NCBI GenBank assembly: GCA_048882485.1
Contig: JBHLRP010000015.1
Span: forward strand, 8,327-67,536
Source of the DNA: Candidatus Thorarchaeota archaeon
Lineage (GTDB): Archaea; Asgardarchaeota; Thorarchaeia; Thorarchaeales; Thorarchaeaceae
Reading direction: 5' to 3'
Length of the DNA stretch: 59,210 nucleotides
Both the position numbers and the translations under genes were made by a program. Numbering within the stretch: the stretch's first letter is position 1; every line of letters begins with the position of its first letter. This document shows, piece after piece, positions 1 to 59,210 of this stretch. The notes under the pieces were generated by a model that worked only from the letters and a program-made list of their open reading frames with translations, was not told the origin of the DNA and did not search any database.

Positions 1-1344
1 GCTGCATCATTCAATGCTCCATTAGGAGGTACACTTTTCGGGATTGAGATAATAGCAGGAGGGCTAGTTGGATTCTCTATCATTCCAGTTATCCTGTCAT
101 CTGTCGTGGCGACCGCACTAGCAAATGCAATCCTTGGTAATCAGCCTTCATTTCAAGCACCTCTGTTCTCTTTGAACAACTATTTTGAACTTGGATTCTA
201 TTTGATTTTAGGACTTCTTTTTGGGCTTATCAGCGTCGCATGGACAAGAGGCTTCTATACCATTGAAGACTTCCTTGAGCGCCTTAGAGTATCAAAATAC
301 CTTCTGCCTGCGATTGGTGGCTTGCTCGTAGGTGGTCTTGCGATATCTGTTGTCTTCGTAGAGCAGGCATTTACTTATTCCGGTTTCTTCAAGCCCAACG
401 AACCATACTTCCCAGCCAATATGGGGGTAGGGTATGCATTCATGGATACAGCCCTGCTTGGTAGTGTACCGCTTGCTGTGCTTCTCATCTTTGGGATAGT
501 GAAAGCATTATCAACATCATTCACCTTGGGCTCAGGGGGTTCTGGTGGAGTCTTTGCGCCGACTCTGTATATGGGAACAGCCTTGGGCGGAGCTTTCGGT
601 CTAGCATGCTCAATTGCTTTTCCAGGTGTGATTCCAGAGCCAATGGCCTTTGGTATCGTTGGAATGGCTGCCCTCTTTGCGGGATCTGGAAGAGCACCAA
701 TTACATGCATTGTAATGGTGATGGAGATGACAAGTGACTATTCCATGATTCTCCCATTAATGATAGCGGTATCAACCTCATTCCTTGTTGCATCTTCAAT
801 AGAGGAGGAGAGCATCTACAGTCTAAAACTGTCACGAAGGGGTGTGAAACTAAGACGCGGATCTTATATTGGCGCTCTGAGAGAGATCAAAGCTGGACAG
901 GTCATGACTAAACTCCCGACTGCGCTGGCTCCTGACATGACAAAGGAGGAAGTGCTCAAGATAGTCGACGACACACAGCACACGAAGTTCCCAGTAGTCA
1001 ATGGAGAAGGGCGAGTCGTCGGGACAATCATTACAGAAGATTTGTTCTGTGAGATTGCAATAGAAGGCACGTGTCCAGTAGAGGCTCTTATGAACCCTGA
1101 CTTTTTGCATATCACTGCAGACAGCTCGATGGATAGTGTTCTTCACGCCATGCTCGAACGGGGTGAAGGCCATGCCGTCGTCGTGGACGCAATGAATCCA
1201 CACAAGATGATCGGGTTCATCACAAAAGCAGATGTGCTTCGAGCCTACGAGCTTTCAATCGTCAGACTCAGAGAAGAAGGAGAACCCATAGATGCAATTG
1301 ATCCTTTAAGTACAATACTTGAATCGATTGATGGGATTGAGTAG
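1..1344 (+). CDS. CLC chloride channel/H+-Cl- antiporter with C-terminal CBS pair (5' truncated by window edge)
   Basis: Frame is open from base 1 (AASFNAPLGGTLFGIE). CLC motifs GSGGVFAP and GRAPIT, Y in SIYSLKL, two CBS domains at the C-terminus. Confidence 0.93.
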   Translation, partial: AASFNAPLGGTLFGIEIIAGGLVGFSIIPVILSSVVATALANAILGNQPSFQAPLFSLNNYFELGFYLILGLLFGLISVAWTRGFYTIEDFLERLRVSKYLLPAIGGLLVGGLAISVVFVEQAFTYSGFFKPNEPYFPANMGVGYAFMDTALLGSVPLAVLLIFGIVKALSTSFTLGSGGSGGVFAPTLYMGTALGGAFGLACSIAFPGVIPEPMAFGIVGMAALFAGSGRAPITCIVMVMEMTSDYSMILPLMIAVSTSFLVASSIEEESIYSLKLSRRGVKLRRGSYIGALREIKAGQVMTKLPTALAPDMTKEEVLKIVDDTQHTKFPVVNGEGRVVGTIITEDLFCEIAIEGTCPVEALMNPDFLHITADSSMDSVLHAMLERGEGHAVVVDAMNPHKMIGFITKADVLRAYELSIVRLREEGEPIDAIDPLSTILESIDGIE

Positions 1345-1367
1345 TTCTACACAGTCATCATTACGAA

Positions 1368-1601
1368 TTAGACTCGTTGATTAAGTTCTACCGTATCACG
1401 GTCGCGAATTTGCTTCTCAGGCTCTGCCAGAGCATTATTGATGTAGCATTCTCCAACATCGCTCAATTTCAATCCCAATCGATTCAATAAGTCTCGGAAA
1501 TGCTCTCCTTCGACATAATCGCATAAAAGGATAGTATTGGCGTCAGGAATGCTCTTCCTGACCGTTTCTTTGAGATTGCCATAGAGAAGAACTTCGATCA
1601 T
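1368..1601 (-). CDS. MoaD/ThiS-like ubiquitin-fold small protein lacking the C-terminal Gly-Gly
   Basis: MIEVLLYGNLKE...LLNRLGL...YINN...IRDRDTVEL matches the beta-grasp MoaD/SAMP pattern. Ends in NQRV. ATG 1601 preferred over the upstream TTG. Confidence 0.65.
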   Translation of the reverse strand: MIEVLLYGNLKETVRKSIPDANTILLCDYVEGEHFRDLLNRLGLKLSDVGECYINNALAEPEKQIRDRDTVELNQRV

Positions 1602-1651
1602 ATTTCTAAATGCGTTTCTCAAAAGATAAGGAGTTCGCAAGGAGCTTTCTC

Positions 1652-1675
1652 AAAATGAAAAAGAGTGGTCAACAG
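1652..1675 (+). repeat. Dispersed repeat, degenerate core only
   Basis: AAAATGAAAAAGAGTGGTCAACAG vs consensus AAAATGAAAGGGTGCTCAGCA. Confidence 0.5.
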
Positions 1676-1740
1676 GACAGTGTAAATATTCAAGATCATA
1701 TCGGCCTTCGACTTGACCCTTATCGCCTAATTCATACTCC

Positions 1741-3033
1741 CTAAGGGAAAATTCCTCTAAGCTCAATAGCTCGAGCTACTCTTCTGATAGCGAGGGCTAA
1801 CGCGGCTCTTCTTAGGCTTTTCAGATTATATTTCTCAGCTGTTTCATCCACCTCACAGTAGGCACGAATGAGCACCTCACGGAGCCTATCATTGACCTGT
1901 TTTTCATCCCAGAAGAAGTACTGAAGCCCTTGTACCCATTCCAAGTAGGAAACTGTCACTCCGCCGGCATTTGCCAGAATGTCTGGTATCACAGTAATTT
2001 GCCGTTCCTGGAGAATATCATCAGCTTGCGCCGTAGTGGGTCCATTTGCGCCCTCTACAATCATGCTTGCTCCTATGGAATCGGCATTTTCTTTGCTTAT
2101 CACCTCTCCAATTGCGCATGGAGCAAGGACATCCACATCCAAATTGAAGAGCTCCTCATTTGTGAGGGCATCCAATCCTGGGTAGCCTTCAACGGATTTC
2201 CTTGGGTGCTGAGATGCATATTCTAGTATCTTCATCGTATCCAATCCATCGGGGTCATAGACGCCTCCGAATGCATCTGTTATACCCACAATCTTGGCTC
2301 CAGCCTGGCTAGCTGAAAGTGCGAAGTGACTTCCCACATTCCCAAACCCCTGTAGGGCAATAGTGATTCCTTTACATTTTCTCTTTTGCTGGCGAAGAGC
2401 CTCCTGCATGGTATAGAACACTCCTCTTCCAGTAGCTTCAACTCTGCCCACACTTCCTCCAGTTTCTACAGGCTTTCCTGTAACCACACCGAGCTCGGTA
2501 TGACCTTTTATCATTGAATATGTGTCCATAATCCACGCCATCATCTGGGGATTGGTGTTAATATCTGGCGCGGGGATATCTGATTCTGGTCCAATCATAT
2601 TGATTAAACTATAAGTAAAACGCCGAGTCAATTTCCTTAGCTCATCTGATGACAAACTCCAAGGATCACAAACAACGCCCCCTTTCGCACCACCATATGG
2701 AATATTGACGACTGCTGTTTTCCAAGTCATTAGAGCAGCAAGAGCTTTGACTTCATCAAGATTCACATTTGGACTGAATCTGATTCCTCCTTTGCAAGGT
2801 CCCCGATGATGGGAGTGTTGGACTCTATACCCTTCAAACACTTTTACAATGCCATCATCCATCTGAACTGGAATACTAGTGATGAGTATTCTATCTGGCT
2901 TTTCTAGAATACTTAGTATATTACTATCCAATTTGATAATTTCAGCAACATCTCGCAGCTGAGTGAGAACATTATTCCACGGGTTTGTTTCCATCTTTTC
3001 TTGAATTTCTCGATGCATAGACATTATCTCCAT
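1741..3033 (-). CDS. gdhA: Glutamate dehydrogenase (Glu/Leu/Phe/Val family)
   Basis: GPCKGGIRF, MTWKTA, GGAKGG, DIPAPD, TGKP..GGS.GR.EATGRG, GFGNVG, EGANGP, PDILANAGGV. GGAGG RBS before ATG 3033. Confidence 0.95.
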   Translation of the reverse strand: MEIMSMHREIQEKMETNPWNNVLTQLRDVAEIIKLDSNILSILEKPDRILITSIPVQMDDGIVKVFEGYRVQHSHHRGPCKGGIRFSPNVNLDEVKALAALMTWKTAVVNIPYGGAKGGVVCDPWSLSSDELRKLTRRFTYSLINMIGPESDIPAPDINTNPQMMAWIMDTYSMIKGHTELGVVTGKPVETGGSVGRVEATGRGVFYTMQEALRQQKRKCKGITIALQGFGNVGSHFALSASQAGAKIVGITDAFGGVYDPDGLDTMKILEYASQHPRKSVEGYPGLDALTNEELFNLDVDVLAPCAIGEVISKENADSIGASMIVEGANGPTTAQADDILQERQITVIPDILANAGGVTVSYLEWVQGLQYFFWDEKQVNDRLREVLIRAYCEVDETAEKYNLKSLRRAALALAIRRVARAIELRGIFP

Positions 3034-3089
3034 GTTTTTCGACCTCCTATTCCCAACCACGTTTATGGTGATAATCACATGATAATTTG

Positions 3090-3896
3090 CTAATCTATCG
3101 TAATACTCAGAAACAGACTTTCCATATCCTCCACAATTCTATTCGCATCTTCCAGAAAATCCGGTTTACTATCATAGTCCCATTCGCATAGCCAACCTCC
3201 TGACTCTTCCCTCCTCCGTTTACCATTTTGTAATCGAAAACCCATAAAGGCAGGCTTTGGAGAAAGCGACATTCTAAGATTAATCCAATTTGGAAGCGTC
3301 GTGATGAAGTTCATTGTTTGATCGAATGCAACACGGATTGGAAGTGTGGGAGAAGACTTTACATACCACTCGGGAGAAATGCAGTCCTCTAGTGGACCCT
3401 CGTACCAATCTAATTGCAATGTTCGGGCAATCATGCCTGGCCATATTAGAAGTACAAAAGCTAGCTCGGCTTCGCGTTCGTCACAATATCCCCCTCGAGC
3501 TCTTATAGCTAAGGCCGCACAAGGAACCGATTCAGGAATGAGTGCCGCACTCCAATTCCTCAGCATTATCAAGAATGTCTTCCTAGCTTCTATGTAACTC
3601 ATGTTCGATCTGTATTTGTAAAGTGGAAGTTGTACAATTCTTGCCCTTGATGGGAGTCTGCCACAGATCTCATTCCAAAGCTCAGAACTCAAACTATTGA
3701 ATCTTCCAGAATGATCTATTTTTTCTCCCCCCCTAGGTAGTTCAAGGGGAACCGGGTTGTGTGAATCTATCGGGAAATGGCCCGGAATGGTATCAACAAG
3801 TCTGATTTCCTCGTGAATAGCGATATTTGGAAGATCTAGTAGATTCCTAAGACTTCCCCAAACCAAAGATAATCCATAATTCGTCGAGGATTCCAT
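3090..3896 (-). CDS. Hypothetical protein between the two dehydrogenase genes
   Basis: 268-aa ORF starting 5 bp after the upstream dehydrogenase stop, same strand. No family recognised. Confidence 0.7.
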   Translation of the reverse strand: MESSTNYGLSLVWGSLRNLLDLPNIAIHEEIRLVDTIPGHFPIDSHNPVPLELPRGGEKIDHSGRFNSLSSELWNEICGRLPSRARIVQLPLYKYRSNMSYIEARKTFLIMLRNWSAALIPESVPCAALAIRARGGYCDEREAELAFVLLIWPGMIARTLQLDWYEGPLEDCISPEWYVKSSPTLPIRVAFDQTMNFITTLPNWINLRMSLSPKPAFMGFRLQNGKRRREESGGWLCEWDYDSKPDFLEDANRIVEDMESLFLSITID

Positions 3897-3901
3897 TTGG
3901 C

Positions 3902-5110
3902 CTACCTGCCTTCGTATTTTCCTCGCCTTTCCATTGCATCCAGAACTCTTTGTTGAGCAATTTCCTTTGCTATCACTCGTGGACTTAGACCTCTATCTAG
4001 AGCCTGCTCCAATACAAGTCGGGTATTGCTACTAATTTTGGATTCTATCATGGAGAATGCCTCAGCTTCATTTCCCCTCTTGTATTCCACATACGAGCCT
4101 ATGACTCCGCCAGCATTCGCAAGAAAGTCTGGTATGATAATCGCTCCCTTCTTCCATAGCAACTCTTCTGCCCGGGGATTTGTAGCGTTGTTTGCCCCCT
4201 CAATGATATATCTGGCCTTAATCGAGTCATAGGTATTCAGATTTATAACATCCCCCACTGCACATGGAATTAGAATGTCGCAGTCGATACTCAGAATTTC
4301 ATCTCGGGGCAGTATTTGACCAAACCTATAGTTCTTGACAGAGTCTCTTTCTCGTGTTGCATAGGAATGCTTCTCAGCATTCTCGATATCAATCCCATCA
4401 GGATTGTATGTTGTCCCCCAGTAGTCGTTAAGTGCAACTATTTTAGCTCCTTTTGCAGCAAGGTACTTTGCAATTCCCAAACCAACATTACCAAAGCCTT
4501 GGATAACGATCCTGTTCTCAGATAGATCCTCACAGAGACCGAGATGATCACACAGAATTCCAAGTCCGGTTTCTAGAGCAATTCCTACTCCAAATCCGGT
4601 TGTGCCAAGCTCATGGGGGATTCCACCCATCGATGCCGGCTTGCCTGTAGCAGCTTTAAGGTCTCCGACTTCATCAACAAATGCTGCCACCTCATTTTCT
4701 CCAACATTCATATCTGGAGCCGCAATATATTGCGATGGTACAAGAGGCGCTATTTTACTTGCGAATTCTCTGATGAATCTGATTTTGTCGATCTCGAACG
4801 GATTCGCTCTGATTCCGGATTTTGCCCCTCCAAATGGGATGTCTGCAAGTGCACACTTCCAAGTCATAGCTCGTGCCAACCGAAATACTTCCAGAGGAGT
4901 AACTGTAGGAGATATTCGAATGCCCCCTTTGCCAGGTCCAAGAGCCGTATTATCAATGACGAGAACTCCCTGCATTTGAGTTTCCGGATCATAGACTTGG
5001 ATTACTTCCTCTGGCCCCCAAATGTCGAGAAAGGCTGAAACATTAACCTGATTCAAAGCGTCTATTATACCTTCAGCATCGATAACTTCGGTGTCCCTTT
5101 GCACAGACAT
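3902..5110 (-). CDS. Second Glu/Leu/Phe/Val dehydrogenase (divergent GDH paralogue)
   Basis: GPGKGGIR, MTWKCA, GGAKSG, APDMN, TGKP..GGIPHELGTTGFG, GFGNVG, PDFLANAGGV. Start could be GTG 5119. Confidence 0.92.
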   Translation of the reverse strand: MSVQRDTEVIDAEGIIDALNQVNVSAFLDIWGPEEVIQVYDPETQMQGVLVIDNTALGPGKGGIRISPTVTPLEVFRLARAMTWKCALADIPFGGAKSGIRANPFEIDKIRFIREFASKIAPLVPSQYIAAPDMNVGENEVAAFVDEVGDLKAATGKPASMGGIPHELGTTGFGVGIALETGLGILCDHLGLCEDLSENRIVIQGFGNVGLGIAKYLAAKGAKIVALNDYWGTTYNPDGIDIENAEKHSYATRERDSVKNYRFGQILPRDEILSIDCDILIPCAVGDVINLNTYDSIKARYIIEGANNATNPRAEELLWKKGAIIIPDFLANAGGVIGSYVEYKRGNEAEAFSMIESKISSNTRLVLEQALDRGLSPRVIAKEIAQQRVLDAMERRGKYEGR

Positions 5111-5338
5111 CCTTATCACTTGAGTACAGAATGAAAGACATACTATATAGAAAGGACGTAATTGACATGTACAATTGTGCCATCTCTATATAAGACTTAA
5201 CGACATTGGTGCCATAAATGCCTAACTTTGTTCATAAAATCGGTATATTAAAATGTACAAATTTGGCACACTATCAATAGCATTATGCCTTCATAATACA
5301 ATCCCTAGCTGGAATCTAGTTGTTACGAGACTGCCAAA

Positions 5339-6415
5339 ATGACTGATCCACTTAATGACCCGTTGAATGTTGAATTGCTCAAGCTAGTCTGCTCAGGACA
5401 GGGGGTTGAGATTAATGTGAGTGAACTTGCTGAAACTTTCAGAAAACATAGGAACACTATTTCATCACGAATTGATAATATCTTCAGGCATGAAATTGTA
5501 GACAAACCATTTCATCCTTTGCCATTACTGTTCAATCAGTACCCCTTTCTAGTTATTGAAAAATGCGAGTTCCCGCGTGATATTAGAACTAACAAGTGGA
5601 TTGAATTGGATCCTTTCATATGGGCGGCATTCTTCTTTAGAGATGAAGAGTATAATACTCTATTAATCGAACTCCATAAAGACTTGTTTCATTACCAAAC
5701 GTGGAAAGATCGTATTGTTGATGAGGGACTAGTTTCTATCAAGCGAGGTCGTGACTATATACATTCGCAAGCAATCTACGTTGATACAAAGGCGATAGTC
5801 AAATATGACCCTTCATCAAATTTGCATGTAATTAAGGAGAATCAGCGAGAGGGCATTCTTGGAGAAGTAAATGGTCTGGAAATGGACAATACATACCTGA
5901 ACCTTATAGAAGCTCTCCTACGAGGGAGAGGAGTGTGGACTAATCCTAATGCTCTTGCCAAAAGATTAGGGATACACCGCAGAACTGCGCAACGACGCTT
6001 GAAGCTTTTGCTAGATAAGCGAATAATCTCACCAGCAGTGTCTCGATTTCCACGAATTTGGGTACCTCCTCAATACTTCATGGTGCTTTCATTACTCGAA
6101 ATAAAATCACACAAAGAGCAGATTCAAAATGCGCTTTCTGCTGACCCGCATATTTCTTTCTTAGCGAAGACCGTCGCTGATCGCTATAATTACGTCAGCA
6201 TTGCTGGATTCTACAAAGTACGAGACCATCTGAATTGGGAGGAGGAGTATAGCCAGAGGTTCTCAGAATCGCTCGGCGCCGTAAAGAATGTCTATTTATC
6301 GCCCGCTATGACTTTCTCGATTCACCAACAGTTTGTCGCACTCACATACCTGGACCAACTAGCAGACCAGCTACGAGGAAGACAACTACTTAGTAGCATG
6401 AGAGGTCGTGGCTGA
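5339..6415 (+). CDS. Internally duplicated Lrp/AsnC-like transcription regulator (2x HTH + ligand domain)
   Basis: Two HTH-like segments (SELAETFRKHRNTISSRI; NALAKRLGIHRRTAQRRLKLL), each followed by a RAM-like domain. Divergent from the gdh cluster; paralogue of 8480..9523. Confidence 0.75.
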   Translation: MTDPLNDPLNVELLKLVCSGQGVEINVSELAETFRKHRNTISSRIDNIFRHEIVDKPFHPLPLLFNQYPFLVIEKCEFPRDIRTNKWIELDPFIWAAFFFRDEEYNTLLIELHKDLFHYQTWKDRIVDEGLVSIKRGRDYIHSQAIYVDTKAIVKYDPSSNLHVIKENQREGILGEVNGLEMDNTYLNLIEALLRGRGVWTNPNALAKRLGIHRRTAQRRLKLLLDKRIISPAVSRFPRIWVPPQYFMVLSLLEIKSHKEQIQNALSADPHISFLAKTVADRYNYVSIAGFYKVRDHLNWEEEYSQRFSESLGAVKNVYLSPAMTFSIHQQFVALTYLDQLADQLRGRQLLSSMRGRG

Positions 6416-6550
6416 TTCAACATGACTCTCTTGATTTCATGGGTGATTCGGTTTTCAGTTCCAATGAGTGTAAAGACCGTTTATGATCATACAAGAGAGT
6501 TACTCGGGAAACAGGATTTCTCCAAAAATCCCTTTTATTCATTTACCTCA

Positions 6551-7336
6551 CTAAAAGAACATTACCTTGGTTAGGGTAAAGAGACCTATTGCTATCACTG
6601 CTACGCCTATTACCTCTCTTAATCTATTCATACTAATCTTTGAAACAGTCAATGCTGCGAACGGCGTTGCTAGCAATGCTCCTGCACAGACAGGTAACAA
6701 TATCGTCAATACATCTATGCTTCCGATAAAGAGGTATCCAATTACTCCCATTACGCACACCACCGCCTCAGATATTGAGGTTACAGCAATGGCAGCCTTT
6801 CCGTCAACCCCACTGAGTAATTGCCCAGAAACAGACACCGGACCATACCCTCCACCTGATATACCTTTGTTGAAGGCACATAATAGCCCTATTGAGGCCA
6901 TCTTCTTTAACTGGTATCCTCCCATGTGGTTTCTTCTAAGCAATACCAGACTTCCCATGGCAATAACAAGAAATGCAATATAGACCTTGACGTAGAATGA
7001 CGGAATTGAGATAGCAAAGATCATAGCAACAGCAATTCCTAGAACCCCTGATAACACAAGTACTCTCAAAGAAACTCTAGCAATCTTGTTGTTCACAATA
7101 TCCACATTTCCTGCTTGATTATGGAAATAACCACTAGCGAACCCAGTCAGTATCTCACTTACTAATATCGCAGGGACAATAATCAGTGGCTCAAATCCGA
7201 AAATTATGAGCAATGGTGTCATAATCGTGCCATAGCCCCCACCCAAAGTGGAATCTACCAGTTCCAAGAAGAATGCTAACAGGACTAGCTCCAAAACTAC
7301 ATCATTCAGGAAACTCACCCCTCGCTCCGTATTCAT
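6551..7336 (-). CDS. TauE/SafE family sulfite exporter
   Basis: DSTLGGGYGTIMTPLL and the repeated GISGGGYGP motif; about 8 hydrophobic helices. Confidence 0.88.
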   Translation of the reverse strand: MNTERGVSFLNDVVLELVLLAFFLELVDSTLGGGYGTIMTPLLIIFGFEPLIIVPAILVSEILTGFASGYFHNQAGNVDIVNNKIARVSLRVLVLSGVLGIAVAMIFAISIPSFYVKVYIAFLVIAMGSLVLLRRNHMGGYQLKKMASIGLLCAFNKGISGGGYGPVSVSGQLLSGVDGKAAIAVTSISEAVVCVMGVIGYLFIGSIDVLTILLPVCAGALLATPFAALTVSKISMNRLREVIGVAVIAIGLFTLTKVMFF

Positions 7337-7527
7337 TTCTCAGTAGCTGGAGTGTACCACTTCTAGTTCGATGTTTTTTTATTCTACGTTCCCACTCCTT
7401 CTCCTTACGTGACTTCTTGGGCTTCTTCGGCTTAGACCTGAGAGCGATCCAACCATAGTAGATGACGAGTCCCAGAATCACGAAGAAGATGTAGAAGGAC
7501 CACCTGTCCGAGAAAGGCGATATTCAT
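7302..7527 (-). pseudogene. Small single-TM protein with basic tail, interrupted by a +1 frameshift
   Basis: ATG 7527 (after a GGGGGA RBS) gives MNIAFLGQVV. Removing one base near 7497 continues FYIFFVILGLVIYYGWIALRSKPKKPKK... to TGA 7302. Confidence 0.5.
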
Positions 7528-7574
7528 ATTCCCCCTTCGCTTCTACAGCAGAGATGCCTAATTAGCTCGTTCCA

Positions 7575-8294
7575 CTAGGCGACTACGGCTGCATGTGGTC
7601 CCTTTCTGATTTTGGTTTCCATTCTTTCGATTCGCTTTAGGATTCGATCAAGAGTGTGTATCATCCCTTCAAGGTTCTCATCTAGAGCTCCATGGGTCAT
7701 GATTTTCTCTACATTCAGTAAGGCAAGCTGCGCCTCATATATCGTGTCATAGACAGTGCTTGGATACTTGACTATGTAGTCCTCAGTCAAGACGTATCTT
7801 ATCAGGTTGAGTATCTCCTCTGTCCCGAAGACCTTCATATCAATAGCCCTTCGGGGACACCCGGCAACACAAACACCGCAACCTCGACATCTTTCCTGAC
7901 GTACGGCTATGCATCTGTTGACTATTATTGGTGCATCCCATGGACACAAGTCAGTACAAAGACCACATAGTATGCAACCTTTGGCACCATCCATCCTAAC
8001 CTCTATTGTAGACACTAGGGCGAGCTCTGTTGCATTTAGTGCTTCTTTTGGGTCCCCAATTATCTCAGCCTCAGATTCTGTGAGCGTTTTTCTTTCAGGG
8101 TCATGCAGAATGGTGGGAACAACTCCTCGTTTCTTCAGCTCTCTTTCAATCTTGGAAATATAAACGGAACATGTGCTTATTGTATTCTTCAAAGAAACTA
8201 ACATCAGTTTGAGGTCGCTGTCAGAATGATTGGCCGCCCGTCTAGGGAGCATAACACTGAACGAGTGCCTTCTTCCAGATGCAACGTCGGTCAT
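7575..8294 (-). CDS. 2x[4Fe-4S] ferredoxin-domain protein with helical flanks
   Basis: CILCGLCTDLCP and CRGCGVCVAGCP motifs; coiled-coil-like N- and C-terminal segments. Confidence 0.85.
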   Translation of the reverse strand: MTDVASGRRHSFSVMLPRRAANHSDSDLKLMLVSLKNTISTCSVYISKIERELKKRGVVPTILHDPERKTLTESEAEIIGDPKEALNATELALVSTIEVRMDGAKGCILCGLCTDLCPWDAPIIVNRCIAVRQERCRGCGVCVAGCPRRAIDMKVFGTEEILNLIRYVLTEDYIVKYPSTVYDTIYEAQLALLNVEKIMTHGALDENLEGMIHTLDRILKRIERMETKIRKGPHAAVVA

Positions 8295-8479
8295 TTTGCT
8301 TCGGTTAAGATGTGGAATGATTTGTAGATATATGACAGCTACAAATTCGGGTTTGAAAATGTCACATGTGCTCCTTTTGGAGACTTCAATTCAATCATAT
8401 TGGACATACCACGCCTATATAACGTGCATTTTGCGCCTCAAGGGTAAATATCCTATTGGTAGAATCATTATGTTCAGTC

Positions 8480-9523
8480 CTAATTGGATAGTTTCTTTCT
8501 TCGCAATTGCTTCAGTCTTCGCTCTATTATCCCCAAGGACACCTTCTGTTGGTTGAGGGACAACCGCATCTTAGGTGGGAGAAGGGTTATGGCTACCATG
8601 CCAAAACAACCCGGATAGATGTTAGAGTATTTCTCTTCCCAAATGAGATGGTCTTCAATACTACGATAATTCGCAAAAAGAAGGTAATTATACCTACCCA
8701 TACTTGTTCTGTAAATGATGCTCAAGTGCGGGTCGTTCATCCATTCTACCAGAATATCTTCACGGTGATTCTTCATCTCAATAAGGGAGAATGCAAGGAT
8801 AAATCCTGGCGGGCTAAAGAACTGCGGAAACCTACACAAGGGATTAAGAATAATCCCTGCTCTTGTCATCTTTGCTATCCTGTTTTGTACAGCCCGTCTA
8901 CTCAAGCCCACCTCTCTCGACAGAAAACTCTCGTTGACCTTTATCCCTCTTCCTTCCAGAAGATGCCTTAGGATTTCGAAATCTAGACCCTTTAGTTCAT
9001 AGCCATCAATGTCAGCATACCCTTGATTCTCGACCTCCTCCTCTATCAGTTTTAGTCCCATGTTGGGTTCATATTTGACTATGAGTTTGTTTGAGAAGAA
9101 GAGCACACTCGACGGGAATCTTGTATTTCGCGAAGGGACTACTCCTTTTTCCACAAGTGACTCCCTCCACATATAGTGCCCATAGAGATCCGTGTGAAAC
9201 TCGAGCCGAATCGTGTTGAATTCTTCTTCTCTTATCTTGAAAGAAGCGAAGATTCTCTCGTCGTCTTTCATCCATTGCTCGATTTTTCTGCTGTGAGGCA
9301 GGTCTGCCCGAGTGACGACCAGCAATGGGTATTCTTTTAGTAAGTGTATGAAAGGGAATACAGGTCGATCGATAATTCCTTGTTCGAGAAGAACACTCAC
9401 CCTTTCTTTTATGGTATTTCTGTGCTTTCTCAGAAGCCTTGACAACATGCTGATGTTTACGTTCACCCCCTTTCCAGAGCAGATGTTCTTGAGGAGGAGC
9501 AAGTTCCTTTCATCATCAAGCAA
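8480..9523 (-). CDS. Internally duplicated Lrp/AsnC-like transcription regulator (paralogue of 5339..6415)
   Basis: Shares LLK.(V/I)CSG.GV..N.S.L....KHRNTI, EE(Y/F)NT...E.H.DL, VKY(D/E)P, RFP....P, DPH.S, RYNY and HL.WEE.YS motifs with 5339..6415. Confidence 0.75.
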   Translation of the reverse strand: MLDDERNLLLLKNICSGKGVNVNISMLSRLLRKHRNTIKERVSVLLEQGIIDRPVFPFIHLLKEYPLLVVTRADLPHSRKIEQWMKDDERIFASFKIREEEFNTIRLEFHTDLYGHYMWRESLVEKGVVPSRNTRFPSSVLFFSNKLIVKYEPNMGLKLIEEEVENQGYADIDGYELKGLDFEILRHLLEGRGIKVNESFLSREVGLSRRAVQNRIAKMTRAGIILNPLCRFPQFFSPPGFILAFSLIEMKNHREDILVEWMNDPHLSIIYRTSMGRYNYLLFANYRSIEDHLIWEEKYSNIYPGCFGMVAITLLPPKMRLSLNQQKVSLGIIERRLKQLRRKKLSN

Positions 9524-9643
9524 TGTCCAAAACCCTCTCTATATCCGAATTGATTACTCCATCACAATATTAATTCCATTAACATCAGAAAAAGCCTATG
9601 ATTGATGTGCATTTTTGGATAATATTGGGCTATGATATATCGT

Positions 9644-9955
9644 TCAGTATATAGAAGATTGAAGGTCCACCATCTCTTGAGCAAGCTTACGGGTCTGTGC
9701 TATCATTCTCTCAACTCTTTTATCGCTGATTCTATAGAGTTTCCTGACGCCATCCTTTCGCACTCGTAATATTCCAGCTCTGACCATTTGAGTCAGATAG
9801 GCAGAAACTGTAGATTGAGCCAGACCAATTCGTGGGAATATATCACATTGGCATTGCTCACCGCCCAGGAGAAAGTCAACGATATCTAACCGAACAGGGT
9901 TGCCAAGCGCTTTGTGAAAATCTGCTCTCCATTTATTCGCTTTATTGATGTTCAT
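9644..9955 (-). CDS. arsR: ArsR/SmtB family transcription regulator
   Basis: FHKALGNPVRLDIV, CQCD metal site, LAQSTVSAYL helix, RKDG..KLYRI wing. Downstream of acr3. Confidence 0.9.
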   Translation of the reverse strand: MNINKANKWRADFHKALGNPVRLDIVDFLLGGEQCQCDIFPRIGLAQSTVSAYLTQMVRAGILRVRKDGVRKLYRISDKRVERMIAQTRKLAQEMVDLQSSIY

Positions 9956-10024
9956 CTGGCATCTCTCTCCATATCTGTATTCAAATCACAGCCAATAAAC
10001 CGCGTTGGCTTGACTGATTCGAAA

Positions 10025-11116
10025 CTACATAGGTTTTCCTTTCCAGTAGTTTCTCCTTTGCAGGTACTTGCCCAGATAGACAATACCTAGCATCACTGGC
10101 ACTTCCCAAAACAATCCCATTGTAGTCCCTAACGCGGCAATGGATCCAACTCCATAGATCGCGATTACCGTCGCTATAGCAATCTCGAAATGACTCGAAG
10201 AGCCAATGATGACTGTAATCACACCCTCTCGGTATGCGAGGTCTGCCATTCGAGTCACTAGTAGGTTGTAACCAACTACTATAGCAAATCCGATCAAGAG
10301 CGGAACTGACACAAGAACTAGGAGATCGGGATTCTCCAGCATGACTCTCCCATTCAAGGAGAAAAGCACCACAAGAGTGGTCAAGAGAGCTAGTAATGCC
10401 AACTTGCCCACAGCTGGGCGATATTTCTGATTGAACCACTCAATGCCTTTCCAGGGTACAAGTGATTTCCTTGTAATGATTCCGAGCACCAAGGGTATTC
10501 CTATGAATACAAGTACTGAAACGAACAACGCCCATCGATCAATAGGTATGGCTGAAATACCTGTGAGTAGTGCGACTATGGGTGCATAGAGGACTATGAT
10601 TGTGGCTGTGTTCAAGGTCGTATTGACAACATTTTGCTCCTGATTTCCTTCAGCCAGATACCCCCACACCAGAACCATGGCTGTGCAGGGACTTGACGAA
10701 AGCAGGATTATAGCTACTATCAGTTGTGCGTTTCCAGCCAGAAAGAAGTTCGCAAGACCAAATCCAACTATGGGGGCAATAATCCAATTCGAAAACAGTG
10801 TGAGTATGATTGGCTTCGGATTTGTGCTGAGCTATTTCAACTCGGACGCTTGGATGTTGAGCATTGCTGGATACATCATAAGAAAAAGACAAATTCCAAT
10901 TGGCACTGATATATTGCCAATCTTCCAAGAATCAATTGCTTCGCCTATGCCTGGTATGGTCAATGAAAGAAGAATTCCAGCGATCATACAGATTGCAACC
11001 CAAAGCGGGAGGTATTTCTCAAAGGTCCCAAGTTCTCTCTCCGACTCCATCAGCTTTTCGGCTGTTGTATGAGGGGACGACTCATGTTGATTGGCCTTGT
11101 TCATTTTCCGCACCAA
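10025..11116 (-). pseudogene. acr3: Acr3 arsenite efflux transporter interrupted by one in-frame TAG at 10832-10834
   Basis: ORFs 10832..11116 and 10025..10678 are in the same frame. Read-through gives FEKYLPLWV...MMYPAM...ELK*LSTNPKP...NWIIAP...PCTAMVLVW...SHFEIAIA...EVPVML, i.e. a full-length Acr3. Confidence 0.88.
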
Positions 11117-11178
11117 TACATGTGTACTATTTTCATCGAATAATCTCGATATTTAAATGAAATGGAGTCGACTGTCAT

Positions 11179-11200
11179 AAACTGAAAGGACGCTCAGCAG
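11179..11200 (+). repeat. Dispersed repeat, core only
   Basis: AAACTGAAAGGACGCTCAGCAG. Confidence 0.55.
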
Positions 11201-11261
11201 TTCCACACATAGAAGCGTAAATGATGAATCATATTAGTCCGCTTCATGATTTTAATCCAAA

Positions 11262-11897
11262 ATGGGAGAGTTAATTGTTGCTATGAAGCTTAACAAATCC
11301 GTGATTGGTCCAATTTCCTTGCTTATCGGACTCATAGTCTATTATCTACTCTCCATAATGGCCGTCTACAACTACCCTGGAGGCTTTGATATCAACAATG
11401 ACCTATGGACACATCTCAGATGGTTTGAATATAATCCGGATGGTGCATTGTTCTTCAGAATAGGCAATGTGATCTATGCAGCTACACTGATGTTCTTCTT
11501 TCTAGGACTTAGTGGACAGATTGCAGTAGCAGCAGAGAAGAGATTTTCAAAATACCTCATTCAGACAATTGGCATCTCTATTTCTGTACTGATGATAATT
11601 GGTGAAATCCTATCTGACCAAGCTATAATATTCGTTATTACATCAGGAGTAAGTCTCTTACTGACAACTATCATACTGATTGGATTTCCAATCCTGTTGT
11701 ATGATCAAAAAGGGTTTTGGAAAGTTTCTATACTACTCATCATCATTAGTATAGGGTTGAGCTCATACTTGCTGTATATGGGAGCTATCGACGCGCCTAT
11801 TAGAGAGTTCAGAATTGTTGATTTATTGGCAACTGCTTTCAATCAAGCATCAATATTCACGATTGCATCGAACATGGCCAAGATGCAAACCAACTGA
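11262..11897 (+). CDS. Multi-pass membrane protein (DUF998-like)
   Basis: About 6 hydrophobic helices; YPGGF...W..L...YNPDGA.FF pattern. Alternative start ATG 11283. Confidence 0.7.
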   Translation: MGELIVAMKLNKSVIGPISLLIGLIVYYLLSIMAVYNYPGGFDINNDLWTHLRWFEYNPDGALFFRIGNVIYAATLMFFFLGLSGQIAVAAEKRFSKYLIQTIGISISVLMIIGEILSDQAIIFVITSGVSLLLTTIILIGFPILLYDQKGFWKVSILLIIISIGLSSYLLYMGAIDAPIREFRIVDLLATAFNQASIFTIASNMAKMQTN

Positions 11898-11920
11898 AAC
11901 TTGCAAAAATGCCAGACATC

Positions 11921-12008
11921 AAAATGAAAAAGTTGCACAACAGTGTGAGAAGGCCATTTCCCCAATTGCTCGATCTCACCGCCGCCTCTACTTCTCTCTA
12001 CCTTAGAA
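11921..12008 (+). repeat. Dispersed repeat, full type A
   Basis: Core + GTGAGAAGGCCATTTCCCCAATTGCTCGATCTCAC + CGCCGCCTCTACTTCTCTCTACCTTAGAA. Confidence 0.9.
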
Positions 12009-12055
12009 TTGATGTCCACGGTTTTCGTGACACGGAGTGCATGAGAAGATTTTTA

Positions 12056-12093
12056 TGAATAATGATTCATGATTTTTATTGAATCATGATTCA
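12056..12093. promoter_or_regulatory. Tandem palindromic operator pair TGAAT(A/C)ATGATTCA
   Basis: TGAATAATGATTCA at 12056-12069 and the perfect palindrome TGAATCATGATTCA at 12080-12093, upstream of cdhA. Confidence 0.55.
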
Positions 12094-12111
12094 CTAATTT
12101 GGTGAGGCGTA

Positions 12112-12297
12112 TTGGAGCGAATTCCTTTGACAGCGTCCATACTTGCAGAGGGCAATTCAGGAAATCTTGTGACTGAAAGAAGAGACCTGACTCAGGAATT
12201 CGACAAGGAACATGATAAGCAGAGGGCCATCATCGATGGGGATTCGAGTATTGGTTGCCCTGTCATTGCCATAGTTAGGGGTAGCCGGGGGGACTAG
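12112..12297 (+). pseudogene. Fragment of a MinD-like P-loop ATPase with ferredoxin insert (COG1149 type)
   Basis: EGNSGNLVTE...IIDGDSSIGCPVIA resembles the family motif GE.NSGKLV...IIDG.PGIGCPVIAS. Only an internal piece survives. Confidence 0.6.
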
Positions 12298-12361
12298 CGG
12301 TGCTGTATGCCACTGCCAAAGGAATCAATGCAATTGCAAAAAGAACAGGAATTGTACAAGT

Positions 12362-14704
12362 ATGAAAAAGAAAGCCTACTTCAAAGCTGATGAGGCTAGG
12401 ACCGCTTTAGGTATCTTCAAAGGTCTTGAGGTCCAAATCGGTCAGATCGTTGATGACGAATGGGATGAGCAAATGGGCCCAACCCCAATGCCAGGTCCAA
12501 CCGGACTCCGTTCTTGGGACCACCAACTCTTGTCAAAATACCAACCATCCTACATGCCCTATTGTCAGGTCTGTTGCCTATGTACTTTTGGCAAATGTGA
12601 CCTCTCTGGAGACAAACGAGGCGCTTGTGGGATTGACTTGAAAGGGCAACAGGCAAGGATTGTTCTTGCAGCAGCCAATATAGGCAATGCAGCACACTTG
12701 GCTCATGCGAGACACTTGGTTGACCACTTAATTGATGAATTTGGTCCCCAGACCAATCTCATTCAAGGGCCTGGCACTGAGATACATGCACCTGTTTCAC
12801 GATTGGCAACTGGAATGCGACCTAGAACTCTCGAAGATGCAAGCATTATCCTTGACTATTGCGAAAGTCAACTGGCCCACACTCTCTCGGCAGTACATAC
12901 TGGGCAAGAGGGAAGCTGGTTGGACTTCGAGAGTAAGGTTCTCCATGTTGGTATGATTGATCAAATAAGCATGGAGATTGCAGACCTTGTTCAGATTGCA
13001 ACTTTGGATTTTCCGAAAGCCGATCCAGAAGCACCACTTGTGGACTCTGGCATGGGAATGATGGATACCAATAAGGCAATCATTCTGACCATTGGCCATA
13101 ACATTGTACCAGCAGCATCGATAACTGACTACATTACTGAGAAAAAACTTGGAGGGCAAGTTGAGGTAGGCGGGATGTGCTGCACCGCTTGGGACATCAC
13201 ACGACGTGATCCAAGCGCCAAGGTTGTTGGGCCAATCTCATGGCAGCTTAGATACATACGAAGCGGGAAGGCAGATGTAGTGGTAGTTGACGAACAATGT
13301 GTCAGGACTGATGTTGTCAGTGAGGCTCAAAAAGTGAAAGCGCCAGTCATTTCGACCAGTGACAAGGCTGTTATGGGACTGCCTGACAGATCTGGCGACT
13401 CAATTGACTCTATTGTGGAAGAACTTGTATCAGGGAAGATACCCGGTGCATATATCCATGACCGCCATAAGGTCGGAGCGGTGGCGACCAAAGTAGCCCT
13501 CGCTATAATGCCAAAGAGGAGGAAGATGAAATTCTTCCCAACAAAGAAGCAAATCCAGAGGATGGCGCAAGATTGCAGAAAATGCAGCGAATGCATTCGG
13601 TCATGTCCAAATAACCAGCCAATCATGGAAGCTGTGCTGGCGGCGCAGACAGGGAACTTCGAACCGCTACGTGATGTCTATCGTAACTGCATTGGATGTG
13701 CACGGTGCGAATCTGCTTGTCCCAATGGCTATGATTTGCACAGTTGGATGGTTGTTGCAGCAGAAAAAGACTGCAAGAATGAGATTTACAAGCTTCGAAC
13801 AGGCAGAGGCGCAATTCAGGACACTGAGATTCGTAGTGTTGGGCAACCCATCGTCTTTGGTGAGATACCTGGAGTAATTGCGCATGTTGGCTGCGCCAAC
13901 TATCCAGGCGGAGGAGAGGCCATTCACGAAATGGCTGAGGAGTTTGCAAAGCGAAGATACATCATATTGACATCTGGATGCGCAGCGATGTCAGCAGGCT
14001 CTGTAAGAGATGAGAACGGACAATCAATCTATGAGCGACGTGGTGGCGAATTTGATGCCGGTTGCGTAATCAATGTCGGCTCGTGCGTTTCCAACCCCCA
14101 TATCGCTGGTGCTGCAATCAAGATTGCTGCTATTTTTGCCAAGAGGAACTTACGAGGCAACTATGCAGAGATTGCCGACTATATCCACAATCGTGTAGGT
14201 GCAGTGGGGATATCTTGGGGTGCCATGTCACAAAAGGCTGCATCAATTGCTGCAGGATTCTGGAGACTCGGTGTTCCTGTGATTGTAGGACCACATGGAT
14301 CCAAATATCGCAGGATGCTACTTGGCAAAGCAGAGGAGGAGCGGGCTTGGACTGTCTATGATGCGCGCACTGGAGAACGCGTAGTAACTGCACCGGGTCC
14401 TGAACATCTATTCTATGCCGCTGAAACTGTCGCAGAAGCCAATATGATGACAGCAAAGCTCTGTATTAGGCCCAATGACACTGGTAAAGGACGATCCATC
14501 AAACTGAGCCACTATATTGACATCCACGAGAATTCGTATGGCTTCTTCCCGGAGGATGTTTGGAGGTACATCCGTCGCGAATCGGATATTCCAATCACAT
14601 TGAAGGACAAGATTCTGGCTCAGATGAAGGAGAACAAGTGGAAGGAAAGGACAATTCCGGATCCAACGCTTCTCAAGGAGCTAGTCATGGGAAGTGGCAA
14701 ATAG
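12362..14704 (+). CDS. cdhA: CO dehydrogenase (ACDS complex) subunit alpha
   Basis: MGPTP.P, CC.CTFGKCDL...GACGI, C-cluster ligand motifs GHN/GMCCT/DEQC/GCANY/SGC/GSCVSN, two ferredoxin motifs, C-terminal IPDPT. Confidence 0.97.
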   Translation: MKKKAYFKADEARTALGIFKGLEVQIGQIVDDEWDEQMGPTPMPGPTGLRSWDHQLLSKYQPSYMPYCQVCCLCTFGKCDLSGDKRGACGIDLKGQQARIVLAAANIGNAAHLAHARHLVDHLIDEFGPQTNLIQGPGTEIHAPVSRLATGMRPRTLEDASIILDYCESQLAHTLSAVHTGQEGSWLDFESKVLHVGMIDQISMEIADLVQIATLDFPKADPEAPLVDSGMGMMDTNKAIILTIGHNIVPAASITDYITEKKLGGQVEVGGMCCTAWDITRRDPSAKVVGPISWQLRYIRSGKADVVVVDEQCVRTDVVSEAQKVKAPVISTSDKAVMGLPDRSGDSIDSIVEELVSGKIPGAYIHDRHKVGAVATKVALAIMPKRRKMKFFPTKKQIQRMAQDCRKCSECIRSCPNNQPIMEAVLAAQTGNFEPLRDVYRNCIGCARCESACPNGYDLHSWMVVAAEKDCKNEIYKLRTGRGAIQDTEIRSVGQPIVFGEIPGVIAHVGCANYPGGGEAIHEMAEEFAKRRYIILTSGCAAMSAGSVRDENGQSIYERRGGEFDAGCVINVGSCVSNPHIAGAAIKIAAIFAKRNLRGNYAEIADYIHNRVGAVGISWGAMSQKAASIAAGFWRLGVPVIVGPHGSKYRRMLLGKAEEERAWTVYDARTGERVVTAPGPEHLFYAAETVAEANMMTAKLCIRPNDTGKGRSIKLSHYIDIHENSYGFFPEDVWRYIRRESDIPITLKDKILAQMKENKWKERTIPDPTLLKELVMGSGK

Positions 14705-14709
14705 TGGTG

Positions 14710-15261
14710 ATGAGACCAGTACCCTGGCAGACAGGGGAGATTTGTGGCCCTGATTGTGCAAAGTCACTCAACAAAGCCGCTCAACTCAAAAGAACCTTCA
14801 CAAAATCAAAGAGACCCCTATTGATAGTGGGATCAGATGCAGTTAACATGACACATGTGGAGGGTGACATGATAGACTATGCAATAGCCCTTTCAAAGGC
14901 GGCAAAGATACCTGTTGTTGCGACTGGAGGCGCAATCAAGACCTTTATGGAGAAGGGTTTTGAGGGCTGCAAATCAATGGGTGCAATGGAATTAGCAAAC
15001 TCACTTCAGGATGAATCGTGGCCAGGCCCCCATGAAAGAGGCCCTCACGATTTGATTTTGGTCTATGGCATCCCGTACTACATGGAATGGACGCTGCTAT
15101 CTGCAGTCATGAATTTTGGTGCCCATCTGACAAAGGTTTCTCTGGGGCGCTATTATCAACCACATGCAGATTGGTCATTCCCGAACATGAAAGAGCAGCA
15201 GTGGCACGAGATTCTGGATGAAATTCTGGAGTTTGTGGGAGGAGGGCGGACCAAATCATAG
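14710..15261 (+). CDS. cdhB: CO dehydrogenase (ACDS complex) subunit epsilon
   Basis: PWQTGEI.GP, KRPLLIVG, IPVVAT, L.D..W.G, GIPYY, YYQPHADWSFPN. Follows cdhA directly. Confidence 0.92.
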   Translation: MRPVPWQTGEICGPDCAKSLNKAAQLKRTFTKSKRPLLIVGSDAVNMTHVEGDMIDYAIALSKAAKIPVVATGGAIKTFMEKGFEGCKSMGAMELANSLQDESWPGPHERGPHDLILVYGIPYYMEWTLLSAVMNFGAHLTKVSLGRYYQPHADWSFPNMKEQQWHEILDEILEFVGGGRTKS

Positions 15262-15293
15262 AGATTTCGATTAGAATTTACTGGAGATGATAC

Positions 15294-15518
15294 ATGATGC
15301 GATTGGCTGTTCTAATTCAAGCTGCTGGAAAGGAAATATGGGAAGCCTGCCAAGAAATTGAGAAGATTGAGGGTGTTAAGACTGTCCTAGTCGTAATCGG
15401 GACATTTGATGCAATTGCATACGCAGAACTACCCTCGACGAAAGGGCTACGACATCTCCTAGACAGCATCCACAGAACAGAGGGAATCATTAGGACTGAA
15501 ACCTGTATAGCAATATGA
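15294..15518 (+). CDS. Stand-alone Lrp/AsnC ligand-binding (RAM) domain protein
   Basis: AVLIQ...GKE......IEGV....V.G.FDAI...I....GI.RTET.I pattern, 74 aa. Confidence 0.85.
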   Translation: MMRLAVLIQAAGKEIWEACQEIEKIEGVKTVLVVIGTFDAIAYAELPSTKGLRHLLDSIHRTEGIIRTETCIAI

Positions 15519-15613
15519 CTGAAGGATAGAGAATTATCATTTCGCTTTGGAAATGATTGGACGAAAATCTCCAAGACCTAGCCAAATATGAGATCAATTC
15601 ATAATTGAAGCAT

Positions 15614-15694
15614 AAGATGATCAAAGGTGCACAGGAATGCGGGATAGGTAATCCCCAAAAACACTCTAGCGCCGCCACCTCTGCTTCCCTGCCC
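15614..15694 (+). repeat. Dispersed repeat, degenerate type A
   Basis: AAGATGATCAAAGGTGCACAGGAATG...ATCCCCAAAAACACTCTAGCGCCGCCACCTCTGCTTC. Confidence 0.65.
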
Positions 15695-15805
15695 TGAGGC
15701 GATTCTCACCACAATACATCCCAACAGGTTATTTTGCAGACCACTTGCAGATTGAGGCAATAGAGATTCAGTCCACCTATGAGATGCTCAAGAATGCTTC
15801 AATAA

Positions 15806-15847
15806 TTTCTTTGGAGAAAGAAAAACAGAAGGGAGCGTGTGCTCCCT
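15806..15847 (-). terminator. Hairpin plus U-rich terminator after the mtd-fusion gene
   Basis: AGGGAGC-GTGT-GCTCCCT inverted repeat followed on the minus strand by TCTGTTTTTCTTT. Confidence 0.55.
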
Positions 15848-17543
15848 ACTTTGCCTTCACAAGTTGCTCAGGCGGATGGATTTTTCCTGTGAGTACCAAC
15901 TCTTTCAAGATAGCGCGCGCCATTTCGAGTGCAGAGGCATCGTCATAGATTCCCTTTCCCTTCTCGCGTGCCTCCGTGAGAATATCTCTTTGAACCTTGA
16001 GCTTAAGGTCGCCAACGGCTAATGGTCCAATACCGAATTTGCCAGGGGCTAATTCCCTCAAGTCGTCAGATGGCTTTAGGTTTGCAATACCAGGTGGAGG
16101 AACGGCATTTGCATCGAGTAGTATCTGGTTGGCTGGCACATTCTCAAGAAGGTCTTTGGTCACGAGTTGAATGCCTGGAGCGCCAGTCACAAAGACAAGT
16201 GTTGCTTTCTCCAATGCAGCTTGTGTTTCTTCAGGTGTTGAGGCCCGAATGCCCCTAATCTTGAATTCGTCCGTCGACAAGCGTTTTGCTACCTCTCTAG
16301 CGCGGTCGGCACTTCTTGAGGTCAGGGTGGTCTTTGCACCTGCAGCTCCGCATAGCGCGGCAACGCTTTCACCTACAGGTCCAGTGCCTGCGAGTACGAG
16401 CACTTTCACCTTGCTGAGTGATTTCACGCCCATGGCTGGAAGGGAGGCTTCCGCCTTTGCAACCAAAGCAGCCGATGTGGTAAATGCTCCATGAGGATCA
16501 ACGACTACTGCTGTCGTAAATGGCTTGACCATAGCCTCTTTCACATCTTTGGCCATCTTCCGAGCAGTAGGCACGTCACGTCCTCCCAGGAAGAAACTCG
16601 TTCGCTTCACGCCCTTGACACCCCTGGAAAAGATAGCATCCTGAACAAGCGTTGTAACGTTGTCAGCTGAAACTCTTGGATAAGGCACCACGACATCAAA
16701 ACCAGCGTCATACGCAACGCATATGTCAAAGGGACTGGCGTATTCATCCGCCTCTAAGAAAAACAGGATGTTCTGCATCTTAGTCTTAGGACGCTTTACG
16801 ACAGGCACCATTTTCACAGAGGAAATCCCTGTCAGTTCGGTGATGCCTTTCACCTTACCCCCAGGGGCCTCTGAAGCTACGCTCTTGAATGATATGGGTA
16901 TGACCTCTACGTTGAGGGTTTCCATAAGTTCTCTTAGGCCTTGGAAGTGTTGCGGACTGCAGAGATGTAGCGCCTTGACTTTCTTCTTATTGAGAGAATC
17001 GGCTTCCTTGAGAATGCCCATCGCAATCCAGCTCTCACGGATTCCAAACTCGATGTCGCGGATCTCATCCTCAAGCTGATTCTGTAGATACTGACCATAC
17101 GTAGCAAGCTGGTCGATCTGATGGACCGTTTCAGAGTCTTCATCACGTTCAGAGAGAGACTCTATGGCTTCGAAAATCTCATTTCTTCGGTCAATCTTTT
17201 GCTCGAGACTATGAGCCAAGTAGGAACGAGCGAACTCATCCATGTCGACAGCCCTATAGGGGACTCCTAGCTTGGCGAGTGTTTCCACGAGTGGATTCAT
17301 CTCTAGAAACTCTTTTGTAGAACGCATCCCCATCTCATCTGTGACAAAGTCAGGTTCCTCCTTCTCGGCCAATGATTTTATCATTTCACAATAAGCCATT
17401 GAGGCGCGCTGAATGAATCTTATTCCAGACTCTGATTCCTTCAACGGAGAAGAGGTCACCCACCATGGTTCATCGTAGGCTTTCTGCACCAACAGTAGGC
17501 GAAGGCTCTTCCCTTTCAGTGGAGTAAGTTCAAGTGTTTCCAA
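15846..17543 (-). CDS. NAD(P)-dependent methylene-H4MPT dehydrogenase (MtdA/MtdB family) fused to an uncharacterised N-terminal domain
   Basis: The C-terminal ~310 aa carry SPFD..VAYDAG.D, LVQDAIFSRG, FLGG, DP.GA.TT.AA.V, GTGPVG, D.NAVPP.GI, GIGPLAVG.LK. The extra ~250 aa at the N-terminus are unassigned. Confidence 0.85.
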   Translation of the reverse strand: METLELTPLKGKSLRLLLVQKAYDEPWWVTSSPLKESESGIRFIQRASMAYCEMIKSLAEKEEPDFVTDEMGMRSTKEFLEMNPLVETLAKLGVPYRAVDMDEFARSYLAHSLEQKIDRRNEIFEAIESLSERDEDSETVHQIDQLATYGQYLQNQLEDEIRDIEFGIRESWIAMGILKEADSLNKKKVKALHLCSPQHFQGLRELMETLNVEVIPISFKSVASEAPGGKVKGITELTGISSVKMVPVVKRPKTKMQNILFFLEADEYASPFDICVAYDAGFDVVVPYPRVSADNVTTLVQDAIFSRGVKGVKRTSFFLGGRDVPTARKMAKDVKEAMVKPFTTAVVVDPHGAFTTSAALVAKAEASLPAMGVKSLSKVKVLVLAGTGPVGESVAALCGAAGAKTTLTSRSADRAREVAKRLSTDEFKIRGIRASTPEETQAALEKATLVFVTGAPGIQLVTKDLLENVPANQILLDANAVPPPGIANLKPSDDLRELAPGKFGIGPLAVGDLKLKVQRDILTEAREKGKGIYDDASALEMARAILKELVLTGKIHPPEQLVKAK

Positions 17544-17627
17544 CTTTCGTATCTCCTTATATTTCGCTGAGAGGTTAGAAGCAAGGAACCAACTAAAGGA
17601 CTATGAATACTCATTTTTCTGGAAACC

Positions 17628-17647
17628 ATGACAACAATATTTGTCAT
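17628..17647. promoter_or_regulatory. Palindromic operator ATGACAA-N6-TTGTCAT upstream of the mtd fusion
   Basis: Perfect 7-6-7 inverted repeat; near-identical site at 22393-22412. Confidence 0.6.
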
Positions 17648-17674
17648 TGCGACTAGTCACATACCACGCAAAGG

Positions 17675-19009
17675 TCATTTCTGAGAGTGACGGGTCTTCG
17701 TCTGTGAGTGTGTAGCACATGACACACAAGGGTCAAAACAGCGTATAATCATCTTGGCATAATTGATGATTCTATCATCTGACCATCCCAATTCACTGCA
17801 TTCTCTAGTAGCTTTGGTCAGCAAATGGACCATGGCAGCAGCATTCAGTTCTGTCGGAGTACAAATGTCAATATCGTTCACAAGCCCACTTGAACTGACT
17901 TCAAGCCGATAAAGCAGAGTTCCTCTGGAATTTTCAACGCACCCCCCACCTATGCCATCAATTGGGTCCCAGGTAGCTACTGTGTCCTCATCTGGTTTCC
18001 ATATGTTGTCAAGAAGATGGAGTGCCCTGAGAGTACAGAACTCCATTTCATCTAGTCTAAGCAAACCGGCATTGAACACATTCGGACCATCTCTGACGAT
18101 GCCTTCTTTCTGACCTGACAGATTCTGAATCGCAGCTAATCTTGCATGCGGACCAGTCAACAAGGGACTACTGGGTTCTTCCTTACAGCTATAGATGATG
18201 CGAGTTGGTGCCTCTGATTTTCCTTGAATTTTCAAGTGGGTAGGATAGACAGAAGAGGAGAAAGCGCAAACGAGGGAATCAGATTGGATAATTGAAACTT
18301 CATCTGTGCCTGAAAATCGATGTCCCCTTGTATCAAAGCAACTCACAAACAATGGTGATTCGAGATAAAACGACAGGATATCATCCTGTATTTCGTTGAG
18401 GATTGATTTGTAGAAATCCTTTGCCCATTTGATTCCAGCTAATCCAAGCTGCAAAGAGCTTCGCATCTCCTTTTGCTCTTCATCTGTTATGTTGCGAAGA
18501 AAGCCGCCTAGTGCTATTGCAGGCGCCAGGTTGGCATCGCCGGCTATTATATCGATCATCTCTTGAGCACTTCGGTAGAGATTCATTCCCTGAGAGAGAA
18601 GACGCTGCTGAATCCTTCCTTTTCCCAGTGTATCCTGTCTGGAGAGTGTTTCTGTCAAGCTAAGCAGATCGGGGGATGTACAGAAGAATACACTATATGC
18701 GTGTGAACGGATAATTTCACCCAGGATGGCAAGTTCTCGAAGTGTTTCAGCTAGCGGTGGCACAGAAATACTACTCGCCATTTCTATGGCCTTAACAGCG
18801 GCGATTCTATGTGAAACAGGACATGTCCCACAGATTCGTGCAACTAGCCTGGGCAAGTCTGCAATTCGCTGACCACGGAGAATCTGAACGAAATCCCTGA
18901 ATGTTTTCATTCGATATGTCAGATTAAGTTCGCCTCGAGCAGGGTGCCGAATCAACAGCTCACTTGGGCCGCCAACCTTGGTGAAGGGCTTTGACAACGG
19001 TATCTTCAT
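17675..19009 (-). CDS. mvhA: Group 3 [NiFe]-hydrogenase large subunit (MvhA-like, divergent)
   Basis: L1 RICGTCPVSH and L2 FDPCVSCATH plus a C-terminal extension. RVEG/RGFE motifs altered to KVGG/RDFV. Confidence 0.85.
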   Translation of the reverse strand: MKIPLSKPFTKVGGPSELLIRHPARGELNLTYRMKTFRDFVQILRGQRIADLPRLVARICGTCPVSHRIAAVKAIEMASSISVPPLAETLRELAILGEIIRSHAYSVFFCTSPDLLSLTETLSRQDTLGKGRIQQRLLSQGMNLYRSAQEMIDIIAGDANLAPAIALGGFLRNITDEEQKEMRSSLQLGLAGIKWAKDFYKSILNEIQDDILSFYLESPLFVSCFDTRGHRFSGTDEVSIIQSDSLVCAFSSSVYPTHLKIQGKSEAPTRIIYSCKEEPSSPLLTGPHARLAAIQNLSGQKEGIVRDGPNVFNAGLLRLDEMEFCTLRALHLLDNIWKPDEDTVATWDPIDGIGGGCVENSRGTLLYRLEVSSSGLVNDIDICTPTELNAAAMVHLLTKATRECSELGWSDDRIINYAKMIIRCFDPCVSCATHSQTKTRHSQK

Positions 19010-19740
19010 TAGCTCTTTCCCAACTCCGGTTTTTGATAGCGAAGGGCAAGAGCCGCTAGTTTGCGGATCTTAGGACTGATTTTCAAGACGGAGAAGAAGT
19101 TCGCTATGGCTGCGGGCATACTTCGCTTCAATGTGCCAAAGCAGCCATCACATGGTGTTCCTGCCATCAGACACCTCGCCTCACAACCGGCCCTTGTGAT
19201 TGGACCCAAGCAGAGGACACCTTCCCGAATAAAACAGCTCTTTGGAGGCCTTGGTGGATTGATGCAGTTGATTTCAGTGGAGTAGTCTTGGTCCAGTGTG
19301 TAGGGACACTCAGCGCAGACATTCTTGTCAGGAAGAATGAAATCGGTCCCTTGAATCGCAGAGAGCAATAGGTTTCCCGTTAGATACTGAGGCGGAGGAC
19401 AACCCGGAAGCAGGGCGTGCAAATCAACATATTTGCCCACTGGGCACACTTGCATGTTTTCCGATTGACTCATAATACCACCAAGGACTGCACATGTTCC
19501 TAGAGCAACTATCTTCGCACCATCAGTGTAGAGCTGACGAATGAGATTCGCTTCGGATTCACTTGTAACACACCCTTCTACAAATGCTATCTCTGCTCGT
19601 TTAACAGAATTCTGGTCGGAGATGATTGGGAAGTAGCAAATATCCGCTGATTTTATGATATCAGGAAAGACAGGATTCGCGAGTAGCGAAAACAAACACC
19701 CGCTACAAGAGTTGAGTTGGACGAAGGCAAGTCGAGTCAT
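19009..19740 (-). CDS. mvhG: [NiFe]-hydrogenase small subunit (MvhG-like)
   Basis: SCSGC, VEG, GTCA..GG, PGCPP, VCAEC, CF...G.LCLGP.TRAGC.A.C...G.PC.GC.G; translationally coupled to both neighbours. Confidence 0.9.
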   Translation of the reverse strand: MTRLAFVQLNSCSGCLFSLLANPVFPDIIKSADICYFPIISDQNSVKRAEIAFVEGCVTSESEANLIRQLYTDGAKIVALGTCAVLGGIMSQSENMQVCPVGKYVDLHALLPGCPPPQYLTGNLLLSAIQGTDFILPDKNVCAECPYTLDQDYSTEINCINPPRPPKSCFIREGVLCLGPITRAGCEARCLMAGTPCDGCFGTLKRSMPAAIANFFSVLKISPKIRKLAALALRYQKPELGKS

Positions 19741-22268
19741 GTTTCAGTCGCCCCTCTCAAATCTTCTGCGAATTGATTGATATGATCTGCCACTATATGC
19801 CCTTCCAATGCTGATACTTTCAACACACGCACTCTGTTTTGTAACTCAGGCCCCAGAAACTCAATGAGCGCTTCAATCCGCTTAGTAGCTACTTGAATCC
19901 CATCGAGATGTCTACAAGCAGTTTCATGACACCCAATTAAGGTGATACCATCAAACCCAGCCTGTAGCGACTTTATTAGAAGATCGGCATCAATAGACAC
20001 GGTACATGGCACGCTGAGGAGGTAAGATCCTGCGTCATATTCGTACCGACGAGTGCCTGCATTGTCTACAGCAGGATAACCACAAGATTCACAACACAAG
20101 ACTAGAATTTTGGGAGATTGTTTCCCTTTTGATAGAGCTGAGATTGCAGCCCACATTTCATCCTGAACTCTCGATGCAGTAATAGCACCCGTGTGGCATA
20201 CGACCGCACACACTCCGCAGTTTCGGCATCCAAAGGAATCTATACGAATCGTATTCTCAACGAGTGCTATGGCATTATGAGGACACGCCTCGACACACAG
20301 ACCGCAAACTCCACATTTATCCTGGTCGACAATTACCATCAACTCGCCAGTTTCAAAACTATCGCGACCAAGAAAGAGGAGCGCCGCCAAGGCTGCTAGT
20401 TGTGCTTCACTCTCGAGCTGGGGATATGACTTAGGACCTGTTACAGCGCCACAAGCCCACACGCCCGTTGGAAGACTCTGGGCGTCCACAAATCCTCCAG
20501 ATTTGAGATTGAAACCAATTTCAGCTTGGAGCTTCGTCATGCGCTCATCTGGAGTCATTCCCATGTTGAGTACTATTAGGTCCCCACTGAAGTCACCAAC
20601 ATCAGTCTTGATAACATGATGACGCTTCCTCATGTACGATTGCAGGACATTGCAGACATGTACACGCTCATCCTCAGGAATTATTCCAGTGTGCGGGTTT
20701 GGTAAGCGTGAACGCTCGTATAGAACCTCGACTGAAATCTCGTCATCCATATCATCTATTAGACCCAAGTATTTGTGTGCAACATTGCAGCAATAGCCGG
20801 AACAGACAGTTTCAGAACCTACACACTGTAGGATGATTAATGATTTCACAGGCTTCCCATCGGAAACGCGAAGGATTCGTCCTTGAGTGGGGCCATCAGG
20901 AGCAAGCATGCGTTCAAATTCGTAGGATGATACAACATCATTGTAGGGATCATAGGACAAGGGAAGAGAAGAAGTCGAATCTTCAGCATTAGGAAGAACT
21001 GCACCAGTGGCTAAGATAGTCCCTCCAACGGTGAACTTGACAATCTTAGATTCTTGATCCAAATCTATTGCATGTGATGGGCATGCCTCCAAGCAGTCAC
21101 GACATGACTTGCAGAACTCGATATCGTCTACCTCAATGACGGGCTTATGAGGATAGGCAAATGGACAAGGCAAGTGAATTATTCGATGTTGTCCGATGCC
21201 AAGCTCAAACTCATTGGGCCTGGTTTCTGGGCAGGCCATGGTACATTCTCCACACATTGTGCAGCGAGTTAGATCGACATAGCGTGGAGATTGGATGGCT
21301 GTGACTTCATAGTTGCCCGCCTCTCCTGTTATGCTTGCGAGTTCGCTTTCCGTGAAAATGCGCACGTTTCCAGCAAGCATGACCGATGAAACCAGCTCAC
21401 TAATCATACAAGGGCTGCAGTCTGCTGACCCATGTATTCGTTCCCAGTGTCTAGCAGCTCCACCCAGACAAGGAGCACTCTCGATTAGTATCACATCTAA
21501 CGGAGACTTGGAAAGCACGTTAGCTGCAGTCAATCCTGCAATTCCCCCACCGATGATGGCCACGCTCTTGCGAATGGGCACCACCCTCCTTGTAGCATGA
21601 ACATAGTGACGCAGCTTCGCCACACTGGCCGCAATCAATAGCAGTGCTTTTTCGGTAGCAGACTCAGTATTGCGACGATGGACCCATGAGCAATGCTCTC
21701 TGATATTGGCGAACTCAACAGGCATCTCCAGTTGTTCGCATATCTTGCTGAATAAGTCATGGTGCAATCTTGGAGAACAGGCTGCGACTACCAGACCATT
21801 CAGAAAGTGCTTACCGCACCACGACTTGATCTTCTCTACATTATCTAGCATGCACAGGAAGGGGAAAATCCTCTTGGCCCTGACAGTTGGTAGCTCTGAA
21901 ACTTCTTCTATGAGTGCTGTTGTGTCTATCGCACGATCAATCTCAGACCCGCATGAACATAGGATAACGCCAACTCTGTGAACCCTATCAATGGTTTCAG
22001 TGATGTGTGCCTCAGTTAGCCTACCGGTCATTAATTGATCTTTTGTTGACATGAGACGGACTGCATTCTGACCTGCTGCTGTAAGCCTATAGAGGCCGTG
22101 ATGCTTTTCTATGAATCCATCTAGCTTCTTGAGATGATAGTTTAGTAGGCCAGTTTCATCCAGTCCTAATCTACTCAATAGGGTCTTGTAAGGAACCAAC
22201 CGATCGGAATCAAGAATCTTCAGTATCTTTTCTCGCAAAGGATGTGCGAGGGCAGCGTATATGTTCAT
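19737..22268 (-). CDS. hdrA: ArsR-type winged-helix + HdrA (FAD, Fe-S) + ferredoxin + MvhD fusion protein
   Basis: N-terminal IYAALAHPLREKIL...LLNYHLKKL...YRLT.AG wHTH; GVILCSCG, AACSPRLH, NIREHCSWVH, GGGIAG, DCSPC, EFERML, QCVGS, CSGYCC, GPK; four ferredoxin motifs; C-terminal MvhD CCESCGY/VPC/GCH...C. ATG 22268 preferred; the ORF is open to 22394. Confidence 0.9.
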   Translation of the reverse strand: MNIYAALAHPLREKILKILDSDRLVPYKTLLSRLGLDETGLLNYHLKKLDGFIEKHHGLYRLTAAGQNAVRLMSTKDQLMTGRLTEAHITETIDRVHRVGVILCSCGSEIDRAIDTTALIEEVSELPTVRAKRIFPFLCMLDNVEKIKSWCGKHFLNGLVVAACSPRLHHDLFSKICEQLEMPVEFANIREHCSWVHRRNTESATEKALLLIAASVAKLRHYVHATRRVVPIRKSVAIIGGGIAGLTAANVLSKSPLDVILIESAPCLGGAARHWERIHGSADCSPCMISELVSSVMLAGNVRIFTESELASITGEAGNYEVTAIQSPRYVDLTRCTMCGECTMACPETRPNEFELGIGQHRIIHLPCPFAYPHKPVIEVDDIEFCKSCRDCLEACPSHAIDLDQESKIVKFTVGGTILATGAVLPNAEDSTSSLPLSYDPYNDVVSSYEFERMLAPDGPTQGRILRVSDGKPVKSLIILQCVGSETVCSGYCCNVAHKYLGLIDDMDDEISVEVLYERSRLPNPHTGIIPEDERVHVCNVLQSYMRKRHHVIKTDVGDFSGDLIVLNMGMTPDERMTKLQAEIGFNLKSGGFVDAQSLPTGVWACGAVTGPKSYPQLESEAQLAALAALLFLGRDSFETGELMVIVDQDKCGVCGLCVEACPHNAIALVENTIRIDSFGCRNCGVCAVVCHTGAITASRVQDEMWAAISALSKGKQSPKILVLCCESCGYPAVDNAGTRRYEYDAGSYLLSVPCTVSIDADLLIKSLQAGFDGITLIGCHETACRHLDGIQVATKRIEALIEFLGPELQNRVRVLKVSALEGHIVADHINQFAEDLRGATET

Positions 22269-22392
22269 AGTTTTATCGCCCTTTAACTTGACTAGTTCTG
22301 GTGGAGCCTGCAGCAGCCAAGAGCTTCCCGTGCTCGGCAGGACACCGAAACTCGCAGTTTCATTGTCAAGCCCACATTCTTTGCTAGCAATC

Positions 22393-22412
22393 ATGACAAT
22401 AAATGTTGTCTT
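22393..22412. promoter_or_regulatory. Palindromic operator ATGACAA-N6-TTGTCTT upstream of the hdrA fusion operon
   Basis: Same arms and spacer length as 17628-17647, with one mismatch. Confidence 0.55.
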
Positions 22413-22559
22413 GTAAAGGATGCTTCTTATCAGGACATGTCATAAGTGAGACGAAGACGCAACGAGTATTGACGCGGTTCTTCCAAATCATGGTTTGAGA
22501 TCTTGTTCCAATTAGGGAGAGCGTGTTTCACTTGTCTTTTGATTATCTATAAGAATCGC

Positions 22560-22618
22560 AAAATGAAAGGGCGCTCAGCAGTGTGATAGGGCCAGTTCCC
22601 CAAATGCTCTACTCATAC
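22560..22618 (+). repeat. Dispersed repeat type A (hairpin with compensatory changes)
   Basis: Core + GTGTGATAGGGC...GCTCTACTCATAC. Confidence 0.85.
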
Positions 22619-23015
22619 TATATTCGGTCCGTGACTTATTTCAATCGTCACCAGAATTAGTATCGACCCTTATCTGATTCGCGGGCTCGATTTTCTGATA
22701 AGTCTGGAGTATATTTCAGGCCCGGATAATATTGGACTAGAAATGTGGTGGAAAACGATGGAATCACTGCTAAAATGACTCAGAATTTCACTTGTCCGGC
22801 AGAAAGACAAAGACGGTATATTGAAGATGCAGAGGATCATCCTTGATACGCCTAATATGAACAAATGCTCTCAGATGACTCTCCGCACATTGTTCGAGGT
22901 ATCTTTCGACCTGAATTTCACTTGTTGTTGTTAACAGATGCTGAATCATTTAGATAGCCCCTTATGCACGGCTCTAGACTCTAATGGCAATGCATGCTTC
23001 TTGGTGAGAGTGAAT

Positions 23016-23330
23016 TCAAGCTGCCTCCTGTGTTTCTTGTTCCATTTCCCACTCATCCTCCCCCAGCTCATCCCTCAATAAGCGGATCAAGCGGTTTCTG
23101 GTTATTGCAAAGGTTTCTTGTCTTAGAGCGGTTGTTATGACAGCCAAACTCCTGACAAGATCAAGAATTGGGTATTCACTTGAGCTTGCCAGCCATTTCT
23201 CCTCCTCAAGTATCTCGTCTACCTCTTCTAGGTCTGCTGGCAGATTGATTTCCGATAGAATATGCATAGCATCTCTTCTAAGACGGCTCAATGATTCCGA
23301 TAGTAGATGGATTCTTTCGTTCCCTTCCAT
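23016..23330 (-). CDS. Hypothetical helical acidic protein
   Basis: ORF open to 23411; ATG 23330 follows a purine-rich RBS. No family recognised. Confidence 0.55.
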   Translation of the reverse strand: MEGNERIHLLSESLSRLRRDAMHILSEINLPADLEEVDEILEEEKWLASSSEYPILDLVRSLAVITTALRQETFAITRNRLIRLLRDELGEDEWEMEQETQEAA

Positions 23331-23837
23331 TCTAGTCCCCTCTCTTTTCTGAAATTGGAGCTTTGTGGTCCAATAATGTGCCGCAAATAGACTTGTGCCA
23401 ATCCAATCCATGGCACGGGTTCTCAGAATCTGATGTCATTTTTTCTCTCAATTGTATTCACTTCTAAGTCATTCTTTACATCTAATATGGCTGAAAAAAC
23501 AGGATTCGGATTTAGTACCCAACCTTTGATGTCCGTGATGCATCCAAAGTAATGACCATGAAGGCATCAATTCTTGGACCGAAGGCTGCTTTCTCCAATG
23601 CTATGTCTGTTCTTAGTATATCTAGCAGTTAGTGCGAAGACTTCCGCTTATAAATATAATCAAAAGATTAATAGAACACTATAAAAATTATACAATCGTT
23701 ATATAAATTATTATCTTTAGAATTGTAACTCCACACCTTGGAATATGAATTGTTGTGAGAGTATCAAGTGCATGGTTCAATCTGAAAGTATTTAGTCATG
23801 AACCTTAAGCCCGTGCAGTCAAGGACTGTTATTCATA

Positions 23838-25142
23838 TTGTCAGAGAACCCCATAGAACTAGACGGCGCAGATTCTCCTAGTCCAAACTATGAAGGAAGT
23901 GTACTTACTGTACTAAATCTCTCTCTGGTGACGTTCCTAGTCATCATTGGTCTGAGCATGGTCGCACCAATTCTTCCTACTTACGCGGAGAGCTTTCAAG
24001 TCTCTTACACACTTGTTGGTTTTGTTGTGTCATCCTTTGCAGTAATGCGAATGCTTCTTGATTTGCCTGCAGGTCTTTTCTCAAGGAGGTTTGACAAGAA
24101 GAAAATCATGATGTCAGGCTTGGTTCTAATCTCTACATCATCCGTGCTGGCTGGTTTCGCTCTCAACTATTCTACTCTTGTTATTGCTCGAATGATCGAG
24201 GGAGCAGGTTCAGCTCTGTATGTCACCACAGCAACAGTGTTCCTTGCTCAAATCTCTGGAGAGGAGAAGAGGGGACAATGGATGAGTCTTTACATGGGAA
24301 TGTTGCTTCTCGGTGCCATCTTTGGACCAACATTTGGAGGTATTATTGCAGACGTGTATGATATTCGTGCACCCTTTTTTGCCTACGCATTGATAACAGG
24401 CATTAGTTTGATTCCAACATTCGTATTGCCAAAGCTGCCTAATTCCGGAAATGGCTCTTCTCTTTCCCGAAATCAAATCCTCCATGACATGAAGGAAGTT
24501 CTCTCCACCCCCTCGTTCCTCTTGGTGACCTTTGCAGTCTTCACAACATTCTTTCTGCGAACAGGGGTGAGAACTACGCTAGTACCCCTATATGCGGCTA
24601 ATAACTTGGGGCTAGACTCCGGTGCCATTGGCCTCATCCTTACTATTGGGGGAGTAACAACAGCTCTTACAATTACACCGATGGGAAGTGTTTCAGATAG
24701 AATTGGGAGAAAGATTCCCCTAGCATTATGCCTTATTCTGACTGCGGGAGTTACGTTACTAATCCCACTATCTACAGATCTGTTCACGCTGTCCTTTGCT
24801 ATGGCAGTATATGGAGCGGTCATTGGGTTCTCGGGTCCTAGCGCAGCCTATGTGACTGATGTATCACCACAGGACAAATTGGAGATATCCATGGGACTCT
24901 ATCGAATGATCAGTGACTTTGGTTTCGTCGTGGGACCTCTTCTACTTGGCCTTTTAGCAGACATAACAGCCACTCCTGTAGTTGGAGCATCCCACTCAGG
25001 TCTAATTGGATTGGTTCCTTTTGTGGCGGCATCAATTATCCTTATTGTAGCATTCTTTGTACTCCTAAAGGCTGATGATCCAGCAAAGGATAGAAACCAA
25101 TTGAAGAACAGAGAAGTACAGATTTCTGACGCTCGAAGATAG
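23838..25142 (+). CDS. MFS transporter (DHA1-like)
   Basis: 12 TM; PAG..SRRFDKK and GSVSDRIGRK motif A, ARMIEGAG, GPTFGG. Confidence 0.92.
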   Translation: MSENPIELDGADSPSPNYEGSVLTVLNLSLVTFLVIIGLSMVAPILPTYAESFQVSYTLVGFVVSSFAVMRMLLDLPAGLFSRRFDKKKIMMSGLVLISTSSVLAGFALNYSTLVIARMIEGAGSALYVTTATVFLAQISGEEKRGQWMSLYMGMLLLGAIFGPTFGGIIADVYDIRAPFFAYALITGISLIPTFVLPKLPNSGNGSSLSRNQILHDMKEVLSTPSFLLVTFAVFTTFFLRTGVRTTLVPLYAANNLGLDSGAIGLILTIGGVTTALTITPMGSVSDRIGRKIPLALCLILTAGVTLLIPLSTDLFTLSFAMAVYGAVIGFSGPSAAYVTDVSPQDKLEISMGLYRMISDFGFVVGPLLLGLLADITATPVVGASHSGLIGLVPFVAASIILIVAFFVLLKADDPAKDRNQLKNREVQISDARR

Positions 25143-25157
25143 TCTTCTAGCAAAATT

Positions 25158-25234
25158 AAACGAAAGGATGATCAGCGGTAGGCAATAGGAAATCCATCAA
25201 ATACTCTATCCTGCCACCTCTACTTTCCTCTACC
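25158..25234 (+). repeat. Dispersed repeat type A, overlapping the stop codon of the DinB-like gene
   Basis: AAACGAAAGGATGATCAGCGG...AATACTCTATCCTGCCACCTCTACTTTCCTCTACC. Confidence 0.7.
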
Positions 25235-25726
25235 CTCCTTTATCCAACGCCGAATCCTACTTTTTGCCCATCGATAATGATTAGCGGAGTTCGCCAGAAT
25301 GTAGCCAGCAATATTCTCAGTCCCAGTCCATTCGTATCTACCGACCTCAAACAAATCCTCTTCAGGGATACCATTGATTGTATCAAGCAACCTCTCGTAG
25401 GATGATCGAAATTCTGCCTTCACATCGTCAAGGGTCCGATTTCGATGTTTTTCAAAGACCTCCTGATTCAAGATGTGCAGTTGGCTCCATTTCAGACCTG
25501 GCGCAGGTGTTTCAGGCACTTCACCTCGGAGTCCTGCTTCGTACCATCCAAGAAATCTCTGCTCCCAGTCAAAGAGATGGGCTATGATGTCCTTCACAGA
25601 CCACTCCGCGATGACACCAGGCACCAACATGTCTTCATCAGAAAGGGGCTCGATGTTCTTTTCTAACCTGCGACGTTCAGTATGGATCCTTTCTATAATG
25701 CTCTCCTTGGTTTTACGCTTCTTCAT
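25220..25726 (-). CDS. ClbS/DfsB (DinB superfamily) four-helix bundle protein
   Basis: WSVKDIIAHL.DWE, P.PG.KW....LN, NSANHYRW. Confidence 0.85.
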   Translation of the reverse strand: MKKRKTKESIIERIHTERRRLEKNIEPLSDEDMLVPGVIAEWSVKDIIAHLFDWEQRFLGWYEAGLRGEVPETPAPGLKWSQLHILNQEVFEKHRNRTLDDVKAEFRSSYERLLDTINGIPEEDLFEVGRYEWTGTENIAGYILANSANHYRWAKSRIRRWIKEGRGK

Positions 25727-25808
25727 TTAGACCCACTCACGAATTATCAAATATCGTTGCACTTGCCAGCAATAACTATTGAGTTCGTAGCCATTATAGG
25801 GATAGCAC

Positions 25809-25888
25809 AAAATGAAAAGGGCGTGCAGCAATGGGCAATCCTCAGTAATCAATCTCATCATCGCCTACACTTCTTTCCACCTTAGAAG
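25809..25888 (+). repeat. Dispersed repeat type A
   Basis: AAAATGAAAAGGGCGTGCAGCAATGGGCAATCC...TCGCCTACACTTCTTTCCACCTTAGAAG. Confidence 0.8.
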
Positions 25889-25988
25889 ACAAAGGTGATC
25901 CATCCGCGGCTTCCGCTACGGATACCTTGTTAAATAGTGAAAGAAATCACAAGCAGAATAGACTCACTTCATATCAGAGGGTCAATAA

Positions 25989-26579
25989 ATGAATAGGATG
26001 AATCCCAAGGTTGATGCATATTTGAGCAAAGCCAAAGAGTGGCAGGAAGAATTCGAGAAATTGAGAATGATTATTCTTGATTGTGGGTTGACTGAGGAAT
26101 TGAAGTGGGGCAAGCCTTGCTACACGTTTCAGAAAAGTAACATAGTTATAATTCAGGGATTCAAGGAATATTGTGCACTTCTTTTTTTCAAAGGCGCCTT
26201 GTTGAAAGATGCCAATGGTATTCTAATCAAACCAGGGGAGAATACGCAGGCGGGGCGCCAGATTCGGTTCACCAATTCTCAACAAGTAGATGAGATAGAA
26301 CCAATCTTGAAAGACTATATTCATGAAGCCATTGAAGTGGAAAAAGCGGGTTTGAAGGTTGATTTTAAGCCGACTACAGAATTCAAAATTCCTGGGGAAT
26401 TTCAAAGTAAGTTGGATGAAATCCCTGCCTTGAAAACTGCTTTTGATGCATTGACGCCGGGACGACAAAGAGCGTACATTCTCTATTTCTCTCAACCCAA
26501 ACAATCCAAAACCAGGAATTCAAGGGTTGAAAAATATATGCAGCAAATTCTCAATGGGAAGGGATTGAATGACCGTTAA
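25989..26579 (+). CDS. YdeI/OmpD-associated family protein (DUF1801 + OmdA)
   Basis: NPKVDAYL, LTEELKWGKPCY, FKEYCALLFFKGALL, AFDALTPGRQRAY, KQSKTR..R, GKGLND; very bacterial-like. Confidence 0.92.
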   Translation: MNRMNPKVDAYLSKAKEWQEEFEKLRMIILDCGLTEELKWGKPCYTFQKSNIVIIQGFKEYCALLFFKGALLKDANGILIKPGENTQAGRQIRFTNSQQVDEIEPILKDYIHEAIEVEKAGLKVDFKPTTEFKIPGEFQSKLDEIPALKTAFDALTPGRQRAYILYFSQPKQSKTRNSRVEKYMQQILNGKGLNDR

Positions 26580-26771
26580 ATTCGATGATAGCATAAATTG
26601 ATCAAAATTCAAGATACCGCCTCATTCTTCGTTCATTCGAACTTCGAATCTACTAACTTCAAACAAATCCTCTTCAGCAATGCTATTGAGTTCATAGACA
26701 TTATGATATCAAATACTATCTTTTTCAATGTCTTAAGAAAACCTGCTAAGGTTTGTAGTATTGATGGGCTT

Positions 26772-27683
26772 CTACGGTTTCAGGTTTGTCAAGTCCAAAC
26801 TGACTTCCCAAAGCCGTTTTGCGGTTCCCAAGTCATAGGACTCATCTGAGGATTGCTTTTCTGACTTCTTCTCGAAGTATTTGCCTGTAACACCCTCGAT
26901 CTCAGGGGAAGCCGCGAGATAGATTGAAGTTTCCGCTCCTTTCTCAGGACTGCTTGCGAAGCGGCTAAAGATTCTATAGAGCATCCGATAGAATCGTGAG
27001 AGGTCAGGGTCCTTCTCAACAAGACCAGTAGCTACTGCACCTGGATGAAGACAATTAGCTGTGACCCCTGTGCCATCAAGTCTTCTTGCCAGCTCATAGG
27101 TAAACAGTACCAAAGCTAGTTTGCTCATATTATTCGCTCTCGAGCCATCATACTTGTTCTCTGACATCAGGTCATTGAAATTCATAGTTGCCTTTCTATG
27201 ATAGGCACCGGCCACATTGACTATGCGTGATGGTGCACTCGCTTTGAGTTTCTCAATGAGGAGATTCGTCAATAGGAAAGGGGCCAAGTAATTGACGGCG
27301 AATGTTGTTTCAATACCCTCTTCTGTGATAGTTCTCCTCGTCCTGTACGTTCCCGCATTGTTAACTAAGATATGAAGAGCTTGATAGCGATTCTCAAACT
27401 CTTTGGTAAGCCCTCGAATAGAATCCTGTAATGACAAGTCGCACAACAGAAAGCTGACCTGGTCATTACCTGTCTTGCTAGCAATTTCTTTAGCTGCCGC
27501 CTCTGCCTTCGGTTCATTGCGACACGCTAGCACCACATTTGCACCCATATTCGCAAGTCCAATAGCTGTCGCCTTTCCAATTCCGGAGCTAGCTCCTGTG
27601 ACCATGCAGACCTTGTGTTTCAAATAATCTGACTTGCCATGATTTTCTGTCAAATCGTTCACCTTCCTCCCAATCGCAATCAT
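26772..27683 (-). CDS. Short-chain dehydrogenase/reductase (retinol-dehydrogenase-like)
   Basis: TGASSGIG, LVNNAG, FAVNYLAPFLLT, LHPG.VAT. Catalytic YxxxK appears as NNMSK. Confidence 0.9.
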   Translation of the reverse strand: MIAIGRKVNDLTENHGKSDYLKHKVCMVTGASSGIGKATAIGLANMGANVVLACRNEPKAEAAAKEIASKTGNDQVSFLLCDLSLQDSIRGLTKEFENRYQALHILVNNAGTYRTRRTITEEGIETTFAVNYLAPFLLTNLLIEKLKASAPSRIVNVAGAYHRKATMNFNDLMSENKYDGSRANNMSKLALVLFTYELARRLDGTGVTANCLHPGAVATGLVEKDPDLSRFYRMLYRIFSRFASSPEKGAETSIYLAASPEIEGVTGKYFEKKSEKQSSDESYDLGTAKRLWEVSLDLTNLKP

Positions 27684-27762
27684 TGTAGTTGTTTCATATT
27701 CTGATGATTTACTATTAATCCTCCAGAATCAAGAAGACGTGCTGCTGGCACGGCTTTTGTTG

Positions 27763-27972
27763 CTAATTTGTAATTTGATCTAGGCCAGCAATGCCTAGAC
27801 AAGCCAGAGCAATCCCAGCAAGGGATTGATCGACTGGTTGGCCAACTATTGGTAGTATGACTATAACAACTCCCATCGCCAGTGCAATTGCATATAGTAC
27901 AAGAATCACCAACTTTTTCGGGGAAAGCCCCTCAGATGCCAAATCTTCTCTAATCTCTTCCATTTCTCTCAT
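27763..27972 (-). CDS. Small two-TM membrane protein
   Basis: 69-aa ORF with two hydrophobic helices. Confidence 0.6.
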   Translation of the reverse strand: MREMEEIREDLASEGLSPKKLVILVLYAIALAMGVVIVILPIVGQPVDQSLAGIALACLGIAGLDQITN

Positions 27973-28147
27973 CTCTTAGAACTTTGCGACATCACTCAAT
28001 GACCAATATCACTCTTCATTCGTATCTCAACCAAGATAAGAGTATAACGATGTTATGATTAAGAGGGAAGGCGGCTTAAGGCTGTGTCCTGTGAAGGTTT
28101 TCGTATATTTCCAACCTCAAGCATCATGCAATTGACTTCTTTCCAGT

Positions 28148-28216
28148 AAAATGAAAGGGTGCTCAGCAATGTGAGAAGGGCAGTTCCCCAATGCTCTCTC
28201 TCACCGCCGCCTCTGC
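28148..28216 (+). repeat. Dispersed repeat type A
   Basis: Core + GTGAGAAGGGCAGTTCCCCAATGCTCTCTCTCACCGCCGCCTCT. Confidence 0.92.
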
Positions 28217-28222
28217 ACCCAA

Positions 28223-28450
28223 TTAAGCCACCTTTTCAAAATCAACCGTTAAGGCTTGTCCACAATATGGACACTCTATCCTGTCGGGGCCAATCCAGTT
28301 CACCTTTTCAGTGTGAATGCTCGCCCCACAGTTGAAGCATTTCTGTGGAACTCGAGGCATCAGCATAGCCGATGTACCGCGATCAATTCGCTCAGGATTT
28401 CTCACCGTTACTCTGGATTTTCTCTTTCTTGTTGCACTTCCGCATCCCAT
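28223..28450 (-). CDS. Small zinc-ribbon protein
   Basis: CFNCGA ... V.W.GP...ECPYCG; two CxxC pairs. Confidence 0.7.
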   Translation of the reverse strand: MGCGSATRKRKSRVTVRNPERIDRGTSAMLMPRVPQKCFNCGASIHTEKVNWIGPDRIECPYCGQALTVDFEKVA

Positions 28451-28879
28451 CTGTTTCTCATCCTTCCTAATCATTTGATAAATAGTTTCTAATTCTCCCT
28501 GCGAAGACTCTCAGGTCTTCCTTATAATCAAGCATTAGCAACACAACTCTACTAGAAATTCCACCAACAAATAGAGGCGATACAAACATCAGTTCTTGCA
28601 TTTCATGTCATCCCCGTTATTTGTTAAAGGAAACCGCAAACAGGAGAGCTCTTCCGGATGTTCGGTATCGGTCAATGCGACGGCGTTTAGGGCGCATGCT
28701 GCTGTGCAAAGCCCTGATCTGTTCGGCCTTGTTCCCATCGCGGCCTAGACCGATGGATCCATCGACTGACTCTTCCTCAGCTCGACTTGTGGTTTTACGT
28801 TCTATTGATACATAACTTGTTTCACACGCCATGTTAATCACATGATACTAGATGCTAAGAACTCAGTTTAGTATTATAG

Positions 28880-28918
28880 CGTAATATGACGGTAGTAGTT
28901 TTTAAACGTAATATTACG
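28880..28918. promoter_or_regulatory. Two palindromic sites CGTAATAT(G/T)ACG upstream of a Bat-type HTH gene
   Basis: CGTAATATGACG at 28880-28891 and the perfect CGTAATATTACG at 28907-28918; related to 31595-31614. Confidence 0.55.
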
Positions 28919-28937
28919 GCTCATACTATATATTGCA

Positions 28938-29639
28938 ATGAAACAATGGAAGGGTATGCCACTCTTCGAAGTCACATTCAAAGTAAGTCATGATTGTCCA
29001 GTTGGAAACATTTCACGCAAGCATCCACCATTGAAGATATTTCAATGGTGTAATCGTGAACATGATGTCCTAGAGTTAGTTATTCGGAATCAGAACGAAT
29101 ACTCCAGCATTCGGGGTGATTTGCAGAAGACCATGAATATCATGAATGAGGTATCAGATAGCGATAGAGTACATTTGGTCACGAAATCATGTTCTTGTCT
29201 AGAACCTGGATCTGTAAGCCGCTATCTCGAGGAGTTGAACTTCCTCGAATTCAACCCAGTATATTATGAGAAGGGTTGGGAATACTACAGGATAGTTGCG
29301 TTCAAGCATGAAGATATCACGAGGTTGATGAGGAATCTCACAACTGAAGAGTTTGAAGTCGAAATACTACGAAAGAAACCGTACAGTGGTTCGTTCATCA
29401 GCTCAATGGCGATGACGGCAGATACTCTGTTCTCAGAACTGACAGATAAGCAAATGGATGCCCTGGTCACCGCTTACTCTCATGGATACTTCAGTTTTCC
29501 AAGAAGAGCGAATGTTCAGACGATAGCGGAGAGGTTGCATGTTCCAAGAACTACATTTGTCGATCATTTGAAGAAAGCGGAAGGAAAATTGGTGGCTGCA
29601 CTCGTCCCATATATCCAGCTTTTCCGGCGTGCAAAATAA
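28938..29639 (+). CDS. Bacterio-opsin-activator-type (HTH_10) transcription regulator
   Basis: N-terminal HDCP; C-terminal LTDKQ..AL..AY.HGYF.FPR.A....IA..L......F..HL.KAE.KL. Confidence 0.9.
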   Translation: MKQWKGMPLFEVTFKVSHDCPVGNISRKHPPLKIFQWCNREHDVLELVIRNQNEYSSIRGDLQKTMNIMNEVSDSDRVHLVTKSCSCLEPGSVSRYLEELNFLEFNPVYYEKGWEYYRIVAFKHEDITRLMRNLTTEEFEVEILRKKPYSGSFISSMAMTADTLFSELTDKQMDALVTAYSHGYFSFPRRANVQTIAERLHVPRTTFVDHLKKAEGKLVAALVPYIQLFRRAK

Positions 29640-29656
29640 TGCATAGCAACCGCTGT

Positions 29657-29736
29657 AAAATGAAAGGGGGCTCAGCAATGAGCATTTGGTAATCCCCCAA
29701 TACTCTATCATCGCCGCCTCTACTTCTCTCTATCTT
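29657..29736 (+). repeat. Dispersed repeat type A variant
   Basis: Core + GAGCATTTGGTAATCCCCCAATACTC + TATCATCGCCGCCTCTACTTCTCTCTA. Confidence 0.9.
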
Positions 29737-29930
29737 GAGATCTATTGCTGTTTCTCCATGCAGACATCAAAGCCCCAAGGATCCTGAACCTTGGAGGCCA
29801 ATGTGTATCGTAGTTTCTCGAAAAATCTGATAGCATCAATATCGGGGAGTGGTCCAGATGGAATTATTGGCGGTGTTGTAGGTGGGATTATATTCTCGTC
29901 GAGTTGTAGCAGCTTGGAATATCAGGCGTC

Positions 29931-30410
29931 CTATTCCATACTAGCAAGTACCCAATTAGCCACACTTTGTGCTACTTGATTCCTTTCAGTTTCAGGGACC
30001 GCGTCAATATCGAACACATTCGTATACTTCTTATAATGAGACAATGCATCGAATTGAACCAACTTATCTTCAGGAATCAGATTTTCTAGAATCCGTCCCC
30101 AACATCGCATAAAACATCCGTCGATTAGTATGACTTTGTCTGCTGCTGCAACCCAATTATCAAATCCTGAACCGGGCACAGTGAGTACTTCACCATGACA
30201 TGCTTGTCGAAACCCGTCGTTTTTCGAAACTATGTTTGCGGCTAATCGAGCGATTTCCCCTCGGATACATGCTCCTGCACAGGCTAGAATGGGTGTTTTC
30301 TTCTCCGACATAAATTGAGCACCCGTTTTCTCTCCAATAGGACACCGTTTAGTAGTTCCTGTTACATCTAGAGTAAAATCCGTATTCGGTTCTCTCATGA
30401 GCATTCTCAC
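29931..30410 (-). CDS. DGC-domain putative zinc-binding protein
   Basis: CP.GE, ACAGACIRGEIARLAAN, ACH, IDGCFMRC.GR. Confidence 0.75.
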   Translation of the reverse strand: MRMLMREPNTDFTLDVTGTTKRCPIGEKTGAQFMSEKKTPILACAGACIRGEIARLAANIVSKNDGFRQACHGEVLTVPGSGFDNWVAAADKVILIDGCFMRCWGRILENLIPEDKLVQFDALSHYKKYTNVFDIDAVPETERNQVAQSVANWVLASME

Positions 30411-30567
30411 ATTTTGTATGTCTGCAAACTGTGCTAATAAGCAGCTTAGTCGAATTTGCTATAGTACAAAAGGGTCAATAGACCTGAATCACAAATCAAA
30501 TCCTAATGCATCGAGCTAAAAGGCCCAATCATACTTCTTATTTGTCATTCGGCACACGCTCAATGTC

Positions 30568-31425
30568 ATGAGTGCCATTCATCTATCAAGAGAGTCAATA
30601 ATACGGGTTCTAGTCTTTATTGTAATCTATACACTGCTTGGATTGCTTATCCCACTTCAGGGATATGTTTCCCCAGGTTTTGCCATCGGCACGGTGATCA
30701 CGGCTTCTCTCTATGGTTTTGTCTTGTACTACTTGAACACAAGCATCCCTTTAGGGAAAAAAGGTCGGATATTGATGACATGGATTGCGGTCTATGTGAT
30801 TCAGATGTTCAATCCAGTTTTAGAGGGCATCTTTTTCACGACTCAGTTTGAGGGGCAGCCAGAGCTAGCATTTGGAGCTATTGTCTTCGGACTGGTTCTT
30901 ACTCTACCTACAGCACTTGTAGCAGGATTCCTGTTCAATCCAAAGGGGGAGATTACCAGCTTTAGTCAACTCAACGAAGAATACTTCAATGGATGGACTT
31001 CCTCACAATTTGCGATACGATTCATAGTTGCATCTATGATGTGGTTAGTCATCTATTATACGATTGGAAGCATCATTGCACCTTTGGTACTTCCTTACTA
31101 TACTGATGGAAGTGTAGGCTACAACTTGACACTTCCTGCAGTTGAAATTGTAATTCTGCTTCAGACCATTCGAGGATTCATCTATGTTCTCAGTGTTCTT
31201 CCAATTGTCATATCAGTGAATCTGAATAGGAAATCACTAGCAATCATACTAGTTGCACTCCTTTATATTGCAGGTGCCTTGGCTGTATTTGTCATTTCTG
31301 AGCAATTTCCAGTCTTCTTGCGAATTGTCCATGGAATTGAGTTGTTTGTTGATTCATTGATTGCAGGCATCGTGATTGCCTATATTGTAGGAAAGCCCGG
31401 GGAATCTGTGCAGAACATGGAGTAA
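30568..31425 (+). CDS. Multi-pass membrane protein
   Basis: About 8 hydrophobic helices, E..FFT and PYY motifs. No function assigned. Confidence 0.75.
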   Translation: MSAIHLSRESIIRVLVFIVIYTLLGLLIPLQGYVSPGFAIGTVITASLYGFVLYYLNTSIPLGKKGRILMTWIAVYVIQMFNPVLEGIFFTTQFEGQPELAFGAIVFGLVLTLPTALVAGFLFNPKGEITSFSQLNEEYFNGWTSSQFAIRFIVASMMWLVIYYTIGSIIAPLVLPYYTDGSVGYNLTLPAVEIVILLQTIRGFIYVLSVLPIVISVNLNRKSLAIILVALLYIAGALAVFVISEQFPVFLRIVHGIELFVDSLIAGIVIAYIVGKPGESVQNME

Positions 31426-31508
31426 TTGGGTTCTATCAATAAGGCAATACAGTATGGTCAGGACAGATACTACCTTCTTCATCGAGGTTAATCGTCACAT
31501 ATTGAATG

Positions 31509-31556
31509 AAAATGAAATGGTGCTCAGCAATGAGTAATTACCCAAATACTCGATTA
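31509..31556 (+). repeat. Dispersed repeat, truncated
   Basis: AAAATGAAATGGTGCTCAGCAATGAGTAATTACCCAAATACTC. Confidence 0.8.
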
Positions 31557-31594
31557 CTCTGACTCCATGATGTAGTCCGCCAAAAACCGAGGAG

Positions 31595-31614
31595 ATACTG
31601 TCATATGACAGTAT
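31595..31614. promoter_or_regulatory. Perfect 20-bp palindrome ATACTGTCATATGACAGTAT upstream of the second Bat-type HTH gene
   Basis: Exact inverted repeat about 30 bp before the start; core GT(A/C)ATAT(G/T)AC shared with 28880-28918. Confidence 0.65.
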
Positions 31615-31641
31615 ACAATACATTACGCAATAAGGAGAGAA

Positions 31642-32385
31642 TTGGTTATGACTCTATTTGAACTTGAATTCAAGATTCGACACAATTGTAGATTAGCGGA
31701 CTTCTCCCTTCGACGACCCCTTGCAGGTGTGCACATGTGGAGAATAAAGAATCATGAGATCATTGAGGTCTTTTCTCGAGATGGGTCAGAAAATCCAGAT
31801 GCCCTAGAAGATGCGTGTGCTCTTGACGGCATAATTGATCATGTTGGAAATAAGTACCAGAACTATCTCATAGCAAAATCAATTCCATGTGGAGTGGACA
31901 AAACCATCGAAGATTGCTCATCCAAGCTCGATATTCTTCATTTGGCACCTGTTAGTTACTACAATGGATGGGAGTATCATAAGGTGGTAGCATTCAGACA
32001 AGATGACATAACCAATCTCATAGAAGAATTTCAAGAGGACAGCTACATACCGTCGATTCTCCGCAAAGTACCATTCAGTGGGTTCTCTGCAGGGTCGATG
32101 ACAGTGCGAACAGAGTCTTTGTTCCAAGGCTTGACTGATCTGCAGACTGATGCAGTTCTTACTGCGCATTCTCATGGATATTACCGAATACCAAGAGCTG
32201 CAGATGTCAAGGCAATATCAAACAGCATAGGTGTCAGAAGGACTACTTTTCAGGAACATCTGCGAAAAGGAGAGAACAAAATCATGCAAGCGCTAACACC
32301 CCATCTTCATACCTGGCATCATTTCTCAGGGAAGAAGGGATCTCATCCAATGTCAGTTGGCACGGGTATAGCTGAAAAAATCTGA
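31642..32385 (+). CDS. Bacterio-opsin-activator-type (HTH_10) regulator, paralogue of 28938..29639
   Basis: LFE..FK..H.C, PV.Y..GWEY, LRK.P.SG, LTD.Q..A..TA..HGYY..PR.A, TTF.EHLRKGE.K. Confidence 0.88.
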   Translation: MVMTLFELEFKIRHNCRLADFSLRRPLAGVHMWRIKNHEIIEVFSRDGSENPDALEDACALDGIIDHVGNKYQNYLIAKSIPCGVDKTIEDCSSKLDILHLAPVSYYNGWEYHKVVAFRQDDITNLIEEFQEDSYIPSILRKVPFSGFSAGSMTVRTESLFQGLTDLQTDAVLTAHSHGYYRIPRAADVKAISNSIGVRRTTFQEHLRKGENKIMQALTPHLHTWHHFSGKKGSHPMSVGTGIAEKI

Positions 32386-32390
32386 GCCTT

Positions 32391-32777
32391 CTATAGTTTA
32401 AGAGATGTGTAAGATTTGCTGATGATTAACCATTTGCCTTCATCTTGAAGAAGTGTAAGGTAGTCTGTAAGTATAGTCCTCTCGATTGGAGTTTCTCTGA
32501 GTACCATCACCTTTGCAGAAGCGATGTTTCTAGTCACATCGATTGACGCAATCGTACTGGTTCTCTTTTCTTCCTGATCTATCGGATTCTTGCACCAATC
32601 TTCCCAGAATGAACGAGGGACTGAATTCACTTCACCATCCCTTACAAAACTCATTCTTGCTTCAGAATGCCAGGATTCTTGAAACTTATTCCAGTCTTTG
32701 TGTTTCACTGCCTCCAGATAGGTATTGACCGTTTCTCGAACATTCTCTATTTCTTCGATCATAATTCTAAGCTCCAA
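32391..32777 (-). CDS. NTF2-like (SnoaL/lumazine-binding-like) protein
   Basis: V..Y.EA.....W..F...WH..A, I.SIDV...IASAKV, TDYL.LL...GKW.IISK. Confidence 0.8.
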   Translation of the reverse strand: MELRIMIEEIENVRETVNTYLEAVKHKDWNKFQESWHSEARMSFVRDGEVNSVPRSFWEDWCKNPIDQEEKRTSTIASIDVTRNIASAKVMVLRETPIERTILTDYLTLLQDEGKWLIISKSYTSLKL

Positions 32778-32871
32778 GTTTTGATGTGTTGTCTTGAGGC
32801 TGTATCAGACATAAGGTTAGTACTGACTTTAGACTGGACCAAGTAATCAGAACGGGGGATGAAAGAGATGC

Positions 32872-32897
32872 AAAATGAAAGGGTGCTCAGCAATGCG
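32872..32897 (+). repeat. Dispersed repeat, perfect core only
   Basis: AAAATGAAAGGGTGCTCAGCAATG. Confidence 0.8.
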
Positions 32898-32992
32898 GAG
32901 AGAACCACCAACTTAAGATGAAAGATGATAGTGCAGGCGCCAACTCTTGTTTCAGTGAACAATCATCGTTCTGGCCCCTATTCCTACTTTGA

Positions 32993-34126
32993 TCAATATT
33001 TCAGTTCGTGTGGATATCTGGTCAATACTAGAGGCGTATCTTTTCCTACCACAACCGTGTCTTCTAACCTTATGCCCCATTCTGAAGTATAGATTCCGCA
33101 ATTGCCGATGGCAATGGGTGTGTTCTCTGTAAGGGGAGGAGGGGCTTTTTCGCCATGGAAGAAAGCATGACCAGGAGGCAGTGGAGCTTCCTCGAAATTA
33201 ATCCCTATTCCGTGTATGGGAGGGCCAAAGATGTTCTCTCCGTAGCCAGCGGCCTGAATCACATTATGAAGCGTCCTTTCAAGCTCAATCATTCCCACTC
33301 CTGCAACTGACTTTGTCGTCGTCTTCAGTAATGCTTCCAGGTATACATTGTATGCCTTGACCTGTTCATCTGTTGGCTCTCCAACACAGGCCATTCTACA
33401 GATATCAGAGGAATAGCTTTTTACAATAGGATGAAAATCGATTAAGATGACATCGCCATCCTGCACTTTGCGATTCGTTGGAATTCCATGGGCGATTCGT
33501 GTCCGTATCCCACTCGCCACATAAGAACGCCAAAAGCCTTCGGCACCAGCTTGACGCATGGCATATTCACCTTCTCCCGCAATCTGGCTCTCAGTCATTC
33601 CAGCCTTGATAGAAGTTATTGCGGCTTCCATTCCTGCATCAGCAACTCTCCCTGCTTCTTTCATTAATTCTATCTCGAAAGAATCTTTCACTGTCCTCAG
33701 TTTAGAGAGAATATCTGTGCAATCTGCGACTGTTACAGCCTCAGGCTTTGCATGGGGATGTGTCAGCATCTTCATCATTGAACTGGTTAGGAACGTGTAT
33801 TCCAATCCAACAACGCCCTTACTGACTCCAAACTGTTTGAAGAAGTCTGCAATTGAATGGATCATCCCTACCTCATCCTCGAAGGACAAAATATGGTCAA
33901 AATATGCTAGATCGGTTACATCCTCCACATCTGTTTTTGGAACTCCCATTGCAACCTGTTTGTCACTGTTTATCATTATAAAGGCGCACAGACGTCCATC
34001 TCCAGTGAAGTAGTACATGTTTGAAGGCTTTGTTAACAACAGGACACCTAGGCCGTCTCTCTTCATTGCCTTGGTACAATTATCAACACGTTGGTCGAAA
34101 ACTCTCCTATCAATATTGGCTTTCAA
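32993..34126 (-). CDS. M24 family peptidase/hydrolase (Xaa-Pro aminopeptidase/creatinase fold)
   Basis: N-terminal creatinase domain; LRTVKD..EI, AHG, D...Y.SD..R, HGIG, GIRLED. Confidence 0.88.
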   Translation of the reverse strand: MKANIDRRVFDQRVDNCTKAMKRDGLGVLLLTKPSNMYYFTGDGRLCAFIMINSDKQVAMGVPKTDVEDVTDLAYFDHILSFEDEVGMIHSIADFFKQFGVSKGVVGLEYTFLTSSMMKMLTHPHAKPEAVTVADCTDILSKLRTVKDSFEIELMKEAGRVADAGMEAAITSIKAGMTESQIAGEGEYAMRQAGAEGFWRSYVASGIRTRIAHGIPTNRKVQDGDVILIDFHPIVKSYSSDICRMACVGEPTDEQVKAYNVYLEALLKTTTKSVAGVGMIELERTLHNVIQAAGYGENIFGPPIHGIGINFEEAPLPPGHAFFHGEKAPPPLTENTPIAIGNCGIYTSEWGIRLEDTVVVGKDTPLVLTRYPHELKY

Positions 34127-34353
34127 TTCTAGTCACCTGGCTCTCCATACCATGCACTTGAAAAGCTCGGCTCATAAGTCTAGTCACCAACCAACCTAGA
34201 CTCATTATGATGTTACTGGATTCTTGACTCCCTTCCAATAGCCGTTTCTAGACAGCTTAGGTGAATGCAAGGAGGTCCTCATTGAAGTAGTTCACAACAG
34301 GAGTCTATTAATTCACAAGGCGATTGACATCCGATTTGATACAATAAGAGTGG

Positions 34354-34427
34354 AAAATGAGAGGGTGCTCAGCAGGTGGAGAATGGGAAAGTTCCCTGTT
34401 CATCCGACCCCTTCAGCCTCCGCTTCT
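34354..34427 (+). repeat. Dispersed repeat, degenerate
   Basis: AAAATGAGAGGGTGCTCAGCAGGTGGAGAATGGGAAAGTTCCC...GCCTCCGCTTCT. Confidence 0.75.
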
Positions 34428-34458
34428 TGGCCATCTAATCTTGATTTGAATGACTATG

Positions 34459-34620
34459 CTATGAAAGCGAGAGTTTGGATGACTTTGTTGCATGTCGCGT
34501 TATTTCAAGATTGCATGATTTGTGTTTAATACACCATTGCTCACATTTCTTTGCCCAGTCTTCATCTTCATACATTAGATGGCATTCCTCACATTCATAG
34601 AGCCCGTTAATTTCCTTCAT
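34459..34620 (-). CDS. Small zinc-finger protein
   Basis: YECEECHLMYEDEDWAKKCEQWC..HKSCNLEITRHA; CxxC/C/C/H ligand set. Confidence 0.7.
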   Translation of the reverse strand: MKEINGLYECEECHLMYEDEDWAKKCEQWCIKHKSCNLEITRHATKSSKLSLS

Positions 34621-34686
34621 AATCTTGAGTTTCACTTGGACAGTTATCTCTGTTATGAAAGGGGAGTTTGAGTAATTCACTGAAGA

Positions 34687-34780
34687 AAAATGAAAGGGTG
34701 CTCAGCAATGTGAGAAGGGCATTTCCCCAATACTCTATCTCACCGCCGCCTACACTTCTCTCTACCTTGGAAGGAAAAGG
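34687..34780 (+). repeat. Dispersed repeat, full type A (near consensus)
   Basis: AAAATGAAAGGGTGCTCAGCAATGTGAGAAGGGCATTTCCCCAATACTCTATCTCACCGCCGCCTACACTTCTCTCTACCTTGGAAGG. Confidence 0.95.
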
Positions 34781-34994
34781 AATCCAACCTAGCTGACTAT
34801 GAATCAAAGATATCTATTATTGCGGCCTGTCGATGCTCGATTTCTATCTGGTTCACACACCGCCTGCTCTGAACGTCATCTTTAATTCAAGCCAGAATAA
34901 TGGCCTCTGATAAGATACAATCTCTATGCGAATTCAGATTCTTGGAATCAGAAGCAAAAACACAGGTGCAGATAGGTTTCGAAGGGATCCTAAG

Positions 34995-36107
34995 ATGAAG
35001 ACTAGGACCGCCATTGTCATTTGGATTATAGCTTTGATCCTCACTCTAAATCCGGGAACAATTCACTTAGTATCTGGAGCAGATACGAATGAGGTTGTGC
35101 TAGCAAGGATAGGGCAGATTGAAACTGCCGATGCTTATGATTTGTGGGTTGATCCTAACAATGACATTGCCTATGTCACCTGCGGTTACTCCGGAGTAAT
35201 AGTACTCGATGTAAGCGAACCTCACAATCCGACTGAGCTAGCACTTATGCCTTCTTCTTCAAATGGATATGCCCATCAGTTTGTCATGCGCGAGAATCTG
35301 ATGTTCATAGGTGATGGCAATGGTGGGCTCAAAATTATCGACTGGGCGAACTTGTCGAATCCTAATCTTTTGAGCCAGTATACCGGGGAGTATTCATGGG
35401 ATGTAGAGGTGGAAGGAAATACTGCATTCGTGGCCAATGGCTTCATGGGCAGTGGCGATAGACTAACAATTGTCAATATTACTGATCCTACCAATCCCAT
35501 GCTTTTAGGAAGCCACACTACCGTCGGAGACGCAACCGACATTGAAGTTGCGGAGAATCTGGCATTTGTGACAACCAGCTACGCCGGAATCACTGTCTTT
35601 GATGTGAGTAATCGCACGAATCCGGTTCAGGTAGGACAGTACACAGGACAATCGACTAGCAATGCAGAATTGGGCGACCTCGAAATTGTTGACAACTTGG
35701 CCTATCTGAGTTATTGGGAGAAAGGCTTGAAGGTACTGAATATTAGTGACATATCAAGTATTGAATTGGTAGCTGAATTCAATGAGAGTTTGAATGCTTT
35801 TTCAGTCCACATCGAGAGGGACAGCAGTCTGGGCTTTCTCTGTGACCACGAACTGGGGTTAGTGGTGCTGGACATCAGTATTCCAACCCAACCTAATGAG
35901 ATTGGCCAATACTTTGATGGGGGCAAGCCCAATCGCATACAAGTGGTAGATAATCTCGTCTACATGACTGACTCAGATAATGGATTCGTTATTCTAGAGA
36001 TTATAGAGAATCATACATTCATATCAGGTTTTGAGCTGGTATTGATTGTTGGAAGCATCGTGTCCATCCTCGCAGTTGGTTGGTGGCTAAGAAAGAGAAA
36101 ATCATAA
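34995..36107 (+). CDS. Secreted LVIVD-repeat beta-propeller protein with C-terminal membrane anchor
   Basis: Signal peptide; repeated AYV...G..V.DVS.P.NP units; C-terminal TM followed by RKRKS. Confidence 0.85.
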   Translation: MKTRTAIVIWIIALILTLNPGTIHLVSGADTNEVVLARIGQIETADAYDLWVDPNNDIAYVTCGYSGVIVLDVSEPHNPTELALMPSSSNGYAHQFVMRENLMFIGDGNGGLKIIDWANLSNPNLLSQYTGEYSWDVEVEGNTAFVANGFMGSGDRLTIVNITDPTNPMLLGSHTTVGDATDIEVAENLAFVTTSYAGITVFDVSNRTNPVQVGQYTGQSTSNAELGDLEIVDNLAYLSYWEKGLKVLNISDISSIELVAEFNESLNAFSVHIERDSSLGFLCDHELGLVVLDISIPTQPNEIGQYFDGGKPNRIQVVDNLVYMTDSDNGFVILEIIENHTFISGFELVLIVGSIVSILAVGWWLRKRKS

Positions 36108-36155
36108 TTCAATGATGAAAATCTGGGAAAATCTTGATTGTTAAGATTATAATGC

Positions 36156-36180
36156 AAAATAGAAGCGTGCTCAACAGCAG
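36156..36180 (+). repeat. Dispersed repeat, degenerate core
   Basis: AAAATAGAAGCGTGCTCAACAGCAG. Confidence 0.55.
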
Positions 36181-36206
36181 ATATGATTTAGCCAAAACTG
36201 TGTAAC

Positions 36207-36593
36207 TCAACTAGGTCTGGAACGAATGAAGCCGCCAATGAATTGAGATTTGACACTCACATCGATCCCCGATCCAGCAACCTTCTTAATCATCTCTATA
36301 GCATAATTGTGGGGCGTGCCATAAATCTCGATGCTGGTTGGTTCAATGAACTTGTAGGTTATTTTTGTTCGTTGATCAGCTCCCTGTAATTGTTGATCTA
36401 ATGCCTCCGCATTCGGAAAGATACGAATGATATCCACCTCAGTGGCATCGTCGTTGATGTATGCAAGCTGGATAATCGTACCTTGCTTGCTTTTCTCTGT
36501 CTGCGGGATGCTTTTCTGGTAGTGATTCTTGAAATCATCGAACATCCCTTGCTTTACTCGATGGCGGATGATGAATACGATAGAGTCAGTCAT
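36207..36593 (-). CDS. ABM/dimeric alpha-beta barrel-like protein
   Basis: IVFI...VK.G..DDFK, GT...LAY.NDD.TEV, IEIYGTP, GGF.R. Confidence 0.65.
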   Translation of the reverse strand: MTDSIVFIIRHRVKQGMFDDFKNHYQKSIPQTEKSKQGTIIQLAYINDDATEVDIIRIFPNAEALDQQLQGADQRTKITYKFIEPTSIEIYGTPHNYAIEMIKKVAGSGIDVSVKSQFIGGFIRSRPS

Positions 36594-36617
36594 TTGGCAT
36601 CATTCTGCAAACGATTC

Positions 36618-37049
36618 TTAGGTTTCAGACTCGATGAGCTGCTTCATATTTCGACCACTCCGTTCCAAGCGGCTGGTTATGAAACTCTTATCCATGGACT
36701 CAGCCATTCCGGGAATATCAATAACAGTCGTTACGGTGGTTTGATTCTCACCTACAGCCTCGAATGTAATCAGTCCACGCATCTCAGCGGGACCGTCATG
36801 GATAATCGTTCCCATGGCACGGTTAGGCTCGAATTCCACCACTTCCATGGTCCCCTCAACGGGAGTACCGCTGCGGCTGTTGCGTCTGCGAATAATTGTC
36901 CCAACTCCAATTGGACCGTCCGATTCCAGAGAGAGCTCTATGTCTGGATCCCAGCGTGGATGGTTACGGACGTGTTGTTCAGCGACGAAGTGAAAAACTT
37001 TTGTTACTGGCCGATTAATAACCTGCGAGTATCTTATTTGTGCTGGCAT
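36618..37049 (-). CDS. SRPBCC/polyketide-cyclase family protein
   Basis: I.RPV..VF.FVA...NHPRWDP, GPIGVGT, EVVEFEPNR, MKQLIES. Confidence 0.85.
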   Translation of the reverse strand: MPAQIRYSQVINRPVTKVFHFVAEQHVRNHPRWDPDIELSLESDGPIGVGTIIRRRNSRSGTPVEGTMEVVEFEPNRAMGTIIHDGPAEMRGLITFEAVGENQTTVTTVIDIPGMAESMDKSFITSRLERSGRNMKQLIESET

Positions 37050-37151
37050 GGTCCTCACCGTATATTAACTATTGTTAATATGATGCCCTAGTTCATATAA
37101 TCTTAGTGTTAGGTGTCCATCTATAACAGCCAAGTCAGGAATGATAATCGC

Positions 37152-37296
37152 AAAATGAAGAGGGTGCTCAACAGTGTGGGCAGGTAAGGACCATACTCTT
37201 GGCGCGTGGGCAACCTGTCGATTAGAAAGCGTACTCCTATCGTAAGCCAGCATCTCTCTCTGTCAGAGAACGAGCAAGCTGTTTCGCAATTTGAAT
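37152..37296 (+). repeat. Dispersed repeat type B (core + long alternative tail)
   Basis: Core + GGTAAGGACCA...GGCAACCT...AAGCC...CTCTCT...CAAGCTGT, homologous to 56820-56956. Confidence 0.75.
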
Positions 37297-37318
37297 CGTG
37301 TGACAATCTTGTGGCGAT

Positions 37319-38305
37319 TTATTTTGTAAATTGATACTGTTGATAATCGTTCTTGCAAGGATATCCTACCGCCAGATGAACCATACCGGTGCCAAGTTCA
37401 CAGAACCAAGAATAGATAGTGCCTCCAGGGGGATTATTCAGGTGCTCACATATACCAGTATTATGACTCCTACAGATTCTCTTGATGTCTTCAAGATTTA
37501 TGTCATTATTGGATTGAGTGAACCATTCCATGATTCGACGATGATAGGTCCATGCCCGGTCATCCTTTGGCATAGAGTCCAATTCTTTCATACTATCAAG
37601 CATGAAGAAATTACACACGATTCTAAGGTTGCCCTCAGAAATTTCGGCATCGACCCTTATTGGCGTGCATTCCACACGTGCTGAAACCCCTGTCTTGTCA
37701 GCGACAAGATATACTATTGGCCGAACATGAGGAATACTCTTTAGATATTCGACGGTTTCTTCAACACTAGAGAAATTGTCTAGCGACCATCTTGTAGCAA
37801 GACTCTCAAGAATACCTACTCCATTCTCTCCAATATAGAATGGAATGGAGGCCGATCCTATTGCCAGTCCAGTTTCATTCAATCCATCAAAGCATCCAAG
37901 ATCAGCAAAGTTGAAACCAAGTACAGAATGCTTTCCTACTGGTTTCGTCTGAAGCAGATTAAGAAACTTGAGATCATCTTCTATCCAATCCATGTGGCGC
38001 ACAAAGATAGGCAGTCTATTGCGAGTGCTTTCTCCCTTTACAAAAAAAAGATTACAACCATTTGAAGCCACAGGGAGAATATGTGTAGCAAGAATCTGCG
38101 GATACTCCAGACCTATTCCATCTGAAAATCCTCTCAGCTCGTCAAGTAGATCAGGGGCATGTGCCCTCACTGCGTCTTCACAGGCATATGCGTACTCCAA
38201 TCTCTCATTATCAGGAGTATGATATAGTGGCTTATCAGCCCTCCGGGACCTTCCAAACGCCTTTCCAATTTCGTAGTAGCTACCTTCGAGCTGTAGATAT
38301 TCCAA
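37319..38305 (-). CDS. Peptidase C45 / acyl-CoA:6-APA acyltransferase family (Ntn hydrolase)
   Basis: LEGSYYEIG..FG, P.LLDELRG, GCN nucleophile, R.MDW, DGLNE.GL, D..G...VE. Confidence 0.85.
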   Translation of the reverse strand: MEYLQLEGSYYEIGKAFGRSRRADKPLYHTPDNERLEYAYACEDAVRAHAPDLLDELRGFSDGIGLEYPQILATHILPVASNGCNLFFVKGESTRNRLPIFVRHMDWIEDDLKFLNLLQTKPVGKHSVLGFNFADLGCFDGLNETGLAIGSASIPFYIGENGVGILESLATRWSLDNFSSVEETVEYLKSIPHVRPIVYLVADKTGVSARVECTPIRVDAEISEGNLRIVCNFFMLDSMKELDSMPKDDRAWTYHRRIMEWFTQSNNDINLEDIKRICRSHNTGICEHLNNPPGGTIYSWFCELGTGMVHLAVGYPCKNDYQQYQFTK

Positions 38306-38413
38306 TATTCATCTCTCCGCTTATCATTAGGCTGAATTCTAAATTGAAGTATGAAGCTCAATATTGAATTATAAGAATTTGCAGGAATTGTATATACTAT
38401 CTATTCAATTGAT

Positions 38414-38508
38414 AAAATGAAAAGGGTGCTCAGCAATGTGAGAAGGGCATTTCCCCAATACTCTATCTCACCGCCGCCTACACTTCTCATTACCTTAGAA
38501 GGTAAAGG
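38414..38508 (+). repeat. Dispersed repeat, full type A (near consensus)
   Basis: Almost identical to 34687-34780. Confidence 0.95.
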
Positions 38509-38541
38509 TCGGATGGATTTCATACACGAAGTTAAGGAAAC

Positions 38542-39102
38542 TTACAATCCCTCGTGTGAAAGATTCAAGAATTCAATCGACTCATCCAAGGAAAGCACGA
38601 CACCAAGCTCCTCAGGGTTCGTTTCCAGCCAGCCATCTAGGTGTTTCTGATCAGGGAAGAAGTTGTAGTGATCGCAGAAGGGGATGCCCTTGGGGCCGTC
38701 CCCTATCCAAAAAACGATTGAAGGATGGGAGGTACGAACGAGTTTGCTGTCCTCAATCTCGATTTCCATCTTCTCACCACAGTGGAAACAGGTGGCCTTA
38801 ACTAAGCCTTCACCACGCAGCAGAGCCGTCCCTAGGGAATCGTAGCCGCACATGACCTTTATCTCGCGCCCATCCGGCGAAACGATGGACTGCCCGCGCT
38901 CTATATCTGTTTCTCCGATTGTGACCTTGCCTTTCCGAATCGATGCTACCCATTCTCGACCCCCGGCTGTCGCCAGCACCTGTGCTCTAGCAAACTTGAT
39001 GAGCTCAGTCAGGGTGGCGGGGGGTTTTCCCATCCCATACTGTTTCTGTAACCGTTTGCTCAGGTCTGGGTCTAATTTCACTTCTCTCATCAGCATTCCC
39101 AA
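38542..39102 (-). CDS. merB: Alkylmercury lyase-like protein
   Basis: MCGYDSLG (catalytic Cys/Asp), CFHCGE, FCDHYNFF (second catalytic Cys), followed by W and L.L.E. Confidence 0.75.
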   Translation of the reverse strand: MGMLMREVKLDPDLSKRLQKQYGMGKPPATLTELIKFARAQVLATAGGREWVASIRKGKVTIGETDIERGQSIVSPDGREIKVMCGYDSLGTALLRGEGLVKATCFHCGEKMEIEIEDSKLVRTSHPSIVFWIGDGPKGIPFCDHYNFFPDQKHLDGWLETNPEELGVVLSLDESIEFLNLSHEGL

Positions 39103-39306
39103 ATGACTCTTACTGTATCAGGAAAAGAGCATTGCCTTAGCTGCATGAGTAAGGAATCAATCGTGGTAAGCTGAACACCCCGCTGAAGCGCCAAGCTGTT
39201 TTGAGATGCTTGAATCAAGACCTCCTTTAACTCAAAGATTCATTTGTTTAGCTTGCACAGCAAGATAGCTTAGAAACATGAGTTCCACTCACAAGTCAGA
39301 CGTCAG

Positions 39307-39383
39307 AAAATGAAAGGGTGCTCAGCAGTGTAAGAAGGGCATTTCCCCAATACTCTATCTCACCGCCGCCTCTACTTCTCTCT
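39307..39383 (+). repeat. Dispersed repeat, full type A
   Basis: Core + GTAAGAAGGGCATTTCCCCAATACTCTATCTCACCGCCGCCTCTACTTCTCTCT. Confidence 0.95.
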
Positions 39384-39727
39384 GATAAATACATCGACCT
39401 TGTTACTGGATTGAACATGTTGAAAACAGGTTTAATCTTCTATCATACTGGAACATGATGTGAGGTTGTCATGTTCGGATTATCTGTTGGTAATCAGAAT
39501 TAGGCCAGGTTAATACTTGTTATCTAGTTAGCCTTTCAAGATACAATTGGATGTGCTCGAATTTCTGAAAAGGTATGCATCATAAGAAGCGATTTATTGT
39601 CAACGGGAAGATAAGTATACGGAATTTGAGATACCGATAGCACGGCTCTCACCTTTATGATCTAGGGAGCCTGTTAATCCACGTATAGGCCGAGTGATGC
39701 AAGACTGTACGCTATGACTGCAAAGGC

Positions 39728-41203
39728 TTGGTCAAAGGAATGGCATTAACAAATCCAACCAATGATAAATTCCCTAAGGCAAGAGAAGCTCTTGAAAGAA
39801 TCTTGGAACAATCGCTGGAAGGCGTCGCCATCATCGGGAAAGACAAAAGAATAGAGTACATTAATGATAGGGCTTGTGAGATCATCGGCCGGACACGGGA
39901 TGAAGTCATTGGTCAATCTTTCCAAGGATTTGTCCATCAGGATAGCTCCGATTTTGTCATTGAGCGTTATGCTAGCAGGCTGAATGGGGAGCTAATTCCT
40001 TCAACTTATGAGGCTCGAGTGCTTTGTGGTGATCATGACGCGAGGGATGTTCGAATCCAGACCACTGTATTGACGAATGGTGAGAGTGAGATCAAGATAC
40101 TGGCACAGCTTATCGACATAACTGAGGAGAAGAGGTTTCAAAGGGCCTTGTCTGAGCGTGAGATGGTATATCATACACTAGTTAAGACCATGAATGAAGG
40201 CATTGGAGTCATTGATGACCATGGTGTCTTTGTACAATCAAATAAGGCTCTAGGCAAAATGCTGGACTATTCGGAAGAAGAAATCATAGGCATGACAACG
40301 GCTGACATCATGCATGGACTTGATGGAGATGCCCTGTCCGACAAGATTAGGGACAGGATAGCTGGCAAATCAGAGCGCTATGAAACGCATCTTATTCACA
40401 GGTCAGGAACACTGATCCCTGCGATGGTATCAGCAGCTCCGATATTCAGCGACTGTGGTGAGTACGCGGGCAGTTGTGTTGTGATTACTGACATCACCAG
40501 ACAGAAAATCATAGAAAGGAATCTCCAGACGGCCAGAAGACGAGCAGAACTGTATCTTGATTTAATGAGACACGATATCCGAAACAACCTTCAAGAGATT
40601 CAAATTTCTGCAGAGCTCTTAGGGCTCAACGTTGACGACTCTTCAGTTCGTGATTTCTTGGAGAATATTCTACGTGCAGTGTCAAAATCTACTACTATCA
40701 TCTCGAATTCGAGGACTATAGATCAGTTGACTGAACTACCGCTGCGTGAAAGGTTACTAGATGAAGTCCTGTGTGAAAGCATGAAGGATGCATCAATACT
40801 CCTCGAGGATGTTGTGATAAGCCTCTCACTTCATGTATCAAATGCGCTAATCAGAGCGGATGACTATCTGGAGCTATTGCTTTCTGATTTGCTCGCAAAT
40901 GCATACTATTGCAATCCTGCAGAGATGAAACGAATCTGGGTTGACCTCGAAGGTGGGGAGAAAGTCTATGAACTCTCCATTAGTGACAATGGGCCGGGAA
41001 TGTCGGACAGTGTTAAACATAGCTTGTTCAATCCTGACTCTCGTATTGAAGGAGTTGATATGCTCCTAGCCCACCACATCGTCGAGAAATACGAGGGAAC
41101 AATCGAGGTTCATGACAGAGTGCCTGATGACCAAGATCAAGGCAAGAAGATTAGGGTGATTTTTCCAAGATTGGACAAGTCAGAGGATTCGGATTATAAA
41201 TGA
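39728..41203 (+). CDS. PAS-PAS sensor histidine kinase
   Basis: Two PAS domains, H-box RHDIRNNL, N-box LL.NA, G1 DNGPGM; G2 box degenerate (EGVDM). Confidence 0.88.
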   Translation: MVKGMALTNPTNDKFPKAREALERILEQSLEGVAIIGKDKRIEYINDRACEIIGRTRDEVIGQSFQGFVHQDSSDFVIERYASRLNGELIPSTYEARVLCGDHDARDVRIQTTVLTNGESEIKILAQLIDITEEKRFQRALSEREMVYHTLVKTMNEGIGVIDDHGVFVQSNKALGKMLDYSEEEIIGMTTADIMHGLDGDALSDKIRDRIAGKSERYETHLIHRSGTLIPAMVSAAPIFSDCGEYAGSCVVITDITRQKIIERNLQTARRRAELYLDLMRHDIRNNLQEIQISAELLGLNVDDSSVRDFLENILRAVSKSTTIISNSRTIDQLTELPLRERLLDEVLCESMKDASILLEDVVISLSLHVSNALIRADDYLELLLSDLLANAYYCNPAEMKRIWVDLEGGEKVYELSISDNGPGMSDSVKHSLFNPDSRIEGVDMLLAHHIVEKYEGTIEVHDRVPDDQDQGKKIRVIFPRLDKSEDSDYK

Positions 41204-41265
41204 GCAATGGGCAATCCCCCAATACTCTATCACCGCCGCCTCTACTTCTCTCTACCATAGAAGGG
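41199..41265 (+). repeat. Dispersed repeat type A lacking the core; supplies the stop codon of the histidine kinase
   Basis: AATGAGCAATGGGCAATCCCCCAATACTCTATCACCGCCGCCTCTACTTCTCTCTACCATAGAAGG. Confidence 0.9.
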
Positions 41266-41390
41266 AAGTAAATCATTGGATTCTTCCTATCTGTGTGGAC
41301 TAGACCAAATCACAGCTCAAGGACAGTGCCTAGTAAAAGGTCAAGATTAGAATGGATTCTGCTTGGACATGACTTCTTTTATGAATACTA

Positions 41391-41888
41391 TTGCATGAAA
41401 CGGTTATGAAAGACCCAGATGCACATCAAAAGGAACTTGAGAAACTGGTAACGGAGATTAGAGCGGCTCGGTCAAAACCAAAGAGACTCAAAACTCTATT
41501 GGAAGAGTATGAACGAGATTTCGGATCAGAAGCTGAGCAGAGAGTTCTTGAGATTATTGCAGAAAATACCAAAGCGGCGTGGGCAAGTATTGCTGAGGAA
41601 CGGGGGGATAATGGTATTCAGGGAATTCTTGACACCCTGTGGGAATCCTTCAGGAGTGCAGGTGGAGAGTTCACAGTAGAGAGAACTGAGAACTCGGCCC
41701 GGATTAATTGTACGAGATGTCCAATGGCTGACACATACCGCAAGATTGGAAAACCAGAGTATGGATTGATTTTTCATTGCAGTACTGACCCACACATAGT
41801 GGCTGGATTCAACCCCGAGATGGAGTTCAAGAGGACAAAAACACTCATGACAGATGACTGTTGTGACCATTATTACTGTCTGAGTTGA
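41391..41888 (+). CDS. L-2-amino-thiazoline-4-carboxylate-hydrolase-like (V4R-related) protein
   Basis: CTRCPMA..YR..G..EYG..F.C..D....GFNP...FKRTKTLM.DDCCDH.Y. Confidence 0.85.
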   Translation: MHETVMKDPDAHQKELEKLVTEIRAARSKPKRLKTLLEEYERDFGSEAEQRVLEIIAENTKAAWASIAEERGDNGIQGILDTLWESFRSAGGEFTVERTENSARINCTRCPMADTYRKIGKPEYGLIFHCSTDPHIVAGFNPEMEFKRTKTLMTDDCCDHYYCLS

Positions 41889-41921
41889 ATATCGATTCTT
41901 ACATACACTATGGAAGAAATC

Positions 41922-41970
41922 AATGCAGAAAGGGTGCTCAGCAATGTGAGATGGGCATTTCCCCATTACT
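41922..41970 (+). repeat. Dispersed repeat type A, truncated
   Basis: GAAAGGGTGCTCAGCAATGTGAGATGGGCATTTCCCCATTACT. Confidence 0.88.
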
Positions 41971-42519
41971 GCCATGTCAGTATACATCATTCTACATAAG
42001 GGATTGTAGGAGTTGTATTCTGAGAGGAAGTGAACCATTGGTGACAAATGAAGGCAACCCGAGGTCCGACAGCGGCATCCAGCGAGGCTTGCCAACAGCG
42101 GGAGGGCAAGCATATGTCATCAGACGCTATTCTCTATATCTCAATCTGTAAGTCATTCTTACTCATCATCAGTCATTAGGATTCTTTACAGTCCGAAGGT
42201 GCCAGCCCTCACAGTGTCTACAGTGGTATGGCTCCATCATGCCAACCTTACGCATTGTTGCTGCCGCAATCCTAGCCCGTTCCTTATCAGGATAACGTAC
42301 CTTTCGTCTGCACGCCTCCTCTGTATTCTTACCCATGATTCTCTCATATCCTATTGGTCATCTGTTTGATGTATAGATTACCATTGCTAATAGACCGATT
42401 CCTCTTAGATGCCAACTGGATAATCATTGGCGAAGTTGGCGTTGAAGTCATTGTAAACACAATATAATGTATTGATATATCAAGAGGAACCTAATTATAT
42501 CTAGGAGGGCAGTGTTTGA

Positions 42520-43087
42520 ATAGGTCTGGCCTTGTATATCCTCCTGGGGTCATTCAGTCCCTTTGCAGTTGCCACAATAACTGCTCTAATGACTGTATGT
42601 GGCCCTATTGCACTGTTTCTTGCTTCGAGTCCAAGCGGAGAGTTCTACCAGATAGTTGCGATGCCATGGCAAATGGTCCAGAACAGACTCGTTCTGCTAG
42701 ATCCAATATTGGTTTCCAATTACTTTCCGCTTATTATTCCAAAGACTTGCCTTCGCCTACCAGATATGCCGATGTTATAGAGGAGAAACTACTCGCGCTA
42801 GGACTCTCGCTGTAGGTGTCTTAAGCGAGCTGTATATAGCAATAACATCCATCGCCGTGTTTCTGATCAGGCTGCAAGCCCCTCCATCCCGGTTCATTCA
42901 GCTTGCCTTGCCAATTCCTCTGCTTCTTATTTTTGGTGTAATATTCCTTGAACTCACTCCACCTCCTAGGCCGCCTGAAACATGGGACGAAGTGGTGAGT
43001 GGCCATATCTTCATCAGTCGTGCCTTCAATGCCTCACAGACCCACAACCTTGTCATCTGTTTTTTGAGGTGTAGTTGCTTCTTTTAA
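42520..43087 (+). pseudogene. Frameshifted multi-pass membrane protein gene
   Basis: Frame of 42532..42780 joins RLAFAYQICRCYRGETTRARTLAVGVLSE...PIPLLLIFG...PPPRPPETW if one A is removed at 42741-42743. In-frame TGA upstream. Confidence 0.55.
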
Positions 43088-43122
43088 GGCAGATAATACC
43101 AATGAATCATGGATGACATAAG

Positions 43123-43962
43123 ATGGCACAAAAAACAGATGGCATCCATCAGACAATCACAATTAGTATTTCTGTAATGAGAAACATCATTCTTATCCTC
43201 ATCATCTATCTGGCTATCACCCTAAGTCTTGAGATTCTAATTCCAGCAAACTGGCCTCAATTGACAGCAACCATGACAAGTTTTATCGGATATACACTGA
43301 ATGGTGGTTTGATAGTGCAAATTCCATTGAGGCTTGTGCCTGATCTACCTTGGTCATTCCAGCTTCTGGTTCTTTTTTCGGTCTTTGCCTTCATTGCTCT
43401 GCTAAACTCTCTGCTACTTGGATTCATCACGCAACATTCTCTCATTGAGGCCTCAGAATATTATGAAGCCCTCCCCTCTCATCACACACAAAGCAAAAGA
43501 AACGCTCTTCTTCATTTGATATCCTACAATTGGGGCTATCAACTGATAATGGGATTGGGATTGGCAATACCTGCTTATCTACTGGGCCAAGTAAATCAAT
43601 TGCTGCAGTTCATATTAATCGCGATTTGCATCTATCTCGGTATTCGATTGCTCCTCTGTCCCGTATATATAGTTGAAAGGGGGAACTCTATGTGGCAAGC
43701 TATAAGGCAGTCGTGGACATTGTCAAAGAAGTGGGTAGGGAATATTATTCTTCAGGCGGTTGTATTCATCGGGATAGGGGCAATTCTTGGAATAATGTTT
43801 TATTATCTCACCTACCTATTCCCTCCGTATCTGGGGGATTATCTATTTGACATGGTGTTTTCGCTATCCTTTCTCTATATAGGAGCATCTCTTTCCGTTC
43901 TTGGTGCAACAACCTACCGCAGACTTTCAATCACTCAGGAGGACCCATGGCTTCAAAGCTGA
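43123..43962 (+). CDS. Multi-pass membrane protein (YciC/glycerophosphodiesterase-membrane-domain-like)
   Basis: Hydrophobic helices with RLLL.P.YIVE.G....AI.QSW.L.K motif. Confidence 0.7.
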   Translation: MAQKTDGIHQTITISISVMRNIILILIIYLAITLSLEILIPANWPQLTATMTSFIGYTLNGGLIVQIPLRLVPDLPWSFQLLVLFSVFAFIALLNSLLLGFITQHSLIEASEYYEALPSHHTQSKRNALLHLISYNWGYQLIMGLGLAIPAYLLGQVNQLLQFILIAICIYLGIRLLLCPVYIVERGNSMWQAIRQSWTLSKKWVGNIILQAVVFIGIGAILGIMFYYLTYLFPPYLGDYLFDMVFSLSFLYIGASLSVLGATTYRRLSITQEDPWLQS

Positions 43963-43968
43963 GAAATT

Positions 43969-44607
43969 TCAAGCAGAAACATAAGCTATCGCGCCGACAT
44001 CTACAATGGTTTTTCCTGATCCTGTTGCACTATTAACTTTCGAGTTGCCATTCATCCATATTTTGAAGTATACTACCAAGTAGTATGTGTTCCCTTCAGC
44101 AACATAGCCTCCACTGTCAAATTCATAGTAGTTGTAGTGATGTTTGTGAGGAGTTGCAGATGACTCAGCGTTGAAAATTACTGATAGGACATGATCATCA
44201 TAGACTTTTACCCTATCTAGTTCATCCCATTCATCATCATATAGATAGTACCAAACCTCCCAAGACACTTCTCCACTTGGAAATCCGCCCCATATTTTGT
44301 AAGTTGATGTCCAATCTGCACCCATTTTTATATCATCTGAACCTGAAGGCGTAATTTCAACGCCAACATACATGTAGATTTCATCAGCGCCATCACCATA
44401 TGCATGAACTCCTATTGCTTTCATCTTTCCAGTGGACGATGAACAACTTACACTTGAATAGACTGTACTATCATAAGATGAGATATAGTCTTCACTTAGT
44501 GTTGTGAAATAACCCTGTATTGCATTCACAAATACAGGACTGGCAATTAAGATGCATACAGCGAGAAATAACACCATACGTCTATATTTAGCTGATACTT
44601 CAATCAC
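43969..44607 (-). CDS. Secreted hypothetical protein
   Basis: Signal-peptide-like LFLAVCILIASPVFVNA, then a Tyr/Ser/Gly-rich beta-type sequence. Start uncertain (44577-44712). Confidence 0.65.
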   Translation of the reverse strand: MIEVSAKYRRMVLFLAVCILIASPVFVNAIQGYFTTLSEDYISSYDSTVYSSVSCSSSTGKMKAIGVHAYGDGADEIYMYVGVEITPSGSDDIKMGADWTSTYKIWGGFPSGEVSWEVWYYLYDDEWDELDRVKVYDDHVLSVIFNAESSATPHKHHYNYYEFDSGGYVAEGNTYYLVVYFKIWMNGNSKVNSATGSGKTIVDVGAIAYVSA

Positions 44608-45531
44608 CCCCAACAAGAGGGCGCCATGACAGAACTGATGAGCAAGCGAACAGCTATCAAAATCAGTAACCCGGCTAGAATCCCTCTTTGTTTCATTTCT
44701 CTTTAACTCCAAGTTTCACTTGGCCAAGATAGAAACTCCGATACATCCCCAGCAGAATACATAATCGAATCTTTGATTTAAGGTATGTGCTTTTCTGAGG
44801 CATGGTAATGAATTCAAGGCCTAACCATATCTGGATATCTCTATTCCAAATGAGTGTGGTCAGAAAGAATGAATCATAGCTATCTAGAGCCAATATATGG
44901 TCTATGGGATGTATCGACCGATTTCTCCTCTCTGACCACGAAATGATATACTCTCATGCCTTCATATTGGTCTTATCACGGCTAGCTGAACCTCCAATAC
45001 TCTGAAAAATGCAACATGGAATGCAAGAAAAAACGATTATCGACCTTCGTAAACAATATGAGTTGCTGTATCGAGTCTACTACCAGAAAACTATGTCAAA
45101 TCTTCTTGCGTCTTCTTTGCATTTCGCCTAACATCTGTGAGAATCGTAGAGGTCGTGCCGCTCCTGCTGTCCTCAGATTGAAAGCCGAAGACTATCTCAG
45201 AAGCAGTATGATTCTTTAACTAAGTTGGCCCAAAGAGCTACGGGTTTGTACCAGTGAAGAATTGGTGCATGATACGTTGCCCTGCGAATAACAGTCCTTG
45301 TCCTCGCGGCCATCTCAACAAGAACCATAAGATATATTACGAATTACATGTTATATATTATCTGTTTCGTGGTTTTAAGCTAAGCGATACTGCGATACGC
45401 GTCACTGTACAGAAATCAACGGAAACTGAAGGCTCGGAAAGCCTTCTTTTGAGGTGAAATAAGAGATGGAAGGAAAACAAATGATGGGTAGGCTAGATGG
45501 GGCCGTCGTGGTTCAGGAGGGAAGATAACTG

Positions 45532-46317
45532 ATGAGAGTCAAAATCCTCATCACAACAGGGTTGGTTATTTGCCTTCTGAGCTCAATGCAAACCATTCCT
45601 GCGTTTGCTCATGGTGTAGAAGTGTGGTCGGACAATTTCGATGACGGCGATTATGATGGATGGACAGTGCATGCAGGAGAATTCGCTGGCCCTCTTACAT
45701 ATGTGCTACGTGCTGTGGCAACTGGCTGGAGTACTGCGAGCCATGATAGCGAAGTGGCTTGTGGACATTGGTATTTTGACCTTGAGGAGAATCAGACATC
45801 ACCTACGGATCAACACGTCATCTTCATTGCTCTGGATACTGATTCCGCAGCCATGGACGGATATTCGCTTTTCGTTGATATTGAAGCAACATCCTACATC
45901 AGACTGTGCAGGTGGGATGGTGGAACTCCAACAACATTAGATGAGATTGAACGACCTGCAGGAACTTGGGGTTGGTATGAGTATAATATCACTAGAGATA
46001 ATACGGGTGCGTTCGAAGTAAGACGAGACCAAACATCAATCTTGACCGCAATTGATTCCACTTATGCCACGTCCGCATATTTCGTATACTACGCACAGGA
46101 AGGTAGGGCAATTGACAACATCAGCGTATGGAGCTGTAATGCAACTGCGACAATTACAACTACAAATACGACTACTACAACCACAAATACAACCACGGGT
46201 ACAACGGAGCCAGCGCCTCCACCACCTCCCCCCATTCCGCCCGGGATGACACTGGCTCTGGTAGTGGGTGTTGTTGTGATAGTGATTATCTTGGTCTTTA
46301 TTTCAAGGCGCAAATAG
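45532..46317 (+). CDS. Cell-surface protein with Thr/Pro-rich stalk and C-terminal TM anchor
   Basis: Signal peptide, WSDNFDDGDYDGW start of a lectin-like domain, TTTNTTTTTTNTTT/PPPPPP linker, TM followed by RRK. Confidence 0.8.
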   Translation: MRVKILITTGLVICLLSSMQTIPAFAHGVEVWSDNFDDGDYDGWTVHAGEFAGPLTYVLRAVATGWSTASHDSEVACGHWYFDLEENQTSPTDQHVIFIALDTDSAAMDGYSLFVDIEATSYIRLCRWDGGTPTTLDEIERPAGTWGWYEYNITRDNTGAFEVRRDQTSILTAIDSTYATSAYFVYYAQEGRAIDNISVWSCNATATITTTNTTTTTTNTTTGTTEPAPPPPPPIPPGMTLALVVGVVVIVIILVFISRRK

Positions 46318-46335
46318 GACCATTTCAAATTCAAG

Positions 46336-46376
46336 GCGTGGAGAGCTCTAGAAGCTCTCTCGCTCCCTTTATTTCT
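46336..46376 (+). terminator. Hairpin terminator
   Basis: GAGAGCT-CTAGA-AGCTCTC stem followed by a T-rich tract just after the stop at 46317. Confidence 0.5.
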
Positions 46377-46684
46377 ATAACATTGAGGCATGTCTTGCCA
46401 GAAGTTCCATTTCATGCAATTGTGTTCCTCTGAAACTCATTCAAATGCCAGATTCTCTTATTAGGCAGGAAACGGGCTCTGGTGCGATGCAGAATAATCT
46501 TTCAGGCTAGCCTTATCCGTCATACTTCAGATCCGCAACTACGTGAAATATATGGACATGAGCCCCACCTTGAATGTTAGTAGCTAGCTAAAAGGAACAT
46601 AATTCTTTAGCTGGATTAGCCCAATGAGATACGGAATCGTACTTGCTGGGAATTGGTCTCATAGTACACGAAGCAAGCTCTATC

Positions 46685-47818
46685 CTATCTGAGGAGGCCT
46701 CTCCATCTGGAATCAGGTTGCCAGACCCATTCGCCAATCCGGTGTTGGCCACTTGCGCTTATCACGAAAACGAGATGTCTTCTACCCTTTTCCCAACTGC
46801 CTAGGTTGGCATAATTGGTGTTTCTCTCCTCTTTATGGGTATGACCTAGTACTCTATGCACCTGCGCTCCCATTGTCTTGTAACCCGAACTGTCTAAGGC
46901 TCGCTCTAGCACCTGCTCGAAGACTTGATGGGTTTTTTGAGGATCAAGACCAGTGAGATTTGCTCTGTCACGTGCCTGCTTTATTGTATCAAGCTCGATT
47001 AGCTTTGTCCCTCTTCGTTGCTGGGGGGACTTCTTAAAGTAGCGAATGATTCTACGACGTTTCCTCCAAGGTATTGTGTGCATCAAGACTTCTACTTGTT
47101 CGTCATAGCTCTTTGCAGAAAGTTTAGACAAATCTGGTCCTTTCCTAGATACCCAGACTATAGATATTATAGTAGCAGCCGCAGATAATATCGCCCAGGC
47201 ATATTGAGCAAAATACATGAGCAGGAATGCGATTGCTGCTGTTAAAACTGGCACAAGACCCTTTTGATCCCACAATATTCTAGATATCCAGCCACGCAAA
47301 TCTCCCTGGCTGCACAGATACTTACATACTCCATTATATATCTCTCCAGCCTCACCCTCTATGAGCTGATGACCATGCAAAAAGCCGAATCCCTTTGGTG
47401 GCTTTGAAGGCGTTGTAAGCGTCAGCCAATCGACATCTTTGCATGAGGGACTCTTGAAGGAAAAGGCACTCAATGACGGATAGTCCTTTTGAAGCTCCTC
47501 AATGACAAAATCATGGTTTCCTACAACGTAATGCAGTTCGCCTATTGCTCCCTTTGATTTGAGCTCTGAGAGCTGCTCAAGCGTTTTCTTCTCCTTTTTC
47601 AGGAGCCTGTCATTGTCCTTTGTCCAACAATCGAGAAAGTCACCCATTATCACGAAGTGTTCGACTTCGGATTCCTCTAGAATCTGGTCAATGAAAGCCC
47701 TAAAGGAGTCACTATCGCTCTTGCCATATCCAAGATGCACATCTGTTACGGCCAGAGCATAAAACTTCCCCGGTCTAATTGGTTCTATTCGGTTTTCCTC
47801 ATCCATCTTTCCCACCAC
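46685..47818 (-). CDS. Calcineurin-like metallophosphoesterase (LpxH-like) with internal TM hairpin
   Basis: DVHLG, GDFLD.W, GNHD, HGH, GHTH, N.GSW motifs. Confidence 0.85.
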   Translation of the reverse strand: MVGKMDEENRIEPIRPGKFYALAVTDVHLGYGKSDSDSFRAFIDQILEESEVEHFVIMGDFLDCWTKDNDRLLKKEKKTLEQLSELKSKGAIGELHYVVGNHDFVIEELQKDYPSLSAFSFKSPSCKDVDWLTLTTPSKPPKGFGFLHGHQLIEGEAGEIYNGVCKYLCSQGDLRGWISRILWDQKGLVPVLTAAIAFLLMYFAQYAWAILSAAATIISIVWVSRKGPDLSKLSAKSYDEQVEVLMHTIPWRKRRRIIRYFKKSPQQRRGTKLIELDTIKQARDRANLTGLDPQKTHQVFEQVLERALDSSGYKTMGAQVHRVLGHTHKEERNTNYANLGSWEKGRRHLVFVISASGQHRIGEWVWQPDSRWRGLLR

Positions 47819-47839
47819 GATGCTTTTGACAAAGACCTC

Positions 47840-48589
47840 TCATAGTACTTCTTTGAAACTGACTCCGACGAGATGACAGCATGTCAGAATTGCCCAGGTT
47901 CGCAATGCCCAAGTGAACATCATGAACCACGCCATTGGTTCAAGATAGAAGTACCACCACAGACCTTCCAATCCGCCCAGAAGCTCCATCGCACCACCAA
48001 TAGCAACACTGCTTATCAGGATAGAGAGATTCCATCCTCCTGAACGTGATTGAGTGTAGTACAAGCTAATGAGCCCAAGTGCCACGTAGGTAGCTGCAAG
48101 TAGTGGACTAAATAGACTCAGGTAGCCCTGGGCATAAGCAACGCCTACAATCATTATGATGGCAAGAATTGCTGGAAAGGTACGCATGAAAACGACAAGA
48201 CTGGTCCCGTGCCATTTTCCTTCCATCTTATCCAGCTGTTTCAAAACAGTTGTTCGGCTCAGATATTCTGAAACAGTAAGTATCACTAGAATGAACAAGG
48301 GCCATCCCATGACCGTAAGAAGTGACGGAGTGTTAAGGTCGAAGTAGATCAATATGCCACTTGATGTGTGAGCAAATTCATCAAGAAGAGCAATAATGAT
48401 TGAGAACCCGACCAAGAACATCAGGTCGCGGGTCTTCATTCTATTCGCTCTCCAGAGTCCGATGAATGATGCACCTGCCAGTCCAATAAGGAAGAAGATT
48501 GGCGACAGCGTATAATACTCGAGAATCAGAAACGATGCGGCAATGGCTGTTATGACCCAGCCAACTATGAATAGGTTCTTAGGGTTCAT
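47840..48589 (-). CDS. Multi-pass membrane protein
   Basis: About 8 TM; two internal DE/E...G...Y...P....W repeats. Confidence 0.7.
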   Translation of the reverse strand: MNPKNLFIVGWVITAIAASFLILEYYTLSPIFFLIGLAGASFIGLWRANRMKTRDLMFLVGFSIIIALLDEFAHTSSGILIYFDLNTPSLLTVMGWPLFILVILTVSEYLSRTTVLKQLDKMEGKWHGTSLVVFMRTFPAILAIIMIVGVAYAQGYLSLFSPLLAATYVALGLISLYYTQSRSGGWNLSILISSVAIGGAMELLGGLEGLWWYFYLEPMAWFMMFTWALRTWAILTCCHLVGVSFKEVL

Positions 48590-48696
48590 TACAAGATTTA
48601 ATCATCTAATTAGTAGGATTTATTTTCTTCGAAAATATATGATATTCTTAATAGCTTTAGAGAAACTAAAGCGATGCGCAATAGTAGGGGATAGAT

Positions 48697-50202
48697 TTGA
48701 GCTTCATACTGGACCCGCCGGCTCTGTTCCTGCTGGGTATTCTGACATATTATGTAGCGAAGAGGTGGAATCTAAAGGAGACCTTCACCGTCCTGATTCT
48801 TGCTGGTTGGGTGTTCATCTGTTTCATGGGTGGAAGCACTCTGCTATATATGGACGTCATAGACTGGCCAATACCCCCCACTGAAGGTCCTATCTGGATG
48901 TTCCATACGAATTATACAGGAATAACAAAGGCAAGCGTTCCTGTTTGGTTTGCCCTTTTCAACCTCTTTCTGTATCCAGTATGGATTATTCTGGGATATT
49001 CGCTATCACAGCGTCGGGACGAGGGATTCTTTCTCAGAAGCACTGCAACATTCAATGATGTGAAAAGTAGCAGGACTATTACTGACACCCGGACTTCTGT
49101 CAAGAGAGGTGACAATCCTCGAGAACTTGTCCGAGAGGCCATAGCAGAAATCGGAGGAATTGAAGAGTATGTCCAATCTGGAAACAAGGTACTTATCAAA
49201 CCAAACATTTGTGGCGGAAACCCTGAGATTCCGGGAACATTCACTGACGTGAGAATCGTCGATGAACTAGTGAGAATGATTCGTGAACAGGGTGCGGAAT
49301 CAATCGTCGCTGATTCTGACATGATTTGGACAAGATTCCATCCTGTTGCTGAAGCACAGGGATGGTTTCAGTGGGCAAAAGATGCTGAAGTGCCATTCAT
49401 CAATCTTGGTGATACTGAGTGGGTTCGGTTCGATTTTGGGAAGGGTAGCGCAATCGGAAAGGTTCCAGTTTCAAGGGAACTCGTGGATGCAGATGTGATC
49501 ATATCGGTTCCAACAATGAAGACACACCTATTGACAAACATCACTGTTGCAATGAAGAATATGTATGGAACGTTCCCTGAAGAGAATAAGGCGAAGTATC
49601 ACCGCTTTGGAATAGAGCGTGTTGTATACGAAGTGTGCAACGCATTCACTCCAAACCTTACAATCATTGACGGAACGGTTGGAGGCGAGGGTGCAGGTCC
49701 CCTCTCGAGCTCCCCTGTCAATTCTAAGACGATCATCGCCTCAAATGACATTGTTGCAGCGGATGCGATAGCGTGCAGGATTATGGGCTATGATCCAATG
49801 GAAGTGGCACACATCAGGCTTGCACATGGGAAACTTGGCAATGCCGAAGTGGACTTCACACCAGACAAGCTCTCTCCAAAGCACCCAAAGGATGGAGCGT
49901 GGAGTAAGCCGGAACCACTAGTAACGCTATTCTATGAAACACTGTGCGAACTAGTCCTTCTCTTGCCGAGTATGCAGATATTATTCGATCTGGCCGCTGA
50001 TTTCGTGTTGTATGATTTAGCAACTCTTCCCGTTTTCAAGAATACGACACCCATGATGCTCAACATTATGAACGCTGTTCTGGGTGCGCTATTCAGGTCA
50101 GGATATCGCGGTATCAAATGGACGCAGAAGGATCTGGAGGAGTTCAAGAAGCGAGTCCTTCCTCCTCAAGGTCTTCAGAAATCAGATTATAAGATTCACT
50201 AG
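48697..50202 (+). CDS. DUF362 family Fe-S protein with N-terminal membrane domain
   Basis: VLIKPN, ADVIISVP.MKTH....T.AMKNMYG, P.LTIIDG...EG.GP, D.VA.DA....MG.DP..V.HI. Confidence 0.85.
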   Translation: MSFILDPPALFLLGILTYYVAKRWNLKETFTVLILAGWVFICFMGGSTLLYMDVIDWPIPPTEGPIWMFHTNYTGITKASVPVWFALFNLFLYPVWIILGYSLSQRRDEGFFLRSTATFNDVKSSRTITDTRTSVKRGDNPRELVREAIAEIGGIEEYVQSGNKVLIKPNICGGNPEIPGTFTDVRIVDELVRMIREQGAESIVADSDMIWTRFHPVAEAQGWFQWAKDAEVPFINLGDTEWVRFDFGKGSAIGKVPVSRELVDADVIISVPTMKTHLLTNITVAMKNMYGTFPEENKAKYHRFGIERVVYEVCNAFTPNLTIIDGTVGGEGAGPLSSSPVNSKTIIASNDIVAADAIACRIMGYDPMEVAHIRLAHGKLGNAEVDFTPDKLSPKHPKDGAWSKPEPLVTLFYETLCELVLLLPSMQILFDLAADFVLYDLATLPVFKNTTPMMLNIMNAVLGALFRSGYRGIKWTQKDLEEFKKRVLPPQGLQKSDYKIH

Positions 50203-50208
50203 ATTCAG

Positions 50209-51291
50209 GTGTGGTGTCTGGTGGGAGGACATAATCACTCGAATGAAAGCAAAGGGGTATCATCACCAATGGAGATGATTCTCAGCAAATCTCCCCTTGC
50301 CGCTCATTGGACTTGTGTAATCATCGGTGTTTTGATATTTGTGGCCTATCCCATACTGGCAACAATTGGAGCTGAATCGGATATTGCAAGCGTCAGCATT
50401 TATGGTTCAGTCTATGCATTCAGCATCCCCCTCTTGATGTATGGAGAGTACTGGATGGGCTTAAACATAGCTCGGTCACTGAGAAAATTATGTAATGCAT
50501 TTGATATGGATCGTAACCTTGAAGGGGAGGTCTATCAAGAGATTCGAAACATTCCAAAAAGGCTGGGATATGGCATTATTTTGTCAGCGGTTCTAATGTT
50601 ACCTCCTCTTTTTCCGTATCCAGCATATTCGTATTTACCCCTTTTAGTCTACAGCTTTGCAATTGCAGCAATTGCTCGATTCATTATCGGCGAGATGATT
50701 CCTGGAGTCTATTCTCTGAATAAATGCGCGAAGAAGATAGGCTATGAACTTCGTGACCAAATCGATGTCATTGATGATAGGAAGCTAGACGCCCTAAAGG
50801 ACTTGGCAGGGTGGGGGCTTCAGATGTCTACTTTCGGAGGATTTGTCGCGATTGCGGCACTTGTGGGAGTCATTTATGATCCATCGCGAAGCGCCATCCT
50901 TCCACAGAGTGTGGCCGCAGGAAGTGTAATCGTCATAGCTTCATTCTTCATTGTATGGGCATTCATATCTCCAACTATAGAAATCCATATGATGATGCGC
51001 CAAGCCAAGCAAGAACTGCGACAGGAAATATCTGAGAGATACAATCACCTTTTTCAAGAACTGAGGAATCTACCCAGAAATAAGTCGCTCTTCAAGGATC
51101 AGGTTCGCATAAGGACTATTTCTGACTTGATGGATGCAATCGATAAAATGGAGATAAAAGCCAAAGAGGCTCCGGAATGGCCCTTTGATGTAAGACAAGT
51201 GCAAAAGGCAATGGGAACTTTCATTGCTCCAATAATCATCTTCTTGCTGCAGAACATTCCTGAGATAATTTCATTCCTCGGATTCAGCTAG
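50209..51291 (+). CDS. Multi-pass membrane protein
   Basis: Several TM helices; F..P...IH..M..AK and PEWPFD motifs. Alternative start ATG 50269. Confidence 0.7.
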   Translation: MWCLVGGHNHSNESKGVSSPMEMILSKSPLAAHWTCVIIGVLIFVAYPILATIGAESDIASVSIYGSVYAFSIPLLMYGEYWMGLNIARSLRKLCNAFDMDRNLEGEVYQEIRNIPKRLGYGIILSAVLMLPPLFPYPAYSYLPLLVYSFAIAAIARFIIGEMIPGVYSLNKCAKKIGYELRDQIDVIDDRKLDALKDLAGWGLQMSTFGGFVAIAALVGVIYDPSRSAILPQSVAAGSVIVIASFFIVWAFISPTIEIHMMMRQAKQELRQEISERYNHLFQELRNLPRNKSLFKDQVRIRTISDLMDAIDKMEIKAKEAPEWPFDVRQVQKAMGTFIAPIIIFLLQNIPEIISFLGFS

Positions 51292-51884
51292 TTCAGAGCA
51301 AAGTCCCATGAGGCCCGCGAAAAGATTGCTGGTTTTCGAATTGGGACTCCCATTCCGTGAAAATGCTTGCCATAAGCTTAGACCAATTATCCAAGGAATT
51401 CCCCCTCTAAACTGCAGTCAAGTCATCTATGCCTTGATTCCGTTGTCGTGTCTAACAGTGTGCAAGAGGGGACTGACTGGTAATTTTTCCAATCCTACTG
51501 AACTCCATAATGAACAAGAAATATTTGGACCAATTCCAAGAGTAGCAGGATGATCGATTGAAGATAACCTGATACATTGAAATTAATACTCTCCACGCAA
51601 GGACTGTTTCCTCTTGGTCACTCGATTCATTAACCGCTTCTATTGCCAGTGCAAGGACTGGCTTGTTGAGCTGATGGTCCGCAAAAGCGTCATAGATTTA
51701 ATCGAAAACTTAAATTCAAAGTTGATATATTAAGTTTCAATTGCAGGATTCGAGTGTCCGGTTTTCATGCATATTATTATGGAATTCGTCATGCATTAAA
51801 ACGCTGTGACGAGTGCATATCAAGTAGAATGGCAAAATTGGAAATTGATTGAGGCTGAACAATTAACTGGTTTCGAAAAACCAA

Positions 51885-52625
51885 TTGGGAAAGAAGGTGA
51901 TAGAAATATCGGAAGAGGTAGAGGAAGAGGACCTTCCTTCTAGTTCCGAAGGAATACCAGATGATGCTTGGGCCCTTTTCTTCAGAGGTATCGCAGCTCG
52001 CAAAAAGAAAGACAATCCTGATGCCATTGAGTTCTACCAAAAAGCTATCGAGATATATCCGAAGTTCCATCAGGCTTGGAATAATCTGGGCTATGCATTC
52101 ATGGATGAAGGGCGAATGGACAAGGCGATTGAAGCTTTTGAAGAAGCGGTTGCAATTAAACCGGATTATCACAAAGCTCTCCATAGTCTAAGCGAAGCTT
52201 ACTGGAAAAAGGGAACCATTGATGACCTCGATAGAGGAATGAAGTATTTAGTTAAGGCGCTGGAAATAAAGCCGAGCTATACATTGGCGAAAAAGGACCT
52301 TGAGAAGTTTCAAGCTAGGTTGGAGAAAGCGAGAGAAATAGAAGAACAACATACTGAAGTCACCAAGATGATTAGAAGTCTTAGACTAAGAATAAAGAAT
52401 CTGCCCGGAAATGTTGATACAGATGGTTTTCTCACAGATCTTGGCAGACTCCAAGGGGCGTATACAACAGAAATTGAGAGATACTTAGGTGATATCAAAG
52501 AAGAAGCGGACAAGATGCATGACAAAACATGGTTTCAACGGAACAAGCAGGGAATCATAGTTGTTATAACGTCGCTTCTTTCAGGTCTCTTCACATTAAT
52601 TGCTGCTATTATCTCTAAGATCTAG
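51885..52625 (+). CDS. TPR-repeat protein with C-terminal TM anchor
   Basis: AIEFYQKAIEIYP, AWNNLGYA, A.EAFEEAVAIKPDY, KALEIKPSY; hydrophobic tail. Confidence 0.85.
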   Translation: MGKKVIEISEEVEEEDLPSSSEGIPDDAWALFFRGIAARKKKDNPDAIEFYQKAIEIYPKFHQAWNNLGYAFMDEGRMDKAIEAFEEAVAIKPDYHKALHSLSEAYWKKGTIDDLDRGMKYLVKALEIKPSYTLAKKDLEKFQARLEKAREIEEQHTEVTKMIRSLRLRIKNLPGNVDTDGFLTDLGRLQGAYTTEIERYLGDIKEEADKMHDKTWFQRNKQGIIVVITSLLSGLFTLIAAIISKI

Positions 52626-52672
52626 CCTATCCGGACGGAGCCTGTTTCAGGAGATGGAATATAGTAGCAGCA

Positions 52673-53737
52673 TCATTCATTATCTCCCAAATCTAAATCT
52701 ACGAATACTGGACGATGGTCACTGGGCATCCTCTCACGTTCATATTGTTTGCTATCGTCACATTCACTATTGAACTCTTCATGAGCGATTCCTGCATTGG
52801 TTATTATGCTGGGTAATGAAAGCGCAGGAGAAACAAGAATGTGATCTAATAATAGCGGTCGGTCATCAATCCCATCAATGAAATCATCAAAGATTGCAGT
52901 ATAGCGCTTCTCCAAGGGAACTCTTTCAAGGAAACTGTGCATGAACAATAGTCGCGGGTAGTAAGTGCTTCCCAACAGAATATCTGTAACATTGTGCGAT
53001 AAATAGACTCTTTCGAAGTAGTCGTGTCCAGGTCCGTCATTCAAATCACCTGTGACCACTGTAAGTGCAAGAGGGTTCTCCTTTATAATATCATTCAGGT
53101 ACCTACGAGCACGCATTGCTTCGGAAGCTATTCTCCGTCGATTCTTCATTGCTTTCTCAATGAACTCGGGTCGATCATTTTCACTTTCCCACATTTCTTT
53201 CTGTCCATGAACATATTTCGATTTCGTATGAAGCGACATTATCCGTAGCGTTTTTCCCGAACATGTCCCTTCCACAACAACAGGACTTCTTGTGAAGCCG
53301 TACTCAATTGGTTTCAATCCGCCATCAATATCTGATTTCCAGCTTTTGTGGAGGGCATCCGTTATGGAATCACGCGGTATTACGCAGTTCTTAAATTCTC
53401 CATCTTTCTTTGCAAGAATATAGACCTTCTGAGACCCCCCCTCTAGTTTTGGAGAATTATCGACGTAGCCCTTTCCAGCTCCAAATACATCGTACACGTT
53501 GTTGAGGTATTTCTTCACAAACAAAGACATCTCCCTGTGGTCGCTAGGACCTTCTTGAACAGTCAAAATGTCAGGGGCTATTTTCGAAATAACTGATGCA
53601 ACCCGTTTGCACAAACTATCCACATCATCAATCTGACCCTTTCCTCCTTGGGGTTCATACTTGGATCTTAATGCAACTAGACCGTTGCCAACGAACCAAT
53701 TGTTCATCCATTCAATATTCCAATTCATGATTCTCAT
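52673..53737 (-). CDS. Endonuclease/exonuclease/phosphatase (EEP) family protein
   Basis: MRIMNWNIE, PDIL.VQE, H.KSK, GDLND, LDHILVS, SDHRPV. Confidence 0.92.
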   Translation of the reverse strand: MRIMNWNIEWMNNWFVGNGLVALRSKYEPQGGKGQIDDVDSLCKRVASVISKIAPDILTVQEGPSDHREMSLFVKKYLNNVYDVFGAGKGYVDNSPKLEGGSQKVYILAKKDGEFKNCVIPRDSITDALHKSWKSDIDGGLKPIEYGFTRSPVVVEGTCSGKTLRIMSLHTKSKYVHGQKEMWESENDRPEFIEKAMKNRRRIASEAMRARRYLNDIIKENPLALTVVTGDLNDGPGHDYFERVYLSHNVTDILLGSTYYPRLLFMHSFLERVPLEKRYTAIFDDFIDGIDDRPLLLDHILVSPALSLPSIITNAGIAHEEFNSECDDSKQYERERMPSDHRPVFVDLDLGDNE

Positions 53738-54081
53738 TAAATTTCACCTTCCAAATCACATGAGATGAAACGCACCAAGATAATCTGAGTAAATCCGACT
53801 CTTGTTCTTCTTGCATTCGGTAGTATTTCTTAATTTGCCTTCTAGATTTCTTCCTGTACATATCTTGCGTCTATCAGGAGGACTTCGAGTATTTGCTGTC
53901 CGCCCCTTCAAGGGAAATAATAGATGAAGCCTGTTGAGAGATAGTGGCATGTGAGCTTTGATTTAGATTCCTCATTCTATTGAAGAGAATCAGATTTCGC
54001 ATCTCACTTCATCCATTTCTTACGAAACCGTTAAAACAAACCATCTGTATAGTTTCTTTTTGTTTCTATAATCTATGAATA

Positions 54082-54702
54082 ATGAATTGGAGAAGAGGAG
54101 GAGATTGTATTCCGCTAAGCAAGAGTGATAAAATCGACATACTCGATTTCGCACGAATGAAGTGGGCACACGCAGAAAGTCTCATTCCTGGATACATGAG
54201 AGCTAAGAATAGTGCAATAAGAATTGGCCAAGCTATGAGGTTCCTCACCTTCGTGGCAGGTGTAGTAACTGCCATTAGTACTGCATTCCCGGGTGAAACA
54301 AGTTCTTTTACTGCTATCGCAGGAGTGACAACTGGAATTGTTGCCGCAGCCCAGACTGTATACACACCTGAGAAAGCAGAAAAGAGATTCTACAGCATTG
54401 AGCGAAGACTCTGTGGCCATCAGGACAAATTGGTTCTTGTCTGTAGTGAACTTGAGGGATTCGCCTCAAAGCGGGATGGATTAGATCGAGTAAAAGATGT
54501 GAGTAAGGAGATTGACGAGGTAATCCGAGACGAACCAGTAATTGTGACTCCAGAAGACAAAAGTGAGGCAGACCTTTCTTCGAAGAGAATTCGTTGTGCT
54601 ACCAAACTTAAAAGCCTTCGAGAGGAGATGCTTCCCGTTGGGGAGGAACCCGAACAACCAGAGGAGGAGGCAGAAGGGATTGAGGTTGCTTTTGCATTCT
54701 AA
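54082..54702 (+). CDS. SLATT-like two-TM effector protein
   Basis: H...Y...N helix, two TM helices (FLTFVAGVVTAIST; IAGVTTGIVAAAQT), then Y.PE....RFY...RL helical tail typical of SLATT domains. Confidence 0.6.
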   Translation: MNWRRGGDCIPLSKSDKIDILDFARMKWAHAESLIPGYMRAKNSAIRIGQAMRFLTFVAGVVTAISTAFPGETSSFTAIAGVTTGIVAAAQTVYTPEKAEKRFYSIERRLCGHQDKLVLVCSELEGFASKRDGLDRVKDVSKEIDEVIRDEPVIVTPEDKSEADLSSKRIRCATKLKSLREEMLPVGEEPEQPEEEAEGIEVAFAF

Positions 54703-54720
54703 TGGGAGTAGTGATGGATT

Positions 54721-55065
54721 ATGCTGCGAGTAAAACACGAGCTTGTTAAGGACAAAGATGGAAGAATCATCTATCGAGTCTACACACCTGGAGGACGAAG
54801 ACATTACAACATTCGGTTATTCATAACCGGAGAGCCCCCTGAAGGCCTTACAATTACTAGAGTACAATATCAGCTACATCCGACGTTCAAGAAACAGATT
54901 CGGGAAGGAAACAGTGCGAAGGAATGGGAGGAGTACATCTGGACTTGGGGTATGTTCACTCTCACTGCCAAGATAGAATTCTCAGATGGAAGTGCAAAAG
55001 AAATCAGGTACAGACTTGAGTACGATTTGCCAAAAGATGATGGAGAGAACTACGTTCAGCAGTAG
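54721..55065 (+). CDS. Prokaryotic YEATS (pYEATS) domain protein
   Basis: YNIRLFI...ITRVQYQLHPTF..IR......IWTWGMF.L.AKI.F.DG matches the YEATS V.F.LHPSF...GWG.F signature. Confidence 0.8.
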   Translation: MLRVKHELVKDKDGRIIYRVYTPGGRRHYNIRLFITGEPPEGLTITRVQYQLHPTFKKQIREGNSAKEWEEYIWTWGMFTLTAKIEFSDGSAKEIRYRLEYDLPKDDGENYVQQ

Positions 55066-55473
55066 GAATTGTCGATAACGAAAGCACCCGCGATTCTATA
55101 GATTAGAGTAGGGAATTGCTCAGACAGATAGATCGGGTTTTCTCCTGATGCATTGCTACTGGCAAGCAGAAACTATTAGCATCAGCCTCCCAAGACATAA
55201 TGTACAACCAAGCGCATCCACCCGAATTCCGATTGGATTCTTGATTACAGAAGAGATTTCAAAGCCGAAATTGTCATCACCAAGATACTCTGCCCGCTGG
55301 TTCATTAGAGGAGTGTCTTGCTAATGCCTTGATTGGGTAAGGGTTTTGATGTGTCATGTCATTCTCAACCACATTTTTGTACTCATTGCTCGAAGTAGGG
55401 CTTCCGCTTGAATCCAAATCATATGGAGGGAGAAATGGAACCTCAAGAGCTTCGCGTATGCAAACTGAGAATA

Positions 55474-56601
55474 CTACTTCAATGGCCCCGGTCTAAAGTT
55501 GACTCGAGGAAGCGCGACATTGTTTCTGAATTGTGCCAAATCTGGAAGCTCAAGTCCTTCTGTAGAATAGTCTAGACTGATGCCGAATTCCTCACAGACA
55601 CTATCGATTGTCTTCATTTCCTCCTTTGCTGATTTTCTTATGCCATCAACAGAATAGAGTCCTGGCTCGCTGAATGTGTCTTTGAAGAAAGCGATGACCT
55701 TGCCTTTTGCATCCTTGGGACTTAAAGCGGTTATTAGCCTGTTCAATTCAGAATGGAACTGCTCCAGCCAAGCGAATGACATCGCTTTATACACTAGCAT
55801 CTCTAGAAGGATTTTGTTATTCGTGTGAAATTCAAGTAATTGCGAATCAGTTTCTGATCTTTCCAGTCGTTCTTCAGATTTCTTGGCATAATCATAACAA
55901 AAGGCAGCATAGCCACACAGCCCTCTCTGAAGAGAAACGTGCCCCATATATGTCAGAATTAGCGAAAATCTATTGTCAAAGTAGTAAGCAATCTTCGAAA
56001 CGTAATGAAGGTGATCATCGGAGTAATCATCGTCTCTTGACGTTGCATGATTCTCTGCTTCCAATAGAAATTCCTCTATTGCATATGCAAGGGATGTCAT
56101 ACAAGCAATAGAGTCAAAATCAAGACTGCCATCAGCATCGAGCAAAAGGTCTTCAGAACTCTCCAGAACATGAATGCCCATTAGAGCCATATCACTAAAA
56201 TAGTCAAAAAGCTGGATTCCTAGTTTATCGATATAATTGGTTCGTATTCCAAAATTCCTACTCACAACTGGATATTCTATCTTGAGATCTCGTAGAAGCA
56301 GCATACTCTGGCAATACTCCTCGAAGAACCGCTTTATCTCATCCATATTCTCCGCGTATTCCACGTCGACTACAAGGTTCCTAAGCTGAATGAGATGCTG
56401 AATGCCATCCGTTGCCGCTTTTACATAAGTCTTCAATGTCGAATTATCCTCAGCCATCATCTGCAGTTGATTTATTGTTTCATCTCGAAACTTCGATTCA
56501 TCTCTATCATAGAGCTTCACTTGTCGGTCGAAGCGTTGAACAAAGAAGCTCGCAAGACTACCCAAAGCTCGTCCTAGCATAACCATTTCAGGAAGTGACA
56601 T
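55474..56601 (-). CDS. Hypothetical alpha-helical protein
   Basis: Long ORF (open to 56658), helical composition. No family recognised. Confidence 0.7.
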   Translation of the reverse strand: MSLPEMVMLGRALGSLASFFVQRFDRQVKLYDRDESKFRDETINQLQMMAEDNSTLKTYVKAATDGIQHLIQLRNLVVDVEYAENMDEIKRFFEEYCQSMLLLRDLKIEYPVVSRNFGIRTNYIDKLGIQLFDYFSDMALMGIHVLESSEDLLLDADGSLDFDSIACMTSLAYAIEEFLLEAENHATSRDDDYSDDHLHYVSKIAYYFDNRFSLILTYMGHVSLQRGLCGYAAFCYDYAKKSEERLERSETDSQLLEFHTNNKILLEMLVYKAMSFAWLEQFHSELNRLITALSPKDAKGKVIAFFKDTFSEPGLYSVDGIRKSAKEEMKTIDSVCEEFGISLDYSTEGLELPDLAQFRNNVALPRVNFRPGPLK

Positions 56602-56730
56602 ATTACTACCCCAATTGCTCAACCTAGAAAACGGCGTGTTCGGTGTTGCATCTCTCAATAACCAGTCTTTTTTCGATTTATATAAACTCCGCTAAGCCTG
56701 ATTGAAATGACCTTTTACTTCATTATGAAG

Positions 56731-56826
56731 ACTGCTTTCAATCAAGCATCAATATTCACAATTGCATCGAATACAGCTAGGATGTAAACCAACTGAAACC
56801 TGTAAAAATGTCAGATGTCAAAATGA
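56731..56826 (+). repeat. Diverged duplicate of 11832-11927 (3' end of membrane-protein gene plus spacer up to the repeat core)
   Basis: 96-bp ungapped alignment with 12 mismatches counted by eye, all transitions. Confidence 0.92.
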
Positions 56827-56956
56827 GAATACGCTCAGTGGCATGAGCAAGGGTAAGACCAACTTGGTGTTAGGCAACCTAACCGATTGCACTGCGCTCC
56901 CCATCTTAAGCCTAGACCTCTCTGCCCGAAGACAGAACAAGCTGTCGGGATACGAA
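56820..56956 (+). repeat. Dispersed repeat type B
   Basis: AAAATGAGAATACGCTCAGTGGCATGAGCAAGGGTAAGACCAA...TTAGGCAACCT...AAGCC...CTCTCT...CAAGCTGT. Confidence 0.7.
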
Positions 56957-57179
56957 TTCTATCAGATGCTGCCGGAAATATAGGCACACCCTCCCGTGTT
57001 CTAGCACGCTCGTGAATGGTAGGGAATTTCTAATTGCAATCATCGAGAAGTCCGAAATAAAAGATCGCACTGAATCAATTTTGGCTCCAGGTATACCGAA
57101 CCCTATAAAGGCAAGTAAGTTCTATATATCCGACCTAATAAGTAGAATATCGATTAAATACTGTGATAGAGGGTTGTGA

Positions 57180-57395
57180 ATGGTCGATAAACCAGACACT
57201 CAAACAGTTAATATCGTGGTAAATGGGAACGATGATTTGCTTGTTGAGGAGTTAAAGAGCAAATTGGCGAAGTATGTAATTACCGTTGAAACATATCATG
57301 ATTCATCGGTTGATTCTCCTGTTCTTGTAACATCGAAAGGGATATTTCAATCTAAAACAGGCCTTGATTGTTTCCTAAGGATTGTGTCAGAGTAA
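57180..57395 (+). CDS. Small glutaredoxin-fold-like protein lacking CxxC
   Basis: PVLVTSKGIFQS..GL..F resembles the Grx cis-Pro/GG region. GAGGG RBS; coupled to the next gene. Confidence 0.5.
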   Translation: MVDKPDTQTVNIVVNGNDDLLVEELKSKLAKYVITVETYHDSSVDSPVLVTSKGIFQSKTGLDCFLRIVSE

Positions 57396-57431
57396 GATTA
57401 TTCCCTGTTTTGCTATTGCAGAGGGGTTGCT

Positions 57432-58970
57432 ATGGCAGAAACACGCTTGTATCTGCTTACAGGTCAAACGGGCGTAGAGCATGGTGATGTTGGTAATGCT
57501 GTATGCAAGGCGGCTGAAGAGGCAAGAAAGGAAGAACCAAATGTACCCACCTTGAGCTGGTTTGACATTAAAAAGGGATTTGAGGAGGCAGGATATCCAT
57601 CTTCAGCGGTTCCGGCGCTTTGGGAAAATCCAAGCCCGGCAAAGAAGAGAGGAGCATGGATTGCGGCGTATAATGCGATATTAGATGAAATTCATGAGCG
57701 CTCTTTGGATATAGCTCTTCTATCCATGCACATGTTATGGTATCGTGGTTACAATTTCTTTTGTCCTGTGGATTTCCCTACCGTAGAGAATGGAAGAATA
57801 AAACCCATTGGAATTGTGACCCAAATAGATGATCTTTACGATATATGGACAAGAATAAGGGAAAGAAAAGACAGACCGGGATCCTTCAATATTGATGTGG
57901 ATTTCTCTTTAAGTGAATTGGGAATTTGGAGAGGACTTGAGGTGCTGATGTCTGAGAAATTAGCAGAGTTTCTCCATGACCAGAGAAGAGGATTTCATTA
58001 TGTTTGGGCTGTAAAACACCCACCTGAAATGCTATGGAAACTAGTTTCAGATCCAAGTCAGTTAACTGTATATTCTGCTTTTCCTATTTCAAGAACACGT
58101 AACTGTGAGGACGCAGTTGATGCAATTAATGAGTTTAGGCAGAAACTCTATGATGAGTTCATTGTTTTTGATCCTTTGACTATTGATGAATACCCCATCA
58201 GAGCCAAACTTGTGGAATATTGGGTAGAGCATATTAGAAATGATTTGAAGACAACCTGCGATATCAATTCTGATAATCTTGAGATCGATTTTCATCCCAT
58301 AGGCAAAAAGTGTACAATTCATCATAAGGAGTTTGACATTCAATCTGGATGTATAAGATCAAATAAAGCAAAGATCAAGCTCGGAGATGATTGTGTCTTC
58401 ACTCTTCCTGAAGAAATCAGTTTACCTAAGAGGGGAGAGATGTGTTTCGATAGGTCACTTCGTTGGGCGCTCTACCCATCGAGTTCTGAATTCTCATACA
58501 AGTCCGCTGTAGATGGGGAGAATGAACCAGTTGTTGTACCGTTCTGGGAGGTTGATGAGGCAACCAAGCAAATTGTCAGTCAAATACGTGTTCGAGATTT
58601 CCAATTAATTGAAAGAAGTGATGCGATAATCGCATTTAGACCAAGCTTTCAGAAAACGAAAATCTCTGATGGAGTAACAAAAGAAATCACATTTGCCAAA
58701 GAACTGATACAATGGATGCTCTATAAGTTGGAATGGGCAGTGATATGGGATAAAGAGGATGGAGAAATAGCAACATCAGCCGCAGTCTTGGGCTCCGAAG
58801 CTTCATCGCTTTATGAACAAATACCATGCTATTCAACTGTGGATGAGTGCATTAAAGCTTTCAAAGAAATACAGCAACGAAAGAAGGATTTCTTTAGAGA
58901 TTCTACAGATCCCGGAAAGCTTAGAGATAAGCTGATCGAGTGGTACAAAGCCAGAATAGCAATAAGCTGA
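57432..58970 (+). CDS. P-loop nucleotide-kinase-like domain fused to a nucleoside 2-deoxyribosyltransferase-like (NDT/Rcl) domain
   Basis: N-terminal LLTGQTGV...H....R; C-terminal VYSAFPIS, FDP..IDE, RDFQLIERSDAIIAF, SDGVTKEI.FA (NDT SxG..xE motif). Confidence 0.65.
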   Translation: MAETRLYLLTGQTGVEHGDVGNAVCKAAEEARKEEPNVPTLSWFDIKKGFEEAGYPSSAVPALWENPSPAKKRGAWIAAYNAILDEIHERSLDIALLSMHMLWYRGYNFFCPVDFPTVENGRIKPIGIVTQIDDLYDIWTRIRERKDRPGSFNIDVDFSLSELGIWRGLEVLMSEKLAEFLHDQRRGFHYVWAVKHPPEMLWKLVSDPSQLTVYSAFPISRTRNCEDAVDAINEFRQKLYDEFIVFDPLTIDEYPIRAKLVEYWVEHIRNDLKTTCDINSDNLEIDFHPIGKKCTIHHKEFDIQSGCIRSNKAKIKLGDDCVFTLPEEISLPKRGEMCFDRSLRWALYPSSSEFSYKSAVDGENEPVVVPFWEVDEATKQIVSQIRVRDFQLIERSDAIIAFRPSFQKTKISDGVTKEITFAKELIQWMLYKLEWAVIWDKEDGEIATSAAVLGSEASSLYEQIPCYSTVDECIKAFKEIQQRKKDFFRDSTDPGKLRDKLIEWYKARIAIS

Positions 58971-59125
58971 TTGAATGAAGCCGATTATATCATGACCCTG
59001 TAATAATGCATCTAGCTGAATATTTGCCCGAACTGAAAGTAGACATTGATGAACTCGTTCGGCACGAAAGAACGCACGAAAGGTTCCTCGAATACAGAAA
59101 CAGCTGACCAATTATGAAAATATGG

Positions 59126-59210
59126 AAAAATGAAAAGGGTGCTCAGCAGCATGAGCCAGGGCAAGTGCCAATGGCGTTAGGGAATCTAGTTCCTTTCACA
59201 ACCCTATCCC
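59126..59210 (+). repeat. Dispersed repeat type B (runs to window end)
   Basis: AAAAATGAAAAGGGTGCTCAGCAGCATGAGCCAGGGCAAGTGCCAATGGCGTTAGGGAATCTA; tail resembles the 56820 copy. Confidence 0.8.

Follow-up and report, generated by a model that had tools for sequence, protein, structure and literature searches.

A one-directional repeat marks the joints of exchangeable gene blocks at a single Thorarchaeota locus, in an integron-like layout

A polar repeat was found to mark the joints between swappable gene blocks in a Candidatus Thorarchaeota archaeon (Asgard), in a layout resembling that of an integron, and no cutting-and-joining enzyme was found. The window, i.e., the whole stretch of DNA that was analysed, comprises 59,210 nt on contig C15 of a 3.96-Mb assembly (90.5% complete; G000 below). 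On balance, and with modest confidence, the repeat is read as the joint of a chromosomal gene-cassette array, or repeat-punctuated additive flexible island, with recombination taking place at the repeat's core.

Twenty-one copies were identified in the window by combining hits of an nhmmer profile with weak copies and a degenerate copy at 1652, and all of them lie on the + strand (Table 1); the decayed relic listed there is additional to these. The approximately 21 co-oriented copies reported in the initial annotation were thereby borne out. Searching with the 21-mer given there yielded 11 matches in the window at up to 3 mismatches, all on the + strand (expected from 100 shuffles: 0), 15 on the + strand and 0 on the − strand at up to 5 mismatches, and 16 versus 3 when 6 mismatches were allowed, the three minus-strand matches having 6 mismatches apiece and no further similarity. 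The profile gave 17 hits on the + strand and 0 on the − strand at E ≤ 0.01. A sensitive search for minus-strand copies, named in the initial annotation as the way to refute the polarity, was performed with nhmmer (--max, E ≤ 10); it added weak + copies at 11180, 36157, and 56820 and returned two minus-strand matches in the window, with E-values of 0.5 and 1.7. Across loci, 80 of 81 profile hits were co-oriented within their own locus, and arrays on metagenome contigs were likewise unidirectional (L075, 8 copies; L076, 6; L080, 7). As a separate observation, the 99 nt preceding copy 56820 duplicate positions 11832–11930 (87% identical).

Table 1 Copies of the repeat in the window, with position, strand, and context or supporting search
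Feature	Position	Strand	Context or support
Degenerate core-only copy	1652..1675	+	Upstream of 5' end of small gene 1368–1640 (−); G000/G005 homology of block A stops at 1675
Decayed relic, ~50-nt internal deletion	9632..9668 (approximate)	+	Joint before ArsR-SBF block; G011 and G004 have full copies there, to which the relic was aligned
Core-only copy, 3 mismatches	11179..11202	+	21-mer; profile E 0.037; block B ends at 11169
Full copy, core + arm (model 1–88)	11922..12010	+	Ahead of CdhA-paralogue block
Copy, model 8–77	15623..15692	+	Between CdhA block and MtdB-like/Mvh/Hdr block
Copy, model 1–54	22560..22613	+	Other end of MtdB-like/Mvh/Hdr block
Copy, model 2–82	25158..25236	+	After MFS gene; left end of DinB/DUF1706 cassette missing in G011
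Copy, model 2–88	25811..25889	+	Ahead of DUF1801 cassette; arm variant common to G005 and G011 orthologues
Copy, model 1–74	28148..28221	+	Block E ends within its core
Full copy, model 1–87	29657..29741	+	Core-only form at same joint in contigs of two other runs
Copy, model 1–62	31509..31564	+	Ahead of block G
Core-only copy	32872..32898	+	Same M24-peptidase cassette in G011 has full arm
Copy, model 1–74, divergent arm type	34354..34428	+	21-mer, profile, alignment
Full copy, model 1–89	34687..34775	+	21-mer, profile
Weak core-only copy, 4 mismatches	36157..36177	+	Profile E 3.5
Copy, model 1–50	37153..37199	+	Profile, relaxed 21-mer
Full copy, model 1–90	38415..38504	+	21-mer, profile
Copy, model 1–79	39307..39385	+	21-mer, profile
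Arm-only copy, model 21–90; sole window copy without left core	41199..41266	+	Profile
Copy, model 6–85	41923..42001	+	Profile, relaxed 21-mer
Weak copy	56820..56857	+	Profile E 4.6
Copy, model 1–43, at contig end	59128..59171	+	21-mer, profile

The site consists of a nearly invariant core of ~25 nt at its left end and an arm of ~70 nt, the latter made up of a variable middle, which differs by subfamily in the alignment, and a conserved far box. Among the 81 profile hits of eight genomes, the left end (model position ≤ 9) was retained in 77 and the right end (model position ≥ 80) in 43, with the left end alone kept in 37 copies and the right end alone in 3. The earlier description of a kept left end and a variable right end thus holds, part of the apparent right-end truncation being, according to the alignment, a divergent variable middle and not loss. 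No consensus hairpin was obtained with RNAalifold (−0.95 kcal/mol, 3 pairs), and single strands folded with DNA parameters no better than shuffles (mean z −0.35 for the − strand and −0.25 for the + strand; z < −2 in 9% and 6% of copies, respectively). Rfam returned 0 matches across the window at the gathering threshold and nothing on copies 38415 and 39307 at E ≤ 1. A structured RNA gene family was rejected for want of a conserved secondary structure and of any Rfam match.

Searches of the whole assembly with nhmmer placed 15–16 matches on C15, all on the + strand, and all others on the small contigs C124 and C143. With the 21-mer at up to 4 mismatches, 13 matches were on C15 and 3 on C124/C143; three more elsewhere in the assembly had 4 mismatches each, the reversed-pattern control giving 1. 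In relatives assembled as single contigs, the repeat occurs at one locus per genome, where every copy has the same strand. This local confinement to C15, C124, and C143 had not been noticed in the initial annotation. Since the repeat is confined to one locus and is not genome-wide, a test of its orientation against replichores is moot. Matches were present in 14 of 16 genomes of the same genus (at least 3 matches in 11 of them), in 20 of 24 genomes of the family, and, as a weak match, in 1 of 16 genomes from other families of the phylum; in other genera they covered positions 1–36 only, i.e., the core was kept and the arms were not.

Gene blocks between the repeats, of 1 to 9 genes each, are permuted, inserted, or missing among close relatives. 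At 91–96% nucleotide identity, the order is A-B-C-D-E-F-G in G000 and A-C-E-G-B, without D and F, at the G005 locus, and in this comparison each of the 9 internal block ends has a repeat start no more than 150 nt away. When all cross-genome pairs were taken together, a repeat was present at ≤ 150 nt from 89 of 149 alignment ends, with repeats and 150-nt margins amounting to about one tenth of the DNA (our estimate and not a computed figure). Filled and empty sites could be compared directly, as the initial annotation had suggested: both G000 and G005 have the DinB/DUF1706 cassette, which is missing in G011, where the joint is a single site. Two cassettes at 28166–31574 are missing from the G005 joint. 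Core-only sites of 19–27 nt also mark block ends, and the same joint may carry a full, core-only, or replaced arm in different relatives; “truncated” copies occupy the same cassette joints as full copies with the recombining core kept. Arm variants are cassette-specific and common to orthologous cassettes across genomes, without being homogenised among cassettes, and the cores are alike everywhere.

All genomes are metagenome-derived bins, repeats in such assemblies can cause misjoins, and the repeat frequently forms a contig end (C15, C143), all of which would suit apparent shuffling produced by assemblers misjoining contigs at the repeat. Such an artefact is nevertheless considered very improbable. 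The same alternative joints recur across assemblies (A-C in both G005 and G011), and arrays are present in single-contig assemblies. Several joints of the G000 order are bridged by contigs of another study's run (X3 record 9, spanning 22434–26276; record 12, 31299–33194; record 16, 39354–41287). Furthermore, stretches at least 95% identical between different copies reach ~43 nt.

Three origins had been proposed initially, and two of them are already contradicted. A non-autonomous IS200/IS605-type single-stranded DNA transposon (PATE/REP-like), with a strand bias set by replication, would explain the single strand and the one fixed end of all copies, but is extremely unlikely given that the copies are confined to one locus in draft as well as single-contig genomes, are not spread across replichores, have ends without (subterminal) hairpins or folding above that of shuffles, and coincide precisely with the limits of blocks moving as units; the Y1 transposase family (PF01797) had 0 matches in G000, with control matches in 6 of 14 genomes. 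Reverse transcription of an RNA whose 3' end is U-rich would yield copies with, as seen for the repeat on the − strand, a fixed 3' end that is T-rich at its terminus and a varying 5' extent. This explanation is given next to no probability: PF00078 (RVT_1) had 0 matches in G000, the copies are not dispersed, mid-site variation follows subfamily and not truncation, and full, core-only, or replaced arms at one joint are unlike dead-on-arrival retrocopies. The third origin, serial site-specific integration that duplicates an att site, fits best and is partly supported, since blocks are inserted, missing, or permuted among relatives and homology breaks in the left core; no integrase was found, however, and recombination at short homologies may account for these features instead.

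The position of these breaks was determined within the site. The core (~25 nt) stays with the upstream block, and the arm (~70 nt) is inherited with the downstream (right-hand) block. For 7 pairs sharing the left neighbour alone, homology ended at site positions −14, 21, 22–24, 24, 27, 80, and 95, i.e., in 4 of 7 at 21–27 although the arms provide 70 more nt of 70–95% similarity. For 13 pairs sharing the right neighbour alone, it began at positions 2–9 in 8, at 30–41 in 2, and past the arm in 3. In two of the 7 pairs sharing the left neighbour alone, homology continues into the arm, which counts against the cassette-array reading. The G005 joint between blocks E and G, which consists of core positions 1–19, then 4 nt, then block G without its G000 arm, is not a clean core-to-core product, as the arm is absent and 4 nt lie between core and block, and likewise counts against that reading.

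Under the cassette-array reading, a block would exit as a circle bearing core and arm and would re-enter at any core via one reciprocal, Campbell-type exchange, each such exchange duplicating the core in direct orientation; this duplication would account for the absolute polarity as well as for the restriction to a single locus. On the − strand, such a cassette would run from gene(s) through arm to core and be exchanged at the site's far end, an arrangement shared with integron cassettes. A core-only copy would be a joint at which the block to the right either lacked an arm from the outset or has since lost it. Most likely, the exchange would be site-specific and carried out either by a member of an unrecognised enzyme family or by an enzyme that is encoded elsewhere. 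In G000, neither PF00589 (tyrosine recombinase) nor PF00239 (serine recombinase) was matched (0 matches each); among 15 relatives of the same genus, just 3 had PF00589, in no case on an array contig. When ORFs from ten arrays (five genomes, five metagenome contigs) were scanned with Pfam, no recombinase or integrase was found, these scans being partial (window, 57 of 74 ORFs; G041, 43 of 64; L023, 15 of 21; L022, 8 of 17).

The failure to find a site-specific recombinase, either in the genome or near an array, counts against the cassette-array reading and would suit plain homologous recombination with no dedicated enzyme, i.e., RadA-type exchange of resident copies with one another or with incoming DNA. 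The repeat would then be a conserved intergenic element with another job (terminator, insulator, or protein-binding site), and polarity would persist because exchange between direct copies leaves them direct. The homologies that end within the arm (positions 80 and 95) and the untidy E-G joint of G005 point the same way, as does the conservation of the core, but not the arms, past the genus, which would also suit a function other than recombination. This alternative is nonetheless thought rather unlikely, as plain exchange would not be expected to stop at 21–27 ahead of a similar arm, to leave cassette-specific arm variants unhomogenised across genomes, or to mark block ends even at core-only sites of 19–27 nt; for an element with another job, there is moreover no conserved terminator-like or RNA fold and no Rfam match.

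The cargo identified in the Pfam scans (PIN/VapB, ParE, HicA/B, GNAT, DinB, metal ATPase, MFS, and regulators) is typical accessory content. The commonest protein clusters are cargo, and none is common to more than 7 of 21 source labels. The independence from gene orientation described initially stands only in part: of the neighbour genes on the arm side, 50 of 74 have the strand opposite to that of the repeat, as do 44 of 70 on the core side. The arm-side bias, only about 2:1, sits less easily with the cassette-array reading. Gene 3' ends lie close to the sites (arm side, median 31 nt; core side, 45 nt), and 5' ends leave ~110–125 nt. Blocks reach 9.4 kb and carry operons. Unlike most integron cassettes, they have room for their own promoters, which speaks against the cassette-array reading. 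ARAGORN found 0 tRNAs in the window and none at 11 of 12 loci; the sole one, a tRNA-Phe, lies ~8 kb from the G004 array, and none adjoins any of the 13 scanned sources. No gene end matching the repeat was found.

An ordinary integron cassette array without integrase (CALIN), with the repeats as attC sites, is suggested by the direct-repeat array, the mostly single-gene cassettes, the toxin–antitoxin (TA) and GNAT cargo, and a crossover that, in the − strand reading, falls at the site's far end. The R''/R' boxes of attC sites have the form RYYYAAC ... GTTRRRY. An enrichment of integrons in Asgard archaea, mostly as CALINs, is reported by Ghaly et al. 2022 (PMC9668308), whose Data S1 lists two Thorarchaeia genomes with only 2 attCs each; the repeat motif is not in the attC list of Data S9, a list of only ~10 sequences that says little. 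Paired R boxes were present in 0 of 54 full copies of the repeat on either strand, and a loose AAC/GTT test was passed by just 4 of 54. Together with single strands that fold no better than shuffles, the lack of a consensus hairpin, and no tyrosine recombinase found in G000 or on array contigs, this makes a CALIN highly doubtful, even though CALINs lack IntI by definition and its absence alone does not exclude one. The repeat sites are not canonical attC sites.

Several known systems resemble the array. In tandem accretion (CIMEs), serial integration at one att site leaves direct att repeats between unrelated modules, which can be mobilised in trans; the likeness lies in the direct att-like repeats between unrelated modules at one site, but CIMEs go back to elements that had an integrase at that site, and their arrays have few modules compared with 20 or more here. 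The pdif modules of Acinetobacter plasmids are likewise gene modules bounded by short recombination sites, namely 28-bp Xer sites of alternating orientation with XerC/D encoded elsewhere, whereas the sites described here are all direct and no Xer-like gene was detected in most genomes of the genus. With integron arrays and CALINs, including archaeal ones (PMC9668308), the array shares accessory cassettes at one locus separated by direct-oriented sites, a site that is part of a single cassette, is exchanged at the far end, and has cassette-specific variants, a cargo rich in TA systems and acetyltransferases, and cassettes reordered, gained, and lost among close relatives. It differs in that no IntI or other tyrosine recombinase, R-box consensus, or single-strand hairpin was found, and in its 2:1 orientation bias only, its long blocks with operons, and its promoter room. 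Additive flexible genomic islands, as described by Lopez-Perez and Rodriguez-Valera 2016 (PMC4898812), lie mostly at tRNA or tmRNA genes, have a repeat that is part of the gene, and usually carry integrases, whereas the Thorarchaeota array has no adjoining tRNA (13 sources), no gene-end match, and no integrase that was found. Same-genus strains differ there as here in cassette number and order, a direct repeat marks the additions, and near-identical cassettes occur in different species. The hallmark of such islands, i.e., strain-variable cassette content and order at one locus with direct-repeat punctuation, was found in the array.

The repeats form an array at one locus, a series of direct sites at which gene blocks are gained, lost and permuted; the breaks lie in the core of the site, and each arm is tied to the block on its right. 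The 21-mer of the initial annotation matched the window 11 times at up to 3 mismatches, always on the + strand (0 expected from shuffles). At up to 5 mismatches, 15 + and 0 − matches were obtained, and at 6 mismatches 16 and 3, each − match having 6 mismatches. Starting from six long copies, a profile was built and refined iteratively on relatives; its search of the window (E ≤ 0.01) returned 17 copies, all on +. With all filters off, 3 extra weak + copies were recovered, the only − matches being two with E-values of 0.5 and 1.7. Together with one degenerate copy (see table), these make 21 copies, in line with the ~21 counted by eye in the initial annotation, and the absolute polarity claimed there is real, as the sensitive search of the window gave no comparable set of minus-strand copies. 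The truncation of the right end alone was likewise recovered: of 81 profile matches from 8 genomes, 77 retain the left end and 43 the right (left end alone in 37, right end alone in 3).

The full unit of ~95 nt is three-part. Alignment of 54 full copies showed an almost invariant left core of ~25 nt, a variable middle with several subfamilies (some with insertions of 25–30 nt), and a conserved far box; middle and far box are here called the arm (~70 nt). Core-only copies are true joints: the cassette with the M24 peptidase has a full arm in the relative G011, and in the source genome (G000) the core is followed by unrelated sequence of similar length; block G has its arm in the source genome and lacks it in the close relative G005; and the joint at position 29657 appears in core-only form in contigs of two other sequencing runs (X6/X7; sides 72 and 62 nt). 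A direct duplication of 99 nt (87% identical) was also observed in the window, running from the 3′ end of a 211-aa gene through the spacer into the beginning of a core; in its second copy at 56.7 kb only the tail of that gene is left, ahead of a weak core copy.

Between 25 and 42 kb of the window, a copy stands beside almost every gene, and elsewhere copies delimit blocks of up to 9 genes. The same blocks recur in relatives at 85–99% protein identity, their order differing. For G005, nucleotide identity to the source genome was 91–96% across the common blocks, the block order was A-C-E-G-B, and 9/9 internal block ends fell no more than 150 nt from where a repeat starts. Block D adjoins block C in the source genome and G011, and block G in another relative, G009. 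Full repeats flank the ArsR-SBF pair in G004 and G011; in the source genome and G005 the pair is bounded by a relic instead. In a filled-versus-empty comparison, the DinB/DUF1706 cassette lay between two sites in the source genome and G005, and G011 had a single site and no cassette. Across all cross-genome alignments of at least 400 nt, 89 of 149 internal ends were at most 150 nt from the start of a repeat, several of the others being mere cuts between fetched loci. The left-flank genes of the source array (MFS, CorA, zf-PARP protein, DUF308) sit between repeats inside the array of the metagenome contig L080.

Features of the array and of related loci; coordinates refer to the window unless a locus (L) or a genome and contig (G, C) is named
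Feature	Location	Strand	Remark
Degenerate copy	1652	+	brings window total to 21
Decayed relic copy	~9632–9668		
Block A	1–1675		common to G000 and G005
Block B	1740–11169		common to G000 and G005
Block C	11928–15610		common to G000 and G005
Block D	15610–22710		MtdB-like/Mvh/Hdr operon; absent at G005 locus
Block E	22710–28166		common to G000 and G005
Block F	28166–31574		absent at G005 locus
Block G	31574–32895		common to G000 and G005
211-aa gene	11262–11897		3′ end within 99-nt duplication
99-nt direct duplication	11832–11930 and 56731–56829		
CdhA	12362–14704	+	second copy
Stretch with no detectable copy	42100–56800		~14.7 kb
Inverted copy	L024:15862–15924	−	
Arrestin-like protein	L080:16802–17626	+	metagenome array
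zf-PARP tandem paralogues	L034:3591–4343 and L034:5789–6253	+	C15, upstream of window
HNH endonuclease gene	L027:3770–4318; G009:C4:40463–41005	−	two genomes (G012, G009)

Every genome compared is a metagenome assembly. Misassembly is nevertheless disfavoured, since the alternative joints recur across different assemblies and contigs from a different study's run bridge several joints of the source genome. Most repeat–repeat “joints” in Logan contigs had sides of 24–44 nt, were likely repeat artefacts, and were left out; the Logan evidence used comprises the X6/X7 contigs and the bridging records only.

For every site, the surrounding 900 nt were cut out and compared across genomes. Where only the left neighbour was in common (7 pairs), homology stopped at site positions −14, 21, 22–24, 24, 27, 80, and 95. 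Where only the right neighbour was in common (13 pairs), homology began at positions 2–9 in 8, at 30–41 in 2, and past the arm in 3, one partner in each of these 3 being armless. These positions indicate that the arm stays attached to the block on its right through inheritance and that the core is the segment where partners switch. Orthologous cassettes retain their own arm variant across genomes and cores are alike everywhere, which speaks against exchange being frequent within the arms. The E-G joint of G005 is untidy, consisting of core positions 1–19, four letters, and block G without its arm. On the − strand, each unit reads gene(s)–arm–core, and the exchange takes place at the site's far end. 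About two thirds of the neighbouring genes lie on the strand opposite to the repeat (50/74 on the arm side, 44/70 on the core side); gene 3′ ends lie close, at a median of 31 and 45 nt from the sites, respectively, and gene 5′ ends ~110–125 nt away.

A block might leave as a circle carrying core and arm, and such a circle could re-enter at any core through one reciprocal exchange. The exchange would duplicate the core in direct orientation, from which strict polarity and locality would follow; loss or replacement of the arm would leave core-only joints. We lean towards a site-specific exchange, performed by an enzyme acting in trans or belonging to an unrecognised family, as breaks cluster at positions 21–27, arms are cassette-specific, and the core is conserved beyond the genus. 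Short-homology recombination at a conserved element, favoured by the absence of any recombinase, is the less likely alternative.

In the source assembly (3.96 Mb, 157 contigs, 90.5% complete), profile matches were confined to C15, the contig that contains the window, and the scraps C124 and C143; the 21-mer at up to 4 mismatches gave the same distribution plus three 4-mismatch matches elsewhere (reversed-pattern control: 1). Of 16 same-genus genomes, 14 have the repeat (at least 3 matches in 11 of them), as do 20 of the 24 family genomes, several of these with one weak match only; the 16 genomes from other families of the phylum yielded 1 weak match. In every genome the copies were grouped on one to a few contigs, those of a cluster sharing a strand (80/81 agreeing). 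The sole inverted copy is diverged, lacks the left core, and sits in G011, 1.6 kb past the array's final co-oriented copy. Two single-contig assemblies have one locus each (6 and 10–14 kb) with every copy on the same strand, and the metagenome contigs L075, L076, and L080 carry 8, 6, and 7 co-oriented copies, respectively. The initial annotation had proposed comparing orientation with replichores, on the premise of a dispersed element; this premise is wrong, as the repeat is local, with one locus per single-contig assembly, and the comparison is therefore not applicable. Two of the origins proposed there, i.e., IS200/IS605-like ssDNA transposition and RT-mediated copying, are contradicted by the copies not being dispersed and by the source genome lacking Y1 transposase and RVT_1, respectively. 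The longer parent element with an ORF that it had suggested looking for was not present among the 81 copies.

Pattern scans of public collections gave matches in Thorarchaeota/Promethearchaeota-labelled MAGs and ~7 single matches in bacterial MAGs, 5 of the latter without a surrounding profile match and 1 with a weak one; by our estimate, these ~7 fall within chance for an 18-mer in 596 Gb. Within the window, the stretch with no detectable copy holds many ORFs without a Pfam family, and tblastn of its ORFs against the fetched array loci of relatives gave no match.

The site fails all tests for integron attC, tRNA-anchored islands, and ssDNA transposons, and no known recombinase was found. The attC site is marked by paired R boxes, and this motif was used as the criterion: paired R boxes were seen in 0/54 full copies, and a loose AAC/GTT test was passed by 4/54. 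Folding of the copies as single-stranded DNA was no better than that of shuffles (mean z −0.35 and −0.25). An RNA gene was rejected, as Rfam gave no match and RNAalifold detected no consensus fold among the copies; single copies folded on the − strand reached z-scores of −0.5 to −1.9 only. A tRNA anchor was not found at the loci scanned.

Neither PF00589 nor PF00239 was matched in the source genome at its 90.5% completeness. PF00589 is present in 3 of 15 same-genus relatives, in none of them on the array contig, and in the single-contig assembly of G004 its only match lies ~80 kb from the array. Its gap in the source genome and 12 of the 15 relatives (62–92% complete) would cover XerA too, which is unusual for archaea unless due to incompleteness. 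Partial Pfam scans of the ORFs of ten arrays (covering 57/74 ORFs in the window, 43/64 in G041, 15/21 in L023, and 8/17 in L022 where partial) revealed no recurring recombinase, transposase, or nuclease, and a PHROGs scan of 33 unexplained ORFs gave HNH, Lar-like, and helicase-like matches only. Clustering of 437 ORFs from 31 loci yielded clusters spanning at most 7 of 21 source labels, some of which may stand for the same organism, and no array-wide family beyond cargo, the commonest clusters being GNAT, ParE, MFS, and PIN.

Two candidate enzymes were rejected. The zf-PARP protein (~250 aa, ending in a zf-PARP DNA-nick-sensor finger at the C-terminus, its N-terminal part without known family) is encoded beside or in the arrays of G000, G005, G011, G041, and L080; its presence does not follow the repeat, being absent (E ≤ 1e-10) from the array-bearing G004, G009, and G012 and present in the arrayless G013 and G014. 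In G012 and G009, exactly 109 nt separate the HNH endonuclease gene from the array's first repeat; of 17 genus genomes only 4 have the gene, and on contig C115 of the source genome no repeat adjoins it. The failed tests for known systems and the lack of a recombinase point to an undescribed recombination enzyme or to unusually disciplined short-homology recombination.

The arrays carry PIN/VapB, ParE, HicAB, GNAT acetyltransferases, DinB, a metal ATPase, transporters, and regulators, which is the usual content of cassette arrays; the genes HTH_10, Mpt_N, CdhA, and MvhD identify the organism as an archaeon. The CdhA of the array (CO dehydrogenase alpha, Prismane family) has no other cdh genes alongside, and its paralogue on contig C28 is 83.6% identical over 779 aa. 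In the array of L080, a block between two repeats encodes an arrestin-like protein (Arrestin_N + Arrestin_C), a eukaryote-signature fold carried in a flexible region. Tentatively, the locus may be a gene-capture platform of the Thorarchaeaceae, integron-like without integron parts, which would combine a double-stranded core-plus-arm site, neither attC-like nor tRNA-derived, with a recombinase of unrecognised family or a host enzyme in trans, and would carry single accessory genes as well as whole energy-metabolism modules (the CdhA paralogue, the MtdB-like/Mvh/Hdr operon). Most genomes of the genus show no tyrosine or serine recombinase.

The array represents a well-resolved case of a defined DNA site at which members of one genus have reshuffled blocks of accessory and metabolic genes, with ~20 joints per genome and conservation across a family. 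For annotation, it matters that such arrays break assemblies and are probably missed by present integron finders. A literature search, covering sources other than bioRxiv supplements, found no published description of this repeat, and the aloposons and other Asgard elements in the sections covered of Wu et al. 2022 (PMC8813620) are unrelated to it. In the sections covered of Ghaly et al. (PMC9668308), only two Thorarchaeia genomes are listed, with two attCs each, in a set that may not include this genus; two 11-nt core motifs were absent from their Data S1–S10, a weak test as only ~10 attC sequences are given there. As far as the covered sections describe them, integron cassette arrays (PMC9668308) share the layout and behaviour of the present array, which differs in having neither IntI nor attC; the additive flexible islands of marine bacteria, as portrayed in part of PMC4898812, likewise share both, the present array differing by the lack of a tRNA anchor and an integrase. 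What this array contributes to the comparison is its size, its two-part site, and clear junction evidence.

Follow-up and report, generated by a model that had tools for sequence, protein, structure and literature searches.

The window analyzed here, a 59,210-nt stretch of contig JBHLRP010000015.1 from a Candidatus Thorarchaeota archaeon, carries a three-gene module that is very probably a transcription regulator with a small regulon that can be named. It is composed of a domain of the winged helix-turn-helix type (wHTH) fused in frame to HdrA and MvhD, followed by mvhG and mvhA, and on balance we favor its being a one-component H2/redox-sensing transcription factor built from the MvhAG-MvhD-HdrA chain. 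The parts of this proposal differ in strength. Judged from the sequences, specific DNA binding by the wHTH can be predicted with high confidence, and control of the module's own operon and of a nearby mtd gene appears likely; redox switching through the cofactor chain is fairly likely, while H2 as the signal has an even chance or slightly better for the family, and less for this copy.

The wHTH, HdrA, and MvhD parts share a single open frame without internal stop (19737..22394, minus strand, 885 aa). In the numbering of this frame, Pfam detects a DUF7347/HTH_20 wHTH at residues 45–114 (E 6.8e-13), ferredoxin and FAD domains C-terminal of it, and an MvhD domain at residues 763–880 (E 1.4e-26), and residues 140–747 match HdrA (5ODC_A, E 4e-100), which bears out the in-frame wHTH-HdrA-ferredoxin-MvhD arrangement proposed in an earlier sequence-only reading of this DNA. 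The wHTH had been placed there in the first ~85 residues from position 22268; indeed, alignment of relatives identifies ATG 22268 as the conserved start, giving a protein of 843 aa that opens with the wHTH. The ATG at 22394 was rejected as the start, the 42-aa extension that it adds being found only in relatives at least about 89% identical. The AlphaFold model of the fusion has a mean pLDDT of 82.6 and HdrA as its top structural match; a linker of ~15 residues, with pLDDT below 50 at residues 84–94 (843 numbering), joins the wHTH to the HA3 domain. The putative recognition helix carries T39, G40, N43, H45, and L46, which are invariant among 28 aligned members, and there is no cysteine within residues 1–82. 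Predicted as a homodimer complex, the wHTH scored 0.27 against a mark of 0.42, a value to which no weight is given here.

Table 1. Coordinates of the module, its operators, and the likely target gene in the window.
Feature	Position	Strand	Remarks
wHTH-HdrA-MvhD fusion gene	19737..22268	-	843 aa; ORF, Pfam and HdrA structure matches; frame open to ATG 22394
ArsR-like winged HTH (DUF7347)	22023..22268	-	residues 1-82; profile match 1Y0U, E 2.3e-6
HdrA domain	20154..21977	-	HA3, FAD site, C284/C287, inserted and C-terminal ferredoxins; HA4 cysteines in this copy
MvhD [2Fe-2S] domain	19755..20117	-	Pfam and cysteine alignment
MvhG-like small subunit	19009..19740	-	12 invariant cysteines (54/54)
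Group 3-related [NiFe] large subunit (mvhA)	17675..19009	-	RxCxxC, DPCxxC, and Arg kept; 10-aa C-terminal tail
Likely target gene (mtd)	15846..17543	-	~225-aa domain X + MtdA/B-type NAD(P)-dependent methylene-H4MPT dehydrogenase; MtdA 6TLK, E 6.5e-42
Operator 1	22394..22411	.	11/12 match; 143 nt 5' of ATG 22268; rank 3 genome-wide
Operator 2	17629..17646	.	12/12 match; 103 nt 5' of mtd gene; rank 1 genome-wide
Conserved TTCAT(A/C)G(T/A/C)C element	17593..17607	-	about 22 nt downstream of operator 2

The search for this architecture across archaea that the same reading had called for was run with a profile of the wHTH-HdrA junction, and 120 of 400 Asgard genomes matched at the N-terminus, nearly always once per genome, a count that takes in a few remnants; the complete three-gene module is also present in Bathyarchaeia. 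The matches are concentrated in the family of Loki_b32 and bin108 (89 of 135 genomes), with 6 of 19 in the Hermodarchaeum family and 8 of 85 in the family to which the window belongs; several other families among the 400 genomes gave no match. Loci were named in Lokiarchaeia, Helarchaeota, Hermodarchaeum, and Jordarchaeum. Complete fusions were recovered 109 times, and 61 of them form a non-redundant set below 90% identity. When placed in trees with the canonical rows used, the HdrA core (wHTH removed) and MvhA each form one clade, with matching deep splits, and purifying selection acts on all parts of the module (dN/dS at most 0.22), the wHTH being among the most constrained (0.04–0.13) and mvhA the least (0.14–0.22). 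The matching clades, the selection, and the spread together indicate an old, co-inherited module and not an error. A lost stop codon or a misassembly, either of which had been named as a possible origin of the fusion, is rejected, as the fusion recurs in relatives down to ~35% identity.

Some relatives depart from the common arrangement. In one genome of the window's family (G382, L210:4501-6474), the wHTH is fused in frame onto the X-MtdA gene, and hdrA-mvhD, mvhG, and mvhA are deleted; in another genome (G367), a 103-aa remnant is all that is left of the fusion. The f32 family (L204, L205, L207) retains HA4, has its helix altered to TSGKLNFH, and carries the fusion divergent to a molybdopterin oxidoreductase (FwdB-like) gene.

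Two FAD-site residues of the fusion, K499 and E452, are found in all 61 aligned members and correspond to K409 and E356 of 5ODC. K409 is the lysine at flavin N5 (PMC6405883). In the solved complexes, electrons reach the FAD via MvhD and a conserved cysteine pair, and from there they part, one passing to HdrB through HA4 and the other taking the shuttle cluster HA3, which sits on a rotating arm formed by the HdrA termini and MvhD (PMC12350162, PMC13580544). The input side of this path is kept: HA3 cysteines are present in 58–61 of the 61 fusions, and the cysteine pair and MvhD cysteines are essentially invariant. The exit is often lost, since HA4 ligands are retained in about 11/61, namely the Thor and Hermod copies including this one, and lost in about 50/61. 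Two segments, RxxGKGxEE and HPKLRP, are missing from 61/61 fusions and present in all six canonical controls, so that calling the HdrA of this copy complete is right for its cluster cysteines, all of them present, and overstated for these segments. The module proteins also miss the curated HdrA/VhuA/VhuG/VhuD cut-offs, with 355–496 bits against 1100–1400 for HdrA, 89 against 800 for VhuA, and 124 against 450 for VhuG.

The earlier remark that hdrBC is lacking from the window stands and can be extended: the contig has no CCG/HdrB gene, and no co-transcribed hdrBC was seen in the loci examined. Many HdrB/CCG genes are present in trans elsewhere in this genome, with 46 CCG domain matches, and HdrD-like genes lie 3–10 kb away in 13 of the 61 loci. 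The genome also codes elsewhere for a group 3b-type hydrogenase and a conventional selenocysteine-type MvhAGDU-HdrA. The locus of a conventional HdrA-MvhD-MvhG-MvhA set (L194, G000 C46, about 22540-23970) includes a separate VhuU-like peptide with an in-frame TGA, likely selenocysteine, in the L2 motif, the usual Pro of DPC being Cys.

Coupling of mvhG and mvhA to the fusion was read correctly from the start, as mvhG overlaps its upstream gene by 4 nt and mvhA by 1 nt. MvhA carries the L1 and L2 CxxC motifs and the active-site Arg by which [NiFe] hydrogenases are recognized; its family forms a clade of its own (99/96) separate from the 3c and 3b rows that were used, and its best solved match is MvhA. 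In this copy, the RxEG Glu is replaced by Gly, the RGFE Glu by Val, and EAPRG reads ENSRG. The RxEG glutamate serves in proton transfer and the RGFE glutamate in Mg binding. The former is absent in 4/4 members of the window's clade and retained in 47 of the 48 members outside it. The missing RxEG Glu, the C-terminal tail, and the position of mvhA as the least constrained gene suggest that H2 input may be weak in this copy. Among Loki-type large subunits, 38 of 42 stop at the terminal His, and the bacterial sensor HoxC likewise has no C-terminal extension (PMC8229454), a trait that is not unique to sensors. With HA4 lost in most members and the glutamates lost in the window's clade, turnover has been cut at differing points by branch, and the input chain, wHTH, and operator have been kept; this copy represents a branch whose HA4 is intact and whose hydrogenase is weakened, in a family with signs of decay.

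The palindromes that had been pointed out in the window as ATGACAA-N6-TTGTCAT sites lie at both operator positions of Table 1, and their number within the window is at chance level, 16 of 100 shuffles giving at least 3 matches; the weight of the operator comes from its conservation across genomes and not from the window alone. A consensus seeded from the window's own sites, TGACAA-N6-TTGTCA, occurs with at least 11/12 matches upstream of 25/60 fusions against 0.08 in shuffles. The refined consensus, TGAYAA-N6-TTRTCA, lies upstream of 40/60 fusions and of 18/414 other genes in the same loci; 10 of these 18 are FrhB-like and two are domain-X genes, which leaves a background of about 6/414. Counted by operon starts of the non-redundant relatives, 52/60 carry the operator (at least 11/12). 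In one Lokiarchaeia branch, an FrhB/FdhB-like gene, which could be a target or an F420H2 input, heads the operon (L047:8784-9902 and 10 similar loci), and the operator precedes the frhB-like gene in 10 of the 11 loci where it does so.

All 12 close loci also have the operator ahead of mtd, at 97–103 nt from the start of the gene. When the 3.96-Mb genome was scanned with a matrix, the top rank went to the mtd site, which was outside the training set, and the third to the site of the operon itself. The site at rank 2 (L192, G000 C2:12790; 12/12, before a 444-aa gene) was dropped from the regulon because one relative has it although its assembly lacks the regulator, and another has the regulator but not the site. 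The own operator has decayed in 3/4 members of the window's clade, and the divergent f27 and f32 families have no upstream site of at least 11/12. In 12/40 own promoters, a TATA-like box stands immediately upstream of the proximal operator, and the conserved element downstream of operator 2 may be a weak TATA box. A Bathyarchaeia locus has a perfect variant, AGACAA-N6-TTGTCT, ahead of neighboring diaphorase/hydrogenase genes. A third 11/12 match in the window (38220-38237) has a low matrix score and is probably due to chance.

The mtd gene lies downstream of the module in the window and is divergent in Loki-type loci. An MtdA-like gene is found in 113/120 fusion genomes versus 31/280 others, counts that kinship inflates; in the window's family, fusion and mtd occur together in 8 genomes, the fusion alone in 1, and mtd alone in 2. 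As this genome also codes for an F420-dependent Mtd, it has two routes for the same step. Domain X (16869-17543) belongs to no Pfam family, and its fold matches ChaN/EreA-like proteins only weakly, at Z 8.0–8.8, tied with unrelated rows. It includes a long coiled coil and is either fused to MtdA or represented by one to several stand-alone paralogues beside the module (L064, L030, and others). On its other side, mtd is met by the convergent genes of CdhA and CdhB (CODH alpha and epsilon) and of a stand-alone Lrp/AsnC ligand-binding domain (12362-15518), neighbors that the module does not have in those more distant loci that were annotated.

We propose that a dimer would bind TGAYAA-N6-TTRTCA by its two wHTH domains. 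H2, or a different low-potential donor equilibrated with it, would feed electrons into MvhA, from where they would travel by way of MvhG, the ferredoxin clusters at the C-terminus, MvhD, and the CxxC pair as far as the FAD; with HdrBC not co-transcribed, they would stay there, the cofactors reporting the ambient reducing pressure. Rotation of the HA3 arm with redox state could then, speculatively, reposition both wHTHs and switch binding; such a switch is plausible because the linker between the wHTH and the HA3 domain is flexible. The outputs would be repression of the own operon and control, perhaps activation, of the MtdA-like gene, setting methylene-H4MPT turnover by the NAD(P)(H) route versus the separate F420-dependent Mtd. 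SurR of Thermococcales activates from upstream of the TATA box and represses from downstream of it (PMC12162507); with the own operator downstream of a TATA-like box and the mtd operator upstream of a possible weak one, this rule suggests autorepression and mtd activation.

The sequence-only reading had offered a sensor or an autoregulating enzyme. Its regulatory half gains strong support from an operator that moves along with the start of the operon and keeps a fixed distance before the MtdA-like gene; the H2 signal stays presumptive, and weakest for this copy, because the hydrogenase glutamates are lost while HA4 is kept. The module could instead be a trigger enzyme, a working H2-dependent, possibly bifurcating, enzyme with HdrBC, HdrD, or another acceptor in trans, and self-repression as a sideline, as in PutA, a fully catalytic flavoenzyme with an N-terminal DNA-binding domain whose flavin redox state controls its own genes. 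Such an enzyme would make use of the FAD Lys/Glu, HA3, and the ferredoxin clusters, all intact, of HA4 in the window's clade, and of the CCG proteins, the HdrD-like genes, and the frhB-like genes that head 11 operons. It is nevertheless an unlikely reading, given that HA4 is gone from most members and the two conserved segments from all, that no hdrBC is co-transcribed in the loci examined, that the genome has conventional paralogues, and that the operator stands before a separate gene too. The loss of HA4 in most members favors the sensor over a plain autoregulating enzyme.

A regulator might also answer to another signal, be it the redox state of ferredoxin, F420, or NAD(P)H, or nickel/Fe-S supply via assembly of the partner, with the hydrogenase becoming vestigial in this lineage. 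We consider this rather improbable. The window's clade has indeed lost the RxEG Glu, the RGFE Glu, and the EAPRG Pro, its family contains the wHTH-mtd fusion and the 103-aa remnant as decay products, and methanogens rewire their use of Mtd under nickel limitation (PMC12350162); however, the large subunit retains its Arg and four Ni-Fe cysteines, MvhG has lost none of its cysteines, dN/dS is well under 1, and the RxEG Glu persists in nearly all members outside this clade. A further reading makes the wHTH an inactive or purely structural add-on and assigns the palindrome to a different regulator, for instance one of the further wHTH proteins of the same type in this genome; it is very improbable in view of the nearly invariant recognition-helix residues, the conservation of the operator across classes, its movement with the operon start, and the flanking of the module operon by the genome's two best conserved sites.

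A one-component H2/redox sensor of this build would have no exact counterpart among the systems compared. The module is derived from the MvhAGD-HdrABC of hydrogenotrophic methanogens (PDB 5ODC, 8RVU, 9SW2), with which it shares the HdrA fold, the FAD Lys/Glu, HA3, the CxxC pair, MvhD, MvhG, and a group 3-type large subunit; it differs in its N-terminal wHTH and operator, an identity of about 25-30%, a separate clade, the lack of co-transcribed HdrBC and of two conserved segments, and, in most members, the loss of HA4. HdrA-MvhD fusions as such are already known (NF041891 and NF040770 matches, under cut-off). Like HoxBC-HoxJ-HoxA of Ralstonia/Cupriavidus (group 2b, PMC8229454), the module would tie a dedicated hydrogenase to transcription and, in most members though not in this copy, lacks the C-terminal extension of the large subunit; it is, however, archaeal and group 3-related, has neither PAS kinase nor response regulator, no histidine kinase gene being found in the conserved module, and bears its output domain on the flavoprotein. 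With SurR it shares an archaeal ArsR-like wHTH, a palindromic operator, and, as proposed here, redox control of H2-related genes (PMC12162507), whereas SurR, a small protein that stands alone, switches through a CxxC in its wHTH and has the operator GTTn3AAC, and the module's wHTH is free of cysteine and linked to a flavin/Fe-S chain. The folds are unrelated to those of PutA, from which the module also differs in that most members have lost the electron exit.

The H2 sensors that we found described are bacterial and signal via kinases or PAS domains, and the literature searched, which lay largely outside the subscription journals, yielded nothing relevant to an HdrA that bears a DNA-binding domain or to a sensory [NiFe] hydrogenase in Asgard archaea. 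If the proposal is true, a DNA-binding hydrogenase-HdrA complex would represent a novel type of sensor, and the bifurcating HdrA fold would have been put to non-catalytic use. The chances are evenly balanced that the whole picture holds, namely an archaeal H2 sensor in Asgard and Bathyarchaeia in which a repurposed [NiFe] hydrogenase-HdrA switches DNA binding by arm movement and selects C1-pathway redox enzymes (NAD(P)-Mtd, FrhB-like, diaphorase-linked hydrogenase). The module occurs frequently in Lokiarchaeia, and models of how eukaryotes arose build on the H2-based syntrophy of this group; a named regulon raises the question of whether H2 pressure makes these cells switch their C1 flux, and some of the "group 3c MvhADG-HdrA" calls behind inferences on Asgard energy metabolism may be regulators. 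The putative sensory group C [FeFe] hydrogenases likewise join a hydrogenase to a signaling domain, and differ in being [FeFe], bacterial, PAS-linked, and without HdrA (PMC11216029). At the Bathyarchaeia locus (L215:347-5589), diaphorase genes and a [NiFe]-small-subunit/[FeFe]-domain hybrid lie behind AGACAA-N6-TTGTCT, and this hybrid resembles the hybrid hydrogenases of PMC11216029.

Follow-up and report, generated by a model that had tools for sequence, protein, structure and literature searches.

Accessory gene modules separated by displaced copies of the 16S rRNA 3' trailer in a Thorarchaeota archaeon, and a putative RNA-guided nuclease element of its relatives that may promote gene capture

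The window analysed here comprises 59,210 nucleotides of a Candidatus Thorarchaeota archaeon (GCA_048882485.1, contig JBHLRP010000015.1, positions 8,327 to 67,536). It contains 21 copies of one repeat, all in the same orientation, which separate modules of unrelated accessory genes. Fifteen copies lie within 22560-41970, at spacings of 333-2598 nt, and six lie elsewhere in the window. Each of the 21 starts listed in the original prediction carries the element on one strand, and the observation on which that prediction rests is therefore confirmed. A profile built only from native 16S trailers of relatives found 20 of the copies, all on the same strand, and only one weak hit on the opposite strand. 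Outside the contig of this array (C15), copies were found only on two short contigs, C143 (three) and C124 (one), and none in the other 3.89 Mb of the genome. Logan contigs from two studies, one of which may be the source sample, bridge several copies with at most a few differences, so the junctions are not an assembly artefact. The low cover of 38.3-41 kb in one run (X5) has no bridging contig and was not counted. The joints in the Logan contigs fit other module orders in co-occurring relatives, although they do not distinguish circles from rearranged chromosomes.

The cargo assignments were confirmed by Pfam and include MFS, DinB, YdeI/OmdA, SDR, HTH_10, NTF2-like, M24, LVIVD, SRPBCC, C45/AAT, MerB, PAS kinase, and ATC hydrolase. 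The genes face both ways (13 minus, 9 plus), and there are multi-gene modules. Ten orphan genes of the window had no NCBIfam hit, and no recombinase is encoded in the array. A 9.4-kb module with glutamate dehydrogenases, TauE, ferredoxin, and HTH (1740..11169) lies at a different array position in the relative G005. A hydrogenase/heterodisulfide-reductase-type module (15846..22394, minus strand) is bounded by copies also in the relatives G009 and G011 but is absent at this place in G005. The MFS module (23838..25142, plus strand) occurs in seven genomes with different neighbours. The MerB module (38542..39102, minus strand) is repeat-bounded also in G012 (91% amino acid identity).

The repeat is the reverse complement of the 3' trailer of the host's own 16S rRNA, and the rRNA sense of all copies is the minus strand. 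In the genomes G011, G018, G005, and G016, the repeat abuts the 3' end of the 16S gene. Copy 25809..25932 runs into the 16S itself: it includes the last ~42 nt of the gene (25893-25932) and begins at position -43 relative to the 16S end, a mini-intron and guide site described below. Searches of the window with Rfam and ARAGORN returned nothing, the 16S piece in this copy being below threshold. The trailer core pairs with the 16S 5' leader, and leader and core show compensatory changes at five positions. Co-folding in two species gave long stems but no clear canonical bulge-helix-bulge motif. The copies were originally described as structured; however, they are not significant hairpins on their own (single-stranded DNA z of 0.62 to -1.27 for the two best copies), and their structure is pairing with the leader.

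The copies differ in length and state of preservation. Those at 1652..1676, 11179..11201, and 36156..36177 are worn down to about 20-25 nt; copy 1652, of which only the core is left, is supported mainly because homology blocks with relatives end there. Copies 32872..32895 and 36156..36177 also consist of the core only, and copy 25158..25226 is worn. Near-complete copies starting at +7 behind the 16S end are located at 34687..34779 and 38414..38507; other copies start at +14 (11921..12008) or at +23 (29657..29730 and 39307..39383). Further trailer copies are located at 22560..22615 and 41922..41970. Copy 41199..41266 touches the stop codon of the kinase gene and lacks the first 20 nt, that is, the distal core. 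Copies 37152..37283, 56820..56942, and 59126..59210 are of a long type; the first of these represents a foreign lineage, and the left 90 nt of the second repeat the flank of copy 11921. The third lies at the contig end and, by orientation, the unassembled 16S gene lies beyond this end. Copy 34354..34438 is a mosaic with the core of its own genus followed by a trailer of the type found in another genus (g5), and the 333-nt module behind it is also repeat-bounded in the g5 genome G078.

Modules are gained, lost, and reordered among relatives with breakpoints in the copies. Of 143 flank-sharing pairs of copies, 138 share one side only, and 25 of 35 ends of homology blocks fall at copies (7.9% expected). 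For example, the left flank of copy 28148..28214 is shared with G005 and its right flank with G009, while both flanks of the old copy 15614..15690 are shared with G011. The modules between 28148 and 31509 are missing in G005, where the remaining sequence is joined at the core; copy 31509..31553 marks the right end of this segment. This exchange of modules agrees with the original prediction, as does the finding that the repeat is neither attC nor CRISPR; it is not a MITE either. None of the 21 copies has attC ends (RYYYAAC ... GTTRRRY) on either strand. With spacers of 0.3-15 kb, copies of 18-233 nt, and no PF01867, the locus does not correspond to a CRISPR array. A MITE or other small mobile element is refuted by the confinement of copies to one locus and one strand per genome, by their identity to the 16S trailer, and by the fact that modules, not repeats, differ between relatives; terminal inverted repeats and target-site duplications were not found, and nothing beyond the size of the repeat speaks for this reading.

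The interpretation given in the original prediction is only partly supported, since the claim that the repeat is the dedicated site of an undescribed recombinase is not supported. The core is retained even in copies of 18-25 nt and several crossovers map to it, which would agree with a site-specific recombinase acting in trans on the 20-nt core. However, conservation of the core is explained by pairing with the leader, and switch points are not fixed but lie at about 22, 50-57, 80, and 140 nt. No tyrosine or serine recombinase, Y1 transposase, reverse transcriptase, canonical Cas1, or IS110 was found in this 90.5% complete genome. PF00589 occurs in 29 of 86 genomes of the family, is not tied to arrays in the family, and is missing from most array-bearing genomes of the genus. 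With variable switch points, no attC boxes, and no integrase accompanying the arrays, shuffling looks homology-driven. The conserved genes around arrays and 16S genes are not recombinases according to Pfam. The same layout, with unrelated trailer sequences, was found in other Asgard families. We therefore consider a recombinase of this kind very unlikely. Retroposition from the end of the pre-rRNA was also rejected, since no reverse transcriptase was found and the boundary is not a splice site.

In eight genera of relatives (g1, g3, g5, g6, g7, g8, g10, and g12), a two-gene element encoding a giant protein with a predicted Cas1 fold and a TnpB abuts the trailer; the giant gene or its 3' fragment ends about 25-75 nt from a trailer copy. 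In a structure model of the giant protein (pLDDT 88), the N-terminal 215 residues match Cas1 (Z 13.0, rmsd 3.7, 178 aligned residues); matches to Cas1 and casposase structures ranged over Z 13.0-11.4 and rmsd 3.5-3.8. Sequence searches of this protein against Atlas and PDB were blank. TnpB retains both aspartates and has the Gly/alternative-Glu RuvC-II arrangement (PMC10691335). The putative guides, 12-27 nt in length, match four sites in the 3' part of the 16S gene, each behind CGGAT or AGAAT, and these are the mini-intron sites. The element-linked 16S lacks the intact target for the eight guides that could be checked, although two 12-nt guides (G071 and G091) match their own 16S. Terminal guides end at +1..+6. 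The 1625-aa ORF behind the 16S gene of G040 did not match the giant-protein profiles.

Copy starts rise sharply at +4, and 36 of 84 independent starts lie at +4..+24, with a small cluster at -42..-45. The interval +4..+24 was chosen after seeing the data, the uniform null is naive, and longer copies may be lost by assembly breaks. Copies in G090, G078, and G103 carry a 16S mini-intron that the host 16S lacks. The 16S genes are mostly 95-99% identical between genera. A tree test for mosaic 16S genes gave p-AU values of 0.13-0.88.

Taken together, we interpret the array as an additive island behind the single, unlinked 16S rRNA gene of Thorarchaeota, in which each repeat is a displaced host trailer. 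The identity of repeat and trailer, the exchange of modules at the copies, and the existence of mosaic copies that are host-type on the distal side and donor-type on the 16S side are demonstrated by our data. The mechanism, including guide-directed cleavage or integration, is inferred from guides, motifs, and the pattern of protected alleles; no cutting, joining, or circle was observed. In the view that we consider somewhat more likely than not, the TnpB of an aCas1-TnpB element riding behind intron-protected 16S alleles would cut an unprotected 16S end, at about +5 to +11 for the last guide. The upstream end would be repaired by copying incoming DNA through 16S homology (16S end, trailer, then element or cargo), while the downstream end, the host trailer from the cut onwards, would be joined to the far end of the new DNA and stay as a repeat, as a scar of the cut. 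Once flanked by copies, modules would move, excise, or reorder by RadA-type or microhomology recombination between trailer copies, also between genera, without a dedicated enzyme. The original proposal of an enzyme encoded elsewhere may be right in another sense, in that an RNA-guided TnpB with 16S-matching guides and a Cas1-fold partner exists in relatives.

Several facts speak against this model. The present assembly contains no 16S gene and no 16S-guided element, although its 16S-proximal end is not assembled either; its one giant gene (on contig C50) and its TnpB copies belong to other clades. G005, G011, G016, G081, and G090 have arrays with unprotected 16S and no intact element (only a TnpB fragment in G090), so the element must be transient or dispensable. 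The sharp distal boundary over 123 unrelated flanks is not fully explained.

Host recombination alone remains possible, though less likely. In this case, foreign DNA carrying a 16S end, trailer, and neighbouring genes would integrate by homology in the 16S gene and by microhomology at the far end, with the TnpB element as a mere passenger module whose guides matter only for its own spread. Arrays without the element, the presence of RadA, the variable switch points, and the same layout in the Asgard families f5 and f23, where no homolog of the giant protein was found, agree with this view. It does not explain why copy starts pile up just behind the target of the last guide rather than spreading, nor why the element abuts the trailer in eight genera. 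It is unlikely that the giant protein is a true RNA-guided integrase, which would be positioned by TnpB and guides, nick at the 16S end and at the trailer end, and insert element or cargo with a long target duplication, as Cas1 duplicates a CRISPR repeat. The predicted fold, the fixed distal boundary, the insertion of the same family at tRNA genes, and the proposal of aCas1 as a transposase (PMC10691335) are in its favour. On the other hand, proximal ends vary over 200 nt, copies are mosaics, cargo modules share no element end sequence, and neither terminal inverted repeats nor short target duplications were detected.

Several described systems resemble parts of this array. In HeimM2 of Ca. 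Heimdallarchaeum (Wu et al., 2022, PMC8813620), accessory DNA is inserted directly behind the only 16S gene of an Asgard archaeon, and in the H. aukensis genome we revealed a 95% direct copy of the 16S end and trailer (-20..+113) located 6.6 kb downstream. That system has one module instead of an array of more than 20; as far as we could see, the repeat is not mentioned there, a LAGLIDADG endonuclease is credited, and no link to TnpB is shown. Close homologs of the HeimM2 enzyme were found in only 3 of 86 genomes, all inside 16S introns, so that LAGLIDADG enzymes were rejected as the general driver and retained as a minor trigger. The aCas1-associated TnpB loci Cas1H-Asgard-1/-2 (Altae-Tran et al., 2023, PMC10691335) share the giant Cas1-fold protein plus TnpB, the TTCACTC motif behind tnpB, the restriction to Asgard archaea, and several target classes. 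That study gives no target and places a possible guide before the motif, while here several guides follow it and match the 16S gene, and the element is tied to a cassette array. Literature searches for Thorarchaeota arrays and for TnpB guides on 16S found nothing relevant.

Additive islands formed by tandem accretion at tRNA and tmRNA 3' ends also grow at the end of a stable-RNA gene, with direct repeats of the target between modules and loose polarity. In the array, copies of the target gene end likewise bracket the inserts, and core identity falls with distance from 16S (rho -0.32). However, the target is an rRNA trailer, no tyrosine integrase was found, the repeats are of very variable length, and the crossover is not fixed. 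Integrons and CALINs, including archaeal ones (Ghaly et al., 2022, PMC9668308), also form one chromosomal array of short accessory modules between repeats that is reshuffled and exchanged between lineages. The array differs by the absence of attC boxes, hairpin, and IntI, by genes in both orientations, and by modules of up to 9-15 kb. In 16S rRNA intron homing with co-conversion in Thermoproteales (Jay and Inskeep, 2015, PMC4496867), short hairpin introns at recurrent 16S sites are spread by a nuclease encoded elsewhere, and LAGLIDADG introns at site 870 also occur in the genomes studied here. In our case, the candidate nuclease is RNA-guided, lies outside the rRNA gene, and would drag downstream genes along.

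If the proposed mechanism is correct, it would be a route to cassette-style gene exchange in the archaeal relatives of eukaryotes that needs no integrase and uses the most conserved gene as the anchor, so that it works across genera. It gives the untested Asgard aCas1-TnpB element a concrete target, motif, and predicted cut site, which makes it testable in vitro, and offers a reason for the mini-introns in these 16S genes. It also explains why Thorarchaeota assemblies often break behind the 16S gene and hide this accessory gene pool. A more far-reaching reading, which is tentative, is that of a natural RNA-guided drive building an integron-like platform. In this reading, a multi-guide TnpB with a Cas1-fold partner would cut intron-free 16S genes and spread intron-protected alleles, and each round would leave a displaced trailer that turns the rRNA tail into a gene-capture and shuffling array across Thorarchaeota, with parallels in other Asgard families.

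The survey for a possible vector among viral contigs revealed 32 single core matches, none of which extends into the trailer; this is at chance level, so no vector was found. Two metagenome scans returned 0 and 1 hit, respectively.

Twenty-one positions of the window had been predicted to carry one and the same element on one strand, and this observation held at every one of them. In the 3.96-Mb genome, the element occurs only on contig C15, which contains the window, and on two short contigs that look like further pieces of the array. In related genomes, it is again clustered and confined to one strand per contig. An exact pattern of the repeat core hits 65 of 86 genomes of the family, as compared to 4 hits for the reversed control. 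The protein families that the original prediction had assigned to the modules were confirmed as well. Contigs from two studies bridge several copies of the repeat. Just left of the window, a 77-nt exact repeat (window 1-77 and C15:8150-8226) lies across a scaffold gap of N and is probably an assembly overlap.

The origin of the repeat was examined by comparison with the 16S rRNA genes of relatives. In three related genomes (G011, G018, and G005), a 16S gene lies at the end of the array on the opposite strand, and the last copy of the repeat is its 3' trailer. The best copies in the window match that trailer over 92-94 nt, and the copy at 25809 continues for about 42 nt into the 16S. A profile made only of native trailers recovers 20 of the 21 copies. 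The core pairs with the 16S 5' leader, with compensatory changes at five positions in 15 genomes, so its conservation is an rRNA function. The copies are not good hairpins and possess no attC boxes. The 16S gene of this genome itself is not assembled; by orientation, it lies beyond the right end of the window. Unlinked rRNA genes are the rule in these archaea (PMC8997704), which leaves the space behind the 16S free. In one further relative (locus L095; contig C82 of genome G015), the 16S combines a Thorarchaeota leader with a very different 3' half and lacks the trailer core; this is probably an assembly chimera.

Comparison with relatives revealed that the modules move. Against its close relative G005, the window falls into five blocks, with the order A-B-C-D-E here and A-C-D-E-B there, and three modules are missing. 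Over all relatives, 25 of 35 block ends fall at copies of the repeat, while 7.9% would be expected. Of 143 pairs of copies that share a flank, 138 share only one, although these pairs are not independent. One junction in G005 has lost the repeat. The 333-nt module at 34354 is repeat-bounded also in another genus, and its copy here is of the trailer type of that genus. The CO dehydrogenase module (window 12345-15245) has a 75% paralog on contig C28 and the PAS kinase (window 39688-41000) a 70% paralog on contig C34, so modules duplicate core functions. A 14.9-kb stretch without copies (window 41970-56820) contains mostly orphans plus metallophosphoesterase, DUF362, TPR, endonuclease/exonuclease/phosphatase, and pYEATS; none of these is shared with the arrays retrieved from relatives.

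The copies range in length from 18 to 233 nt. Their distal end, that is the T-rich end of the trailer, is sharp, while the 16S-side end is variable. Many copies are mosaics, being host-type distally and foreign on the 16S side, with switch points near 22, 50-57, 80, and 140 nt. Copies in three related genomes (G090, G078, and G103) contain a 16S mini-intron that the host's own gene lacks. This is what insertion at the native trailer by homology predicts, and it argues against a fixed crossover. The sharp distal boundary, however, is better explained by the rival possibility of an integrase-type mechanism. Mosaic 16S genes could not be shown. No tyrosine or serine recombinase, Y1 transposase, reverse transcriptase, canonical Cas1, or IS110 transposase is in the genome, while RadA is present. 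Tyrosine recombinases do not follow the arrays. The suggestion of an undescribed gene-capture system, with its enzyme encoded elsewhere, was only partly supported: the modules are gained, lost, and reordered with breakpoints in the repeat, but that the repeat is the dedicated site of an unknown recombinase was not supported.

Outside the family, four genomes of two other Asgard families have direct copies of their own, unrelated 16S end and trailer 3-16 kb downstream. One of these is H. aukensis, where the bracketed block is part of the published HeimM2. The position matters, not the sequence. The array is not an integron, CRISPR, or MITE. It works like an additive island at a stable-RNA gene end and like an integron in outcome, but does not qualify as either. 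We found no published description beyond the single HeimM2 insert, in a literature collection that lacks most subscription journals. The present work adds the analysis of junctions, the spread to other Asgard families, and a testable link to the TnpB with 16S-matching guides described below.

The survey of recurrent array genes revealed a 1,700-aa gene and a divergent TnpB gene right behind the trailer, which represent a candidate trigger. The family of the giant protein is multi-copy in 51 of 86 genomes. Some copies sit at tRNA genes; in three loci (L208, L210, and L215), the stop codon is followed by tRNA 3' parts, so the family also targets tRNA genes. One clade, or its 3' fragment, ends about 25-75 nt from a trailer copy in eight genera. 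A confident structural model of residues 1-900 shows a predicted Cas1-fold N-terminus and a predicted RecA-fold domain, which fits the aCas1-TnpB loci of PMC10691335. The TnpB has the rearranged RuvC-II regarded as active in that study.

Behind tnpB of the 16S clade lie several units composed of a short handle plus 12-27 nt that match the 16S at -197..-181, about -155..-130, -46..-33, and -10..+9, relative to the 16S 3' end. Every target follows CGGAT or AGAAT. These are the sites where Thorarchaeota 16S genes carry 30-nt mini-introns. In the 16S genes of the family (loci L050-L077), such mini-introns recur at G011 positions 657, 870, 1310, 1316, 1334, 1346, 1357, 1459, and 1492, with a patchy presence across genera. 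Introns of 612-900 nt occur at position 870, three of them with a LAGLIDADG gene 43-48% identical to the HeimM2 enzyme. For eight guides where the linked 16S is assembled, it lacks the intact target; two 12-nt guides are exceptions. Some TnpB guides (locus L091 behind 7417 and locus L093 behind 8994) appear to match intron-bearing 16S alleles and not intronless ones, which suggests an arms race between alleles.

TnpB cuts about 15-21 nt behind its motif, so the last guide would cut at about +5..+11. Independent copies start abruptly at +4, and 36 of 84 start at +4..+24; a small group starts at -42..-45, behind the predicted cut of the second guide. Copies in the window start at +7, +7, +14, +15, +23, +23, and -42. 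The terminal guides end at +1..+6. So the copies look like the downstream halves of cut 16S loci. This clustering could partly reflect the loss of long repeats in assembly, and the +4..+24 window was chosen afterwards. Moreover, the element is absent from this assembly and from several array-bearing genomes with unprotected 16S. In the proposed sequence of events, the 16S end would be cut, repaired from incoming DNA through 16S homology (16S genes of different genera are mostly 95-99% identical), and the displaced host trailer would be joined to the far end; host recombination would later reshuffle modules between copies. Guide-directed cutting, repair, and joining are all inferred from sequence alone. 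For the reshuffling, the breakpoints are shown by our comparisons, while the enzyme is inferred.

Candidate genes of related type or position were also found elsewhere. The genome under study possesses its own giant-protein/TnpB pair (1579 and 702 aa; locus L213:450-7506 on contig C50), which belongs to another clade and lies beside a DNA polymerase subunit and cdc6-like genes. Further TnpB pieces are present on contigs C99, C25, and C145. In genomes of another Asgard family, f5, a 1625-aa orphan ORF (L116:13290-18167 and L118:8245-10143) is located directly behind the 16S, in the same position and orientation as the Thorarchaeota giant gene but with no detectable similarity to it, and HEPN and SIR2-STAND defence genes occur nearby.

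Follow-up and report, generated by a model that had tools for sequence, protein, structure and literature searches.

Copies of the 16S rRNA trailer probably separate the modules of an accessory-gene island in Thorarchaeaceae

The repeats in the window, the whole 59,210-nt stretch of Thorarchaeota DNA analysed here, are very probably (about 0.85) copies of the 3′ flank of the Thorarchaeaceae 16S rRNA gene, the trailer, which read on the minus strand and stand between accessory modules. This figure applies to what the repeat and the island are and excludes the mechanism. Unrelated accessory modules fill the island, which spans 57 kb or more downstream of a 16S gene (Table 1). This origin in the flank of the 16S rRNA gene is concrete and replaces a speculative family of structured repeats. 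A literature search on rRNA-anchored islands in archaea yielded nothing relevant and no paper that describes this island.

Origin of the repeat in the 16S rRNA trailer

The trailer copies are about 75 to 150 nt long, and some add 25 to 105 nt of the 16S 3′ end. Their best-conserved part is a 21-nt box (plus strand AAAATGAAAGGGTGCTCAGCA) that is followed by a U-rich end. The copies were mostly located via this box, so that its conservation among relics is partly due to ascertainment. The outer edge is base-identical in 17 of the 21 copies, and the inner edge varies from 0 to 105 nt into the 16S gene.

The anchor is illustrated by the relatives. In G395, a complete SSU rRNA directly precedes the first array copy, and in the same-genus G003/G380 the array continues into the 16S 3′ end. 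The trailer lies directly 3′ of a complete 16S gene in G395, G380, G398, and 14 further loci, and the box is found 74 to 139 nt past the 16S end in 17 of the 18 native trailers located. At eight further loci, full or contig-cut 16S genes adjoin copies. Pieces of the 16S 3′ end likewise adjoin copies in the window (25893–25932, corresponding to 16S positions 1490–1529 with 97.5% identity), in contig C124 of the same genome, in G002 (105 nt), and in L060 (three copies). In the complete genome G002, the array head is this 105-nt piece and no whole gene is present there.

The SSU search returned no 16S gene in the assembly of the window's own genome, nor in G000, G001, and G002, two of which are labelled complete. 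Because the own 16S gene is unassembled, its adjacency at the window is deduced from the relatives and from the contig end that falls inside a trailer copy; the gene would lie beyond the contig end. This last copy (59128–59210) may be the own native trailer, since the same type directly follows the 16S gene in L036. At the opposite side, positions 1–1650 (CLC channel) form a flank that has a syntenic counterpart next to a copy in L027. Rfam returned nothing for the window at gathering thresholds and nothing for the repeats in E-value mode, and ARAGORN found no tRNA in the window.

The copies occupy one locus per genome. In the window's genome, they are distributed over contigs C15, C124, and C143 that belong to one locus, and they lie on one strand. 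They are confined to one family, where a 16-mer search detects them in 47 of 85 genomes; outside of it, single near-matches occur in 7 of about 314 other Asgard genomes.

Table 1. The island and its trailer copies in the window
Feature	Position	Strand	Remarks
Whole cassette island	1653–59210	minus	Copy census: about 21 trailer copies in one orientation, with accessory modules between them
Degenerate outermost copy	1653–1674	minus	Distal trailer box only; marks the far end of the island
Box-only copy	11180–11199	minus	Reduced to the distal 21-nt box
Class-I copy	11922–12008	minus	Distal box decayed
Trailer copy	22561–22615	minus	Distal box and hairpin, lacks the inner part; annotated earlier at 22560
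Class-I copy	25157–25234	minus	Decayed; after the MFS gene
Trailer copy	25810–25932	minus	Keeps 40 nt of the 16S rRNA 3′ end
Trailer copy	28149–28212	minus	Ends inside the inner pyrimidine box, same cut in L039; annotated earlier at 28148
Class-I copy	29657–29740	minus	Annotated earlier with an alternative stem
Trailer copy	31510–31554	minus	Truncated
Box-only copy	32873–32895	minus	Reduced to the distal box
Class-III copy	34355–34430	minus	Class as in native trailers of other genera
Class-I copy	34688–34779	minus	Near-complete; almost the same sequence as the native 16S trailer of G380 (same genus)
Box-only copy	36157–36176	minus	Reduced to the distal box
Class-II copy	37153–37300	minus	Long; joined to the DUF1801 module in other strains
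Class-I copy	38415–38507	minus	Near-complete
Class-I copy	39308–39381	minus	Lacks the 16S-proximal hairpin
Trailer copy	41201–41267	minus	Lacks the distal box; begins right after the stop codon of a PAS histidine kinase
Trailer copy	41928–41979	minus	Truncated
Class-II copy	59128–59210	minus	Cut by the contig end

Module shuffling and its possible mechanism

The copies separate modules of zero to three accessory genes, and these modules recur in relatives, arranged and combined differently and joined at the copies. Compared to the window, L026 lacks the DinB module and carries SBF, M24, and others in a different order, and L039 contains an extra 1-kb module at the copies. Among strain variants, the DUF1801 module is placed behind three different trailers. 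The box variant GGGTACTC is found behind MFS in two genomes, and an inner-box variant stays with DUF1801. The cargo (ParE, PIN/VapB, GNAT, DinB, and transporters) is typical of cassette arrays. These sequence comparisons support an integron-like behavior of the locus, whose repeats share one orientation and enclose shuffled modules. Short joints at the box also occur in DNA contigs from sequencing runs; these are generic and uninformative.

The most likely reading is an rRNA-anchored gene-cassette island that is shuffled by recombination within the trailer copies. Modules would enter, leave, and swap through such recombination, for which the conserved 16S end and trailer would provide portable homology. 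A circle with one trailer piece and its cargo would integrate via a single crossover, and excision would take place between two direct trailer copies. Homologous recombination leads among the mechanisms, at slightly less than even odds, because the crossover points vary. The copies cut to 20 to 25 nt are short for homologous recombination and count against it, and a site-specific cut would account for the exact agreement of the outer edges. The chances are about equal for and against an integrase-free capture platform on the 16S gene, in which trailer-tagged modules would cross species and stack behind the gene through homologous recombination that uses the best-conserved sequence of the genome as shared homology, or through an undiscovered enzyme that reads the processing-stem box.

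Ranked after homologous recombination is an integron-like platform, which seems rather unlikely. Here, a site-specific enzyme, encoded elsewhere or on a transient element, would read the distal box, cut at the outer edge, and insert modules that each bear a distal box. The identity of the outer edge, the common orientation of all copies, and the copies that are reduced to the 21-nt box and still stand at module junctions argue for such an enzyme, whereas the exchange points that vary inside the repeat argue against it, as do the enzyme searches. IntI (TIGR02249) had no match in the window's own genome (90.5% complete), the sole genome searched. The tyrosine recombinase family (PF00589) is absent in three of four genomes, one of them complete, and the Y1 HUH transposase (PF01797) had no match in four genomes. 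LAGLIDADG domains were not found near the arrays; they are restricted to intein-like large ORFs and absent from G001 and G002. No recombinase was found among the window ORFs and the recurrent array genes, and a Pfam search of unannotated ORFs in and beside the arrays returned nothing.

Several known systems resemble parts of this arrangement. Integrative elements accrete in tandem at tRNA and tmRNA 3′ ends, including the tycheposons of Prochlorococcus (bioRxiv 10.1101/2020.12.28.424599). The islands of this type share the RNA-gene anchor, units that are bounded by direct, co-oriented copies of the anchor's 3′ part, and variable cargo with many units that lack their own integrase. The differences are that the anchor here is the 16S rRNA 3′ end with its processing trailer instead of a tRNA, that the inner edges of the copies vary, and that an integrase is missing in three of four genomes and a recombinase from the array genes.

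Integrons (IntI, attI, and attC), which also occur in archaea (Ghaly et al. 2022, PMC9668308), have in common with the island a single co-oriented repeat array per genome, an array head that adjoins a fixed platform, and small, unrelated, shuffled modules with toxin–antitoxin, GNAT, and DinB-type cargo. In that study, the Thor genomes list only two attC each, and the box string is absent from the examined supplements. In contrast to integrons, the repeats here derive from an rRNA flank, and the array lacks IntI in its own genome, an orientation bias of the cargo genes, and R″/R′ cores: the core pair RYYYAAC...GTTRRRY was found in 0 of 17 copies (−40 to +160 nt, either strand).

In yeasts, the WHO homing elements at FBA1 leave behind rows of 3′-terminal fragments of one host gene, all of which share the 3′ end and differ in where they start at the 5′ side; the mobile ORFs at the ends of fungal mitochondrial genes do the same. 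These rows are built by an encoded homing endonuclease, whereas no homing endonuclease was found in or near the arrays here.

RNA structure of the trailer and the bulged hairpin

In the pre-16S processing stem, the box forms the trailer side of the basal helix, and its partner on the other side is GCTCARCAGTG in the 5′ leader. The complement of the box is present in 24 of 27 leaders, and the leader–trailer helix takes on 11 to 13 bp in 10 distinct leader/trailer pairs. Leader and trailer exchange A-U for G-C and G-C for U-A, and these compensatory changes extend across genera. The hairpin right after the 16S 3′ end is likewise supported by covariation. A pairing of GGGUGC in the box with the inner GCACCU inside the element is predicted in the long class and weak in class I; it is disfavored because pairing of both segments with the leader is the better explanation.

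Leader and trailer of archaeal pre-16S rRNA pair over a long processing stem that contains a bulge-helix-bulge (BHB) site (PMC7038931, PMC8339473, PMC10351888). The box fits this description as one strand of the basal helix. The difference compared to these accounts is that the trailer strand is multiplied about 20-fold along the island. In the basal part of the stem, a 3×4 internal loop was seen beside the box, and no canonical 3-4-3 BHB was identified there.

The first-pass annotation had interpreted the repeat as a hairpin with covariation and a conserved extrahelical base, whose structure would be under selection as ssDNA or RNA. The six copies on which it relied (22560, 28148, 29657, 34687, 38414/5, and 41199) are all present as claimed. 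The hairpins at 28148 and 22560 fold with RNAfold energies of −15.1 kcal/mol (z −3.0) and −12.0 (z −2.9), respectively. Those at 34687 and 38414/38415 also fold (−10.0, z about −2), with a C·A mismatch that the annotation did not mention, and the alternative stem proposed at 29657 is foldable and weak (−4.2, z −0.8). Two compensatory swaps had been counted between 28148 and 22560. One is a true A-U to U-A change, and the other is a one-pair register shift; the copies additionally differ by one G-C to G·U change.

The covariation disappears in a larger alignment. RNAalifold found no consensus pair in 44 class-I copies from the window and its relatives. In these copies, the claimed helix pairs at 72.1% compared to 72.3% in column shuffles (352 of 500 shuffles are as high), and its covariation score is 0.091 compared to 0.094. 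The bulge keeps its position in four window copies, but the two stem columns that flank it are gaps in 26 of the 44 copies, and it is therefore assigned to one sub-lineage only. On either strand, the stability of whole elements hardly exceeds that of dinucleotide shuffles (mean z −0.3 to −1.3), and even among native trailers the hairpin varies or is weak (z +1.1 to −3.7). A larger alignment and the bulge position were the test that the annotation had set for itself, and its covariation and bulge claims fail it. By these alignments, the hairpin is a lineage-specific part of the 16S trailer. Selection on RNA structure is real, but it acts at another place and for a different reason: covariation supports it in the leader–trailer stem and the 16S-proximal hairpin and not in the bulged hairpin.

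The proposed likeness to recognition hairpins fares no better. The attC comparison fails on the cores, on IntI in the own genome, and on the extrahelical base, which is not conserved across the array. The comparison with IS200/IS605 TnpA/RAYT is contradicted by a Y1 transposase that is missing from the four genomes searched and by copies that lie in one locus on one strand instead of being dispersed genome-wide, often in both orientations, as in the IS200/REP type. That the bulged hairpins form a family of their own, under structural selection as ssDNA or RNA and recognized like attC or IS200/REP hairpins, is very improbable and already largely refuted: the fold and shared bulge of the four window copies and the one compensatory swap speak for it, and stand against the absent covariation, the bulge-adjacent bases missing from most class-I copies, the near-zero z of whole elements, the variable hairpin of native trailers, and an origin of the repeat that the 16S trailer already provides.

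The chance that the copies are relics of a protein-coding gene's 3′ end (...His-Cys-stop, minus strand) is close to nil. In the box, an apparent third-position variation at TGY and CAY, and at codons for Gly and Pro, precedes a TGA and suggests it, but the reading is refuted by the 16S adjacency. No copy at any locus extends into a long ORF (longest archaeal case, 93 codons), frameshifts and stops are frequent, the variation at TGY pairs in a compensatory way with the leader G/A, and the best-conserved bases fall after the supposed stop. Glutamate dehydrogenase was rejected as an anchor because of a mismatch at its C-terminus and because it does not keep the same place relative to the array from one genome to the next.

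Significance for the family

The trailer origin of the repeat exposes a large, fast-changing accessory-gene island that is tied to the 16S gene in an Asgard family. The leader–trailer comparison is, to our knowledge, the first comparative picture of the pre-16S processing helix in Thorarchaeota. If cassettes are indeed moved by an rRNA-end handle, genes would flow by a route for which no integrase is required, and this would help to explain why 16S genes and their neighborhoods are poorly assembled and binned in these MAGs.

Trailer sequences of the 16S rRNA gene as an intergenic repeat

The repeat copies placed by the first-pass annotation are present at its named positions in the window. By gene content, the host is an Asgard archaeon belonging to the Thorarchaeota family. 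Each full unit consists of four parts on the plus strand (table). A pattern search with the 12-mer GGGTGCTCAGCA (≤2 mismatches) finds 17 matches in the window, 16 of them on the plus strand, versus 4.0 ± 2.3 in shuffled sequences. The copies are intergenic irrespective of the direction of the neighboring genes, are spaced 0.3–3 kb apart, and are confined to the window contig and two small contigs when the whole assembly is searched. Two complete relatives each harbor one same-strand cluster of copies. Among 400 Asgard genomes, a 16-mer (≤1 mismatch) is present in 47 of 85 genomes and 11 of 16 genera of the host family; outside this family it is found only as single near-matches.

Read on the minus strand, the repeat corresponds to the 3′ flank of the 16S rRNA gene. 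In genome G002, the 16S rRNA 3′ end ...GGATCACCTCCT precedes the first array copy, and in the related locus L052 a complete SSU rRNA (Rfam, 4000–5531) ends just ahead of the first copy there. The same-genus genome G003/G380 carries its 16S gene on the minus strand (C94:64272–65773), which the array copies at 59130–64175 meet head-on. In a BLAST search of 16S against all loci, 16S 3′-end pieces of 25–105 nt adjoin array copies, including in the window (table) and on contig C124 of the same genome, and at eight further loci the copies have full or contig-cut 16S genes next to them. The same-genus native trailer is nearly identical to window copies 34687 and 38415. Two other readings were rejected: a minus-strand coding function, as the repeat lacks a long ORF and contains frequent stops, and a Shine–Dalgarno site in the AGGAGGTGATCC that follows many copies, which is the 16S end in reverse complement.

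The SSU rRNA search returned no 16S gene in G001 (CP070658) and G002 (CP070761), both labelled complete; the sole remnant in G002 is the 105-nt 3′ piece by its array. Masking, a gap in the assembly, or the initial search filter may account for the missing gene. In G370:C82, G339:C2, G387:C10, and G368:C73 (L078, L090, L094, and L095), the 16S match spans 2.1–2.4 kb instead of ~1.5 kb, which suggests that the gene carries introns or insertions in several family members.

Processing stem and bulged hairpin

The native 16S context was taken from 27 full 16S loci of 14 genera. The reverse-complemented box lies 74–139 nt past the 16S end in 17 of 18 locatable trailers, and its complement GCTCARCAGTG lies 120–170 nt ahead of the 16S start in 24 of 27 leaders. 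Leader and trailer co-fold into a long stem, whose basal helix of 11–13 bp shows compensatory changes in 10 distinct pairs: one position is A-U in seven and G-C in three, and another is either G-C or U-A, with a double change in genome G399. This is the pre-16S processing stem, a structure described in other archaea (PMC7038931, PMC8339473), and the box is conserved because its strand pairs with the 16S 5′ leader.

The bulged hairpin in the variable middle had been proposed as a covarying structure under selection. Copies 28148, 22560, 34687, and 38415 do fold as described (z −2 to −3), and one of the two compensatory swaps claimed between 28148 and 22560 is a genuine A-U to U-A swap; the second is not. 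Across 44 aligned copies of one sequence class (class I) from the window and related loci, RNAalifold predicts no consensus pair, and the proposed 14-pair helix is 72.1% paired versus 72.3 ± 0.7% in column shuffles. Nor is there an excess in the covariation score of this helix (0.091 versus 0.094 in the shuffles). The bulge position is not conserved, as the two stem bases beside it are missing in 26 of the 44 copies, and on both strands full elements barely exceed dinucleotide shuffles in stability. The hairpin is therefore a feature of one sub-lineage of copies and not a covarying structure, which refutes the proposal on the annotation's own terms. In native trailers, the hairpin at the corresponding place is weak or varies (z +1.1 to −3.7; host genus −1.1); a hairpin immediately 3′ of 16S is strong in all genera, with differing stems (z −2 to −6.5).

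Extent and cargo of the island

Features of the repeat unit and of the window (window positions)
Feature	Position	Strand	Remark
Repeat unit, part 1		plus	21-nt box AAAATGAAAGGGTGCTCAGCA
Repeat unit, part 2		plus	variable middle containing the bulged hairpin
Repeat unit, part 3		plus	pyrimidine box CGCCGCCTCTACTTCTCTCTA
Repeat unit, part 4		plus	short hairpin CCTTAGAAGG
Decayed trailer copy	1653–1674		followed by CLC-channel flank
SBF-family symporter, in pieces	9644–10678	minus	217-aa ORF matches only back half of family profile
SBF unit	9669–11175		present in L026
211-aa ORF	11262–11897	plus	no Pfam match
HdrA-MvhD-like flavoprotein	19737–22394	minus	N-terminal DUF7347 winged-helix domain; beside hydrogenase subunits
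DinB module	between copies 25157 and 25809		missing from L026
16S 3′-end piece	25893–25932		
HVO_A0563_N/HTH_10 regulators	28938–29639 and 31642–32385	plus	neighboring island modules
M24 unit	32966–34374		present in L026
Further unit	34356–34766		present in L026
Duplicated 3′ end of 211-aa ORF	56731–56829		87% identity

When window copies are compared with the native trailer, the match begins at the identical base, at the outer, U-rich trailer end, in 17 of 21. The 16S-side edge varies from the box alone to various trailer points, and one copy reaches 43 nt into 16S. The CLC-channel flank next to the decayed copy also adjoins a copy in L027, so the island spans about 1.65–59.2 kb of the window. 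The contig ends within a trailer copy; in L036, a copy of this type comes immediately after 16S. One end of the 3230-nt contig C143 from the same genome (1–25) carries the box and then GCAT, matching the last window copy; it is probably an alternative assembly-graph path into the same 16S-proximal trailer, arising from strain variation in the newest modules.

The copies separate unrelated accessory genes (MFS, DinB, DUF1801, SDR, two HTH_10 regulators, DGC, M24 peptidase, LVIVD, MerB-like, PAS kinase, and others), and ParE, PIN/VapB, GNAT, ABC transporters, and ferritin recur across loci. In the same-genus locus L026, DUF1801 directly follows MFS, and the units shared with the window stand in a changed order. 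L039 has an additional 1-kb unit at copy 29657, and on strain-level contigs the DUF1801 unit is found behind any of three distinct repeat versions. The fragmented SBF-family symporter, intact as a 359-aa gene in G001, is probably a decaying cassette gene. The 211-aa ORF recurs directly beside trailer copies and is present twice in L038. A stand-alone DUF7347 protein adjoins the last array copy in G001.

Probable exchange of modules at the trailer copies

Although integron-like in behavior, the island fails all tests for attC and IntI, contrary to the proposed attC likeness; IntI has no match in the host's own genome, the only one searched. The suggested IS200/IS605 TnpA parallel fares no better, as a search of four genomes for a Y1 transposase found none. 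The island resembles tycheposons, which accrete in tandem at tRNA genes; here the anchor is an rRNA trailer, and no integrase was found. A literature search found no paper on a cassette island anchored in an rRNA trailer.

The box variant travels with the outer neighboring module and the inner part of the repeat with the 16S-side module, which points to an exchange of modules within the repeat. A site-specific enzyme may be responsible, as suggested by the exactly shared outer edge of the copies and the existence of minimal copies of 21 nt. Three of four genomes searched lack a tyrosine recombinase: PF00589 (E ≤ 0.01) has no match, Xer-type included, in the whole genomes G000 (the host), G002, and G003, and matches in 14 of 14 control genomes. 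A search for a free-standing LAGLIDADG gene was also negative, the matches sitting in large ORFs on other contigs. The exchange points differ from case to case, lying between the 21-nt box and the pyrimidine box, in the 16S piece, or directly behind the 21-nt box; together with the negative recombinase and transposase searches, this favors homologous recombination. The conserved 16S end and trailer would then act as portable homology, at which circles would integrate in a Campbell-type manner and from which modules could be excised between direct copies.

Follow-up and report, generated by a model that had tools for sequence, protein, structure and literature searches.

The same gene end stands in front of two different types of repeat in this Thorarchaeota genome, and the repeats are copies of the 16S rRNA 3' trailer. 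The whole is probably best explained by an array of gene modules lying between 16S-trailer copies, in which one P0001-family cassette end has decayed and modules have been re-joined by homology within the 'head', a short sequence at one end of each copy. The decayed gene end, in the following termed the relic, is real and informative, and many independent junctions speak for exchange in the core; a role of the repeat as an active mobilising site is not established. The window, i.e. the whole 59,210-nt stretch analysed, corresponds to G000:C15:8327-67536, where G000 is a MAG of 3.96 Mb in 157 contigs, and its right end is the contig end.

A gene end joined to two types of tail

The intact gene, P0001 (11262-11897, forward strand), encodes a hydrophobic protein of 211 amino acids with no Pfam match. 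It is followed on the same strand by a spacer (11898-11920) and a degenerate head (11921-11943, AAAATGAAAAAGTTGCACAACAG), and then by a type A tail (11944-12009) that is orthologous to the tail of an 'empty' site in the relative G005 (G005:C21, array coordinate 3839-3923). A repeat search of the window (family D7) aligned 11832-11930 with 56731-56829 over 99 nt, ungapped and with 87% identity, in agreement with the ungapped copy of about 88% described in a first-pass annotation. When the 11.9-kb and 56.7-kb copies were used as BLAST queries against the 3.96-Mb assembly, each had the other as its sole match (E 5e-28). In frame, the 56.7-kb copy reads KTAFNQASIFTIASNTARM-stop-TN-stop and its 11.9-kb counterpart ATAFNQASIFTIASNMAKMQTN-stop. 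What remains of the gene, according to the BLAST and repeat matches, are its last 22 codons (56731-56796, forward strand), which encode the C-terminal 22 residues conserved in the family, with a premature TAA, derived from CAA, at 56785-56787 and the former stop codon TGA at 56794-56796. Left of 56731 there is no similarity to the rest of the gene, nor is any other part of it present on the contig; the premature stop and the loss of the remaining gene are thus both as first described.

Downstream, the relic continues on the forward strand into the 3' spacer of the cassette (56797-56819), which is conserved among P0001-family cassettes, with similar sequence at 11898-11920 and on the SMTZ1 contig L031. 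With AAAATGA from 56820 there begins a degenerate head or 'core' (56820-56840, AAAATGAGAATACGCTCAGTG), the distal end of a 16S-trailer copy in reverse complement, scoring 5.8 bits (E about 1) against the head profile. The type B tail that follows (56841-56946) is 84% identical over 106 nt to G012_C14:7038-7142 and lacks roughly the last 25-28 nt at the 16S end. Within the relic pair the flanks are 85% identical and head positions 1-10 (AAAATGARAA) agree in nine of ten cases, followed by none of the next 14 in ungapped comparison; with one gap, 9 of 17 positions after AAAATGARAA can be matched by eye, which is generic head similarity. Past the core, type A sequence follows in the 11.9-kb copy and type B sequence in the 56.8-kb copy, so that the junction of one left flank with two tail types, the central point of the first-pass annotation, stands.

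Going by the source names given, P0001 is a Thorarchaeota-only membrane-protein family, some of the names reading Promethearchaeota (Asgard): wherever a source is named among its 32 homologue clusters, it is a Thorarchaeota or Promethearchaeota (Asgard) MAG. The closest homologues (P0003-P0005) are 75-84% identical. In a 23-member alignment the conserved parts include the last 22 residues (L.TAFNQASIF.IA.N..KMQTN), and the residues of the relic agree with the family pattern; in G011, a genome of the same genus, and on an SMTZ1 metagenome contig, a spacer and head of this kind come after full-length members. Because of this C-terminal conservation and these full-length members elsewhere, the 99 nt are confirmed to be gene-derived, i.e. 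to be the decayed end of a second small-membrane-protein cassette. With 3 synonymous and 4 non-synonymous substitutions in 66 nt, the relic has too few changes to tell whether it diverged as a working gene. Its 131 nt gave a single 35-nt match in 85 other genomes of the family, to the G011 orthologue, and an intact donor, i.e. a P0001 paralogue with a type B tail, was not found, one metagenome scan leading to four loci. A second P0001-family relic is located on G000 contig C124 (1299-1800 in array orientation), where a head and type A tail precede the 100 initial codons of a paralogue (57% identical), and an unrelated ArsR-like gene comes next.

One may ask whether assembly created the junction as a chimera, or whether sequences of different strains were joined via the repeat. 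The genome is, after all, a 157-contig MAG in which repeats break contigs, as at the window end and at 56863/56882 in a contig of sequencing run X4. However, the 99-nt pair is just 87% identical, a divergence too high for collapse, and contigs of four runs from two studies (X1-X4) cross both 56731 and the relic-head-tail junction with zero differences, which gives support at the level of contigs where the first-pass annotation had asked for reads spanning both loci. Logan contigs of 9.4-16 kb from X1, X2 and X3, which may be source samples, cross 55900-59163 with 0 differences, and a 13.8-kb Logan contig from X4, a sample not flagged as a possible source, covers 55900-56863, again with 0 differences. 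Since these independently built contigs cross the junction without a difference, misassembly at this point is very unlikely, and a chimera or strain mix is scarcely credible.

The break of the X4 contig lies within the type B tail and coincides with a drop in mean depth from 15.5 to 9.8, a weak hint of population variation. At the contig end, the terminal type B trailer copy (59128-59210, forward strand) reaches 2.6-6.4x the depth of its flank in each of the four runs; four or more further left flanks split off at 59127-59136, within the first 8 nt of the head. Together with the X4 break, these flanks and depths hint at several array variants in the community.

Truncation of the relic gene

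To its left, the relic adjoins a 14.8-kb block of accessory genes (41971-56730) in which a head-profile search found no repeat; on its left the block meets a type A tail that is cut at about +46, on its right the truncated gene. When 41900-59210 was compared with G005, G009, G004, G011 and G002, nothing but the repeats matched. The nearest gene (55474-56658, reverse strand), an orphan of 394 amino acids with no Pfam match, starts 72 nt from the relic, and because no homologue of it turned up in 85 family genomes, there is no counterpart with which to compare the relic's left boundary. How the gene was truncated can be inferred along two lines. A single illegitimate deletion or replacement would be the simplest reading: it would have removed the rest of the type A tail, intervening cassettes and the 5' nine-tenths of a P0001 paralogue, which presumably had its type B tail before truncation, and would have put the 14.8-kb repeat-free block beside what was left. 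Alternatively, the 99 nt could be a tract left by repair or conversion, when a break in the 56.8-kb head was mended from a P0001-type cassette and about 99 nt were copied leftwards into an unrelated locus. Such a tract would suit the abrupt onset of homology 72 nt from the start of an unrelated gene, the lack of any other part of the gene on the contig and the breaks near the head implied by other events. Yet, its 13% divergence from the resident gene would require another allele as donor or an old event, and a one-sided tract with no homology at its left end would need an illegitimate join anyway, whereas the 5' relic of another paralogue on C124 demonstrates that plain truncation does occur in these arrays. 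We therefore regard a repair tract as improbable and keep to deletion or replacement as the simpler reading.

The repeat is a copy of the 16S rRNA 3' trailer

The array 'repeat' is the reverse complement of the 16S rRNA 3' trailer. In G011, the 16S 3' end in reverse complement (AGGAGGTGATCC) follows directly upon the last repeat of a syntenic array, and copies running into the reverse complement of the 16S end (GGATCACCTCCT) are found in G011, G005, G016, G018, G064 and G072. Read in the rRNA sense, the unit proceeds from 16S via the tail to UGCUGAGCACCCUUUCAUUUU. The head or 'core' is the 21-nt distal end of the trailer, consisting of the base of the pre-16S processing stem and an oligo-T, and is the one sequence common to all trailer types compared. 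Leader and trailer of G011 cofold at -116.6 kcal/mol with a long intermolecular helix. Trailers of each type (A, B and C) form duplexes with the 16S leader, the z values, each against 30 mononucleotide shuffles, lying between -3.4 and -9.6 (-9.6 for a true type A, -6.9 for a true type B, -7.4, -5.4, -4.4 for the 11.9-kb copy and -3.4 for the 56.8-kb copy), the two decayed copies of the relic pair being the weakest. Rfam (gathering threshold) and ARAGORN searches of the whole window gave no match.

Types A and B represent alternative trailers: next to the 16S gene, type A is found in G011, G005 and G016, and type B in G012 and G007, which belong to the same genus as G000, and in G018 from another genus. 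Since each type is 16S-adjacent in different genomes, the mixture of trailer types in one array points to DNA from foreign lineages with different trailers. A 16S gene is absent from the G000 assembly; that the G000 array adjoins its own 16S gene is what we infer from the relatives and from the contig ending in a repeat copy.

Some copies extend into the 16S gene itself. In the window, a 40-nt copy of the 16S rRNA 3' terminus (25893-25932, reverse strand; 97.5% identical to G011 16S) is joined to the trailer copy at 25811, and 19-40 nt of this terminus also occur in trailer copies of G011, G005, G000:C124, G007, G012 and G001. Six of eight such copies start no more than 4 nt from one 16S position (GTCGTAA^CAAGG, about 40 nt from the 3' end), and the real 16S genes of G072, G007 and G012 carry a 28-29-nt insertion at that very position, with the usual GATCACCTCCT end of 16S being displaced too in G007 and G012. 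The shared start position and the insertions suggest that the 16S gene is recurrently cut here or has an intron site.

Junctions between modules across arrays

The comparison covered 31 array pieces, taken from 17 genomes and metagenome contigs, with 128 heads in total, all of them co-oriented within their own contig. Thirteen of the 16 left-flank families were scored as having at least two unrelated tails, a count that becomes 12 of 16 after dropping one false call, in which two type B tails were offset by an indel; seen from the other side, 14 of 15 right-flank families have unrelated left flanks. The richest family is that of the P0001 cassettes, whose four members carry four different tails. 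In most pairs similarity ends right after GCTCAGCA(ATG), in the relic pair after AAAATGARAA; the apparent break position within the head varies between events. Cassettes that G000 has in common with G011, G005 and G009 are found there in a different order. Models in which a cassette travels with a fixed left tail or a fixed right tail were rejected, because shared cassettes differ in both neighbouring tails.

At the head, copies start at position 0-7. The 16S-proximal end is ragged, with 0-127 nt lost or 19-40 nt of 16S included, as far as alignment ends, which depend on divergence, allow this to be read. About 14 of the 128 copies consist of the head only, and junctions of this kind can be shared between genomes (11180 and L033:2654). 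Compared with their flanks, heads are somewhat better conserved (89.5% versus 83%, Fisher p 0.004), which fits a site under selection; a terminator role would give the same. Head decay follows no gradient with distance from the contig end. A near-palindrome is present in the head (TGCTCAGCA), and mapped breaks lie on both sides of it, as a staggered-cut enzyme could leave them.

Breakpoints at other loci, which the first-pass annotation had proposed to check, therefore coincide with the core in 12 of 16 left-flank families and also at the empty site of G005. Its idea that DNA to the left of the core moves with it and that exchange occurs in or near the core holds in so far as gene end, spacer and core start form a unit that is found on different tails, with the break inside the core; it does not extend to some rearrangement junctions, which are not at heads. 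Nor is the relic the best evidence for such exchange, as had been proposed, the cross-genome comparisons being stronger.

An empty site in G005 and the 10.2-kb segment

Over shared blocks, G005 is 94-96% identical to G000. In G005, a block X (window 1-1675) is followed without interruption by head, tail A and CdhA, whereas G000 has X, a head (1652-1675), 10.2 kb of further DNA, a second head (11921-11943), tail A and CdhA. This 10.2-kb segment (1676-11920) consists of block f, which is located elsewhere in the G005 array, then the head at 11180 and then the P0001 cassette. At its left junction lies a second copy of the same degenerate head (1652-1675, forward strand, AAAATGAAAAAGAGTGGTCAACAG), both flanking heads having the odd form AAAATGAAAAAG...CAACAG. 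An intermediate state, X followed by head and P0001, is seen in contig L033. The 11.9-kb head is a hybrid, whose left side matches P0001 cassettes and which from about position 7 on matches the resident site of G005. The 11.9-kb copy is thus, as judged by these alignments, the right-hand junction of a dated rearrangement. Several other differences between G000 and G005 are not head-to-head.

The gene content of the moved DNA is mixed. The 10.2-kb segment includes ordinary-looking genes (a transporter, HTH regulators), and most of it lies beside the 16S gene in G005. A 7.1-kb block of core energy-metabolism genes (Mtd / Mvh-like / HdrA-MvhD, 15611-22709) behaves as a cassette, too: in G000 it lies between one decayed and one intact head, in G009 between two heads; G005 lacks it at the equivalent position, where the joint retains no head, and in G011 its neighbour is a P0001 homologue.

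Exchange by short homology or by a dedicated system

Recurrent breakpoints at the head are an observation, and the question is what produces them. In the explanation we favour, accessory-gene modules would sit between co-oriented spare copies of the 16S trailer, each comprising one strand of the pre-16S processing stem and the oligo-T, and arrays would be re-joined within the 21-nt head, which would have placed the same gene-end module on type A at 11.9 kb and on type B at 56.8 kb. Re-joining would take place in the head because the latter, as the base of the processing stem, is the only sequence common to all trailer types. Exchange may operate via such short conserved islands, probably aided by the long 16S gene as an anchor, i.e. 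as homology-facilitated illegitimate recombination; repair of breaks near the 16S end is an alternative candidate. Several features might be read as those of a displacement array, namely the 16S anchor in relatives, the ragged 16S-proximal ends and the relics at 56731 and on C124. Short-homology or anchor-assisted recombination is thus favoured over an integron-type enzyme, since 16S-proximal ends are ragged, the 16S terminus can be included, some junctions are not at heads, and neither a recombinase nor self-folding of the repeat was found. Against this homology-driven reading, homologous recombination would have to make do with a mere 21 nt, although a 10-kb segment lies exactly between two heads, and an excess of head-only junctions is not predicted by the homology-facilitated illegitimate recombination model; the better conservation of heads and the near-palindrome with breaks on either side also count against it.

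Alternatively, the head could be the crossover site of a dedicated site-specific system, using neither a tyrosine nor a serine recombinase, that moves cassette plus head in the manner of an integron attC. The strict co-orientation of 128 heads in 31 array pieces, the head-only junctions, the head-flanked 10.2-kb segment at a site empty in G005, the slightly better conservation of heads than of flanks and the near-palindrome, which is read directly from the sequence, all speak for such a site. So does a TnpB-like gene inside the G012 and G018 arrays, where it is part of a conserved three-gene block, and the system might be linked to TnpB-like or Cas1-like genes in the arrays of relatives. However, no TnpB-like gene is present in the window or its contig, the three TnpB-type domain matches of G000 being on C50, C58 and C99; a tyrosine or serine recombinase is lacking in G000; the repeats do not self-fold; their other boundary is ragged, and among the junctions that differ between G000 and G005 several are not head-to-head; and the apparent break position varies within the head. 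Taking these points together, we consider a dedicated site rather unlikely.

The searches behind these statements were as follows. PF00589 and PF00239 (tyrosine and serine recombinase) gave no match in the assemblies of G000, G005 and G011; in G004, G012 and G018 no recombinase was found in or next to the arrays, PF00589 matches being distant or on other contigs; and a Pfam scan of 20 window proteins revealed no recombinase, transposase or homing endonuclease. PF00589 was present in 14 of 14 control genomes, and G000, G005 and G011, all of the same genus, are 87-91% complete; in these three, the archaeal XerA-type dimer-resolution enzyme may be missing or very divergent. On both strands, types A and B and the 11.9-kb copy fold no better than shuffled sequences (z +1.07 to -0.48).

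The three-gene block just mentioned occurs in 16S-linked arrays of two genera (L019 3749-12202 in G018:C9; L016 9388-17724 in G012:C2) and encodes a protein of 1,700 amino acids without Pfam domains, a 580-amino-acid TnpB-like protein with a Cas12f1-like TNB domain at residues 379-454 and an SDH-type ClpP-like protease.

In its most far-reaching form, the notion of a dedicated site would make the 21-nt head the crossover site of an integrase-free Asgard gene-capture system, which moves cassette plus head, perhaps as circles, into or between 16S-trailer copies; a nuclease or an unrecognised recombinase could be the driver, and the relic and the head-flanked 10.2-kb segment could be its footprints. 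This, too, we hold to be a tentative idea with the odds against it. The first-pass annotation had concluded that the repeat mobilises genes, with strand exchange in or near the core; that the repeat itself does so at a dedicated site is not established, since homology-driven exchange at a conserved core, i.e. the mechanism preferred here, would give the same pattern.

Relation to known systems

Integron-like arrays are an obvious comparison, and clusters of attC sites without an integrase (CALINs) have been reported in Archaea (Ghaly et al. 2022, PMC9668308). As in integron arrays, short co-oriented sites lie between modules of one to few accessory genes, gene and 3' site travel together, the order is shuffled among relatives, and junctions fall into a short conserved core. 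In contrast to integrons, there is no IntI here, the site, a copy of the 16S trailer, lacks both the self-pairing of an attC and a GTTRRRY-type core, one end of the site is ragged, and large housekeeping blocks (CdhA, Mtd-Mvh-HdrA) also lie between sites. Shuffled co-oriented sites with junctions in the core are thus found here, an integrase and a self-folding attC are not. The absence of an integrase alone would be no bar to a CALIN, because a CALIN lacks one by definition.

Tandem accretion at tRNA or tmRNA islands likewise involves insertion beside a stable-RNA gene and reiterated copies of its 3' region between blocks, and an Asgard precedent for the 3' side of 16S as an integration spot is provided by HeimM2 and HeimV2, whose insertion point immediately follows the one 16S gene that Ca. 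Heimdallarchaeum has (Wu et al. 2022, PMC8813620). Unlike accreted islands, the units described here have neither an integrase nor a homing endonuclease (among the 20 window proteins scanned), there are about 20 copies in 59 kb, and the modules were later re-assorted at the distal end of the trailer. For Rhs loci and the T6SS effector-immunity arrays of Vibrio cholerae, homology-facilitated illegitimate recombination that leaves orphaned gene ends has been proposed (Kirchberger et al. 2017, PMC5361080). The present arrays share with these a conserved anchor at one end, from which older modules are displaced one after another, orphaned 3' relics and the dispensability of a dedicated recombinase; they differ in that the anchor is an rRNA gene with its processing stem rather than a protein-coding 5' region, that exchange points cluster in a 21-nt island and that the mechanism is without demonstration in archaea. 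A hotspot described for ANME-1 (PMC13385816) proved unrelated. In the literature that could be searched, we found no published description of this type of array.

Significance for Thorarchaeota

If our reading holds, Thorarchaeota gather and reshuffle accessory genes behind their single 16S rRNA gene, using an integron-like platform that is built from the rRNA processing-stem trailer and operates without an integrase. To this picture the relic adds that one cassette family has come to lie on at least four trailers, that the exchange point can be narrowed to about ten nucleotides, and that trailer types can serve as labels of foreign donors within one array. At the practical level, there is a warning that highly variable DNA is hidden at the 16S-linked contig ends of such MAGs. 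Beyond that, gene flow in the archaeal group closest to eukaryotes could be studied at a concrete, testable site, the head.
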